Origin: Chiloscyllium plagiosum
Taxonomy: Eukaryota
Length of the DNA: 64,000 nt
NCBI RefSeq assembly: GCF_004010195.1
Contig: NC_057719.1
Coordinates: 11,479,047-11,543,046 of the forward strand
Reading direction: 5' to 3'
Within the stretch, counting starts at the first letter, position 1; each line of letters begins with the position of its first letter. Below are positions 1 through 64,000 of this stretch, piece after piece. The position numbers and the translations under genes are program-made. The notes below the pieces were generated by a model. It did not search any database, was not told where the DNA came from, and saw nothing but the letters and a program-made list of their open reading frames with translations.

Positions 1-357
1 TTGGAACGGCGAAGGATGAGGGGTAACTTGGTAGAGGTTTATAAGATGATCAGAGGAATAGGTAGAGTAGACAGTCAGAAACTTTTTCCCCGGGTGCAAC
101 AGAGTGTTACAAGGGGACATAAATTTACGGTGAAGGGTGGAAGGTATAGGGGAGATGTCAGGGGTGGGTTCTTTACCCAGAGAGTGGTGGGGGCATGGAA
201 TGCGCTGCCTGTGCGAGTGGTAGAGTCAGAATCATTGGTGACCTTTAAGCGGCAATTGGATAGGTACATGGACAGGTGCTTAAGCTAGGACAAATGTTCG
301 GCACAACATCGTGGGCCGAAGGGCCTGTTCTGTGCTGTATTGTTCTATGTTCTATGT
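1..357 (+). mobile_element. CR1 (HER1-like) LINE 3' end
   Basis: ORF2 C-terminus (RRRMRGNLVEVYKM...FFTQRVVGAWNALP), 3'UTR gggccgaagggcctg and a (ttctatg)n tail. Confidence 0.9.
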
Positions 358-1829
358 AATCTTACTGTTAGCTCCTTTCAGCAACTGGACCTAATTCAAA
401 ATATGAATTTAGCATTTAAAGTACTAATAGTGAAACACTCCCAGCTATATTATCATTGACCAAAAGAAAATGCTGAAGAATTAATCTTTCAGTTACTTAT
501 GAAGTTTTGGTAGTTGAGTTTTGGCTTTATCACTGTTTGTTCTTTAATTTCATGTTTGTAAAAATACACTTAAGGCATCTTATTTCTATTTGGGACTAAG
601 AGTGCACCAGCTTCCTAGACACAATAATTAGTTTCTTATCCTTAAAGGCCTTGAATGGCTGTGGTGAAACCTGTCATTTCATCTATTGTAAGAGTGCAAA
701 ATGGTAAGAATCCTAATTCAGAATGCTGAGAGGAATGTGAGCGTCAATCTTCAAATAAGACATGGGTAGATAAAGTCAATAAAAAGAGTAAATTGTTTTT
801 TGGATGTTTGAAATAAGGGCACAAAGCACAATAGTAGCTGAAACGGCATGGTAGTTGAACTACATAATAATAACAGAAATAAAATGCACCTCTCTCCGAG
901 ACTGCGACTCATGCACTAACAAGAATTCTAGTTTTAGTCAGGCAAAGGGAGCTCAGTACCAGATCTTCTTCAGAGCATTTCCCCAATAACATTCGCCACT
1001 GCCTATGTTTGTGTTTCGCTGTCTCAAATTATGTTGTAAACTGGGGAGCTTTAAAAGGGTCTTCTTTACCACAAAAGGTGTTTTCAGAAGGCGGTGTTAC
1101 ATGAAGACCATGTGTACTTAACTGAACTTTGATATCATGTAAGGACAGCCCAGCAAATGTAGTTTTGCGTGTCTTATAATCATGTTGTACAATATCCATC
1201 TGAAATATAGGCAGAAGGGCTTCTGAGTGTGCATTGTACCTTAACATATTCCTACATGGCCTGACAAAATGAGCTAAGAATTCATATTGGTACCAATTAT
1301 TCCATTTTGATTAGAGCTGTCAGAATAACGTTCCCTTCATCCCATATTCTCTTGTATTATCACAGTCAAGTAAAAGCATTATTTCTATGGAGGAGAATTG
1401 GAGTGCTGAATTTAACATTGGACAGCAGCCCTGCCCACTGAAAAGTTGGGCAAAACCCACCTCCAACAGGCGAGATACCCACAATCACAGTTAACATTCA
1501 TCGGGTAATTAAATGACACCTCCCCCACTCCGCACATGTGAGAGGATATTTTTTATCCATTCAGAGGATGTAGGTGACCCTGGCACGGCCAGTAGTTATT
1601 ACTCTTCCCTGGTGATCTTGAGCAGAGGGTGGTGAGCTGCCTTCTTGAACTGCTGCGATCCATGGAAATGGGTTACTATTGGCAGAGCTGGCATAAGCAA
1701 CTAGAATTGTCCTAACCCGCAAAACCCATGTTCCATGAATTAATTAAAAAAGGTATATCTATAGGTTGTTCAGAAGGGAGTGCCAAAGTTTTGACACAGC
1801 AACAAAAAAGGAACTAGCTGCAGGTCAGG

Positions 1830-2450
1830 AGGTAATGGCCTCGTATTATTACTGCTGAAATATTCGTCAAAAGACCCGTAATGTTCTGGGGACCCAGGTT
1901 TGAATCTTGCCACAGCCATAGGGGATATTGCATTCAATGAAAGTCTGAAACTTAAAGTCTAATGATGACCATGAAACTGTTGTCAATTGTTGGGGAAAAG
2001 CACAGCGGGTTCACTAATGTCCTTGAGAGAAGGAAACTGCAGTCTTTACCTGTTCTGATCTGATTGTGACTCCAGACCCACAGCAATGTGGTTGACTCTT
2101 AACTGTCCTCTGAGCAATTAGATATGGGAATGAATGAATTAAATTTTTAAAAAAATGTTCTGGGGATCCGGGCATGAATCCTGCCATGTCGGATGGTGGA
2201 ATTTGAATTCAGTAAAAATTTCAAAGGTCTAATGATGACCATTAAAATGTTGTAAATCGTCAGAAATAAAACACCTGATTCGCTAATGTCCTTTAGGGAA
2301 GGAATCCACATTCCTTACCTATGAGGTCCACGTATGACTCCAGACCCACAGCAAGATAGTTGAAGTCTTGACTGCCCTGTGAGAAATTAGGGGTGGGTAA
2401 TAAATGCTGACCTAGGCAAAGACGTCCTCATCCCATGTATGAAATTAAAA
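1830..2450 (+). mobile_element. Two adjacent copies of a tRNA-head SINE ('family B') with a LINE-derived tail
   Basis: Repeated motifs tctaatgatgaccat, ctaatgtcc and gactccagacccacagcaa. Further copies near 18.2-18.5, 33.1-33.4, 33.8/35.1, 41.8, 51.7, 60.9/61.8 and 63.8 kb. Confidence 0.7.
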
Positions 2451-3229
2451 AATGATACAGTGCAAAACCCTGAAGGTTAATGGGATGGAATTAAGCATAA
2501 TATGCTTTTGTGTTCCAGTTATTCAGTGCATTGGCAAGACCATGTAGAGCACAAAGCAGTACAGCACAGAAACAGACCTTTTGGCCCACTATATCTGTGC
2601 CAACCACGATGCCATTCCAAACTAATCCTAACTGCCTGCACACGGTCTGTATCTCACAAATACAGTGCAGCTTTTGTCTCCATATTTAGGGAAGGATTTA
2701 AATATATTGGAGGCAACTCAGGAGGCTTCCTAAATTGGTACCTGTAATTCATATGTTGTCTTATGAGAACAGATTAGACGTACTGGTCTTGTTTCCATTG
2801 GAGTTAGAATTGGCAATGACTTAATTGAATTGAATAAGCCCCTTGACAAAGTGAACAGAGTAATGAAGTTTTTCATGCTGGTCAGTCCAGAACTTGGCAG
2901 CATTGTTTTAAAATTCGATACTGCCCTATTAGAAGAAAGATTAGGAAAATTATTTTTTCTTTTCTAAAGTTGTGACACTCTGTTCTTCAGAAAGTGGTCG
3001 AGATGAAGTCGTTGTCTTGAAAATATTCAAAGATAGATTCTTTTTTAGGCAGGGGAATTCAAGGATTTTGGCATTAAATGGGAATGTTGAATTCAACACA
3101 AACAGATGTATCATGATCTTACTGAATGAGGGAGCAAGGCTAAAGAACCAAATTGTCTACATATGCTCCTGTTTTGTGTGTTTGTTGGTACTTGGTTAAA
3201 TGCTGATTTGATATCAGTGACTGTACCTT

Positions 3230-4240
3230 CACAATTCAGTTAATTTGTTTGTGAGGTCAGAAGCTGACTGAGCCTGATGAAATCCAAACTGAGCATTGGT
3301 GAGCAGGGTACTGCTGAGCAAATGCACTTCATAGCAGTATTGATGACCTTTTCCATCACTTTGATTGAGAGTTGACTAACAAGGCAGTAATTGACCAGCT
3401 TGGATTGTCTGACTTCTTGTGAACAGGACAGACTTGGGCATGTTTAGATTAGATTACATACAGTGTGGAAACAGGCCCTTCGGCCCAACAAGTCCACACC
3501 GACCCTCCAACCCATCCAGACCCATTCCCCTACATTTACCCCTTCATTTACTACGGGCAATTTAGCATGGCCAATTCATCTAACCTGTACATTTTTGGAC
3601 TGTGGGAGGAAACCGGAGCACCCGAAGGAAACCCACGCAGACACGGGGATAATGTGCAAACTCCACATAGACAGTTGCCTGAGGTGGGAATTGAACCCCG
3701 GTCTCTTGGGCTGTGAGGCAGCAGTGCTGATTGCTTTGCCCATGTTGTTAGGGCCCATTGCTCAGCTTGAGGTGAATCAAAATAGCTGAAGGCTGTCATC
3801 TGTGATACTGCAGACCTTAGGAGCAAGTCGAGATTGATCATCTGAGTGACACTTTTGTGGCTGCAAATGCTTCAGTTTTGGTCTTTTGCAATGATGTGTT
3901 GGACTCTCTTATCGTCGAGAATGGGGACATTTATGGAGCCAGCTCCTGGTAGTTGCTTAATTTGGCACCACCATTCAAAAGTGGCTGTGGCAGGATTGCA
4001 GCACTTAGATCTGATCCATTGTTTGTGCGATTGTCTAACCCTATCTGTTGCTTGCTGCTTTTGCTGGTTGGCATGTAAGTAGTCCAGTGTAGTAGTTTCA
4101 CCTGACTGATAGTATATTTTTAGGTATATATGGTGCTGCTCCTGGCATGTCTTCATGCACTCTTCAGTGAACTGGCTTTGATTCCCTGGCTCATCAGTAA
4201 TGGTAATGTGGGGTTTTACCGGGCCATAAAGTTGCAGATT
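3230..4240 (-). mobile_element. Degenerate CR1-group LINE ('family B') ORF2 fragment, interrupted by an HE1 SINE
   Basis: Minus-strand translation EWWCQIKQLPGAGSINVPILDD matches the 54.3-54.5 kb copy (EWWWTIKQLTGGGGSTNIPILND). Confidence 0.8.
3445..3745 (-). mobile_element. HE1-type V-SINE
   Basis: tRNA-like head, V-domain (gtggagtttgcacatt...gggtgctccggtttcctcccaca), CR1-like tail and (taatc)n end. Confidence 0.9.
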
Positions 4241-4509
4241 GTAAGCAAAATACTGTAGATGCCGGATATCTGAAACTATCAAAGAGGACACTTGAGAAAC
4301 AAAAGGGCTTCTAAGAATCCTATTATCTCTTCCTCTTCCTCCCTGCAACCTTCTCCATATTACTCCTATAAACACTAACAGGCTACTGGGGTTTAAGCAG
4401 CAGGAAGTGGTTTCAATTTGCCAAAGGCAGGAAAGTTGCCCAACACACAACCCCACTGCTGGTGAAATACCAAAGGAATTGGATAGGCATTAGGCAAGAT
4501 GACCTTCCA

Positions 4510-5432
4510 AGAGGGCGTAGAAGGATGGGTTAGTAAATTTGTGGACGACACTAAGGTCAGTACAGTTGTAGGTAGTGCCGAATGATGTTGTAGGTTTCAG
4601 AGGGAGATGAATAAGCTGCAGAGCTGGACTGAGAGGTGGCAAATGGAGTTTAATTCAGAGAAGTATGAAGTGATTCACTTTGGAAGGAGTAACAGGAATG
4701 CAGAGTACTGGGCAAATGGTAAGATTCTTGGTAGTGTAGATGAGCAGAGAGATCTCTGTGTCCATGTACATAGATCTCTCAAAGTTGCCACCAGGTTGAT
4801 AGGGTTGTTAAAAAGGGATACGACGTGTTAGCTTTTATTAGTAGAGGGATTGAGTTTCGGAACCATGAGGTCATGCTGTAGCTGTACAAAACTCTGGTGT
4901 GGCCACACTTGGAGTATTGCGTGTAGTTCTGGTCACCACATTAAAGGAAGGATATGGAAGCTTTGGAAAGGGTTCAGAGGAGATTTACCAGGATGTTGCC
5001 TGGTATGGAGGGAAGGACTTACAAGAAATGTTGAGAGACTTGAGGCTGTTTTCGTTCGAGAGAAGAATATTGAGAGGTGACTTAATTAAGACATACAAGG
5101 TAATCAGAGGCTAGATCAGGTGGACAATAGAGCTTTTTTCCTTCGATGGTGGTGGCTAGCACGAAGTGGGGACATAGCCTCAAATTGAGGTGTGATAGAT
5201 ATAGGACAGATGTCAGAGGTAGTTTGTTTACTCAGAGAGTAGTAGGAGTGTGAAACATACTGCCTAAACAGTTGTAGACTCGCCAACCTTATGGGCATTT
5301 AAATTGTCATTGGATAGGCATATGGATGAGAATGGAATAATGTAGGTTAGGTGGACTTCAGATTGGTTTCACAGGGCGGCACAACATTGAGGGCCGAAGG
5401 GCCTGCACTGTACTGTAATGTTCTGTGTTCTA
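4510..5432 (+). mobile_element. 5'-truncated CR1 LINE (RT C-terminal part plus 3'UTR)
   Basis: SKFVDDTK, WQMEFNSEK.EVIHFG and LRGDLIKTYK motifs; gggccgaagggcctg tail. Confidence 0.9.
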
Positions 5433-5618
5433 TAAGACACCCCTAACTATTCCATCTGACTTCATGCTGTCTCCCAGTCTGCTTACATGCCAGCTGCCTG
5501 GGCTAAGTGGAGTGGGCTTAAAATAACCGATAGGGACAAATAGTCTTGGCTGTATATCATTTGAAAATGTTTTATTATAAGTAATTCAACTGGTCATTGA
5601 ATTCCATCTTTCTGTTAG

Positions 5619-5781
5619 GCTTCATGTTCATTTCGGATCCTTTTCTTCCTGGATGGCAGCGATACTGGGCAAAGCAATGTTTGAAAATCTATCCTCGGAA
5701 ACCAAATATCTGCAACCTGGACCTTCACATGTCACCAGAGGAAACCAAAGACCTGTGGGAGCAGAGTAGAGAACAGCTGAG
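5619..5781 (+). CDS. ALKBH1: ALKBH1 (AlkB homolog 1 dioxygenase), internal exon (equivalent to human exon 3), 163 bp
   Basis: Translates (G)[53 protein letters not shown](R), closely similar to vertebrate ALKBH1. Acceptor ttag| at 5618, donor |gtaact at 5782; phase fits the next exon. Confidence 0.95.
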
Positions 5782-6457
5782 GTAACTGCTCCAAAATGGG
5801 AGGTTTACTGGCAGTGGCAAGTCTCTGTTTCGCCTCATTTTATAGCCTTTATTTCTGGCTATAGAACAACAGGACCTGTGTGCAACCAAACATGAATCTT
5901 GTAGAGACCTGCCCAATTCATTGACTATTTCCTATTCTCTTGAGGGACACGGGTGTCACTGGATAGGGCGACATTAATTATCGATCCCTAGTTGACCTTG
6001 AAAACGTGGTGGTGAGCTGACTGTGCTGTAGGTAGACCCACAATGCTGTCAGGGAAGGAGTACAAGGATGAAGGAACTAAGGGCATTGTTAAGAAGTTTG
6101 TAGATGATAAAAGGATAGGTGAAAGAATAGTGTTGAGGAAGCGGGGAAGCTGCAGAAGGACTTGGACAGGCTAGGAGAGTGGGCAGAGAAATGGCAGATG
6201 GAATACAATGTGGGAAAGTATGAGGTTATGCACTTTGGTAGGAAGAACGTAGGCATAGGCTGTTATCTAAACAGAAAAAAGGCTTCAGAAATCTGAAATA
6301 CAAAGGAACTTGGGAGTCTGAGTTCAGGATTCTCTTAAGGTCAACGTGCAGCTTCAGTTGGCATTAGGAAGGCATATACAATGTTAGCATTCATTTCAAG
6401 AGGGCTAGGATACAAGAACTGAAATGTACTGCAGAGGCTGTGTAAGGTTCTAGTCAG

Positions 6458-6568
6458 GTGTATTCTAGGTGTATTTTAATCCTGAAGAAGGGCTTATGCC
6501 CGAAACGTCGATTCTCCTGTTCCCTGGATGCTGCCTGACCTGCGCTTTTCCAGCAACACATTTCCAGC
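6458..6568 (+). mobile_element. Short PLE-derived insertion with a minimal hammerhead motif; 15-bp TSD
   Basis: TSD taaggttctagtcag at 6443-6457 and 6569-6583. Body is homologous to the 3' terminus of the PLE at 43.7 kb. Confidence 0.85.
6478..6513 (+). ncRNA. Putative minimal type-I hammerhead ribozyme
   Basis: aatc-CUGAAGA-A-GGGC-uuau-GCCC-GAAA-CG-UC-gauu: conserved core boxes, 4-bp stem II, palindromic ACGU in place of stem III, stem I aauc/gauu. Confidence 0.7.
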
Positions 6569-6834
6569 TAAGGTTCTAGTCAGACCACGTTTGCAATATT
6601 GTGAGCAGTTTTGGGCCCCATATTAAGGAAGGATGGGGTGGCTTTAGAAGGATATTCACAAGATGTGCCAAACAGCCTAATTCTGCTCCTATGTCTTATG
6701 GACTATTTTAGACAGTGAAGGAATGACGATATATTTCCAAGTCAGAATGGTGAGTAGCTTGGAGAGGACATGTTGTACAGAATGATGTGGTCAGTATTCT
6801 CCCTAAAGTCAGCCTGAGTTTGTAAGCTTCAAAT

Positions 6835-7213
6835 AAACCATAAGCCTGCTCTGTTATTCAGTGAGATCATGGTCGATCTTCTACTTTTCCCACACTATTC
6901 CCTTAATCATTCATGTCTTTTATATCTCAACATCAGTCGATCTCGATCTTGAAGATTCTTGAAGACTGGGTTTCACAGCCCTCCTGGCCACTAAATTCCA
7001 AAGACTCACCACCCTCCGAGTGAAAAAATTCCTCCTCATCTCAATCTTGAATGGCCTATGCTTTCATCTGAGTCTCTATCCCCTGGTTGTAGACCACCTC
7101 TGGCCAGGGGAATATCCTTTCTGCGTGTACCCTGTCGATCCCTATAAGAGTTAACTAAGTCTGAATGAAATCCCCTCTCATTCTACTAAATTTCAGGGAA
7201 TAGAGGCACAGTC
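6835..7213 (-). mobile_element. Old CR1 LINE 3' end
   Basis: Reverse complement gives gagatgaggaggaatttttt...agggtggtgagtctttggaat and a CR1-type 3'UTR. Confidence 0.7.
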
Positions 7214-8192
7214 TGTATTCTAGGTGTATTTTAATCAATGTGCTACATTTTTAAGTAGTGTATTCATCTATTCCTCCTTTTTCTCAGTCAGCTTCAGAAA
7301 GTGCTAATCTCTCTGCTTCTAGACCTTCCATATTCTATGTGGATGTCAGTAAACCATATACACCAAACCTTCTATTTTTAACCCTCCTTTCCTTTCCCTC
7401 TGTTTGCAGTGTTGTGCTTTTCCAAATTTTGCCCAGCCTGATCTCCTTCTGATTTCAATCTTTCCTCCCAAAAAAATGTCAAACTGCATGCATCATTTAA
7501 TGGAACCTCTTCTACAGATGTAGACGTTCAACTCTGCCCACTTTAATGTCTTGATAAATGGTCCATTCTGATTCTTCATCTCCACAGAAGTGTCCGCCTT
7601 TGTAGCCATCACTTGCTGATTCCATCTTACAGTACATCAAAAGTTAGCAAAATTCATCACAGGCTCAATTATTGGGTGGCATCCAATCCTACTGTGAAGT
7701 AAAGATAGTGTTCAAAATGTTACTCTGATCCACTAACATCTGAGGAGTGAACTGACAAATTTGTTCATAGCAATTACAGATATTTTTATTGCTACTCCAT
7801 GCAGTCTGACTCTTTTAACTGGGTCAATGTCTGGAACATATTTAATACAAAAATTTAAGCAGGCCAAAAGTATTTGAAGGATTCTGGGTAATCCAAGATG
7901 GAGGACGGGAAAGAGTTCTGGCTGTAAGAGCTGCTCCTTTTTTTTTTTTGAGGCATTTTAGGTGTTGGAGGTGATTTCCTTGAATTTCAGGAGCAGCAAT
8001 TACTGTTTTATATGCTGTTGCATTGTTTTGGAACTTTGGAAAAAAAATGTCAAAACAACAACAGTTTTGAAAGGGAGAAGAGCAGACAAAGGAAGCACAT
8101 GGTGAGGACAGTGCAGGAGAGAGAAAGAGAGAACCTGCACAGTTAGCGCCTTTGCTGTTTGAATTCGTGTATCTCTGGACATCGGAGTGCAT

Positions 8193-8268
8193 TTGGGAAA
8201 ATGAACAAACAGTGAAATTCACAACTAATCTTGGGAAAATGAACAAACAGTGAAATTCACAACTAATC
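8193..8268 (+). repeat. Perfect 38-bp tandem duplication in the CR1 5'UTR
   Basis: ttgggaaaatgaacaaacagtgaaattcacaactaatc occurs twice in tandem. Confidence 0.95.
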
Positions 8269-11044
8269 TTGAAGGAACTGTTGGGCGGAGTTCACAGCAC
8301 AGAATCAGATAAGTTAATTGTTGTTTTAAGTCTGTCCAAGAGAAAGGCTGCAGTAGTGAGTATAGTGGATTCTTTCTTGATTATATGTTTTTGGAGATCA
8401 GTCTCTTGATTAGACTTAAAATATAAGCCATAGCTATTAATTTAACCTGGGGCAGTTTTTGTAGAGGAATAAGACGGTGTTATTTTCTGGGTCTGTAGAT
8501 TGTGAAGGAGCAAAAATGGCCTTGACAGTGATATATACTTCTTGTCAGATGTGGGAGTTTAAAAAGAGTTTCAGGGTTACTGCGGATTATATCTGCCATA
8601 AATGCTGTTGGATGCGAATCTTATCAGATCGAGTGGATCAGTTGGAGAGACAGGTAGAAGCATTGAGGAATTTGCAACAGCAACAGTATGTGATGGATGG
8701 CAGTTACAGGAAGGGGGGAAANNNNNNNNNNNNNNNNNNNNNNNNNNNNNNNNNNNNNNNNNNNNNNNNNNNNNNNNNNNNNNNNNNNNNNNNNNNNNNN
8801 NNNNNNNNNNNNNNNNNNNNNNNNNNNNNNNNNNNNNNNNNNNNNNNNNNNNNNNNNNNNNNNNNNNNNNNNNNNNNNNNNNNNNNNNNNNNNNNNNNNN
8901 NNNNNNNNNNNNNNNNNNNNNNNNNNNNNNNNNNNNNNNNNNNNNNNNNNNNNNNNNNNNNNNNNNNNNNNNNNNNNNNNNNNNNNNNNNNNNNNNNNNN
9001 NNNNNNNNNNNNNNNNNNNNNNNNNNNNNNNNNNNNNNNNNNNNNNNNNNNNNNNNNNNNNNNNNNNNNNNNNNNNNNNNNNNNNNNNNNNNNNNNNNNN
9101 NNNNNNNNNNNNNNNNNNNNNNNNNNNNNNNNNNNNNNNNNNNNNNNNNNNNNGTAAGGTGGGGGGGGGGGGGTGGGACCCAGGGAGATAGTGAGGAAAG
9201 AGATCAATCTAAGACTGGTACAGCTGAGAACAGAAGTGAGTCGGGCAGGCAGGGACAAGGTAGGACTAATAAATTAAACTGCATTTAATTTCAATGCAAG
9301 GGGCCTAACAGGGAGTGCAGATGATCTCAGGGCATGGTTAGGAACATGGGACTGGGATATCATAGCAATTACGGAAACATGGCTCAGGGATGGGCAGGAC
9401 TGGCAGCTTAATTTTCCAGAATACAAATGCTGCAGAAAGGATAGAAAGGGAGGCAAGAGAGGAGGGGAAGTGGCACTTCTGATAAGGGATAGCATTACAG
9501 CTGTGCTGAGGGAGGATATTGCCGGAAATACATCCAGGGAAGTTATTTGGGTGGAACTGAGAAATAAGAAAGGAATGATCACCTTATTGAGATTGTATTA
9601 TAGATCCCCCAATAGTCAGAGGGAAATTGAGAAACAAACTTGTAAGGAGATCTCCGCTATCTGTAAGAATAATAGGGTAGTTATGGTAGGGGATTTTAAG
9701 TTTCCAAACATCGACTGGGATTGCCATAGTGTTAAAAGTTTAGATGGAGAGGAATTTCTTAAGTGTGTACAAGACCATTTTCTGATTCAGTATGTGGATG
9801 TACCTACTAGAGAAGATGCAAAACTTAACCTACTCTTGGGAAATAAGGCAGGGCCGGTGACTGAGGTGTCAGTGGGGGAACACTTTAGGGCCAGCAACCA
9901 TAATTCTATTCGTTTTAAAATAGTGATGGAAAAGGATAGACCAGATCTTAAAGTTGAAGTTCTAAATTGAAGAAAGGCCAATTTTGACGGTATTAGGCAA
10001 GAACTTTCGAAAGCTGATTGGAGGCAGATGTTCGCAGGTAAAGGGATGGCTGGAAAATGGGAAGCCTTCAGAAATGAGATAACAAGAATCCAGAGAAAGT
10101 ATATTCCTGTCAGGGTGAAAGGGAAGGCAGGTAGGTATAGGGAATGCTGGATGACCAAATAAATTGAGAGTTTGGTTAAGAAAAAGAAGGAAACATATGT
10201 CAGGTATAGACCGGGTAGATCGAGTGAATCCTTAGAGTATAAAGAAAGTAGGAGTATACTTAAGAGGGAAATCAGGAGGGCAAAACGGGGACATGAGATA
10301 GCTTTGGCAAATAGAACTAAGGAGAATCCAAAGGGTTTGTACAAATATATTAAGGACAAAAGGGTAGCCAGGGAGAGAATAGGGCCCCTCAAAGATCAGC
10401 AAGGCGGCCTTTGTGTGGAGCCATAGAAAATGGGGCAGATACTAAATGAATATTCAGCATCAGTATTTACTGTTGAAAAGGATATAGAAGATTTGGACTG
10501 GAGGGAACTAGATGGTGACATCTTGCAAAATGTCCAGATTACAGAGGAGGAAGTGCTGGATGTCTTGAAATGGTTAAAGGTGGAATAATCCCCAGGACGT
10601 GATCAGGTGTTCCCGAGAACTCTGTGGGAAGCTAGAGAAGTGATTGCTGGGCCTCTTGCTGAGATATTTGTATCATCGACAGTCACAGGTGAGGTGCCGG
10701 AAGACTGGAGGTTGGCAAATGTGATGCCTCTGTTTAAGAAGGGCGGTAAAGACAAGCTACGGAACTAAACACCGGTGACCTCGGTGGTGGGTAAGTTGTT
10801 GGAGGGAATCCTGAGGGACAGGATGTGCATGTATTTGGAAAGGCAAGGACTGATTCGGGATCGTCAACATGGCTTTGTGCGTGGGAAATCATGTCTCACA
10901 AACTTGATTGAGTTTTTTGAAGAAGTAACAAAGAAGATTGATGAGGGCAGAGCAGTAGATGTGATCTATGTGGACTTCAGTAAGGCGTTCGACAAGGTTC
11001 TCCATGGGAGACTGATTAGCAAGGTTAGATCTCATGGAATACAG

Positions 11045-11115
11045 GGAGAAAGTGAGGTCTGTAGATGCTGGAGATCAGAGCTGAAAATGTGTTGCTGGAA
11101 CAGCGCAGCAGGTCA
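11045..11115 (-). mobile_element. PLE-derived short element inserted in CR1 ORF2, running into an N gap
   Basis: ggagaaagtgaggtctgtagatgctggagatcagagctgaaaatgtgttgctgg matches the left arm of the 50013 element. Confidence 0.85.
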
Positions 11116-12544
11116 NNNNNNNNNNNNNNNNNNNNNNNNNNNNNNNNNNNNNNNNNNNNNNNNNNNNNNNNNNNNNNNNNNNNNNNNNNNNNNNNNNNNN
11201 NNNNNNNNNNNNNNNNNNNNNNNNNNNNNNNNNNNNNNNNNNNNNNNNNNNNNNNNNNNNNNNNNNNNNNNNNNNNNNNNNNNNNNNNNNNNNNNNNNNN
11301 NNNNNNNNNNNNNNNNNNNNNNNNNNNNNNNNNNNNNNNNNNNNNNNNNNNNNNNNNNNNNNNNNNNNNNNNNNNNNNNNNNNNNNNNNNNNNNNNNNNN
11401 NNNNNNNNNNNNNNNNNNNNNNNNNNNNNNNNNNNNNNNNNNNNNNNNNNNNNNNNNNNNNNNNNNNNNNNNNNNNNNNNNNNNNNNNNNNNNNNNNNNN
11501 NNNNNNNNNNNNNNNNNNNNNNNNNNNNNNNNNNNNNNNNNNNNNNNNNNNNNNNNNNNNNNNNNNNNNNNNNNNNNNNNNNNNNNNNNNNNNNNNNNNN
11601 NNNNNNNNNNNNNNNNNNNNNNNNNNNNNNNNNNNNNNNNNNNNNNNNNNNNNNNNNNNNNNNNNNNNNNNNNNNNNNNNNNNNNNNNNNNNNNNNNNNN
11701 NNNNNNNNNNNNNNNNNNNNNNNNNNNNNNNNNNNNNNNNNNNNNNNNNNNNNNNNNNNNNNNNNNNNNNNNNNNNNNNNNNNNNNNNNNNNNNNNNNNN
11801 NNNNNNNNNNNNNNNNNNNNNNNNNNNNNNNNNNNNNNNNNNNNAGGACATTGGTTAGGCCACTGTTGGAATATTGCGTGCAATTCTGATCTCCTTCTCA
11901 TCGGAAAGATGTTGTGAAACTTGAAAGAGTTCAAAAAAGATTTCCAAGGATGTTGCCAGGGTTGGAAAATCTGAGCTACAGGGAGAGGCTGAACAGGCTG
12001 AGGCTGTTTTCCCTGGAGCTTCGGAGGCTGAGGGGTGACCTTATAGAGGTTTACAAAATTATGAGGGACATGGATAGGATAAATAGACAAAGTCTTTTCC
12101 CCGGGGTCGGGGAGTCCAGAACTGGACAGCATAGATTTAGGGTGAGAGGGGAAAGATATAAAAGAGACCTAAGGGGCAACTTTTTCACGCAGAGGGTTGT
12201 ACATGTATGGAATGAGCTGCCAGCGGATGTGGTGGAGGCTGGTACAATTGACACATTTAAGAGGCATTTGGATACGTATATGATAGGAAGGGTTTGGAGG
12301 GATATGGGCCGGGTGCTGGCAGTGGGACTAGATTGGTTTGGGATAACTGATCGGCATGGACGGGTTGGACCGAAGGGTCTGTTTCCATGCTGTACATCTC
12401 TACGACTCTATTTGGTGAATAAACTGGTTTTATTTGGCTATAAACATTCTTCTATAATCCTCCTTAATAGTATTCAGGATTCCACTGTAATTGAAATTGA
12501 GCTTTTCAGGTAGAATAAAACTATTTTGTGTTTTTTAAAGTGTG

Positions 12545-12772
12545 TTAAATAAGTCCACAGAGGCTGGTAACCTGTCACCCATTATTTGCATGTAGAGAAT
12601 CCTTGATATTGATTTGACTCCATCAGAGCCAGCTCACAGAGTGAACAGGGTATCTGAACTTCTGTTATTTATCTGTCAGCCAGGGCTCCCTGATTGGACA
12701 AGATTAACAGCCCTAATCAGGAAACTCACATTCTATGAGGTCCACCTTGCTGACCTTGTTACAATCACTATG
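12545..12772 (-). mobile_element. Solo LTR of the same family as the Gypsy element at 28.4-32.0 kb
   Basis: Reverse complement tagtgattgtaacaaggtcagcaaggtggacctcatagaatgtgag...ctctgtggacttattt aligns to 31738-31973. Confidence 0.85.
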
Positions 12773-12884
12773 CTGTGAAAGGCAGGCAGCAATCAGGACT
12801 AATCCTTAAATAATATATACAAGTTAGGAGGACAAAAGTAGTGTTTAAAAGGCTCCGTGAAGGCTTCCCTCAAAAGATGCAACA

Positions 12885-13182
12885 TAGCAGTTAGCACTGC
12901 TGCCTCACAGCGCCAGAAACCCAGGTTCAATTCCTGCCTCAGGCGACTGACTGGAGTTTGCACATTCTCCCCATGTCTGCCTGGGTTTCCTCCGGGTGCT
13001 CCGGTTTCCTCCCACAGTCCAAGAATGTGCAGGTTCGGTGAATTGGCCATGCTAAATTGCCTATAGTGTTAGGGGCAGGGGTAAATGTAGGGGAATGGGT
13101 CTGGGTGGGTTGTGCTTCGGCAGGTCGGGTGGACTTGTTGGGCCGAAGGGCCTGTTTCCACACTGTAAGTAATCTAATCTAA
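12885..13182 (+). mobile_element. HE1-type V-SINE
   Basis: gttagcactgctgcctcacagcgccag head, V-domain and taatctaatct tail. Confidence 0.92.
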
Positions 13183-14158
13183 TAATTGGCTGATGTCTAG
13201 ATGTCAACGCAAGGGTTGCCTTGTTCTAAAGAAATTGACGTGGAGTAACTTTCTTTATGAAGGGGCACAATTCTTTAACGCCTATTGGCAACAGGAAATA
13301 TGGAAAACTAACCAAATAAAGGATCTTGAGGCCACCACCTGAAAACAGCTGCCAAATATCCAGTCAGAGATGCAGTTCTAGGATTGGGCTGATCAGCCAC
13401 ATATGAACCCACAGAACTCATGGCCAGTGACACAGAATTTCCTATGTGGATATTCATGCTCATTATTGAGTGATTGCTGACAATGACAATGAATGTCAAC
13501 ATTAGAATACTACATTGTACTGGACACAGTTGTGGATGTGTATTTTAGCATTTCAACCAAAATTGTATTTACTTTATTAATTCACAGATTATGGATGTCA
13601 TTGGCAAGACTAGCCTTTATTATCAATCCCTATTTGCCATTGAAAAGATGGTAGTGGGACACCTTGAATTTTGCATTCTGTGCCGTGAAGGTATTCCAAC
13701 AGTGCTGTTAGATGGGAAGTTCCAGGACTTTTACCTAGTGAGGATGAAGGAACAGCAATTTTCTTTTAAGTCAGGATAGTGTGCAACTTGGAGGTGGTGG
13801 TGTTTGCACTCTCCTGCTACCCATCTCTTTATAGGTGTCGAGGTCAGGAGGGTTTGGGACTTTCCTTTGAAGAAGCCATGGTGAGTTTCTGCAGTATGAC
13901 TTGTAGGTGGCATACATTGCTGCCATAATTCTCTGCTAGCCAAGGGAACGAATGATTAAGGTGTTGGTTGAGTGCAAATCGAGCAAGTTACATCGTCCTG
14001 GAAAGTTTTAGTGAGTTTCTACTCCATCCTTGTCCAAACCACAGGGTCCTGATACTGTATAATTGAACCAGTGACCCTCCTAGATAAAGCCGAGAATGTA
14101 GTTGCCATGGGGTGAAAAATGAAGTGCATATTATAATCAAATTTACAATGTTTTCCAG

Positions 14159-14249
14159 ACTGAAGTCCCCTGGTAAAAGAGAGATTAAAAGCTTGCTGGA
14201 GAAGCTACGGTGGGTTACCCTAGGATATCATTACAACTGGGAGACTAAG
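14159..14249 (+). CDS. ALKBH1: ALKBH1 internal exon (equivalent to human exon 4), 91 bp
   Basis: Encodes [30 protein letters not shown] with the [12 protein letters not shown]lkB motif. Acceptor ttttccag|, donor |gtaact. Confidence 0.96.
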
Positions 14250-15289
14250 GTAACTTTTCTTTATGACTACAAAAGCATTTTAAGGAAAAGAAAGGATTCC
14301 TCCCCACTACTCCTTTTTTAATCAGGTTCCATTTTGTGAATGCAGCCTGTGCCTTTGTACCTCAAACTGTTGGGAGGTTGGACAAGTGTTCAACTTCCTA
14401 CCAACTTTGGACTAACTTGCCTCAAAAGTTCAGAAACATGTCTAATCTACGCAGCCATAAGCACCAGCATGATGCCGAATTATTGCAACAAAGCTGAAAA
14501 TCTAAGCCTATATTCCAAATACTGTAGATTGGAAGAGATGTACAAGAGACATACAGAAACAAAAGGTGATTAGCGTTTTCTTGAACGATTCTCATTTTTT
14601 TTTTGTTTCTCACATTCTTTCTTTCCTATTGTTTACACCCCATTACAATAATCACTGATGCTTGGCATTCTCCTGTAACTCGGATATGACAGAACTGAGA
14701 TTGAGTATCCCTTACAGAGAAGTTAGAGCTCAGCCCAAGCCCAGCCTGAACTCAGTAGAAGTCAGCTAGATAATGAATCAAAAGGAAACATTGGTAATTT
14801 TTCTTTCCTCCTCATTTTTTACCTCCTTAAACCCAAGGCTTTTAAAGCCACGTAACAAACCTACTGCTTTAAGCATTTACCTACCTCAGCCGAGGATGTC
14901 AAACACCTTACACACCATTCAGTCTTGGGATCAACCATCATCCGTGTAACTCCACTGTTCAGTGCCTTAATCATGAGTCAACAAGAAAGGCCAGATGGAA
15001 GATCATTGCCCAAACTGTGGCAATAATGATTCTGAGACTGTCAGCTTCAATAGCCTGGTAGTTCATAGAAATATTTTGCATTAAAGCATCAGAAAAGCGC
15101 TAAGTTGTATCACTTAACCACTCGTTACAATTAAATATGGCAGAAGTAGCTCAAGCTTGATCTTTCAAGGGTAATGTATTATATATTGGAACATATACAG
15201 TATATTAATACACAGGGCCCTATTCTTTGCAAATGGGATGGACATTTGTACGACATGAGCTTGTTCCATCTCCATAAAATAGATATTTC

Positions 15290-15552
15290 TGTGGTTAATT
15301 TCTCAGGGCAATGTCTTGACCAATCAAATACAATCTGCCTGGTTTAGAATTTAAATAAAACTTGGCAATTAACTGTCTGTCATCATTAACTGGTACATTC
15401 TCCACGGCAACATCTCTAACAGAGTCCATTTGACCATCAATCCACACCCTCCTCTCTAACAGTATAAATGTTAGTTTCCCTTTCATTGGTGTTCTTGCAA
15501 ATTATCCCAAGGAGTGCAAAATGTAAAATATGTGTTTTTTCAGCAATATTTA
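15290..15552 (+). mobile_element. Old repeat of hammerhead family 2 (degenerate copy)
   Basis: Aligns by eye to 50690-50925 (cttggca.ttaactgtctgtcatca, tcttgcaaatt, ttttttcagcaatatt). Confidence 0.65.
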
Positions 15553-15559
15553 AGATTTG

Positions 15560-16457
15560 ATATTTGAGCGAATGATAACTCTTAATTCTGTTGAATATCT
15601 TCTTTGGTACTGAAAATGTACTTTTTCCCATAATGGAACTCATTTTTAAAATTTTTTTTAGCATATGAGGTATAGGTTTATTTTGGTGAAGGAGTTTAAA
15701 GTTAATTAAGTCTGTCTTTCTTGAAACCATGACATTAAGCCGGCATGTGTCAGCGAGCAGGCGATACTCAAAGCCTCTTGGAGTGTTAATGGAAGTTAAT
15801 TGTTACTATGGGGATTTACAACAGGACAAGGAAAAAATTGAGCCATTACCAGAATCTAAGACAAGGAAGTTTTAACAATTTGCTCCAGATGCTTTTGAGT
15901 TCGGTTTTAAGGTGACCTGACTGGGATTCAGATGCAAGTATAGTTTCTCCTAGGAAAGGAGATAGCTTGGAGCTGTTAAGGAAGTAGGCTACCTCTGTGA
16001 AAACGTGTATTGGAATTCCAATACAGAGTGTTTGGTACGAAACTTGCAATGGTTATTCAAAGCTGAGAAAGCCAAAACCTCGGTTGCATAAGCATTCAAG
16101 GAAAAGGGTTCACGGTTCCCAGGACAGAAACTAAGAAGAAGTTTGAATAGTAAAGGAAAATTTCTCTGAATACTGATTACCTGTAAAGTGACGCTGTTGA
16201 TGTTATGGAGTGATTTTTGCCAGGCGTTTGAAATATTTCAAACTATTATATATAAATAGCTTGGTTGTTTTATTTTTATTTATTTCTTTTGTGTAATTAA
16301 TGGTATGTTTTATTGTTTTAAAAACTAAACTGGAGACTTGTGTGCTAATGTTTCAGTAAAAGACCACCACAATAAATAAAACAAAATATGATCTGCTAGG
16401 ACGGATTTCATTCCAAGAGCTGATTTGCCCAGTAGTAACGCCAGCTGGGATCATAAA
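15560..16457 (+). mobile_element. Probable degenerate solo LTR-like repeat
   Basis: AT-rich body with aataaa and a ccagctgggatcataa end that resembles LTR termini. Family not identified. Confidence 0.35.
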
Positions 16458-17522
16458 GTCATAGAAATGTACAGCACAGAAACAGACCCTTTGATCCAAC
16501 TCATCATAAAAGTGTTTAATGACCTCCCCTTCCCCAGACCGTAAGATCAGGAGGATTTGCTGACTATTCCAAAGTGTTCAACTCTTATAAAATCCTGAAA
16601 CTGCCAAAACTGAACTAAATGAAATCTGGACTGGATTGGGCTGACAAATGGAATGTAGTATTCTCACCATTAATGAGTTGGTAGTAACCATTGGCCAGCA
16701 ACATAAATGGATCAATCGTGCTAATGCTGTGATTATTACTGTAGGAGATAATTGGTAGAAAGGCTTTAAGTACATGGCCTATGAAGCTTGGATCATGAGT
16801 ATGATTTAATACTAACCGCTTGTCGGGTACATTTAGCCATACCACCACAGATGTCAGCATTAAGCAGAACAGAATGCTTTTCGCCATTGGCTTCCAGAAT
16901 GGCTGCTGCGTGTATGATCTACAAGATGCATTGCAGCAACTCATTAAGTTTATTTCGACAACATCTACTCCTCTCAGTCTCTCACGAGAAGAAAGACCAG
17001 GTCAGTAATCTTGTGGGAATGCCAAAGTCTCTAAATCACACATCAAAGTGGCTTCAAGTCTATCACTATTTCTTCCTGAACTAATATTTCAGAATTCCTA
17101 ATTTTGTGCCACAATCAAATATGACAGAATGATTCAATAGTATTTTCAAAAGGGAATTGAAAATATAATAGAAAAATAAAAATTTGCACAGAATGAGGAA
17201 ATATGATTCCGTCGGATATACTTCCATGTAGCTGGTAAAGGCAAAATGGGCTGAATTGCATCCCAAAATAAAGTATTCATTGCTTCCATCAACTTGTTCA
17301 TGGAGATGACCCATGACCCTTCTTAGTCATTAAAATACTGTTCAAACATAAGCCAAAGGTGAGAAAATACAAAACTTGTAATGAATGTATGATAGTTTAT
17401 TTCTTTTTAAATCTAAAATATTTAATGATTCGATTTATTTGACCAGTTGGTGTTCGTGCTCTTACCTTTAAGCTGGTTTTTGCTATGTGTATAATGTATC
17501 TTTGCATACTTTTTGTTTGCAG

Positions 17523-17716
17523 AAATATTCACCCGATCACTATACAGCATTTCCCACAGATCTTGCTTACCTGTCTGAGCAAGTGGCAGCAGCATGTGGC
17601 TTCCAACAATTTAAGGCAGAAGCTGGAATACTGAATTATTACCATTTTGACTCCTCACTGGGTATTCATGTGGATGAATCCGAATTGGATTACTCCAAAC
17701 CCCTATTATCATTCAG
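17523..17716 (+). CDS. ALKBH1: ALKBH1 internal exon (equivalent to human exon 5), 194 bp, carrying the HxD iron-binding motif
   Basis: Encodes [64 protein letters not shown](S). Acceptor tttgcag|, donor |gtaaag. Confidence 0.97.
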
Positions 17717-18948
17717 GTAAAGAAAATTTAACAACACGACACACATTTTGGAATGTGGAGGTGGGTAGTTCCTTTTAAATAATATACGTACAGATGATTG
17801 CAGTCAGTGGGAAGAATTACTGTTTGCTAGTATTTCCATTGGCAAAACGGGTCAGTAATGTGATGTCCATGATTTAAAGTAATTGATAATGGAACTAGAA
17901 GCATATTTGTTTACATAGTGAGTTGTAATTCAGAATGCAGTGACTGAAAGGGTGGTGGAAGCAGGTTTAATAATGATTTTCAGACGGGATTTGGATATAA
18001 TACTGAAGGAGAAAAAAAATTACAGGGCTGTGATGAAAAGTCAGAGAACTAGAACTAATGGGTTAAGTCTTTCAAAGAGCAAATTTGATTCATCTATTGT
18101 CCTTCACAATCTCGATGACCCAAAGCACTTGACAGAAAATATGTGTTCTTTTGATATGAAGTTTCTGTTATAATCTGTGAAATGTGGCTGCCAGTTTTTT
18201 TTTAATTTTGCTTGGCACATGGGCATTTATGGTCCATCTTTAGTGGCCTTTGAACTGTTGGGACCATTTCAGAGGGCATCTAAGAGTTAACCACATTAAG
18301 GTCTAGATGTGTAGGCACACTAGATACATTCAGCAAAATTTCCATTGCTAATTGACATTAATGAACATATAGTTTTTCCGACGCACTAGAATGGTTACAT
18401 GGTTGCTGTTGGACTAGCTTTTAATTCCAGATTTTATTGAATTAAAATTTCACTGCAGTCTGGCCCTTTGGATTACCAGTCCAATGACATTACACTATAA
18501 CACTATGAAGTGGATGAGGACTTGGGCTGGGCAGAAGAAGCTTTGTTAAAGCTCAAGTGCCTGTACACTTCATCTCAGCTAAGACATACTTGGCATCTAG
18601 AGGGAGAATTATTTTGTACAAACTATAACTGTAGCTGTACTGACAGTTTGATCTTTTTCTCAGTAATATCTGTGATGCTTGAAAGTATTTGGCCTTGATA
18701 GGCTGAAGGGAAGTGGTGGAGCGAGTAGACACTGAGAAAATCAATAAAAGTAATAAATTGTAGCAATTTGCAACACATTAATCTTTTATTTGTAAACTTC
18801 ATAACTTGCATCTCTCTGAGTATTGCACAGTTCTTAACAGAGAGGCAAAAGCCAATCCAAAATTACTTTACAGTGAATCTAGTGCATACGTTTCATATGT
18901 TTTTGGTGAGATGCACTTTCTGTGGGTGTTTTCTGAGAGATATTTTGG

Positions 18949-19135
18949 TAAAACAATGACTGCAGATGCTGGAAACTAGAGTCTAGATTAGAGTGGTGCT
19001 GGAAAAGCACAGCAGTTCAGGCAGCACCCGAGGAATTCCTGATGAAGGGTTTTTGGCTGAAACATCGATTTTACTGCTCCTCAGATGCTGCCTGAACTGC
19101 TGTGCTTTTCCAGCACCACTCTAATCTAGACTCTC
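18949..19135. mobile_element. Palindromic PLE-derived insertion with a central hammerhead-like core; 13-bp TSD
   Basis: TSD agagatattttgg at 18936-18948 and 19136-19148. Inverted arms 18978-19034 and 19078-19134. CTGATGA at 19039, GAAA at 19059. Confidence 0.88.
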
Positions 19136-20028
19136 AGAGATATTTTGGGCAAGACCATGAATTCCACTACAGTGTTGCTGCTCTAAGATTTGCATTATCA
19201 CCCTCTGGGATTCTCATATAGAGCAACATTTATGGAATAGATATAACCAAAGAATAGCACAGACATTGCAGTTCATTAAAGTAAGAAGCCAGATTGAATA
19301 ATGCAGTCAAAAACGTACTGTTGTCCTGAATACATCACAAGTGACTAAAATCTAAATGTACTTAATGTGGAAATGCTATGGTATATAAATGTGTTTTTAA
19401 TTTCAAAATCACAATCATGTTTCTGAGTGGTGAATGGAAATCAATAAGTTAAACTATTTGGGTAAATTGATTTGTGTTTAATGTTACTCCATAACCACTT
19501 AATGCTCAATTCCCCACTCTCCCAGCCATTGTGTTGAACTAGACCAAATTGATCACAAGCTGACTGAGGGCCTAAGAGTTTCAGATCTTGTACTGTCTTC
19601 TATCACAAAGATCATTTATTTCCATCTCTGCAACATAGCCCACTTCTACACTGTCTTATCCCACCTACCGCTGGTGCTCTCATACATCTCTGTGGCCTCC
19701 AGAGTCAATTATTGCCAGCACCCATCCTCCATAAACTTCTCATGCAAAACTACGTTATTTATTTAGTTTCCAGCTCAGGTCCTTGGGCAGTGCTGAACTG
19801 GTTAGTGCCTGTGTCAAATGGCACTACTTACTTGGTGAGGACAATGGAATAATGCATAGGCAGTCAGGTTTGAAGAATGGTTTTAGGATGATGTACAAAG
19901 TATAATCAGTGCCTGTGAAATCACAGCATTATCAAATGGTTATTTCTTTTAAAAAAAGGGGAGAAAATAAGGTGAAAATAGTTGAAATGTCTAATCTGAA
20001 GTGTTCCTTTTCTCTCCCATTCTTCTAG

Positions 20029-20473
20029 TTTTGGCCAGTCAGCTGTGTTTTTACTTGGGGGTCTGAAGAGACAGGACCCACCCCTTCCCATGTTCATTCA
20101 CAGTGGTGACATCGTGATCATGTCAGGCAGGAGTCGCCTGTTGTATCATGCAGTTCCCCGAGTTGTTCCCAATCTGGAAGGAAAAGCAATCCCCAGTTGT
20201 TTAGAGCAGACAACGACTAGAAACAGCTGTTCAGATGACACAAACTATCGACAAAGTGGCGAAGGTGACTGGGAAATCTGCATGAAATACCTACAGAACT
20301 CTAGGGTGAACGTGACTGTGCGGCAGGTCCTGGGAGTTGGACAGAGCTTTCCATTTGAGTCAGACACTGAAAAGAAAGCAGATTCCAAGTTGTATTCTTA
20401 TCATCAAGATTCCAAAGAGAACCAACATAAACGACAGAAACTGATCAATGAAGAAGTGGCAAAGTCTCTGTAA
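20029..20473 (+). CDS. ALKBH1: ALKBH1 terminal coding exon (equivalent to human exon 6), ending at TAA
   Basis: Encodes (S)FGQSAVFLLGGLKRQDPPLPMFIHSGDIVIMSGRSRLLYHAVPRV...SRVNVTVRQVL...HKRQKLINEEVAKSL*, with the distal His and the RxxxxxR motif of AlkB. Pyrimidine-rich acceptor ttcttctag|. Confidence 0.97.
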
Positions 20474-21409
20474 TTTTTCTAATCCTTCTGGAGGGATGGT
20501 AAAGTGCTAGTTTTGTACACTGGAGGATCCATGGAGGCAGAGTTGCATCAGTTTGCTATGTACGCATTGTAAAATTTCTGCTCATTCTTTAGCCACTTCA
20601 GAAAATTCTTGCGGAAGTAATAAGGGTCTCCCCATCAATTCAGTGTTTGCAGGTCTGCCAACCAGTGCCAGTTCTCCCTGCCAATGCCAGTATTCTCCTC
20701 AACCTTGCCCACTTTAAGCAATCATCCTGTCAACGGCAGTTTTCTTGGCTCTTGCATCAAAGCTGATGTTTGCAAATTGCAATGAGATGCAGGAGAATGG
20801 AATGCAAGTGCTATGTTGAATGCAGTGTCTTGTCAAGTGACAAACATAGCATAGATTCAGCACAATATAAGCCATCATACATGTTTCCTTAGCCTTCAAG
20901 TAATGTCTTTTAACTGTCACCTTGACATTTCTACTTTTTACTTCAGCCATCTTTGTGACCATTTGGTCCCGGACTTAGAGCAGATGTTTGTTGCCCTCTT
21001 AAGATTGAGTTGAAAGTTCACAAATTCTTCTGTCAGTGTGCACTGTATTTAAAAAGATCAAAAAGGAAAAGGCATTCTATGTTGACCCCTTACCTCATTT
21101 AATGCTCATGTTTAATTAGTTGTGCCTTCAAAAGTTGGCTTTGGGCCAATTATTGAAACAAAGCTAAATCAACACAAAAAAATTGTAACAATGTTAAGTT
21201 GGTAAAATATATGAATACATCTATGCAACCCTCACTTATAGCAGTCTTGTTCTGTGATGCTGGGATGTAGCATAGAAAAAGGCTCTAATAATTGTTGCCT
21301 ACTTTCAAAGGGAAACGCTTCTGTAACAGGTGGTAACTTTGATAAATAATGAGCATCTGCTACAAGATAATTGGACCTGGTAGGGGTTCCAGTTTTACAT
21401 ATCATCAAT

Positions 21410-21415
21410 AATAAA
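21410..21415 (+). terminator. Likely ALKBH1 polyadenylation signal AATAAA; alternative at 21628-21633
   Basis: AATAAA ~940 nt after the stop codon, followed by a GU-rich downstream element (atgttggtttctgtgttgtctg). Confidence 0.6.
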
Positions 21416-22204
21416 AAGTATTTATATATTAATGTTGGTTTCTGTGTTGTCTGAAATATTTTAAATGCTAAGTGTCATGACAGAATTGATCACTGATCAT
21501 GTATCTAAATTCCCAGCACTAGTCAGAGAGTTTCTTATAAATATAGAAAATATATGGAAAATTAAAGAGGAAACCAAAGGCACAGAGGAAACCAAAATGA
21601 GGATTAGCTTATCCTCTATCTGTTCTTAATAAACGATAATAGCTTTACCATAAGGTGAAAAGAATTTCATTAATTGTTAAACTTTAGTTTGGTTTTTGTT
21701 TCAATCTGCTTAAATCAGCTCATTTCAGTTTTGTCTCCAAAGGAGTGATGTATAGGGACTAATCTTGTGTAATAGATAACTATTTTCTAACACAGATTCT
21801 AAGGCATACATACTGGCAGTGGTTAGCTTTAAGGAACATAAGACCAGTCTTAGAGGTAAATGCTACTGCTGTGGATCTGTGGCAGATTCCTCCTTGTGTT
21901 CTGACGAATGATATCTTAAGCAGTCTGTGCACCTTGCTGCCAATAGAGTTTACATACACTGTCCTTCATCAGCTGATAAAAATTGCATAACCCAGGGGTA
22001 ATGTTAATGGTGATCTGAATCGTTTATGTGTCCTTTTCAGGAATGCTCTTCCAAAAAGACTTCTACCCATCAATAGGAGTAGTGTTGTTTGTTCCATGGC
22101 AAATGAGTACTAAATCTGTGCATATAAAAAGGCAACAGAATTAACTTTCCTCCCTTATTAAAACCTTTGACTAACAAAAATCTATTGGGTGGAGAAAAAA
22201 AATC

Positions 22205-22370
22205 AAAAGAACTGTGAATGCTGGAAATCAGAAACAAAATCAGAAATTACTGGAAAAACTCGGCAGATCTGGAAGCATCTGTAGAGAGAATTCAAAGCTA
22301 ATGTTTCGGGTCTGGTGACCCTTCAAAATTAATGGTAGCTAGGAAAAAGTTGGTTTTTATGCAGGATTGC
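22205..22370 (-). mobile_element. Divergent PLE-terminus-like repeat with a degenerate hammerhead (gaagggtc-acca-gacccgaaacatt)
   Basis: Same layout as the other PLE termini (gaatgctggaaatc...ctggaaaaactcggcagatctggaagcatc...atgtttcgggtc). Confidence 0.6.
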
Positions 22371-23499
22371 AATCCTGGATTGAAGTTCCATTTTCAATTC
22401 CTGCTCTTCCAGCAACATCAAGCAATGTAACTGGAACGAATAGCCAGGGTCTTTTCCCCAGGGCAGGGTAATCCTAGAGAACATAGGTTTAAGGTGAAAG
22501 GGGAAAAGATTTAAGAAGTACCTAAAGGCAACTTTTTTACAGAGCTGCCAGAGGAAGTGGTGAGGCTGGTACAATGGGCCAAATGCTGCCAAATGGGACT
22601 AACTAATTTGGAATATGTGGGCGTGTTAGTCCAAGGGTCTGTTTCTATGCTGTACAGCTTTATGACTCTAATTCATTCTTGGTTATGGAAGAGAGTGAAA
22701 TATAGTTTTGGGAAAGTGTTGGATTTTTAAGTGTAGAGCACAGAGAGTGGCATAATTCAATTTTTATTGCTCTTTACAATTTGTAGTTCAGGGGCTGTGC
22801 TTCTACCATCGGTAGTTTATTGGGTTTGCAGTCGAGCTCGATGTATTTTCATTGCTGCACCTTGAGAACTATAGATATGATGTAATCTGCCAATTCTGTT
22901 TTTTTTCTCCGACTCTCTTGCTCTTTTTCAGTCTTCTCTCTAGCTCTTTCACACTCCCTCCCTCTTTTGCTTTCTTGCACACTCTCTCAAGCCCTCTGGC
23001 TCCCTCCTTTGCATCCTCTTTTACATTTTCACTGTCTTGCTGTCACGCATTAGTTTGTGTATAACTCTTTCTGTTAATTTCCTTTCAAGATATTTCTTTA
23101 AATTGCGCTTTAATCTTAAGTTCTGAAATAACTGCAAAAACGGGACTTTACCTGCTACAGTTTTAACCCTTTTCAGCTGACATAGAAAGACAGCAGTTCT
23201 GGAATTCTCTCCCAAAGTTTGTGTTTGAGATTCTTAAAACCCATTACTTAGACTAACTTTAAAGTCACCTGTATGTAGCTCATTATACATTTTGTTTGAT
23301 AATGCTGCGGTGAAGTACCATGGGTTTTTGTGATTGTTCATGGAATGGGAGTGTCATTGACAAGACCTGCATTCATTGTCCACCCCTAAATGCCCATGAA
23401 AAGTTGGTGATGAGCCACCTCTTGGACTGCCGTATTCCTTAGGAATCCAACTTTTCTGTAATGTTTGATATAACTGAGTGCCTTGTTTGATCACTGTGC

Positions 23500-24160
23500 A
23501 AATGATACAAAAATTTGAAGCACTGTAAACTGTGACAATGACAATGTGGGACTGTAAAATGGCATAGACAAGTTGGTGGAGAGGGCAGATCAGATGTGGT
23601 TCAATACAATGAAGTATGAGGTGATCCATTTTGAGAGAAGGATCGTGGGCAGAATAATAAGTACAATTTTAAAGGGGATTGAAGGTGGTAGGACAGGTGT
23701 AGGGTAGTTAAAGCATGCAGTTTCCTGGGCTTTATTGACCTCAGCTTGAATATTGTATACAGTTCTGGCTGTCACACTATAGGTGGGATGCAAATGCATT
23801 GCAGACAGTGCAGAAGAGATTTCCAAGGATAGTTCCAGGGATGAGAAACCTCAGTTATGAGTATAGGTGGAGAGGCTGGAGTTGTTAGAGGAGATCTAAT
23901 ACTAATTTAAAAATTATGAGGAGCTGGATAGAGTAAATAGGGAGAAACTCTGCCATCTCATAAAAGGAACAGGAATGGTAGAGGCTGGTTCAGTTGAGGC
24001 ATTCAAGAAGGCAATGAATGTTTCTGTTTAATAAATGAATGTGCAAGAGACAGGGGAGAAGGCAGAAAAGTAAAACTCAAGTCATGATGCTCATCTGGAG
24101 AGCTGGCGCAAGTACAGTATGCTGAATGGCCACCTATGTGCTATAACACTCCTGAGATTC
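23500..24160 (+). mobile_element. Old CR1 LINE 3' fragment
   Basis: Degenerate RT C-terminal motifs and a gctgaatggcc 3'UTR. Confidence 0.7.
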
Positions 24161-24169
24161 TGTTACTTT

Positions 24170-24880
24170 ATGTATTTATTTGTTGCCACACATATTTTGC
24201 TACAAAATATGCAGTTGTGTCGTACAGTGTCGCCACTCTACGGCACCATCTTAAAAACAGAAAACCACCACCGTAAACAAAAGAAAAGTACACAAAGGCA
24301 GAAAAATAAAGAAATAGTGCTCAACTTTACAGTCCTTCTTGTGTAGTGCTCCACCATAGGCCCAGTGGTCAGCCAGGAGTCACCTTTGCTGTGTCACCAT
24401 CACTGGAACAAAAGTTGCTACTCTTTGGTGCCATCTCACCTCCATCAACACACTGCTACTATGAGTCCTTGCTTGATCTCACCAATGAAGCCACCACCGA
24501 TGCCACCAAGTATCACACTAGCCCAAACTCTACTCCACCCCATGAGTCCGCTTCAGGCACAGCTCACAGATCCTGCCAATATAACCAGCCCACCATCTCC
24601 ATAACGCAACAGAGATGTCGCTGGGAACCCAAACTCCTCTTCGTTGCAGCAAGCATGAGTTGGCGCTAGGATCTCTTTGTCCATGCAGAAGTGCTGGGCT
24701 CGCTTCGAGTCCATGCTGGACTCACTCACTGTTGATGCCGTCACCACAACGAAACTCTTCAACAAAAGGTAAGTAAAAGAAAAAAGAACACGATAGGAGA
24801 TTTAAAAAAAAAAGAAACAAAAAGGGAAGCAGACTGAGTGAATGAGCCCCAGACTCAGGATCATACTCTGTCGTTTTCAG
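24170..24880 (-). mobile_element. Non-coding interspersed repeat related to 40890-41360, with a Rex1-like 3' tail
   Basis: Shares tttatt...gtcgccactctacggcaccatctta, aaataaagaaata and aaaaggtaagt blocks with the 40.9-41.4 kb copy. Confidence 0.55.
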
Positions 24881-25964
24881 AGGATAGTTAAGAGTGAGTA
24901 TATTGCTGTGGGTCAAAAGGCATGTGTGGCCAATGTGGTGAGGACAGTAGATTTCCATCCCTAAATGACATTACTGAACAATGTGTTTTTTTAAATGATC
25001 TATTTATTCTAGATTTATTAAAATTCTGCTAATTGCCATGGAGAGGTTTGACCCCACACCTCCATAACATTAGTTCAGGCCACTGGATTAATAGCCCAAA
25101 AATATCAACAATCTGAGATCACTTCTGCAATTTTACATGCATTTAAAATGCTGTATAAATACAACTTGTTTTATCAGCTGTAACATAAAACCTTGCATTG
25201 CATAAGACATTGCTAGTAAACAATACCAGAAATGATGTGGAATTGGGAACCTATACATATTCTTTACAGTTTGGGCTTCAATGCACTCCAATTGAAGAGA
25301 GAACACATTTGCTCTGAAGGAGCATCATGTTGCTCAGTTTGAGGATTGACACCCTGAACTAGTTGAGTCGAGTAGCTTTTCTGTGCTGTACGTTCTATCT
25401 AATGCTCAGAGATAATAGTTTTTTAATTCATGATTTCAGAATTTTGAAAATGGAGGCAGTGATCTGCAGTGTTCCCACAAGTCTATTACAAACAAAAATG
25501 AAGAGGAAGATTTGCATTATCTAGCACTTTTTGTGACCACCAGCTGTTTCACTGTAATTTACAGTCCATAAAGCTTTTGAAGTGTAGTCATTTATGTAAC
25601 ATAGGAAATATGGTAGCTAATTTATGAACAGCCAAACTGTCATGAGCAGTGTTATAATGACCAGATCTTTCTAATGTTGAATGAGGAATAAATATTGGTC
25701 AGGATGCCCAAAGAAAGCTCCCAAATTCTTTAAATTCTGTTCAACTATGAGTTATTTGACATTTACTTCAGTTTTGTAGAAATGTAAGCAAAACACTAGC
25801 TGTATAACGTTAATCAAAGAGGTTACTGGAAAATAATGTAGAATGCAATTCTGTGTCTAAAGAATGCTTTATTAGTAAAAACAAGGTGTGGCATATCTAT
25901 GTCTGTCTAATGAAAGAATTACATTTATATTGCACATTTCACTAATTTAATGTCTTATGACAAC

Positions 25965-26295
25965 ACAGTTGCTCAGTCATGAGCATTGCTGCTTCACAGT
26001 GCCAGGGACCCAGGTTCAATTCCAGCCCTTGGGTGACAGTGTGGAGTTTGCACATTCTTCCTCTGCATGGGTTTCCTTCGGGTGCTTCAGTTTCCTCCCA
26101 CAATCCAAAGATGTGTAGGTTAGGTAGATTGGCAATGCCCTGGGGTATCCAGGGATGTGCAGGCTAAGTGGGTTAGTCATGGTAAATGCGGGATTATGGG
26201 AATAGGGTAGATCTGCGTGGGGTGCTCTTTGGAGGGGTCAGCGCACATTTGGTGGGCTGAATGGCTTCTATCTGCACTGCAAGGATTCTATCATT
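25965..26295 (+). mobile_element. HE1-type V-SINE (older copy)
   Basis: tRNA head, V-domain and CR1-like tail. Confidence 0.85.
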
Positions 26296-26349
26296 CAGTT
26301 CACAACAAATGAAGTGAAGTCACTGTTGTAGGAAATGCATCAAGCCAGT

Positions 26350-28393
26350 TTGCACAGCTAAATATCCAAGGAAGACAGGCAGGTGGGCAGATGGGGGTGG
26401 GATTGCCTTAAAAGTAAGAAATGAACTTAAATCAATAGCTAGAAATGATGTAGGGTCAGATTATGTAGAATCTGTGTGAATAGAGTTGAGGAACTGCAAA
26501 GGAGAAAAAATCATAATAGGAGTTGTGTACAGGCCTCCAAACAGTAGTCAGGAGATGGAGCACAGGATGCACCAGAAGATAGAAAAGGTGTGTAAGAAAG
26601 GCAAGGTTGCAGTGATCATGGGGGATTTCAGTGTGCGGGTGGAATGGGAACATCAGGTTGGTAGTGGATTGCAAGAAAAGGAATTTGGGGAACGTCTACA
26701 AGATGGCTTTTTGGAGCAGCTTGTGGTGTAGCCCACTAGGGAACAGGCAATTCTAGATCTAGTGACATGCAATGAGGTAAACTTGATAAGGGAGCTTAAT
26801 GAGAAGGAACCCTTAGTAGGCAGCGACCATAATATGATGGAATTTACTCTGCAATTTGAGAGTGAGAAGCTGGAATCAGATGTAATAGTATTACAGTTGA
26901 ATAAAGGCAACCAAAAAGGCATGAGGGAGGAGCTGACCGGAATTGACTAGGAGATGAGCCTAGCAGGAAAGACAGTGAAACAGCAATAGTAGGACTTTCT
27001 GGAAGCAATTTGGGAGACACAGCAAAAAGGATGAGGCAACCATGGCTGACCAAGGGAGTCAGGGACAGCATAAAAGAAAAGAGAAAGCATATAATGTGGT
27101 GAAGAATAGTGGGAAGCCAACAAAGACCAACCGAGGACAACGAAAAACAAAACAGGGAAGGAGATGATTAAATATGAGGGTAAGCTAGCTCGTAATATAA
27201 AAGAAGATTGCAAGAGTTTCTTTAGAGATAAGGGCACAAGAGAGGCAAAGTGGACATTGGGCTGCTGGAAAATGATGGAGAAGTAGTAATGGAGAGCAAA
27301 GAAATGACAGTCTTCACAGTGTAAGATACAAGTAACACCCCAAAAATGCAGCACAGACGGGGGGGGGGGCAGAGGTGAATATGATGGCCATCAAGAAGAA
27401 GGTGCTAGAAAAACTGAAAGGTCTGAAGGTGGATAAATCATCTGGACCAGATAGGCTGCACCCCAAAGTTCTGAAGGAGATAGTTGAAGAGGTGGTGGAG
27501 ATGTTAGGAATCATTCTTTCAGGAATCACTGGAGTCAGGGAGGATGCTGGAGGACTGAAAAATTGATAATGTAACCCCTGCTGTTTAAGAAGGGAGGAAG
27601 GCAAAAAAATGGGATGATTAGTCTGACCTCAATCATTGGTGATATTTTGAAGGATGTGATTTCTGATAACTTGGAAGTGCATGGTAAAATAGGGCAAAGT
27701 CAGCACAGTTTCATTAAGTGGGTGGTCATGCCTGACAAATCTGTTAGAGGTAATGAGCAGGTTGGACCAAGCAGAGTCAATAGATGGTATCTACTTGGAC
27801 TTCCAGAAAACATTTGACAAGGTGCCACACAGGAAGCTGCTGTGTAAGATAAGGACTCATAGTTTCAGAGGCATGGATAGAAGATTTGCTGTCTGGCAGA
27901 AAGCAGAAGAGGGGGTTGAAAGGGTCCTTCTCAGGATGGAAGCCGGTGACTAATCAAAGTTGGGTCCACAACTTTTTACTTTATACATTAATGATCTAGA
28001 TGAAGGAACAGACGGTATTCTGGCTCGGGGATCAGAGGAAGTTCACAAGGATGATCCCAGGAATGAAAGCTTAACATATGAGAAATGTTTGAGGACTTTG
28101 GGTGTATACTCAATGGAGTTTAGAAGGATGAGAGGGGTCTAATTGAAAGTGAACAACCTGGACAGAATAGATGTTGGGATTGACTAGGACCCAAGGGCAC
28201 AGCCTTAGAGTAAAGGAAAGACCCTTTAGAATGGAGAAGAGGAGAAACCTTTTTAGCCAGAGAGTGGTGAATCTATGGAATGCATTGTCACAGAAGTCTG
28301 TGGAGGCAAGGTCATTGAGCATATTTAAGACAGAGATAGGTACTTGATTGTCAAGTGGATCAAAGGTTAAGGCGGGAAAGTAGGAGAATGGGG
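26350..28393 (+). mobile_element. Degenerate CR1 LINE ORF2 (APE-RT) with internal deletions
   Basis: IIGVVYRPPNS, VIMGDFS, GSDHNMMEF, YLDFQKTFDKVPH and LYINDLDEG motifs. Confidence 0.88.
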
Positions 28394-28464
28394 TTGTGAT
28401 TGTAATAAGGTGGCCCTCAAAGAATATGAATTCCCTGTTTGGGACTGTTAATCTGGCCCAATTA

Positions 28465-28808
28465 AGATAGAAAAAAAATAGAATCCTTACAGAGTGGAAA
28501 CATGCCCTTCAGCCCACCAAGTCTACACCAACCCTCCGAAGAGTATCTCAACCAGACCCATTCCCTATTATTTGGCATTTACTCTTGACTAATGCACCTA
28601 ACTTACATATCCCTGAATACTATGGGCAACTTAACACGGTCAATTCACCTAACCTGCACATCTTTAGACTGTGGGAGGAAACCAGGGTACCCAGAGGAAA
28701 CCCGTGCAGACACAGGGACAATGTGCAAACTCCATACAGACAGTAGCCTGAAGTTAGAATTAAACCTGGGTGAGGCAGCAGTGCTACCCACTGAACCACC
28801 GTGCTACC
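28465..28808 (-). mobile_element. HE1-type V-SINE inserted in the 5' LTR
   Basis: V-domain on the minus strand; LTR sequence resumes at agggaaacc. Confidence 0.88.
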
Positions 28809-30273
28809 TAGGGAAACCTAGCTAACAGATAAAAACCAGGAGTGTTAGACATCTTGTTCACTCTGAGTGCTTCCTCTGAAGGAGCTGGATCAATGTTAAG
28901 GACTGTCTACGTGTAAATAAAAGGCAACTCGGTGATGGCCTACTGGCCTCTGTGGAGCTATTTCAGTGGCGACAAGAGAACAATATGCTCCTGAAGAAAT
29001 TCGCTCGCAACTATGATCTTTGAGTTGGGGTAAGCATTGCTGGCTTCATGCTGTTATTTCGGAAAGTTGACCCAATAGATCCTGCCATCAAAGGTAGACT
29101 GGATCCAGTGTGGGAAAAGAATGCTATTTTTTTCTAGGCAAATGAAATTGAGGTAACAAGATGATACTCAGTAAGTAATTCTCCTGACCACTTGTGGACC
29201 CACAGCTTTTTCTGCTATTAGGAGCCTAACTTTCCCTGTGGCACCAGATACTAAAACTTTGAAGAGTCGCCGAATTTAGTTAAGGAATATTACAACTCCA
29301 AGCTTCATCTAATTCTGAGATGCTGTCAGCTTTACTCAGTAATTTGAGAGCCAAGGGAATCCGTATCGGGATTTTTGATTAGTTTAAGATGATTGGCATG
29401 TGCCTTTGATTTAACCGTTAATGAGATGCTGAGGGACCATTTGGATTAATGATGTAACCATGCAAATGTGCTGACTCGCTGAAGCCAAATTGCACTTCAA
29501 ACAGGCACTACAACTAGCTTTATCAATGGAAATGCAGCAAGTGGAGCTTATGAGGTGTAGGATATTCTGATGGAAGTGGACACCTCTTCAGCCTGACTGA
29601 GCTTGGGGAACACCCCTTGAGTGAACACCAATTACATAGCCTCACTCAGGACATATCCTGAACAGAGGGACTCTAGGTCAGCCTACCGCAAACCCCAAAA
29701 CAAAGCCAAGCCTCAGCCAAACTGTTAAAAGTTTCTTCAAGATCCAGGCCAACAAGCCGGTATGCGGACTCAAGATAGAAAAGAGTCCCACCAGACCTAA
29801 ATTGAGGAAGAGAACTCATAAGGTGGAATTCAGGAGAGTGTAATCCTAGAAAGTCCACCCACATCTGTTTTTGAACAGTTAAATGGCTTAGCAACATGCA
29901 AATCAGAACCAATCAAAATAAATGTCTGGTTAAATGTTCAACCAGCTCTAATGGAGGCCACTTCAGTGATCGCAGGACCAGTCTTATATAAAATTCGGTC
30001 TGAACTCCAATCCTTAAGTTTGTGCAAGACCTCAGCTAGACTGAGTACCTATACTGGGGAACCTTTGCAGATGAAGGGTACAACTATATGAGAAGAATTT
30101 AGTTCAGTTACTACTAATTGTAGTAAAAAGCTTGGGCCCAGGCTTAATGGGGTGAAATTGGTTGAGAAAGATTTACCTAGATTGGATCAACATTTTTCAA
30201 TTAGAAAATGGATGCCTGAGTGAAATCCTAATTAAGTATCCAAAAGTTTTTCTGGAAGGTTGAGGGAATATCA

Positions 30274-30371
30274 TTCTCCTGCTCCTTGGATGCTGCCTGA
30301 CCTGCTATGCTTTTCCAGCAACACATTTTTAAGCTCTGATCTCCAGCATCTGCAGTCCTCACTTTCTCCTA
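30274..30371 (+). mobile_element. PLE-derived short insertion without hammerhead core; 9-bp TSD
   Basis: TSD ggaatatca at 30265-30273 and 30372-30380. Body ttctcctgctccttggatgctgcctgacc...ctgcagtcctcactttctcct. Confidence 0.88.
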
Positions 30372-33300
30372 GGAATATCAAAGGAGCCAATGTCACCTTG
30401 CATATTGACGAGGAAGCAATTCCACAATTCTGCAAGGTCTGCCCAGTCCCATTTGCCATGTGGAGGCAGAAATCTGAAGGCTGGAAAGCAAAGGAATCAT
30501 CAAATCAGTCAGGTTTGCGGGATGACCAGCGTCTTCCACTCATGGCTGACAATATCAGACTTTGGATGCAGAAAGATCCAATCCTAGCAAAACTTAAGCA
30601 GCTGGTGGTGATGGGGAAACCAAAGGGCTATCACAACCAAAATTGAAACATTTTTGAACCTGGAGAGACCAGATCACAGAAGAGGGCAGCATATTATTAT
30701 GGGAAACTAGAGTGATTGTCCCGAATACAGGTCCACCAGAGTTATCCGAGGGTTTCCAAAACAAAGATGTTGACGAGAAGTTAGGAGTGGTGGCCAGAAT
30801 TGGATGCAGACATAGGTGTTTTGGTGGCGCAGTGCCCAGAGTGCCAATAAGGACAAAAATTATCAGCAGCTCCCCCACATTTGTGGGAATGGCAGGGTAA
30901 ACCTTGGACTCAGTTACACGTTGACTGTGCATGTCCTTTCATGGACTCAATGTTCTTAGTCATTGTAGACGCCCATTCAAAGTGGCTGGATGTACATAGA
31001 ATTAATTTGTTAAACATGGGGACATAGTTTTTCTATCAATGTGCATCTTTTGTAATACAGACTCTTGGGAGTGTTGGTGACAGATAACGAGCCATCATTT
31101 ACCAGAAGGGAATTTGAGTATTTCCTAAGGTCAAATGGTATTTGACATATAAGGATAGCTCCATCCAATCCATCATCCAATGGTCTGGTGGGAAGAGCAG
31201 TCCAAACTTTGAACTACAACTTCACGAGATACCAAAATGTCCCAGTTCCTATTTGATTATAGGGCCACTCTTCATTCAGCTACAGAGATAACTCCAACAA
31301 AATTGCTAATGGAGAGAAGACTCCACACCAGGATCTTCCCAGATCTGGGGGAGCGGAGGCATGAAATGGCAAAAGGAATACCAATGCCAGACACAAGACT
31401 CCGATAAGCAAGAGAAGCAATTTACTTCAGGGGATGACGTTTAGTCGAGGAACCACAAGAATGGCCCTGCGAGGGTAAGAGACCGGGTCAATGCAAAGTC
31501 AAGTCCAGTGATGTATAAATTTCAGGTAGGTGCAACGGTCCTGATAAAGCATATGGACCATATCAAAAGAGTGAATTTCATCCGAGATGCTCCGAATACA
31601 AGAGGCGAGTTACTGTGCATTACTCACCACCCATATCAAAAGCAGAGTTGGAAGAACCTGACCCGGTGCTAAATCACCTCAGGAGGAGCTATGAGAAAAA
31701 GAACAGGACTATGTCCTTGGACTCAGAGAGGGAGGGAGGTAGTGACTGCAGCAAAGTCAGCCAGGTGGGTCTCACAGAATATGAGTTCTCTGATTAGACA
31801 AGATTAACAGCCCTAATCAGGGAGCCCTAGCTGAGAGATAAGAACAGGAATGTCAGATATCCTGCTCAATCTGAGAGCTGGCTCTGAGGGAACTGGATCA
31901 GTGTCAAGGACCCTCCATGTGTGAATAAAGGTTGACTTGGTGATGGGATACTGGCCTCCATGGAATTATTTCATCTTGGAGTAAAGATTCAGTGGCCTGG
32001 AACCTTTCGCTTCCACCTGAGAGAATAGATCAGGCCTCAGTTTAAAATCTCATACGAGAGACAGCACTTTCAAATAGTACAACACTCCCTCAGTATTGTG
32101 AATGTCAGCCTGGATTTGACATTGTAAAGCCATTGGAATGGGTGTTGAATCCATAATTTGCCTTACGCAGAAGAGAAGACTGTTACGATGAATCTCAATT
32201 GACAATCTATTATTAGTTGAATATTAGGATTGTGATTATATATTTCATACACTTTGTCTATCACCAAATCGATTTTTTTAAAGTATTTTTATATTGTAGT
32301 ATGATTAAGTTACAGTTTCTTTGTGTAAGAAGATGTGGAATGTCACTTGGAAAACATTTTCAACAGCTTTAGGTTTCAGTCATGAAAATGGTAAACTCAG
32401 TCATGAAAAAGGTAAACTCAATCCTAAACTAATGCAATCCTTAATATGTGAACTATCTTAGACTCTATTGATTGAACCTGCATATTTTCAGTGGCTAGAA
32501 AGCTGTCCTATAGAAAGATGATGAAATAAATTGAAGAAAATGGAATTGTCACTCCTGCTTTGATTCTGTCCAAAGACAATGTACAGAATTCTCCAGACTT
32601 ATAAAGATATCAGACATCAGGACCTGACCCCACTCGTGACAGCAGTATGTCCTCCAGTGCAATCTCACATGGGATGGCTAGTCATCAAGGCACATTACAA
32701 CAAGACAAAATCAATACATTGGAAATCTGAAAGAAGAACAAAAAAAATGCTGGAAATCCTTAGTAAGTCAACCTGTAAATGAAGAGAGAATTAAAGAGCC
32801 AGGTCAGTGGCCTTCCTTCAGAATAGGCTATCTCAGCTTTCATTGTCCAAACATTTGTGAAAGACATTTACTGAATGGCAAGGGGGTAATCAGGAAATGG
32901 AATATGAGGATAGCTAACAGTGGGAATCTCCAGAATGGTAGACACACTTCAACCAGAGGGACATGAGATAAATGAGATAGCTCTCTTCAGGCAAACTCAA
33001 CCGCCAGTTTGTTGCTTACTCTTAAATACATGATCACGGTTTCCTGACTTGATTTGCAATCTCCTCTCATGTTAAGGCTAAACCTTTTCCACTCTGTAGA
33101 CATTCTAATTCTAATTCTTTTCATAGGATGTGTGCATCACTGGTGTTTGCCCATGCCTTATTGCCCTTAAGCTATTTTAGGGGCTGTTAAGAGTCAACCA
33201 CTTTGCTGTGGATCTAATATCACATATAGGCCAGATCTGGTAAGTATGGTTACCAATGATACAGCATGGTTTTAATGATAATTGATAGTTCCGCTGTCCC

Positions 33301-33935
33301 ATTACAGAAGAGCTTTCAATTCCAGATGTGTTTTATTTTGTTTCAGTACAAATTCCACCAGCTGCTGAGGTGATATTTGAACCCATGTCTCAAAGACCTA
33401 GTCAACTGATTTCCTACTCCATGTCATTTCTGCTGTACCACCATCTCACCTCAAAGTCTTTTAGTTTTTCGATTGTGTGCTCACTTTGTTTGAGCTGACA
33501 AGTTATGCGTTGTAGGAGTTCTTGGACAATTTCACCAGAAAAACCAGCTTAATGACCTGTGTTGATTGTTCTCCCATCCCTGCCAGGAAGGTTGCTGTCA
33601 ACATGCAATTTCACCGCCAATAAAAGTGCAGAGGGGAGATCACATCAGAAAGTTATTTTTCTTAGCAATATTCCTCGTATTCTGACTCCAAATGGATGTG
33701 AAAGTTCCATCTAATGTCCTTCATAAATTATATTGGATTTAAAGAATGGTTTGGGTAGGAGGGAGCAGTGACTAAATGGTAAAGTTGCTGTTAACCCAAT
33801 GGTCTCAGACGAATGTTCTAGGGGCATAGGTTCAAATTCTACAATGGAAAGTGGTGAAATTTGAATTCAAATGTAGGCTGGGGGGGGTGGGGGTGGGAGA
33901 GTCTGGAATTAAAACGTTAATCCATGCAACCATGG

Positions 33936-35010
33936 TCATCGCGTCATTGACCTGTACAGCATGGAAGCAGAGCCTTCGTCCAATTCATCCACGCCGACCA
34001 GATATCCTAAATTAACCTAGTCCAATTTGCCAGCATTTGGCCCATATACCTCTAAACCCTTCCTATTCATATACACATTCAGATGCCTTTTAATTGTCAT
34101 AATTGTACTAATCTCCACCACTTCCTCTGGCAGCTCATTCCATACATGGATCACCTTCTCAGTGGTTAGCACTGCTGCCTCACAGCGCCAGGGACCTGGG
34201 TTTGACACCAGCGTCAAGCAACTGTCTGTATGGAGTTTGCACATTCTCCCTGTGTCTGCATGGGTTTCCTCCGGGTGCTCCGGTTTCCTCCCACAATCCA
34301 AAGCTGTGCAAGTTAGATGAATTGGCTAAATTGCCCATCGTGTTCAGGGATGTGTAGGTTAGGTGCATTGGTCAGGGGTGGGTAATAGGGTAGAGGAATG
34401 GGTCTGGGTGGGTTACTCTTCAGAGGGTCGGTGTGGACTTGTTGGGCTGAAGGGCCAGTTTCCACACTGTTGGGATTCTATTCTATGAAATAAAGTTATA
34501 AGATTAAATCTTTTAAATCTTTCCCCTCTCATCTAAACCTATGTCCTCTAGTTCTGCACTCCAACCCCCCCCCCCACTCCCGGCAAGAGTCTATTCACCC
34601 TATCTATGCCCCTCATGATTTCATAAACATCTATAAGGTCACCCCTCAGCCTCTGATGCTCCAAGGAAAATAGCCCAGGCCTATTCAACTTCTCTCTATC
34701 GCTCAAATCCTCCAACCTTTGCGACATCCTTGTATATCCTTTCTGAACCCTTTCAAGTTTCACAACATCCTTCCCTCAGCAGGGAGACCAGAATTCCCGG
34801 CAGTATTCCAAAAGTGGCCTAATCAATGTCCTCTACGGTTGCAACATGACCTCCCAACTCCTATACTCAATGCACTGACCAATAAAGGCATGCATACCAA
34901 ACACCTTTTTCACTATCCTGTCTACCTGGTACTCCATTTTCAAGGAATTATAAACCTGCACCCCAATAACTCCTTGTTCAGGACCACTGCCCAGGACCTT
35001 TCCATTAAGT
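33936..35010 (-). mobile_element. 5'-truncated CR1 LINE interrupted by an HE1 SINE
   Basis: LERVQKGYTRM...LRGDLIDVYEIMRG and VWNELPEEVVE on the minus strand. Confidence 0.88.
34158..34490 (+). mobile_element. HE1-type V-SINE
   Basis: ctcagtggttagcactgctgcctcacagcgccagggacc head plus V-domain. Confidence 0.92.
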
Positions 35011-35181
35011 CAATTATTGTAATTACCCAACTAGTTCTTTTAAGTAAGGAAATCTGCCATCCTTACCCAACCTGATCTAGATGTGACTCCAGACCCACAG
35101 CAATATGGTTGATTCTTAAATACCCTCAGAAAAGATCAAGCAAGCCATTTAGTTCAAGAGTAATTAAGGATGGGTAATAAG

Positions 35182-36404
35182 GTGTGAGGTATTGTTAATG
35201 TTGTTATGAGGCACAGGTTTGGCCTATTCCCAAAACCTGTGCCGCCACAGTCACCTGGGGCCACCTTCCACTTCATGTGGAGATCAAAGATGGACCGGGT
35301 CAGAAGGGACACAATGTATAAAGATCTGGGCAACAGGGGGAGAAAATACATCCAATGCCACCCTCACCCTGATGGCCACTTTTGTGTGTGGCTGCATCAA
35401 GCTAGGCGTGGAACCCCGGTACGCAAACACCAAGTGTCACTACGTACTGAGGTTCTACCTGTCCCCGGTGTTGCGAAGGATGGACCTGGCCTTGCTGCCG
35501 CGGAATGCTCCAAGCAATTGGACCGTTCCGTATCACCTGTCCATCGTGGAGAAATTTATAAAGAAAAACACCTTTGACCACAAGTCCATCAGGAAGTGGT
35601 CAGCACGTAGTGTCCTTGAGACCCTTTGGGAAAAGGAGAAGGTGGATCCTGTTGAGCGGTTCCCTGGGCAGACTGTCAAAGTCATTTGGCAGAATGCCTC
35701 ATCAGAACTTTCCAACGAGCACCAAGAATGGCTTGGCTGGTGGTGAGAAGAGCTCTGCCTGTGAGATCCTTTATGCACGCCTGGACTCTCTGCCGCACCG
35801 CACGCTGCCCTCGAAGCGGCTGCGGGGGGGGGAGTAAGACTGTCACACACCTCCTTCTGGAATGTGCCTATGCAAAGGAAGTCTGGAGAGGAATGCAGTG
35901 GTGTTCGTCCCGAGCAGCTCCGTGACGCGGGACTCCGTGCTCTACGGTCTGTTCCCCAGGACGCACACCGAGACAAACATCAACTGTGCCTGGAGGATCA
36001 TCAACTCAGTGAAAGACGCTCTTTGCTCTGCCCGAGACCTGTTGACCTTCCAGCTGAAGGAGTTGACCCCGACTGAGTGTTGCGGACTGGCACATTCCAA
36101 GGTCCAGGGCTATGTGTTGAGGGACGCGCTGAAGCTTGGGACAGCTGCCGCCAAGGCGGGGTGGTGACAGACCACAGTGTAAGGTCTTCCCGCCAAAAAA
36201 GAACAGGGGGCCCACCCAGTTAATTGGGCTCCACTGACGCCTCAGCTAAATACCTGGGTGGTCACCATACAGACTTGTATATACGAATGATTAATTCCGA
36301 TCTCTGTATGTAAAGAAATGGAACATATACATATGAATGGCGTCACCAATTACATAGATATCAAAATAGTTTTATGATTAAAGTATATTTTTGAAATAAA
36401 AATA
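35182..36404 (+). mobile_element. 5'-truncated Tx1/L1-clade LINE (ORF2 C-terminus with zf-RVT, 3'UTR, A-rich end); ~20-bp TSD
   Basis: FMWRSKMDRVRRDTMYK, AWLVVRRALPVRSF...CPRSGCGG..TVTHLLLECAYAKEVW and LRDALKLG. TSD aattaagRRtgggYaataag at 35162-35181 and 36405-36424 (2 mismatches). Confidence 0.85.
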
Positions 36405-37009
36405 AATTAAGGGTGGGCAATAAGTAGTAGATCGGCCAGCAATGACCATATCCCATTAACCAATAAAAAAATGTAGAAGGGAAACCGGATCCTGTCTAAG
36501 ATGGTCCCTGTAATTTAGTTTTGCAGCCCCCTGCAGAGAAGGATTGGGGTATTCTTTTGACTTAGTATGGTCCTGAAAACAGGCAATGTTGAATCTACCA
36601 GTGATGTCAATGAAAATACAAATAGGCTTGTATCCTGACATCCTGAAAGCTTCGCACTGCACACCTGCCAATTTCTGCATGTGCACGCTTTGTGAAATGT
36701 CCTGGTGGTGTCCAAATAAGCACAATAAATATAAACAAATGGGACAGACAGATGTCACTGGCAGGAGTTGTGTACTTGTGTACTAGGAGCATTTTGGGGT
36801 GTCAGCAGACATTCGTATCAGGATAATTTTATCGTGTGGCACAAAGACAGGATTTACAAAGACAGATATTAAATTGAAAGCCAGGCTAGAGATCATTTTA
36901 AACCATCACATTACCTTTGTAATCATTTACATGTTAAATTGAGACGCATGTGCCACCATAGGTTGATTAAAAGACCTCACTACAATATTTCAAAGAAATT
37001 CAATAGACT

Positions 37010-37155
37010 TGAGCATTGCTAAAAGAAGCAATGTTATCAAAGCTTTTTGTTCTACATTGTTGCTCCTTTTGAAATTTGTTATTCTTGAGTCTTGTCCTGA
37101 TGAGTGCAAGGCAACAGGCTTTGACAACACATTTTTTTCATCAATAATTAAGAGC
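37010..37155. mobile_element. Partially palindromic repeat with a hammerhead-like motif (family 2)
   Basis: ttgtc-CTGATGA-gtgcaaggc-aaca-ggct-tt-gacaa at 37092-37127. The left part is an inverted copy of the right part. Confidence 0.6.
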
Positions 37156-38929
37156 AGAGGAATTATCCCCATGTCCTAATCAAACTTGCCCCATAATCAA
37201 CATCACAAGCACATTCGCTATCATTTACCCCCTTCCTGTACAAAGGTTAGCCGCAACATTTCCAACCTACAGCAAAAACCGCTTCACTGATTTGTTTAAA
37301 TACTTAGCAATACCTGAGTTAATCATTTTGGGTAATTTTGGGACATTTAAGTTAAAGGTTGACGATCTCCTGTGAGGCTATGTTTTGATTAAAAAATATT
37401 TTCAGAGTGGTCCTCAGTGGATTTTTTTTCCATTAGCAATGAGCTTTTAATCATTCACTCCAATTTCCTCTACCCTTTGTCTACTGGTGGTATTAAGTAC
37501 ATACTATGGCTCCAGGCTACTCCTCCCCTCCCCTAGGCTGTTTGAATGCAGAGTGTATTGCAGGTGACCTCGATCCAGAGCAAGGAGAAACTTGCTTCCT
37601 GGCCAATTGTTTGCAGCCGTCTATCCCTGTCCCACACAGAAGCCACATGCAGTACTTCAAACATTGCTTTGGCTGAAACCACATAATAACACACATACAG
37701 GAATCTAATTGTAGTGTAATGGAGAGTGGAGAAATTCAGCAGCCGAGCCAGACAGCATGATTTTTTTTTTATTTTTTGAGGGAAAAAAAACACTTGACTC
37801 TAACTGATAACTGGACAGATATCCTTCTGTTCCTGAGGGAGCTGGAGTTCATTTTTACTGTGCCAATGCTCTTATAGGGCCTGACGAGGCAAAGAAATAT
37901 CTTTAGCCTGAAATGCATTGATGTGCTGACAACCTGGAATACAGATCAATAGCAATATACTCTTCAGGTTGTGTTGGATCTCAGCCATAACAGCACAGCA
38001 AAGCCACACATTTATACAATTGATTCCAACTCTTTGAGAATTGAATGGAGTTTATATACTTTCAAAATTTGCACCCAGTTGGTTTTTCTTTCCTCCCAGT
38101 GCTCTCACTATTTAACCCGTGCTGTTCCTGCTTGTCAGTCCTATGGATGCTGGATGTTCTCTGGTATCTTGCACAAGGTAGATAGATTCCTGATTTACAG
38201 GGGAGTTAAAAGTTTATAGAGGGTAGACAGAAAAACGTGGAGTTGAGACCAAAATCATATCAGTCGAGATCTTATTGGTTCATGAAGCCACATGACCTAC
38301 TCCTGCTTCTTTGAATATATGTATGAATGTAATGATACCAGTTACTGTTCTCTGTTGCTATTCACCAAGGTGTGGTTTCATAGGTTTTCTAACTCTTGAC
38401 GTAGCTTTTCCAGCCAGTCTCCCACATTACATCCTCCCTAAACTCGGTGAGCAGGTCACTAGCACCTTCCCGAGGGCAACTACGGATGAACAATAAATAC
38501 TGATCCAGCCAATAATGCTCATATTCCATGAATGAATTCTTAAAAGCTTAAGTCTATTCAAACTCTGCTACCCATATCCTATGACACATTAAGTCCCAAT
38601 TAACCCATCATCTCTGTGCTCATTGACTTAGCTGATGGACAGTATTGGAAATCACTTTGTACCTACACCCTGATCTGACCACACTTCAATTTTAAAACCC
38701 TCATCATTGTTTTCATATCCCTCCATGCCTCCTCCTTTGCTATCTCTGTCATCTCTTCCACTTCCACAACCCTACAGGATTTCTGTTCTCCTCCATCTCT
38801 GGCATTTTGCACAATCCTGATTTATTTCACCCCTGTTGTTAGTGCCCATGCCTTCAGCTACAAAACTTTAGAATTCCGTAAACGTCTCTCCTTATCTCTT
38901 CCTCCTCTTTCAAGGAACCTCTTAAGGTT

Positions 38930-39617
38930 ACCATCCATGTTCAGTAGGCAGATGGCAGGGCAAATGCAATGTTATCATTCTTTTTGAGAGGGCTAGAATA
39001 CAAAAATAGGGATGTGCTGCTGAGGCTGTGTAAGGTCTCGTTGGATCACATTTAGAAAATTGCGAGCAGTTTGAGCCCATATCTAAGGAAAGATGTGGTG
39101 GCCTTGGAGGGGGTCTAGAGTAGATTTGCAAGAATGATCCCAGCAATGAATGGCCTGTCAAATGAGGAGAGTTTTAGGAGTCAGAGTCTGTACCCGATGG
39201 TGTTTAGAAGGATGAGGGGAATCTTGTTGAAATTTACAGATTACTGAGAGGCCTGGATAGACAAAGCATGGACAAGATTTTTCCACTCATAGGAGGGATG
39301 ACGGCCTGAGACAACAGCCTCAGAATGAAGCGACAACCCTTTAGAACTGAGATAAGGGAAGAATTTCTTCAGTTGGGGGTGGTGAGCCTGTGGAACTTAT
39401 TGCCACAGTGGGCTGTTGAGGCCAAGTCATTGAGGTGTCTTTAAGACAGAAATAGATAGGATCTTGATTAATAGGGTGATCAAGGTTGCGGGAAGAAAGC
39501 AGGAAAATCGGGTTGAGAAACATATCAGCCATGATATGTTTTTTGATATTGGTGATAATCGTCATTATGGTCACCATGATGTTGGCCTAAATCTGCTCCT
39601 ATATATTCTGGTCTTAT
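38930..39617 (+). mobile_element. CR1 LINE 3' fragment
   Basis: Degenerate FRRMRG motif, gaatttcttcag and a tcagccatgat 3'UTR. Confidence 0.8.
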
Positions 39618-40889
39618 TGTGAAGGGTTTTAAAATATGGCTAAGTCAGACAGTTCTTCCAGAGTAGTGATGTTATCCAGTAAGTTTCAGAGACCAGGAAG
39701 CCCCTAGAACATTGAGGGACCTTTTTAAAATCTGGTAGTTTCTGACAAGGGGAGTAAACAAAAAAAAATATTAGTTTGTAGTTGGTTCAGGAAAATGAAG
39801 GATTGGTTTTAGTTTGCAGAACCCAAAGAGTGAACATTTTAGGCAGGTTGGACGATAGCTGTCTGGTGTCAGAGCAAATATACATTGTCTCCTAGAAATG
39901 AGCATAGGACAGTTGAGAGAAGGCATAATTATCTCAGTGGAAAATATTAGTTTGTACAACCACTAAGCGAGGAGTGTTTGGTTAGAAATACACAGGTGTT
40001 TAGATGTTGGGAAAGTCTAAACTGTCAGTTCTGTGAATAGTCATGTAAGAAGACTTAATCATTCACAAGACAGACCTGGAAAATATCAGCTAAGTCGAAC
40101 GGAAGATTTGAAATGGAGAATTCCTCTGTGTTTTAATCTCTGTAAAGGACAGTGCTGGGTAACAATGTAAACTTTTGCTTTGTTATGTGTAATAAGTATT
40201 TGTTCTGTTGTAAAGAAACTCTGCATGAGGGTCTTTAGTGAAATTGGCAAAAGAGGCTTAGTTGGCACTTGGACCATCCATTTGCCTTTCCACCTTGGAT
40301 TTCACTGAGGCCAGAGGTCAGAGGGTGGTGTTGTGCTCAGCCTCACACCATCTAGCCTAATTTAGTGCCCACACTCATGCCTCAGAGGAAGGCATTGAAT
40401 TTCGCTCTATGATCCTATAATATTTGTTGTGAGCAAACAGGCCCATTCGTGTTTAATTACGCATTATGCCCATTTTGTTGACAATCAGAATTCATGGATA
40501 TATTATCTTAACAAATAATACAAGTGATGTGATGTATGACTAAGCTCTGAGCATCCTCTAAGTCTCAACCATTCTATTTTGAAAGGTTCAAAAAAAGTTC
40601 CATTTATATAGCACTTTTGACATAACACACAGTCCCAGGTCACTTCACAGGAGTGTCATCAAGCAAAATATGTCACAGAACCACATGAGGGACATTTGAA
40701 AATGAATTAAAATTGAAAACAGCCAATTGATTAGTCAAAGATCTAAGTTTTAAGGAGTATCTTGAAGGAGGAAAGCAAGATAGACAGGCAGTGGGAAGTA
40801 ATTTCAGAATTTAGAGCCCAAGTGCCTGAAGTTAAGACTTCTAATGATGGAGTGACTAAAGTCAGAACTACAGAAGAGAAGAAAAAGAA

Positions 40890-41362
40890 GAATCAAGAAT
40901 TAGCTTTATTGTCACATGTACTCATATGTCTGCAGTGAAATGTTTACAAGTCACCACTTACAGCACCATCTTAGATACCAAGATACTTAGGTACAGATTC
41001 TTAAGTACAAATTCTGAGGGAAAAAAAGTAGAAAAATAAAGAAATAAAAAGTCCAGCAATAAATTAGAAAATTAGAGAAATGAGAATAATAGTCCTTCCA
41101 ACCCAGACCACACTAGTCTTCACCTCAAGGCTAGGAGACTGAGTTCACACTGAAGCCAGGAGTCTGAGCCCACTCTGAGGCCAGGATTCTAAGTCTATGC
41201 TGAGGCCGGGAGTCTGTGCTGGCTTTCATCTCGGACATCACTGATGCCACCTAAAGACCAGAGTTAAAAATAAAAGGTAAGTAGTGAAAAGTGAGAGAGA
41301 TAAAGGAAAGAAACAGATGGAATTGATGAGCTCCGGCTCATTTTATCCCACCACCATTTTAG
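40890..41362 (-). mobile_element. Non-coding repeat with a 3' tail matching the Rex1 LINE end
   Basis: Reverse complement ends catttcactgcag...gagtacatgtgacaataaa, matching gtacatgtgacaataaa at 46699-46715. Confidence 0.6.
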
Positions 41363-43700
41363 AATCGGGAAGACTTGGAGAGGGAAGAATTAGAGAGCTC
41401 AGCTATCTGAGAAGATAGTGAGGTTGGAAGAGAGTACAGAGATGGGGAGGATGAAACCATAGAGGGATTTTAAATCAAGGATGAGAATTTTAAAATGGAG
41501 ATTCACTTAACCAGGAGCTAATGCTGAATGCCAAGCATTTAGGGAACAAATATATTTGAAACTAATTCACATATTCCTTTCAGACAGAAAGGAAAGAGAT
41601 CAAACTGCAATTGAGCAAGCAGAGTTAAAGATCATATTTCATTAAAGGAAGATCTTTATATTGTTGCCAAATAATTTGTAAGCCTGAGGATTGGGAGGAT
41701 TTTAGAATGTGGTTTGGTTAGAACTTAGTTAGACAGAGCCAGGAGCAATTTTTATTCATTCACAGAATGTGGTCATCATCGGCAAGGGCAACAGTTATTG
41801 CCTATCCCTGATTGTCCAGAGGGCAGTTAAGAAACAATTACATTGCTGTGGGTCTGGACTGATTTGTAGGCCAGACCAGATAAGGATAGCAGTTTCCTTC
41901 CCGAAAGGTCATGAGTGAACCAGATGGGTTTTCTCCCCAATAATGTCACGGTCCTCATTAGACTCTTAATTGCAGGTGTTTTTTTGCTTTTGGCTATTGA
42001 ATTATCCACCATTTGTCATGGCGGCATTCAAACCCCAGAACATTGGGAACAATTGTTCTACAAGAAATGCACAACAGAAATGTGGAGGCTGTTTAAGGAG
42101 CACTTGTTGCGAGTTTTGGATAACTTTGTCCCTCTGAGACAGGCAAGGAATAGTAATGTGAAGGAGCCTTGGATGACAAGAGGGAGGAGCTTCTCGTCAA
42201 GAGGAAGAAGGAATTTACTTAAGGTTAAGGAAGCAAGGATCTGGCACAGCTTTAAAGGATTACAGCGTAGCTCGGAAAGAACTCAAAATGGACTGAGGAG
42301 AGCTAGGAGGGGGCACTAAAAAGCCTTGATGGGAAGGATTAGGGAAAACCCAAAGGTGTTCTACACTTACATGAGGAATAAGAGAATGATCAGAGAGTGG
42401 GTAGGGCCGATCAGCGGTAGGGGAGGCCCTAAATGAGTTTTTTGCTTCAGTATTCACTAAAGACTTGTTGATAGTGAGAACACCGTGGACCAGGTAAATA
42501 GACTTGAACAGATTGATATTAAGAAAGAGGGTTTGCTGGAAATTCTGGGAAACATCAAGATAGATAAGTCCCCAGGGCCAGACCATATTTATCCAGGGTT
42601 ACTACAGGAAGTGAGAAATTAGACTGCTACACCTCTGACGATGATCTTTGTATCCTCGATTTCCACGTGAGTAGTACTGGCTGATTGGAGGGATGCGAAT
42701 GTCGTTCATCTGTTCAAGAAAGGGAATAGGGAAATCCCTGGGAATTACAGACTAGTCAGTCTTACTTATGTGGTTTCGGAAAAGATTCTGAGAGAAAGGA
42801 TTTATGATTATTTGGAAAAACATAGTTTGATTAAAGATAGTTAGCATGGCTTTATGAGCGGCAGGTCATGTCTCACAAGTCTTATTGAGTTATTTAAGGA
42901 TGTGACAAGTTGATAAAGGTCAAGCAGTGGATGTGATGTACATGGATTTCAATAAGGCATTTGATAAGTTTCCCCATTGTAGGCTCATTCAGAACGTTAG
43001 GAGATATGTGAAAAAGGAAAATTTGGCTGTCTGGATACAGAATTGACTGACCGAAAGAAGACAGTGAGTGGTAGTGGGTGGAAAGTATTCAGCCTGGAGG
43101 TCGGTGACCAGTGGTGTCCTGCAGGGATGTGTTCTTGGGCCTCTGCTCTTTGTATTTTTTATTAATAATTTGGATGAAGAAGTGGAAGGGGGGGGTTCAT
43201 AAGTTTGCCGATGACGCAAAGGTTGGTGGTGTTGTAGATAGTGTCAAGGGCTGTTGCAGACTACAACAAGTCATTGACAGGATGCAGAGTTGGGCTGAGA
43301 AGTGGCAGATGGAGTTAAACCTGGATAAATGTGAAGTGATTCATTTTGGAAGATTGAATTTGAATGCTGAATATAGGGTTAAAGATAGGATTTTTGGCAG
43401 TGTGGAGGAACAGTGGGATCTTGGGGTCCATGTACATAAATCCCTCAAAGCTGCCAACCAAATTGATAGGGTTGTTAAGAAAGTTATTAAGGTTGTTTTG
43501 TCTTTCATTAACAGGGGGATTGAGTTTAAGAGCTGCAAAGTTTTGCTATAGCTCTGTAAAACCCTGGTTAGACCATACTTGGAATATTGTGTCCAATTCT
43601 GGTCGCCTCATTATAGGGAAGATGTAGATGTTTTAGAGAGGGTGCAGAGGACATTTACCATGATGCTGCCTGGATTGGAAGGCTTGTCTTACGAAGAGAG

Positions 43701-44877
43701 CCAAGATTAGAGTGGTGCTGGAAAAGCACGGCAAGTCAGGCAGCATCCGAGGAGCAGGAAAATCGACATTTCAGGCAAAAGCGCTTCATCCGGAATGAGA
43801 CTGGGAGCCTCGGTAGTGGAGAGATAAATGGGAGACAGCTGGGACTGGGGGGAAGGTACCTGACAGTGCAATAGGTGGATGGAGGTGGGGGTGAATGTGA
43901 TAGGTTGGAGAGGACGGTGGAGCGGATAAGTGGGAAGGAAGATGGACAGATGGGACAGGTCATGAGGACGGTACTGAGCTGGAAGATTGGAACTGGGATA
44001 AGGTGGGAGGAGGGGAAATGAGGAAACTGGTGAAGTCCACATTGATGCCCTGGGGTTGAGGGAAATGAGGAAACTGGTGAAGTCCACATTGATGCCCTGG
44101 GGTTGAAGAATCCCAAGGCAGAAGATGAGGAGTTCTTCCTCCAGGCGTCGGGTGGTGAGGGAGTGGCGACAGAGGAGGCCCAGGACCTGCATGTCCTCGG
44201 CATAGTGAGAGGGGGAGTTGAAATGTTCAGCCATGGGGCAGTAGGGTTGATTGATGCGGGTATCCTGGAGATGTTCTCTGAAGTGCTCTGCAAGTAGGCA
44301 TCCAGTCTCCCCAATGTAGAGGAGACCGCATCAGGAAAAACGGATACAGTAAATGACGTGTGGAAGTGCGAGTGAAACTTTGATGAATGTGGAAGGCTCC
44401 TTTGGGGTTTTGGACAAAGGTGAGGGGGGAGGCGTGGGCGCAGGTTTTGCAATACCTGCGGTGGCAGAGCAAGGTGCCAGGAGGGGAGGGTGGGTTGTTA
44501 GGGGGCATGGACCTGACCAGGTAGTCGCAGAGGGAACGGTCTTCACGGAAAGTGGATAGGGGTGGGGAGGGAAATATATCTCTGGTTGTAGGGTCCATTT
44601 GTAGGTGGTGGAAATGGCGGAGGGTGATGTGATGTATATGGACGTTGGTAGGGTCAAAGGTCAGGACCAGGGGTGTTCTGTCCTTGTTACTGTTGGAGGG
44701 GTTGGGTTCAAGGGCAGAGGTGCTGGATGTGGATGAGATGCGCATGGGAGGGGAACTTGTGATCTTTAAAGAAGGAGGCCATCTGGTGTGTTCTGTGGTG
44801 GAACTGGCCCTGGGATGCAGAGGTGAAGGAATTGGGAATAAGGGATAGCATTTTTGCAGGAGGCAGGGTGGGAGGAG
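43701..44877 (-). mobile_element. Penelope-like retroelement 3' part (GIY-YIG endonuclease remnant plus terminal repeat with a degenerate hammerhead)
   Basis: Minus-strand RTPLVLTF, C..CKTC, HVIYCIR and AEHFNSPSH...RRLEEELLIFCLGILQPQGINVDF. Terminus ccggatgaagcgcttttgcctgaaatgtcgattttcctgctcctcggatgctgcctgac. Confidence 0.85.
44013..44106 (+). repeat. Perfect 47-bp tandem duplication inside the PLE
   Basis: gggaaatgaggaaactggtgaagtccacattgatgccctggggttga occurs twice in tandem. Confidence 0.95.
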
Positions 44878-45591
44878 GTTGAGTGAGCCAGGGCTTTTCA
44901 CACTGGAAAGAAGGAAGAGAGGTGACTTGATAGAGGTGTACCAGGTAATGAGAGGCATGGAGAAAGTAGATAGTCAGAGACTTTACCCCAGAACAGAAAT
45001 GGCTGTCACGAGGGGTCATAATTTTAAGATGCTTGGAGGAATGTATTGGGGAGCTGTCAGAGATAGGTTCTTTACGCAGAGAGTGGTGAGTGCATGGAAT
45101 GCACTGCCAGCAGTGGTAGTAAAATCAGAGACACTAGGGACATATAAGCGGCTGGTGGACAAGCACATGGATGGCAGTAAATTGAGGAGTGTGTAGGTTT
45201 GGCTGATCTTAGATTAAGATAAATGCTCGGTACAACGTCGTGAGCTGAATGGCCTGTACTGTGTTGTGCTGTTCAATATTCTATTACTTGGGTTTCTAGA
45301 TTAATTGACTAGTGATAATACTGCTCATCATCTCTCCTTTGGTTATAGGGATCGGGTGGGGAAAAGGCATTGAAACATTTGATCAGCCATAATAATATTG
45401 AATGGAGGGGCAGGTTCACCAGACTGAATGGTCTGTTCCTGTTCATTTGTTCCTGGGTAAAAAAAGAGAAAACGAAAGTAGACTAGCAAGAGACATTAAA
45501 ACAGACTGTAAATATTTATATTTGTAAACAACAAAAGGTTGGTGAAAGTAAATGTGGGCCCATTAAAGGCAGAGGCAAGTGAAATTATAAT

Positions 45592-46724
45592 CCATAATCA
45601 GATGCCATATCACTTGCTACTCACTTCTCCCACGAACATCTTGACACCAAGAACAGCTATGTAAGAATCCTACTCATTGACAGCAACACTTTTATCCCCT
45701 CGAGATTGATTACTAAACTTAGTGATCTCAGACTAAGCCCCACTCTCTGCAACTGGATCCTCAGTTTCCAGACCCACAGGCCACAATCAGTGAAGTTCGG
45801 GGACAATATTTCATCCTCACTAACACCAGAACCCCCCCAAGGGTGTGTACTCAGCCCCCTACTGTACTCACTGTATACCCATGACTGCATCGCCAAATAC
45901 CAGACTAATGCCATTTACAAGTTCGCTGATGATACCATCATAGTCGGTCGAATCTCAGGTGGTGACAAAACGGATACAGACCTGGAAAAATGGTACACTG
46001 AGAACAACCTAGCTCTCAATGCCGGCAAAACAAAGGAACTCATGATTGAGTTTCGGCAGAATGTTACTCATGCCCCCCTACACATTAACAGCACAGAGGT
46101 GGAATGAGTGGAGGGCGTCAAGCTCCTGGGCGTGGTCATCCACAACAAGCTGTCTTGGACTCTTCATGTGGACGTACTGGATACAAAGGCCCAACATGTC
46201 TCTTCTTTCGCAGGTAGCTGAGGAAATTTGGTATGACAGTGAATACTTTTGCCAATTTTTATAGGTGCGCCATCGAGAGCATTCTGTCTGGATGTATCAC
46301 TACCTGGTATAGCAACTGTACCATTCAAGATCGGAGACAGTTACAGAGAGTGGTGAACTCAGCCCAGACAATCACATCTATAGAATCCATCTGCCAGGTC
46401 CGCTGTCAAGGAAAGGCCGCCAGCATTCTCAAAGATCCATCTCACTCTGGCAATCTTTTTCTACAACCTCTACTATCAGGGAGAAGGTACAGAAGCCTGA
46501 ACACATGCACCAGCTGGTTTCGAAACAGTTTCTACCCTAATGTTGTTAGAATATTGAATAGACTCACAAACTCTTAACATTTGGTTGTACCTATGTTTTT
46601 GTTTTTGCTGCTGTTTACCTATTATTTACGTATCTATGCTACTTAACTCTGTGATCTGCCTGCATTGCTCGCAAGATACAGCTTTTCACTGTGCCTCAGT
46701 ACATGTGACAATAAATTCAATTCA
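45592..46724 (+). mobile_element. 5'-truncated Rex1/Babar LINE
   Basis: PQGCVLSPLLYSLYTHDC, YKFADDTIIVGRIS, FYRCAIESILSGCITTWY and LLSGRRYRS. 3' end gtacatgtgacaataaattcaattcaa; inserted in a CR1 remnant. Confidence 0.88.
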
Positions 46725-47124
46725 ATGGGGATTAGGAAATGATTATAACATTAAACAAATATTTGATATTCATTTTCACTGTAGAAGATACAAAACCATT
46801 TGAAGTAGGGGTATTCTGTAACCTTCACAGAATAAAGGGATGGCCATTTTGTTCTGAGATGAGGAGAAATGTCTTAAATCAAAGGGTTGTAAATCTTTGG
46901 AATTCTACACTTGAAGAGGTGTGGATGCTCAGTTGTTGACTGTATTCAAGACTTAGATTGATGTATTTTTGAATATTAAAGAAATTAAGCAATATTAAGC
47001 ATTGTGCAAGACGGGAGGAGTTGAGGTAGAAGATCAGCCATGATCTGATTGATTGGTGGAGCAAGGTCAGAGAACTAGATTCTCGTTCTTCCATTCTTCA
47101 GTACGTTTGAAGTATATATTATAG

Positions 47125-47465
47125 GAAACACTGCAGCCAATTTGTACCCTAGTTCCTACACACAGCCATGTGACAATGTCTAAAACATTTCCTTGATTAA
47201 GGGAAACGTGATGCCCAGGACCCCAAGGGGTAGCTCCCTGGTTTGTCTCCACAATAATGCCATGAGGATGTTTTATGTATTTCTGAAAGAACAAATGGCA
47301 CCTCTAATTTACCAAATGATCCAAAATAAGTTGTCTCTAACAATGTACAATTTCCCCAAGCACCACACAGGAATATTAGCCTGGATTTTATGTTCACATC
47401 TTTGGAGTGGGATTTGAACCCACAATGCTTGAGAGAATGGAGTACTGCCCACTGCACTACAGCTG
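47125..47465 (-). mobile_element. DeuSINE (SacSINE1-like) remnant
   Basis: Reverse-complement similarity to 48.3-48.7 kb. Further remnants near 25.5-25.7 and 32.0-32.15 kb. Confidence 0.55.
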
Positions 47466-47904
47466 AAGGTATTTTATTTTTAATCACCCCCCCCCCCCCC
47501 CAAATTGTCATCCCATTTTCCCTGTGAATGCTAATGAAAAAGTCTGTTGGTCCTGAACATCCTTTGATACCATGAGCTAGTGGTTCTCCACTAATTTGTT
47601 GTTGTTGTTCTCTTGTGACCCAGGATAGCCTGCATTGACAGGGTTATTGGCAATGGAATAATGACATTATAAACCAAATCCAATCCTGATTTGCACCCAG
47701 ATTGCGCACAGAGGAGTCACTAGCAGACTTCACTGGATAGCAGTCAGGAATCATACAATGAAAATTTGAACTTGGGTTAGGAGAAAATAAAGACCAGTTT
47801 ATAATTCCCTTCACCAACAAGCATTGTTGATTAGAATCTATAATGAGGTATGGAATTCAATACCCCCTGGTCTGTAGGCATTGGGTGAAGATGTGTCTCC
47901 AGAT

Positions 47905-48215
47905 TGGCACAGTCGCTTGGTGGTCAGCACCAGGGACCTGGATTTGATTCCACCCTCGGGTGACTGTGTGGAGTTTGCACATTCTCCCCGTGTCTTTGTG
48001 GGTTTGTTCGTGTGCTCTGGTTCCCTCCCACAGTCCCAAGATGTGCAAGCTAGGTGGATAGGCCATGCTAAATCACCCAAAGTGTCCTGAGATGTGTAGG
48101 CTATGTGGGTTAGTCATGGGAAATGTAGGGTTACATGGATAGGGTAGAAGTGTGCGTTTGGATTGGATGCTCTTCGAAGGGTCAGTGTGGAATTGATGGG
48201 CTGAATGGCTGAATT
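47905..48215 (+). mobile_element. HE1-type V-SINE
   Basis: V-domain gtggagtttgcacattctccccgtgtc. Confidence 0.88.
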
Positions 48216-48259
48216 TCTTTCAGGGGGAGCGGCAGTAACTATATTGTTGGCAGTGCCCA

Positions 48260-48710
48260 ACTGTTAGTAAGTCAGTTTAGAGCATAGCGAGCACTTGCTG
48301 AGGGGTCAGGGGTCATGAATCTAAGCCCCCACACAGTGGGTCTTGAGCACAAAATATATATTATGCTCCAAATACAGTGCTGGGGTAATGCTGTTCTGTG
48401 AGACAGGTCAGGTTTCTGACCTGAGACATTAAACTAAGGCCCTGTTACTCTTCTAGGTGGATGTATAAGATCCTATGGCACTATTTTGAAGTAGAGCAAA
48501 GGAATTCTCCCCAGTGTACTCACCACCATTTGTCCATCAACCAACACTATCATGGTTTAGTAATTTTCCTCATTGCAGTGTGTGGGAGTTTGCTGTGCAC
48601 AATATAACAGCCTCATTTTCTACATTTTGACAGTAGGTACAATTAAAAAGCACTTCATCGACTTGTAAGAGTTTCAAATTATTAAAGCATGTTTGAAATG
48701 CAAGTCTTTT
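48260..48710 (+). mobile_element. DeuSINE (SacSINE1/AmnSINE1 Deu-domain) copy
   Basis: tgagacattaaactaaggccc...gtggatgtataagatcctatggcactattttgaagtagagcaaaggaattctccccagtgt matches the Deu-domain as recalled. Confidence 0.7.
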
Positions 48711-49019
48711 GTTCCTTGTTTGTGAATCACATCGGAAATGTCAATGTAAAGACAAGGTTTCACACAAGATTATCTGCCTACCAGGATTTTCTGTTTTAGT
48801 TTCAAGTTTCAATGATTTACACATTTTTTTCTTCATTTTTCTTTTTAATTGCTGTATCAGATTGACAAAGCCCAGAAATAGGGAATGTGGCTTTGTAACC
48901 ATATTGCCCATATCACAACAGGGGCTGCATAATACCATCCATTCCAGGTGAAGGACTTTGGAATCCTCCCAAGAAAGATGCAGTAAGGCACAATGAAATA
49001 AACACACATTCATCTTTAT

Positions 49020-49280
49020 CACTCTATCTCCCCCTCCCTCTCCTCTCCAACTATCACCTCTGCTCAGCCCTACTTACCTCTCACCCTCTCCTCTCTTTAT
49101 TGCCCCCCTCCTCTGAGCTCTCTTGTATTCCTCTCAACATCTCCACCTATCTGTCTCCCTTTCTTTTCCCCAGAACTATCCTCTGTGTTTTCCTCCCCAC
49201 ACCCCACCTTTCTTTTTCCCACTACTTTTCCTCTATTTTCCACCATTCCTGTTACTCTTTCTCTCCATCCCATCCCAGCT
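49020..49280 (+). repeat. CT-rich low-complexity tract (a similar tract lies at 22900-23040)
   Basis: Strong pyrimidine skew with no fixed repeat period. Confidence 0.7.
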
Positions 49281-49484
49281 GCAGGAATTTCACCACCTGT
49301 TTTGTTTGTGCAGCAAGCTTTTATAAAATCCTGCAAGCAACTGAAAAGATTTGGGTCTTTGGAGATGGTGGGTGTGGATCAGTGGGTCAATCTCAGTTAA
49401 TACTCATTCTTCCATGAAGTTGAAAACCCAAAAGAAAGTGAGAAGTCATGTGGAAAAATAAAGTACAATTTTCATCTGGCTAGT

Positions 49485-49838
49485 TGGGAGGCACAGTGGC
49501 TGAAGCACTGCTGCTTCACAGCGCCAGGAACTCAGGTTCGATTCTATCCTCGGGTGACTGTCTGTGTGGAGTTTGCACATTCTCCCTGTGTCTGTGTGGG
49601 TTTCCTCTGGGTGTTCCAGTTACCTCCAATAGTCCAAAGATGTGCAGGGTATGTGCATTGGCCGTGCTAAATAGCCCATAGTGTCCAGGGATGGGCAGGC
49701 TGGGTGGGTTAGCCCTGGAAAAATGCAGGGTTACAGGGATAGGATATGGGGGTTGGTCTGGGTGGGATGTTTTTCAGAAAGGCAGTGTGGACTAGATGGG
49801 CCAAATGGCCTGCTTCCACACTAGAGGGATTTTATGGT
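49485..49838 (+). mobile_element. HE1-type V-SINE
   Basis: ggcacagtggctgaagcactgctgcttcacagcgccagg head, V-domain and tail. Confidence 0.9.
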
Positions 49839-50012
49839 TAAAACTGCCTTCCCAGTTATACTCCAAAATTTCCATTACAATATCCCTCTAATTTACCAAA
49901 ACCTTCTGTACCCTGGTATGTGATTTAAATACAAGTAATACTTCAAGAAAACAGTTCCTCATAATTTCTCTCCTGCCACTGAAATTATCCTTCCAGACTT
50001 CTTGAATCGAGA

Positions 50013-50223
50013 GGAGAAAATGAGGACTGCAGATGCTGGAGATCAGAGCTGAAAATGTGTTGCTGGAAAAGCGCAGCAGGTCAGGCAGCATCCAAGGAAC
50101 AGGAGAATCGACGTTTCGGGCATAATCCCAATTCCTGAAGAAGGGTTTATACCCGAAACTTCGATTCTCCTGTTCCTTGGATGCTGCCTGACCTGCTGCG
50201 CTTTTCCAGCAACACATTTTCAG
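50013..50223. mobile_element. Palindromic PLE-derived insertion with a hammerhead core; 14-bp TSD
   Basis: TSD ttcttgaatcgaga at 49999-50012 and 50224-50237. Inverted arms ~50049-50129 and 50143-50223. CTGAAGA at 50135, GAAA at 50155. Confidence 0.92.
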
Positions 50224-50539
50224 TTCTTGAATCGAGAACAAAGATAACATCTTAAAATTAGAAATAACCCATTCGGGGTGTTCTCAGGAAACAGACCTTC
50301 TACCTGAAGATATGGTGCAAGTTGTGAAATTTGCTCTCCCAATGGGCTACCAGGGCTGAGAGCTCAATTGTACATTCTAAAACTGAGGAAGGTCAAATAT
50401 TGTAATGGCAGGACAACAACAGTTATCTAGCAGTACAGAATTTGAGTATTGCTGATTTAAAAAAATGATAAATACCATTGTAAAGGGGAAACAATATCTA
50501 TTCTGCATGAGAGGAAAGTGCCTATTGATTGACAAGTAG

Positions 50540-50925
50540 ACTATGAGTGATAGAGGTGTTGGACTAGTGACTGCACAAGTTAATGACAATTGACAGTTAA
50601 CTGCCAAGCTCTGTTTAAATTTTGAACAAGGTCATTTGATTCTGGTCATTGCATTGGCTGGTGATAATCATTCATTTTTCACAATAATGCCTTGCCCATT
50701 CAGACTGGCACTACCTAGTTTAAAATGTAAACAAAGCTTGGCAGTTAACTGTCTGTCATCACTGGTGCATTCTTCATGGGAATACCTCTACCAACCGAGA
50801 TGACTTGCCAACCAATCAGCTCTCTTACATAGTTTATTGTATAACACTGATAATCTTGCAAATTGTCCTGACGAATGCAAGATGAACGGCTTCAATGAGT
50901 TATGTCTTTTTTCAGCAATATTAAG
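50540..50925 (+). mobile_element. Repeat with an internal inverted repeat and a 3' hammerhead-like motif (family 2)
   Basis: Inverted arms 50592-50627 and 50718-50753 (19 bp perfect). ttgtc-CTGACGA-atgcaagat-gaac-ggct-tc near 50863-50893. Confidence 0.65.
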
Positions 50926-52272
50926 AGCTACAGTATCAAATCAAATTGATGGAGTTACAAACAGATCAACTAGGATCTAACTGGATTACCCATCAGGCTG
51001 AATGGCCTCTACCTTTAGCTGTGTTACAATGATATCATTTCAATATTCAAATTTGGCTGGCTGTACTTCCAGGTGAAGATTCAATGATCCCCAAAACCTT
51101 TTACTACATGCCAGAAATCACAAAAGTGATATATCTAAATTCAAGTATTATTATTTGTTGTGAGAATTAAAACAGTATCCCCAATGCAATACTGTTCACA
51201 CCCACCATAACCACCAGTTAGCCTCCCCGAAAAATGACTTAATTGTCTTATAATACAATGAGGTAAATATTGCGCTGAAGCGTTGCAACAACTGCCAGTC
51301 GCAGCACAAACTCTTCTATAAATAGAGAGACAATGAAAGAACTACAAGTTTTGAATCCTCCAGTTCATGAATCACACCTCAGCCCGGGGACTGGATGCGC
51401 TGCTTATTTCCCAACTAACCACTTGTTCCAGTTAAATCGATGACTGGGGAAATGTTCAGTGCAAACCCTATTTTGAGAACAGTTTGTTGGTCTCACATTA
51501 TTCACCACATCCACTGACAAATGGCCGCTTTCTCTTTTATTACTCAGCTGTGATGTTCTTCCAGTTGTGGTCACAGTAAGGATGACTGGCACAATGCATT
51601 CTATAATAGAATCATTGGCCAGGATTTTATTGCAGCTATTGATCATCCATGTTTCTTTTGAGTGAAGACATGCACAGACTCGTCTCCTTTAGTCAAAGGG
51701 GAATCTAATCTATAATTAAAAATACTAAGAATCTACTGATGACCATGAAGCCATTGTCAATTGTTGGAGAAGCCTATCTGACTCACAAATATCCTGAAGG
51801 AAGAAAAGCTGCCATGCTCACCCAGTCTGGCCTACATGTAACTCCAGGCCCACAGCAATGTGGTTGACTCTCAATTGTCCTCTGAATTGTCCTAGCAAGC
51901 CACTCAGTTATGTCAATCACTACAAAATCTCAACAAAGTCTCAACTCTCGCTATAAAGAAATGAAACCCGACAGACTACCTGGCATTGATCTCGGCACCA
52001 GAAAAGACAACAGCCCTTCAAAGTCCTCCTAACTAACATCCAGTGCCAAAATTGGGAGACCTATCACACAGACCAGTCAGGCAACAGCTCGACACAGTGG
52101 AATCACACCTTACAGACAATGTCCCAGACACCATCATCACCATCCTGGATATGTCCAGTCCCATTGGCAGGACAGACCCAGCAGAGGTGTCAGCACGGTG
52201 GTATACATTCGGGAAGGAGTTGCCCTGAGAGTCCTCAAATTATCTCTGGGCCCATGAAGTCTCATTACCGCA

Positions 52273-53465
52273 TAGAGTCATAGAGATGTACAGCGTGGAA
52301 ACAGACCCTTCGGTTCACCTAATCCATGCCGGCCAGATATCCCAACCTAATCTAGTCCCATTTGCCAGCACTTGGCCCATATCCCTCCAAACCTCCCGCC
52401 CCAATCATATACCCATCCAGATCCCCTTTAAATATTGCAATTGTACCAACCTCCACCACTTCCTCTGGCTGCTCATTCCATACACACACCACCCTCTGCA
52501 TGAAAAAGCTGCCCCTTAGGTCTCTTTTATATCTTGCCCCTCTCACCCTAAATCTATGCCCTTTAGTTCTGGACTCCCCACCCCAGGGAAAAGACCTTGT
52601 CTATTTGCCCTACTCATGCCCTTCATGATTTTATAAACATCTATAAGGTCACCCCTCAACCTTCGACGCTCCAGCCTATTCAACCTCTCCCTATAGCTCA
52701 AATCCTCCAACCCTGGCCATCCTCCAAACCTCCAATCCTTGTAAATCTTTTCTGAACCAGAATTGCACGCAATATTCCAAAATTGGCCTAACCAATGTCC
52801 TGTACAGCCGCAAATGACCTCCCATCTCCTATTCTCAATGCTCTGACCAATAAAGGAAAGCATACCAAATGCCTTCTTCACTATCCTATCTACGTGCGAT
52901 TCCACTTTCAAGGAGCTATGAACCTGCACTCCAAGGTCTTTTTGTTCAGCAACACTCCCCAGGACCTTACCACTAAGAGTATAAGTCCTGCTCTGACTTG
53001 CTTTCCTAAAATGCAGCACCTCACATTTATCTAAATTAAACTCATTTGTCACTCAGCCCATTGGCCCATCTGATCTAGATCCTGTTGTAATCTGAGGTAA
53101 CCTTCTTTGCTGCCCAATACACTTCCAATTTTGGTGACATCTGCAAACTTACTAACTATACCTCTTATGCTGACATCCAAATTATCTATATAAATTATGA
53201 AAAATAGTGGACACAGCACCAATCCTTGTGACACTCCACTCGTCACAGGCCTCCAGTCTGAAAAACAACCTCCATCACCACCCTCTGTATTCTACCTTCA
53301 AGCCAGTTCTATTTCCAAATGGCTAGTTCTCCCTGTATTTCATGAGATCTAACCTTGCTAATCAGTCTCCCAAGGGAACCTTGTCAAATTCCTATTGAAG
53401 TCCATATAGATTACGTCCACCACTCTGCCCTCATCAACCCTCTTTGTTACTTTTTCCAAAAACCT
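52273..53465 (-). mobile_element. 5'-truncated CR1 (HER1-like) LINE
   Basis: TSGVSQGLVLCPLFFIIYIDNL, SKFADVTKIG and EFNLDKCEVLHF; (tatgactc) tail. Confidence 0.92.
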
Positions 53466-54097
53466 CAGATTAAACCTTGGCTTAGGAAATCTTCTGATTA
53501 CGACATGCTACCCTCCCTTCACTGATGAATCAGTACTCCTTCATATTGAACAACGCCTGGAGAAAGCACTGATGGTGACAAGGGCACAGAATGTACTCTG
53601 GGTGGATGATTTCAATGTCCACCACCAGAGTGGCTCGGCAGCATTACTACAGATCAAGCTGGTTGGGTTCTAAAGGACATAGCTGCTAGACTGAGTGTGT
53701 GACAGACGGTGAGGGAACCAACAAGAAGAAAAAACATATTTGACCTCATCCTGACAAATCTGACAGCTGCAGAAGCATCTGTCCATGACGTAAGAGTGAC
53801 TACCATACAATGTTTGTGGAGATGAAGTCCCACCTTCACATTGAGAATAATTTTGATTGTGTTGTTTGGTACTATCATCATGCTAAATGGAGGGGGGGAC
53901 TTCAAACAGATCCAGCAGCTCAAGACTGGGCATCTATGAGGTGTTGTGGGCCAACTGTAGCAGCAGAATCATACTATAGCACAATCTGCAACCTTATGGC
54001 CCAGCATATTCCCCACTCAACCATTACCATCAAGCCAGGAGATCAACCCTGGTTCAATGGACAGTGCAGAGGGCACGTCAGGAGCAGAACCAGGCAT

Positions 54098-54209
54098 GAG
54101 CTAAAAATGTGTTGCTGGAAAAGCGCAGCAGGTCAGGCAGCATCCAGGGAACAGGAGAATCGACATTTCGGGCATAAGCCCTTCTTCAGGAATGAGAAGG
54201 GTTCCATCT
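54098..54209 (-). mobile_element. PLE-derived short insertion with a hammerhead motif; 25-bp flanking duplication
   Basis: gcacgtcaggagcagaaccaggcat at 54073-54097 and 54210-54234. Minus strand reads cctgaagaagggcttatgcccgaaatgtcgattc. Confidence 0.9.
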
Positions 54210-56749
54210 GCACGTCAGGAGCAGAACCAGGCATACCTAACAATGAGGTGTTAACCTAATGAAGCTAACAAACGTGACTATTTGAATCCCAAACAGCATA
54301 AACAGCAAGTGATAGACACAGCTAAATGATCCACAACCAACAGATCAGATCTAAGCTCTACAGTCCTGCCACATCCAGTCATGAATGGTGGTGGACAATT
54401 AAACAACTCACTGGAGGAGGAGGCTCCACAAATATCCCCATCCTCAATGATGGAAGAGCCCAGTACATTACTGCAAAAGATGAGGCATTTGCAACCATCT
54501 CAGCCAGAAATGCCAAGTGGATGATCCACCTCAACCTCTTGCAGTGGTCCCCAGCATTACAGATACCAGTCTCCAGTCAATTCAGTTCAATCCACGTGAT
54601 ATCCAGAAACAGTTGGAGACACTGGATACTGCAAAGACTATGGATCCTGACAACATTCTGGCAATAGGACTGAAGACTTGTGCTCCAGAACTTGCCACAT
54701 CCTAACGAAGCTGTTCTAGTATATTTACAAGACTGGCATTTACCCAACAATGTGTAAAATTGCCCAGATATGTCCTGTACATAAAAAGCACGACAAATCC
54801 AACCTAGCCAGTTACTGTCCCATCAGTCTACTGTCAATCATTAGTAAAGTGATGGAAGGGATCATCAACAGTGCTATCTAGCAGCACCTGCTCAGCAATA
54901 ACCTGCTCAGTGATGCCCAGTTTGGGTTCCACCAGGGCCACTCAGCTCCTGACCTCCTTACAGTCGTGGTTCAAACATTTACATAAGAACTAAATTCCAG
55001 ACATGATGTGAGAGTAACAGACCTTCACGTCAAGGTCACATTTGACTGAGTGTGGCATTAAGGAGCCCTAGCAAACCTGGAATCAATGAGTATCGGGGGT
55101 GGGGTTGGGGGGGGGGGGGGGGTATGCTTTATGCTGGTTGGAATCCTGGCACATGTTTGTTGGAGATCAGTCATCTCGGTTACAAGGAAATCATCAGAAT
55201 GGTGTTCTAAGCTCAACCATCTTCAGCTGCTTCATCAATGACCTTCTCTCCATCATAAGGTCAAAAGTGGATATGTTCACCTATGGTTGCACAAGTTCAG
55301 CAACATTCATGACTCTTTAGATAGTGAAGCAGCCCATGATCAAATGCAATAATATCCCATACTATCAACATCCTTGGGATTGCTGAAACTCAACTGGAAT
55401 CATCACATAAACACAGCAGCAACAAGAACAGGTCAGAGGCTCGGAATACTGTGGTGACTGGCTCAGCTCCTGATTCACAAGCCATCTTCACAGCATAAGT
55501 CAGGATTGTGATGGAATACACCCACCTACCTGAATGGGTGTAGCTCCAATCCTCAAGGACAAAGCAGCCTGTTTGATTGGCACTTTATCCATAAACATCC
55601 ACTCCCTCTACCACCAATGCTCAGTAGCAACAGTATTTACCGTCTACAAGGTGCACTGCAGAAATTCACCAAAGATTCTTAGACAGCACCTTCCACACCC
55701 ACAAACATTTCCATTTGGAAGGACAAGAGCAGCAGGTATATGGGAACACCACCACCTTCAAGTTCCCTGCCTCATCACTCACCATCTTGATTTGAAAATA
55801 TATCACTGTTCCTTCACTGGGATGAAATCCTGGAATTCCCTCCCAAAGACCATTATGGGTCAACCTGCAGCAAATGGACTGCATTGGTCAAGAAGGCAGC
55901 TCACCACCACCTTCTCAAGGGCAACGAGAGATGGGTAATAAATGCTGGCCCAGCCAGCAATACCCACAACTGAGTAAAAGAAGTAACAAAATGTAAAGTT
56001 GTCATAATCCTAGTGGACTGGACTGTAGGACTGCTCTATTATTAGAGAGAGGGAGAACTGGTTGTAGTTTAACCTGAGGGTCACAATGCCTCTAGAATGT
56101 GGTGACTTTCTCATTAGGAAATGGTGAGTTGCCAGTTAAGGGTGATTACAGCTTGTTCACACCTCATTAATGTCACAACTCACCTCATTAGTGTTCAGCT
56201 TTCTATCTTACCGAACACACCAAACAAATTAATGGAAGTCAGAGCGGTTGCCTGGCACCAGGCAAGGGGTGAGGTTGAGAGGGAGAGTCTTTCTCGGTAA
56301 CCTCAGTCAGTGCAAGAATTGATCCTGTTAATGTTACTCTGCATTGCCAATCAGCCAACCAAGCTAACTGACACCCCCACAAAGTTCATTATGCAACATT
56401 TTAATACATTCAACAAAAGAAATACCCTCAATCAGCAATCTAGCAAACCACAAAACACTTAAAACAAGACAAACCATTAACAGATCCAGACCCTTCATTC
56501 AAACACTTTGTCATAGCTACTCCCATAGAATGATGAAAAGACACAGATTGACTTGGAGATTTTTGCTGTACCAGCCAGCCATACCAACTGGATAGAAGTG
56601 TAGGGATATATACCTAAGGTTGTACCCGCAACCATAAAGTATTTCTACCTACAGGTTTCTCATGGCCTGTATTTATTTGTCTATTTGTTAGTACAGGTTC
56701 TGTCTCGATAGGTTAAATCACAAGACAGTGCACCAGTAACAGGCATACA

Positions 56750-57240
56750 TGCTCACCAATCAGGTGCAAGAGGAGGCCATTTATCCCTTCAAGCCTGCTC
56801 TCCCATTCAATAAGATGATGGCTTATCTGATTGTGGCCTTGACTCCACTTTCCTCCCTCTCTCCTATAGCCTCTGTTCTACTAACAGTCGAGAATCTACA
56901 AACCTCTACCTTAAAAGTATTCAGTGATCCTGCTGATACTCCTCTCTAGGATATTTGGCTCCACAGACTCATGACCCTCTAAGAGCAATAATTTCTCATC
57001 ATCTCTGTTTTAATTGGATGACCACTAAATTTGGTGTTGTTTAGTCCTCAACTCTACCACAAGAGGAAACATGTCTTCCAGCAGCACTCTGTCAAGTCCC
57101 CTCAGGATGTTATATGTCTCAGTAAGATCGCCTCTCATTCTCCTAAACTCCAGTGGGGATAAAACCAAATTGTCCAACCTCTCCTCACAATATAACCTCC
57201 CCGTCCCATGAATCAATGGAATGGGCCTTCTCTGAGCTGC
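56750..57240 (-). mobile_element. Old CR1 LINE 3' end
   Basis: LEFRRMRGDLTETYNILRGLDRV on the minus strand. Confidence 0.8.
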
Positions 57241-57800
57241 TTCATGTTAATATGTCCATATTCATCAACGAAGTCAATACTTGAAGAGAGTCCTCAGTAC
57301 TGTGTTAGCATTTCTTTGTGAGACAAACCAGTCTTGACTATGCTGCAAGTTACTAAAATCAGATGTGCAGACAAATTCGGAGTATCCCCACCCTGAAACC
57401 AAATTGTGTCTTGAGTCACACCCCATACCGCCCCCTCCTCAAAAATCAGGGCAAATGTGTTTCGCAGCCCACTTTTCCCATTCAGTCTTTCAGCATCACT
57501 CCCTTTGTCTACCTTACTCTCTGTCTCCCCTGACTATAGTTACAGAGTATTTCTCTCCACAGCTAGCTTGTATCAGTATGTCTTGTTCAGTTGTTTCAGT
57601 TCATTTCATCTGAATTCATTATTTCCACAGAGAATGCAGCCCATATTGTTTTGATTTATAACATTAAGGATGGAACTGCTTTCTTTGTAAAAAGATGGGA
57701 CTTGCTGGGTTAATTGCATGTAAGCAGAAAGCTGCGAGTTCACTGAACGGCTGTCCGCCAAACCCAGAATTCATGAATCTCCAGCAATCTATTGGACACA

Positions 57801-57819
57801 GGGCGCCCCTTGGTGGTCA
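57801..57819 (-). promoter_or_regulatory. Candidate CTCF site
   Basis: Minus strand TGACCACCAAGGGGCGCCC is close to the CTCF core CCACCAGGGGGCGC and lies in non-repeat sequence. Confidence 0.5.
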
Positions 57820-57879
57820 GATTCTGTAATGTATGAACCAAGTTCGCAATATCAAACCACTGAGCTTCACTCGCCCAGG

Positions 57880-58830
57880 CAAGTAGAGTATTCCTTCACA
57901 CTCCTAGTCTGTGCCTTGTACGTGGTAGACAAGCTGTTGGGAATCAAGAAGCGAATTACTCGATGCAGGATTCCTATTCTCTGACCTGCTCTTGCAGTCA
58001 ATATGTTGATGATTAGTCCAGTTCCATTTCTGGTTAACGGTAACCACCAAGATGTTGCTAATGTGTGCTGCAGCAATGATAATGCCATTGAATATCAAGG
58101 GACGATGGTTAGTTTTTCTCTCTGTTGGTGAAATTGTCATTGCCTGCAATATGTCTGGCCATTTGTCATTATCAGCCCAAGTCTGAACATTGGCCAGGTC
58201 CTACTGTATGCGGACATGGACCTCATTGGTATTTGAGAAGTCGCAAATGAGGCTGAACATTATGGAATCTTCAGCAAACATCCTGATTTCACTTCATGAG
58301 GGAAGAATGGTCATTCGTGAAGCAGCTGAAGATCATGGAACCCAGGAGACCACCCTGAGGAACTCCTGCATTGATTTTTTAATGCAAAAATATTCTTTAT
58401 TAATAAAAATATTTTTTTCTATATACTCTGTACAAACACGTTTTGGTTCTGTACAGTAGCATACTGTAAAAGCAAACAAACATGGAAAATGTTCAAGCAA
58501 ACTTGTGCCATCTCTTACACAAACCAGACAATACTTACAAGCACTTGAGGCAGCAGGAAGGTCTGAACAGACTCCCACTTCACTTCAGCAGGAAGACCTC
58601 AGACAGTGGTCTTTCCCCAGTGCGCCTTGGCAACAGCTGCTCCAGGCTTCTGTACCTCCCTCAGCATGTAGTCATGGACTTTGTGCCAGTATGAAATACT
58701 CAGTCGGAGTCAACTCCATGTTCTGGAAGACCAAGGAACCCCTACAGAGATGTCCTTGGACTGAGATGAGTGACTTCCAATGCTCTTAACTATCTTCCTT
58801 TTTGCTTGCCATGACTCCAACCAGTGCTGT
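57880..58830 (-). mobile_element. CR1-group LINE family B fragment hosting a Tx1 3' end
   Basis: TARAGQRIGILHRV...STTYKAQTRS on the minus strand; host sequence resumes near 58735. Confidence 0.75.
58375..58735 (-). mobile_element. Short Tx1-family 3' end (same family as 35.2-36.4 kb)
   Basis: Minus strand LVFQNMELTPTE...AKAHWGKTTV* parallels LTFQLKELTPTE...AKA at 36.05-36.18 kb; A-rich end. Confidence 0.75.
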
Positions 58831-60313
58831 GTATAATTTTGTTTACTACATTTTGGGAAGGATCACATTGGAGAGGGCATGGAGGAGATTTATGAGAATG
58901 TTACCGCTATGAGGGAAGATTGGATAGAGTGATATTGAGATTTTCTTTGAGACAGTGAAGACTGACGTTAGATTTATTTGAGGTGTGTAAAATTCTGATG
59001 GACCCAGATAGAGTTTTCCAGAGTAGACTGGGTCAATTACCCAGGATAAAATAATTGATGAAAAGATTAGAAACAAGTTGAGGCTTTTGTTTTCATCCAG
59101 TCAGTGATATCCAGTGTTTAGAACTCATTGCCTGAAAGCATAGCAGAGACAGAAATCCTAACTGCATTTAAAATTATTTACATATGTGCATGAGATATCA
59201 CAACCTCCAAAGCCATGGACCAAGAGTTGATAAATGGGATTAGTCTGGAGACTTGTTATTTTAAGGGCAGATATGATGACCTAAATGGTACCCTTCTTTG
59301 TAATAAATGTCTAAGATGCTTGTTAATGGCCCTTCAGAAGCTGATTGTTACCTTATCATTTAGATTCTGTGTTTTTGAATGTCTTGCTGTGTTTTTTACA
59401 ATTTTATATATTCCTTCACCTGTAAATACATCTGACAAGGTAGTTTAGCCTGCACGTCATCATCAGTTTTTATTTTATTCTTTGCCTCTCAGAATAGTGG
59501 AAGAACTTGGGTGACATCTTTCCACGAAGCAATCTGCTGTGATTCAGGGACAACTGTGAAACTGGAGCTCCATTAACCTAGAGAATAATGACAAGGGTTT
59601 TGGTTCTTATGGGGTTTGGTCTGCCCGTGTAAACTGATAGATTATAGTCCGAACAGCACATAGAGGATAACTCATGTTCACTCAATTACAATCGAAACCA
59701 AATTATAGGCAGGCCGCTTTGTGATCGATCATTTACTGACAACACAGGCCATTAATATCAAAACATCACTGGAGCAAAGGGCGATGGGAAGTTGGCCAAA
59801 ATCAGAAAGCATGTTGGGAAACTTAGTCAAGTTTAAAAGCTATTGTGGTTACTCTTGTCGCATCCAGTGATTCTGAGAAAGCTTTGCTGACTTTCAGAGC
59901 TCATTAGTTAATATCAACACGACAAACAGAGCATGACAAAGGCAGCTGTCTTCTCACACCATGAGAAAAGGTAGCAAGGGAGAGGACTGGCAGCCTGCTC
60001 TGTAATAACAAAAAAAAGAGGGTGGAACAGATATTTTAAAGTCTCCTTTTAAAGAGAAATATATGTATTAATTCATGGATGTCATTGGCAAGATGTGCAT
60101 TTATTGCTAATCCCTATTGCCCTTGAGAAGGTAGTGGTTAGCTGCTGCAGTCTGTGCAGTGGAAGTACTCCTGCAGGTTTTGTTTCGAAGTGACTTGATG
60201 CAGAACTAAACCCTCCATCTCCTGCAACAGCAAAATTGGTTATACTCAGTTTTGAATTGCAGTCCCTGGAATAAGGCTGTACTTCCAGCATGTTCATCTG
60301 AGAAAGTGGCATG

Positions 60314-60638
60314 TCATAGAGTCATAGAGATGTACAGCACGGAAACAGACCCTTCAGTCCAACCCGTCCATGCTGACCCGATATCCCGACCCAATCTAGT
60401 CCCACCTGGTCCATATCCCTCTAAACCCTTCCTATTCATATACCCATCCAAATGCCTCCTAAATGTTGCAGTTGTACCAGCCTCCACCACTTTCTCTGGC
60501 AGCTCATTCCATACACATACCACCCTCTGTGTGAAAAAGTTACCCCGTAGGTCTCTTTTATATCTTTCCTCTCTCACTCTAAACCTATGACCTCTAGTTC
60601 TGGACTCCACGAGGTCATAGGTTTAGGGTGAGAGAGGA
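60314..60638 (-). mobile_element. Short CR1 3' end with a fold-back duplication at its truncated 5' end
   Basis: ESRTRGHRFRVR...WNELPEKVVEAG. Inverted arms 60567-60594 and 60611-60638. Confidence 0.9.
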
Positions 60639-61038
60639 TCCTGAACTCCTTGCCAAGGGTTCAATCTCCTTTGTAAGCAATTAGCTGTCAGTGCCTGCCC
60701 CTTTACCTGCTCAGGGATTTTGTGTAGACATAGGGAAGGGAAGTAAGACATTTAGCCCCTTCTGCCTGATGATGGCTTCCAACTCTTCAATAATACTTGG
60801 GCAATCCCAGGAGAAAAGTCAAAATGTGTATGAAATAAAAATTGTGCTGCCTTAATTTCCTTTGAACACTTTTATTTATTAATTTTTAAAATGTTGGCAC
60901 TGGAGAGATGGTGCTGTAGTGGTAATATCACTGGACTATTAGCCCAGGCTTAATGTTGTGGGGCATGGGTTCAAATCTGGTGGAATTTAAATGCAATTAA
61001 CACATTTAGGATATTAAGTTAGTCTCAGTAATGATGAC

Positions 61039-61749
61039 TGTCTCAACTCACTGTAGTAGCACACTGGGAAGTCAAGCCCTACCATTCCTGAAGTTATCAC
61101 AAATGTTACTTTTAAAAGAAATATGCAAAGTCCCCAAACTACCTAATTTTCAGACCAGGATACGAGAAGGTACAGACGGTTTCTGTCTATAACACACAAT
61201 CTGTTGGGTTGGTGCTTGCTGATCTGAAGGCTTCTCTTCAACTTGTCCAAATGCTTCCACTGGTTTGTGAGAGGCACAGGGTGGCTGGTTCAGTTATGAA
61301 AGGTCTCCAATTAATCCAATTCCAAGTCACAACTTGCAACATCTACTGAGGGAAACAAAAGTTAGGTTCTCTCTGTTTAAAGAGGCTTACTGCAGAAACT
61401 GAGAGAACAAATTTCCAGCTATTACAGACCTACTGATTTCTCTTCTAGTCTGACAAAGCTTCTCTCTTTAAAGCTGTGCAGCTCTCTGACAACCAATGGA
61501 CAGGCAGAGGACCTTTGTCATTAATAATTGGTCTCTAATCCATAAACCAATCAGCTTCACTTATAAACAACTCTCCAGCTCCAATCCGTCTGCACACTGC
61601 TGGAACCCACAGCTACGCAAACAGGATTCATGATAGGTACCAAATTCCTTACTTTTGGAAAATGCAGCCACTCTTGTAAATCCTAATTCTTTTTCATTTC
61701 AGTCCACAGTTTTCAAAAGCACAAAAAATAAAACAACATGGTCTTGACA
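61039..61749. mobile_element. Probable solo LTR (TGTC...GACA termini) splitting a family-B SINE
   Basis: The SINE stops at ...gtaatgatgac (61038) and resumes at gtgaccatgag (~61753). No clean TSD. Confidence 0.5.
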
Positions 61750-62214
61750 GCAGTGACCATGAGAATTATCATCAATTACAGTAAAATCCCATCTTGTTCA
61801 CTAATGTCTTTTGGAGAAAGACTTCTACCATCTTTATCTGGTCTGACCTAGATGTGACTGGAGACTCATAGCAATAAGTGTGGTTGACTCTTATATGCCC
61901 TCTAAGATGGCCAGCCAGCTACCAACTACATTTGGGAATGGACAATACATGTAGTGAGGTTTACATCCATTGAAAATATAAAGAGGAAAGGATTTCAACT
62001 GGACTGGGGCTGACTTTGAGTCATTGTGAATTCTCTTACTCATACCCAGACATGTCTCACCTGAGCTATCTCATCAACACCCAGACTAAAGGCAAGGTGG
62101 ATTCACAAAACACATTGAATCTCAAATTTTAGACACAGAATTCAAATCAATTAATCTTTTCTGTCAAAGATGAGTTGTACAAATAAAATACAAGAGACCA
62201 CAGATACACAACAA

Positions 62215-62445
62215 CTAGATCATAGGCAATCAAATCTGCACTGTCCCTCCGAGCAGCATCCCACCCAATCCCCACATGGGGCTTTGCCCCACAGCCAATC
62301 CTACGCATCTTTGGGAGTGGAAACCGGAGCACCAGGCACAAGGATAATGTGCAAACTCCACACAGTCACCCAAGGCCGGAATTGTATCCAGGTTCCTGGT
62401 GCTGTGAGGCAGCAGTGCTAACCACCAAGCCACCGTGCTGCCCTA
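62215..62445 (-). mobile_element. HE1-type V-SINE
   Basis: atgtgcaaactccacacagtcacc...gtgaggcagcagtgctaaccacc. Confidence 0.85.
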
Positions 62446-63396
62446 AATCAGCTGGGGATGGTCATTAGAAGGCCCGGGAACTCTCAGCTAGCCTTGGAGG
62501 TGAACTTCTTACCGTTCTTTCACAATCAAGTAATGATGAACCTCAGCTCCAGCTGGGGACATGAAGGTTTTTCGAGAAGGCACAATTTGACAAAGTAGTT
62601 CCAGGAGTGGGGAACTTCAATTATGGTGACAGATTGGAAGCTGGGAGTTTTTTTCTGTCAAGAGAAAATTGAAAGGAGATTTGATTGAAGTGGTAGAAGT
62701 TGTGAGGGGTCTGGACAGAGACGTTAGAAAGAAACTGTTCTTTCCTATTGGAATTGAAAAGAATACCAAGGTCAAGTGAATGCCAAGACAGCCAACATGC
62801 TTGGCATGGATGTGAGGAGATGGATAATATTCCTTTTGAGATGTAACCATTCTATAATTCCCCTGTGTACATGAGTCAGCCAAAAAGAAAGAGCTTGCAG
62901 TGTGTTCACTCTTTACTGGAGAATTGCTATATTCAGGCTACTACATTGATGTTACACACTGGATTGCAATTTGTGGAGTTCAATTATTCTGTGTACAATT
63001 ACATGATTCATAGAATCATAGAGTTCCTACAATGTGGAAGCAGGCTATTCAGCCCATCGAGTCCACACTGCCCCTCCAAAGAGCATTCCACCCAGGCCCA
63101 CCCTATTCCTCTAAACCTGCATTCCTCATGTCTAATCCACCTAGCCTGCACATCCTGGACACTATGGATGATTTAGCATGGCCAATCCACTTTACAATTG
63201 ATGTGGACTGTGCTTTATTAGTTAAGCCTAAGTATGGAGTCAGTAAAGTAAACAAAGCTGTGAAAGGGCTGGGAGCCCAAGCTAAAAGCATGGAGTAAAT
63301 GTTTTAAAGCATTAGGAGTAAAGTTCCTCCACACATAGAAACTGCTGTGTCAGGTCTGCAGAGACATAGCATATGCACCAAAGTGGATGATGCAGA

Positions 63397-63735
63397 AATC
63401 ATAGAATCCCTTCAGTGTGGAAACAGGCCATTTGACCCAACAAGTCCACACCGACCCTCTGAACAGTATCCCATTTAGACCCATTCCCCTCCTCTATAAC
63501 TCTACATTTCCACTGACTAATGTACCTAGCCTATACACCACTGAACACTATGGGCAATTTAACACGGCCAATTCACCTGATCCACACATCTTTGGGAGGA
63601 AACTGGAGCATCCAGAGGAAACCCACGCAGACACGGGGAGAATGTGCAAACTCCACACAGACAGTCACCCGTAACTGGAATCGAACCCGGACCCCTGACA
63701 CTGTGAGGCAGCAGTGCTAACCACTGAGCCATCGT
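63397..63735 (-). mobile_element. HE1-type V-SINE (a partial copy also lies at 63010-63195)
   Basis: V-domain and CR1-like tail on the minus strand. Confidence 0.9.
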
Positions 63736-64000
63736 CTATTGACTCCTTTCGTTATTCATTCATGGGATGAGGGCACCTCTGGTCAGCATTTATTGCCATC
63801 CCAGAGGGCAGTTTAAGAGACAGTTAAGCTGTGGAACTGAAGTCACATGTAGGCCAGACCAAGTAAAGACAGCAGTTTCTTTTCCTAAAGCACATTAGTG
63901 AATCAGATGGGATTTTCCCAACAGTCAACAATGGATTCATAGTCTTCATTCAAGTCTTAATTCCAGATTTTTATTGATTTCAAATTCCACCATCTGCCAT

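Follow-up and report, generated by a model that had tools for sequence, protein, structure and literature searches.

Thousands of dispersed minimal hammerheads from truncated Penelope-like elements (PLEs) have been reported in fish, coelacanth and frog, and a further family adds little to that catalogue. In the portions of the literature available to us, however, the regeneration of pLTRs, head-to-head inversion and the use made of the hammerhead all stand as open PLE questions (PMC2377424, PMC3846280, PMC11167929). The anole Poseidon protein nicks each of the two strands, and its reverse transcription begins at two sites inside the pLTR region; the 3' ends that result have or lack a tail (PMC11167929). 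According to the accessible sections of the reports concerned, an initiator-like motif is on record in a PLE pLTR (PMC3846280, PMC2377424), and 46 bases and a 75-base intron separate the D. virilis start site from the hammerhead downstream of it (PMC2377424, PMC4209133), so that an RNA start at stem I is not general.

We analysed a window of 64,000 nucleotides of Chiloscyllium plagiosum (contig NC_057719.1, positions 11,479,047 to 11,543,046), together with contigs from sequencing runs of three related organisms. The repeats themselves are of a known kind, dispersed minimal hammerheads, inverted pairs and tails of 30–40 nt being published for PLEs; the new lead is a 5' end that falls most often on one base. 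Such a fixed end could matter to PLE specialists, because a very abundant shark family is a large sample of insertion junctions, and a histogram of 5' ends could locate the RNA start, measure priming in the 5' repeat against the 3' repeat and show any copying of cleaved RNA.

Copies of Penelope-like elements in the window

Six short copies, at 6458, 11045, 18949, 30274, 50013 and 54098, are present where the first-pass annotation had placed them. Their reported size of roughly 100–210 bases also stands, except that the copy at 11045 (11045–11115, minus strand, subfamily A, with tail, inside a LINE-like repeat) is visible for 71 bases only, up to the N gap at 11116–11844, so that its full size and any duplication or hammerhead are hidden. 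The short pieces align with the 3' terminus of a damaged PLE at 43701–44880 (minus strand), and an eighth, older copy had been overlooked: a third-family pLTR piece with a tail and a damaged core (22204–22330, minus strand, ends approximate, nhmmer E 2.2e-5), at which no flanking duplication was seen by eye. The window thus holds six short, one long and one old copy in 62,839 non-N bases, in keeping with the earlier estimate of about one copy per 10 kb.

The 43701 element is 5'-truncated, frameshifted and without the RT core; it retains the end of the RT region, the linker, a GIY-YIG endonuclease, the 3' UTR and a pLTR with a damaged hammerhead (C3 at 43792), and lies inside a LINE-like repeat without a clear duplication. 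It is 75% identical, over 70% of the query, to RT/GIY-YIG proteins of Chiloscyllium punctatum, and tblastn matched the homologues P0001 and P0006 in the order RT then C-terminal GIY-YIG endonuclease; both proteins match GIY-YIG and RVT_1 just under or at the cut-off, and a Pfam search of 15 window frames gave no match in the broken PLE frames. The translation contains a CX4CxxC linker, four of the five homologues printed contain CX4-5CxxC, and a CX2-5CxxC linker is common to Neptune, Nematis and Naiad in the available part of PMC8557442. The element is likely to be an endonuclease-bearing PLE of the Neptune type, the clade being assigned from the linker, the order of the domains and the reported presence of Neptune and Poseidon in vertebrates, rather than from an RT tree. 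No sequencing run contained half of the words of 43650–44950 (best, 0.40). The single-cell RNA run X22 gave 0 aligned reads, a figure that weighs neither way. A hammerhead pattern scan of metagenome DNA and DNA pattern scans of viral and genome contigs gave no matches, and a protein search of viral contigs yielded none from 25 candidates. A 20-mer scan of metagenomes found 17 loci, all with matches of only 20–26 bases, which were dropped as chance.

The hammerhead-bearing arm at 18949 is identical to the 43701 element at 79 of 90 positions, compared with 69/87, 70/90 and 72/90 for the other three such arms, which among themselves share 84/90, 87/90 and 86/93. Judged by these identities, 18949 and the 43701 element form one subfamily (B), and the three other arms, with 11045 and 30274, form a second (A), whose parent is absent from the window. 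The proposal that the short copies share the 3' sequence of the 43701 element holds in so far as all are PLE pieces, but only one of the six is its kin.

The copy at 6458 (6458–6568, plus strand, subfamily A) is a solo pLTR piece without a tail, in which about 20 bases of filler precede the unit from 6478–6480. The solo piece at 54098 (54098–54209, minus strand, subfamily A), also without a tail, has C3 at 54189 and an initiator-like A at 54193, and keeps at least four further upstream bases in common with the long element. The subfamily A piece at 30274 (30274–30371, plus strand) has a tail, and starts 1–2 bases past the predicted hammerhead cut site. The copies at 18949 and 50013 are head-to-head inverted pairs rather than simple units. 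In the first, of subfamily B, an inverted arm (18949–19034, minus strand) meets a forward arm (19035–19135, plus strand) at a 10-bp palindrome; in the second, of subfamily A, an inverted arm that starts within stem II (50013–50129, minus strand) is followed by a forward arm (50131–50223, plus strand). In both, the tail is on the inverted arm and absent from the forward arm, and the two arms copy overlapping sequence, so that two templates are needed. As annotated, the tail is present at the 3' end of some short copies and missing from others. A pLTR-to-tail stem appeared in single folds of all three tail arms folded, but the consensus fold of four arms, with 18 pairs, contained no two-sided changes, and the stem is unsupported by covariation.

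Five copies are flanked by direct repeats: 15 bp at 6458 (6443–6457/6569–6583), 13 bp at 18949 (18936–18948/19136–19148), 9 bp at 30274 (30265–30273/30372–30380), 14 bp at 50013 (49999–50012/50224–50237) and 25 bp at 54098 (54073–54097/54210–54234). Among 2000 random position pairs, those touching N being skipped, repeats of at least 9 bp arose four times and of at least 13 bp never; the duplications are far above chance, and the claim of independent insertion is upheld. The target sequence of the 54098 copy is present once in other copies of its host repeat, and none of the contigs listed from the related runs spans that locus.

The hammerhead motif and the age of the copies

The core letters CUGANGA...GAAA..UC are kept in four of the six short copies (6458, 18949, 50013 and 54098), as the first-pass annotation had it, and the motif is indeed degenerate in some: core, perfect stem II and ACGU palindrome are together intact only in 6458, one of five hammerhead-bearing copies. 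There, the minimal type I motif (6478–6513, plus strand) has a stem I of 4 bp, the core from C3 at 6482, a bulged A, stem II GGGC/GCCC, GAAA and the palindrome, with a predicted cut after C17 at 6509. Stems I and II are both in the predicted minimum-energy fold, and only this copy combines the unpaired base before stem II, G10.1-C11.1, a short helix I and the palindrome at 15.1–16.1. Stem II is broken in the forward arm of 18949; the forward arm of 50013 has a broken palindrome (ACUU) and a compensatory change in stem II from C-G to U-A; 54098 has a wobble palindrome (AUGU); and U4 is changed to G in the 43701 element. The old copy at 22204 keeps stem II with other letters, as a 5-bp hairpin (22321–22308), and 30274 has no hammerhead. 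Helix III of the canonical hammerhead is absent and helix I is 4 bp. A relaxed match to the motif at 50304 was dismissed as chance.

A search with hammerhead models had also been suggested; against Rfam, the complete window gave five matches at E up to 5, all below the gathering score and none a hammerhead, and the matches to miRNA families at 50086–50185 and 19009–19104 reflect the inverted arms. Over the five to six copies compared, 0 of 42 core positions were changed against 13 of 409 others (p 0.62), and fixed differences between subfamilies A and B stood at 3 of 36 against 7 of 51 (p 0.51); neither comparison gives statistical evidence of selection on the core. Most hammerhead lesions were CpG-type changes. 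The ACGU duplex alone is predicted to be weak (−1.7 kcal/mol), and cofolding of hammerhead pairs did not produce the double-hammerhead form, which the program cannot draw; cutting should, by prediction, require a partner copy or the PLE protein. The literature covered contained no demonstration of in vivo cutting by a minimal hammerhead.

Copies of subfamily A diverge by 1.2–2.9% from their majority, which corresponds to 8–41 million generations at a rate borrowed from the epaulette shark, and the family is about equally abundant in the contigs of the three related organisms. The divergence suggests that the copies are old, and their earlier description as recently active is doubtful.

A preferred 5' end and the origin of the short copies

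In contigs of all three related organisms, the base corresponding to 54193 is the commonest 5' end among those listed for each run. Loose ends lie behind it in at least 212 contigs of run X1, 245 of X6 and 235 of X8; the listings behind these comparisons gave 18 loose-end rows out of 956 and 15 joint rows out of 169, and the X1 count is a lower bound. These contigs make up only 3.3–3.7% of the partly aligned ones, and outnumber those of the smallest listed row by a factor of 1.3–1.9 in each run. The counts do not measure copy number and, because of their shared ancestry, the three organisms are not independent. The loose parts at 54193 agree poorly (0.31–0.32) and are long (median 157–255), as would be expected for unrelated flanks. 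A separate group at 54196 (160 and 166 contigs, agreement 0.45–0.47, median 35–47) shows copies that continue into shared upstream sequence. The idea of a pLTR-only population is partly borne out, in that one base is the commonest 5' end listed.

The same base recurs at other junctions. Of the inverted or go-back joints listed within the unit, all five touch 54189–54194 on one side; in the window, two of the five forward hammerhead-bearing arms start exactly at the corresponding A (19035 and 50131, four bases before C3 at 19039 and 50135), and one more, at 6478–6480, starts within two bases of it. Position 54193 supplies the A in a match to the initiator-like pattern YYANWYY and, four bases ahead of the core, also opens stem I; the pattern occurs by chance at 1.3% of window positions. 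The copying of a cap is known from LINE-1 work; the loose part at 54193 begins with C, read on the cDNA strand, in each of the three runs, which may be a weak hint of a copied cap, G being excluded by construction as the first loose letter and the agreement figure not being per letter.

A mode at one base is not what random truncation predicts. Plain heavy 5' truncation from the 3' pLTR, with 54193 a local hot spot (through pausing or microhomology to AT-rich nicks) rather than an RNA end, would nevertheless suit the majority of contig 5' ends, which lie elsewhere, as do those of 54098 and 30274, and the part of PMC4209133 available reads truncated single motifs and opposite-strand pairs in this way. 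We think it unlikely, because the mode appears in three runs and again in all five inverted or go-back joints, and because pausing would be expected where a polymerase enters the helix at its 3' side rather than where it has just left it.

The short repeats are very probably passive pLTR remnants of Neptune PLEs. On balance, we favour the view that they are separately inserted, likely dead pieces, and that run-off copying, primed in the 5' repeat of the RNA, is the likely source of those that begin at the most frequent 5' base. The 5' ends of the contigs point to 54193 as the probable start of the element's RNA, and we give even chances to run-off being the main route to short copies. The full element's own reverse transcriptase and endonuclease would be the likely makers. 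With an RNA start at 54193, the RNA would contain the priming sites twice, once towards each end; at the 3' copy, priming would give ordinary 5'-truncated insertions, such as 43701, and at the 5' copy a cDNA of 90–130 bases that runs off the end of the RNA, like the retroviral strong-stop product. Some of these cDNAs might integrate singly (6458) and others in a head-to-head pair with a cDNA started on the opposite strand (18949 and 50013), while 54098 and most contig 5' ends would be ordinary heavy truncations. The hammerhead would be inherited from the parent and decay after insertion. In this way, the fixed start hints at how tiny, probably dead copies arise.

Recombination between direct pLTRs, in which full-length insertions lose their middle and leave one 95-base repeat between intact duplications, would likewise fix the 5' end and set an inverted arm beside a forward one, and the age of the copies leaves time for it, although some 95 bases is a short homology for recombination. 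An arrangement of 'inverted pLTR, pLTR, ORF, pLTR, duplication' and solo pLTRs are indeed described for Adineta vaga in the accessible part of PMC3846280. This route would, however, require full-length copies to have matched the solos in number at one time, whereas most PLE insertions are 5'-truncated (PMC8557442, in the part available), as is the only body fragment in the window, and the 30274 copy does not fit; we regard this origin, too, as improbable.

Head-to-tail joints of 54193 to 54099 were found in all three runs (4, 5 and 2 contigs), and one X6 joint has a depth of 664 against 23–41 in the other X6 contigs listed. These observations would suit a self-propagating, non-autonomous unit of about 95–130 bases, SINE-like or retrozyme-like, transcribed, cleaving itself as a dimer and re-inserted by PLE proteins; a SINE-like unit would also show a fixed 5' end, pLTRs can mobilise foreign DNA in trans (PMC3846280), and descent from pLTRs has been proposed for animal retrozymes (bioRxiv 10.64898/2026.07.22.740005), each according to the part of the source available. 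Against the 2–5 head-to-tail contigs stand 212–245 solo ends. Tandem copies are absent among the eight in the window, and none of these has a junction or filler in common with another. A circle cut at hammerheads would end at the cut site, and no such group is among the top loose ends listed. The anole protein, moreover, needs RNA to base 172 of the ORF, beyond the start site at 111–118 (PMC11167929), so that short copies, once inserted, would probably lack the binding site. With a minimal rather than canonical motif (PMC7229834, in part), each copy's own junction and the contigs with upstream body, we consider the 'non-autonomous, retrozyme-like' label of the first-pass annotation unsupported and such a unit very unlikely.

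More tentatively, and at somewhat less than even odds, frequent priming in the 5' repeat with run-off at the capped end of the RNA would leave shark genomes strewn with strong-stop-like insertions of 90–130 bases whose 5' edge maps the transcription start to the first base of stem I, with a smaller class at the cut site (the 30274 copy and three X6 joints at 54158–54163) as a record of the minimal hammerhead's cutting in vivo.

Comparison with known systems

The PLE origin, minimal hammerhead, tail and inversion, all rightly recognized in the first-pass annotation, are published features in the sections available of PMC4209133, PMC8557442 and PMC3846280, and in PMC11167929. The literature searched has no account of hammerheads in shark PLEs, nor of 5' ends that peak at one base; part of this may already be in Figure S2 of PMC11167929 or the supplements of bioRxiv 10.64898/2026.07.22.740005, where one chondrichthyan was sampled. 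The sole match to 'shark' concerns the name of the ribozyme.

Animal non-LTR retrozymes, as described in the accessible parts of PMC7229834 and bioRxiv 10.64898/2026.07.22.740005, resemble the shark copies in being non-coding, with a type I hammerhead, kinship to pLTRs and long duplications. They are tandem repeats of 150–450 bases with mostly canonical hammerheads and circular RNAs, whereas the shark copies are solo or head-to-head, about 95–130 bases long and carry the minimal motif. Hammerheads in two or more consecutive tandem units, by which retrozymes are recognized, occur in none of the eight window copies, and the canonical form, with helix III and loop–loop contacts, is likewise absent.

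The anole Poseidon PAc (Frangieh et al. 2024, PMC11167929) similarly has tail and no-tail 3' ends downstream of the pLTR hammerhead, but Poseidon is a clade without the linker found in the 43701 element; its ORF starts at stem II, where no long ORF opens in the shark copies, and it is known from in vitro work, the shark copies from sequence alone. The Penelope families of Adineta vaga, in the available part of PMC3846280, also show an inverted shorter pLTR beside a direct one, a junction palindrome, a 31-base tail, duplications of 8–10 bp, solo pLTRs and an initiator-like motif; their pLTRs, in contrast, are about 200 bases, their copies few and several of their solos without duplications.

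Sharks are not named in the accessible part of the account of metazoan PLE minimal hammerheads (Cervera and De la Pena 2014, PMC4209133), and stem II is 4 bp in the shark copies against 7–8 in Schistosoma; that account nevertheless describes the same type I motif, with a 4-bp helix I, an unpaired base before stem II, G10.1-C11.1 and a palindrome in place of helix III, and it attributes to truncated PLEs the same scattered single motifs and pairs on opposite strands. Compared with the Neptune PLEs in the part available of PMC8557442, where a one-base mode of 5' ends is not described, the window has no full-length shark copy, but the two have in common the C-terminal GIY-YIG domain, the CX2-5CxxC linker, 5' truncation, an inverted 5'-truncated copy and an optional tail of 30–40 bases.

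Short copies and the long element

The first-pass annotation had reported six short copies sharing the end of the long Penelope-like element (PLE). Their presence and homology were upheld, and the flanking duplications at five of them (15, 13, 9, 14 and 25 bp) were all found; in 2000 random draws, with N-touching pairs skipped, chance flanking repeats reached at least 9 bp four times and at least 13 bp never. The long element is not, however, the source of all six, being kin only to 18949 (copies are named by their start coordinate), with which it forms subfamily B (79/90 identity). The other five of the six (6458, 11045, 30274, 50013 and 54098) fall in subfamily A, whose three hammerhead-bearing arms show 84/90 to 87/90 identity among themselves compared with 69/87 to 72/90 against the long element, which is therefore not their parent. 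A profile built from nine window pieces recovered all nine and one older copy (approximately 22204-22330, minus strand, E 2.2e-5), a third-family piece of the PLE end repeat (pLTR) that carries the optional 3' tail, has a damaged core and seemingly starts just ahead of the hammerhead; its stem II takes the form of another 5-bp hairpin. In contigs from sequencing runs of three related organisms (X1, X6 and X8), 3'-side loose ends gathered at four positions, with letters partly in common, a pattern that points to several further pLTR variants.

Copies 6458 and 54098 are solo and tailless, 30274 is solo with a tail and no hammerhead, and 18949 and 50013 are head-to-head pairs with the tail confined to the inverted arm. 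At 11045, 71 bases are visible before an N gap of 729 bases (a length that may be an estimate), 531 of which the host repeat would occupy, thus leaving space for a short inverted form. The filler at 6458-6477 includes a 7-base word present twice and a piece similar to the target site, which suggests template jumps during joining. In single predicted folds of 50013-50129, 30274-30371 and 18949-19034, from both subfamilies, the tail pairs with the middle of the pLTR; no covariation for this pairing was seen among four sequences. PMC8557442 and PMC3846280 already describe truncated copies in inverted orientation, palindromes at junctions, solo pLTRs and optional tails of 30-40 bases, and PMC4209133 attributes single dispersed motifs, and pairs of motifs on opposite strands, to truncated PLEs.

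The minus strand of the long element (43701-44880) encodes the end of the RT region, a CX4CxxC linker and a GIY-YIG domain, interrupted by frameshifts and one stop, and a first protein search with it gave only two matches, at 75% and 71% identity, both to proteins of Chiloscyllium punctatum, so the host is probably a related shark. We call it Neptune-type, placing it by its linker, a CxxC type that distinguishes Neptune and Nematis within the C-terminal-endonuclease clades (PMC8557442), and by the clades that a survey reports for vertebrates, Neptune and Poseidon (bioRxiv 10.64898/2026.07.22.740005). A tblastn search with 120 homologues found no second PLE body in the window. Inside the element, where the endonuclease frame ends, lies a tandem duplication of approximately 50 bases (44010-44107).

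Four insertions (6458, 11045, 43701 and 54098) lie within older LINE-like repeats with other copies elsewhere in the window, and RT and AP-endonuclease frames of these repeats were found at 43108-43551, 45598-46107 and 9278-9970. The host of 30274 (30200-30650) resembles a decayed Gypsy-type pol region; one frame of it gave no Pfam match. A 300-base dispersed repeat of SINE-like size occurs at 3444-3738 and about ten other places (among them 12890-13181, 34160-34485, 49490-49839 and 63400-63730), with 70-85% identity between copies, and a long hairpin at 60560-60643 gave two sub-threshold miRNA-family matches.

The hammerhead motif

As the annotation had proposed, four short copies retain the hammerhead core, namely CUGANGA, a bulged A, stem II, GAAA, two bases and UC. 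The motif shares with the minimal hammerhead described in PMC4209133 the short helix I, the unpaired base ahead of stem II, G10.1-C11.1 and the palindrome replacing helix III. An Rfam scan of the window gave no hammerhead match. Only 6458 has an intact predicted hammerhead; the lesions of the other copies are mostly of CpG type, and in the related runs approximately 5-14% of contig depth carries a change at the CpG of the cut site and at the one preceding GAAA. Among subfamily A window copies, 0/42 core positions had changed compared with 13/409 others (p 0.62), and fixed differences between the subfamilies fell at 3/36 core and 7/51 other positions (p 0.51). One compensatory stem II change in 50013 and the re-lettered 5-bp stem II of the old copy at 22204 lead us to lean towards a structure under selection in the parent elements. 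Published minimal motifs are described as inactive alone and weak as dimers (PMC4209133), or as needing the PLE protein (PMC11167929). Copy 30274 (30274-30371) begins 1-2 bases past the predicted cut site and extends to the tail end, like a copy of a 3' cleavage product.

A common 5' end

Of five hammerhead-bearing forward arms, two start exactly at the A four bases ahead of the first core base, C3, and a third starts no more than two bases from that A. In copy 54098 this A, the first base of hammerhead stem I, is position 54193. Contigs matching 54000-54310 numbered 59,266 in X6, 45,014 in X8 and at least 63,170 in X1, for which the count was incomplete; of these, 6,806, 6,406 and at least 6,477, respectively, matched only partly. 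These are contig counts, not copy numbers, from related organisms. In every run, 54193 was the largest 5'-side position among the best 18 of 956 loose-end rows, with at least 212, 245 and 235 contigs ending there, whose loose parts were long and mutually unlike. The row makes up only 3.3-3.7% of partly matching contigs, and plain truncation plus a hot spot at that base is one rival explanation. A second row at 54196 (160 contigs in X1 and 166 in X8, absent from the X6 rows listed), with short, partly shared loose letters, is read as copies running on into the element body. Copy 30274 starts 1-2 bases past the cut site, yet the same best 18 rows held no pile-up there.

One side of each of the five inverted or go-back joints listed within the unit (best 15 of 169 joint rows) falls at 54189-54194, and three of the 12 joint rows listed link 54190-54193 to 54158-54163, near the cut site. 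An X6 joint of 54193 to 54158, with 12 letters between, has a depth of 664 compared with 23-41 in the other X6 contigs listed; it may be an amplified composite that arose through re-mobilisation or through a tandem or segmental duplication. One of the five, a head-to-tail joint of 54193 to 54099 in the 95-base unit, occurred in 4, 5 and 2 contigs of the three organisms. A dimer of this kind could fold into a double hammerhead and be the starting point of retrozyme-like arrays, and a self-propagating unit is a further rival.

Proposed origin, age and known systems

Position 54193 is also the A of an initiator-like YYANWYY motif, which occurs by chance at 1.3% of positions in the window. PLE promoters are located in the pLTR (PMC2377424). 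We infer that the element RNA begins at the A four bases ahead of C3. Such an RNA would have priming sites close to both ends; priming at the 5' repeat would yield a run-off cDNA of 90-130 bases, which could be inserted singly or head-to-head with a second cDNA, given that the anole protein nicks and extends both strands. The strongest rival holds that a full-length insertion recombined between its two direct pLTRs, leaving an identical product.

The population had been described as recently active, a view that the divergence of subfamily A does not favour: it corresponds to 8-41 million generations at a rate borrowed from another species, the epaulette shark (7e-10 per generation, with 14.1e-10 as its upper limit; PMC10587355). 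Members differ from the window majority at 13/451 positions, and at 5/415 non-CpG positions after removal of five changes resembling shared variants. Contigs at least 99% alike made up 8-11% of matched contigs in the related runs, a figure inflated by short contigs, and younger copies may exist.

The literature searched, which took in neither Repbase nor Dfam, nor papers behind subscription, Figure S2 of PMC11167929 or the supplements to the retrozyme preprint, described no shark family and no concentration of 5' ends at a single base. PLE pLTR pieces are themselves of a known kind, and the single-base 5' end is the one testable mechanistic lead. In the anole element (PMC11167929), reverse transcription has two internal start sites, which match the tailed and tailless ends seen here. 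The label 'retrozyme-like' is not supported: animal retrozymes, as described in PMC7229834, are tandem repeats with mostly canonical hammerheads and circular RNAs, whereas the window holds no tandem copy and no junction common to two copies.
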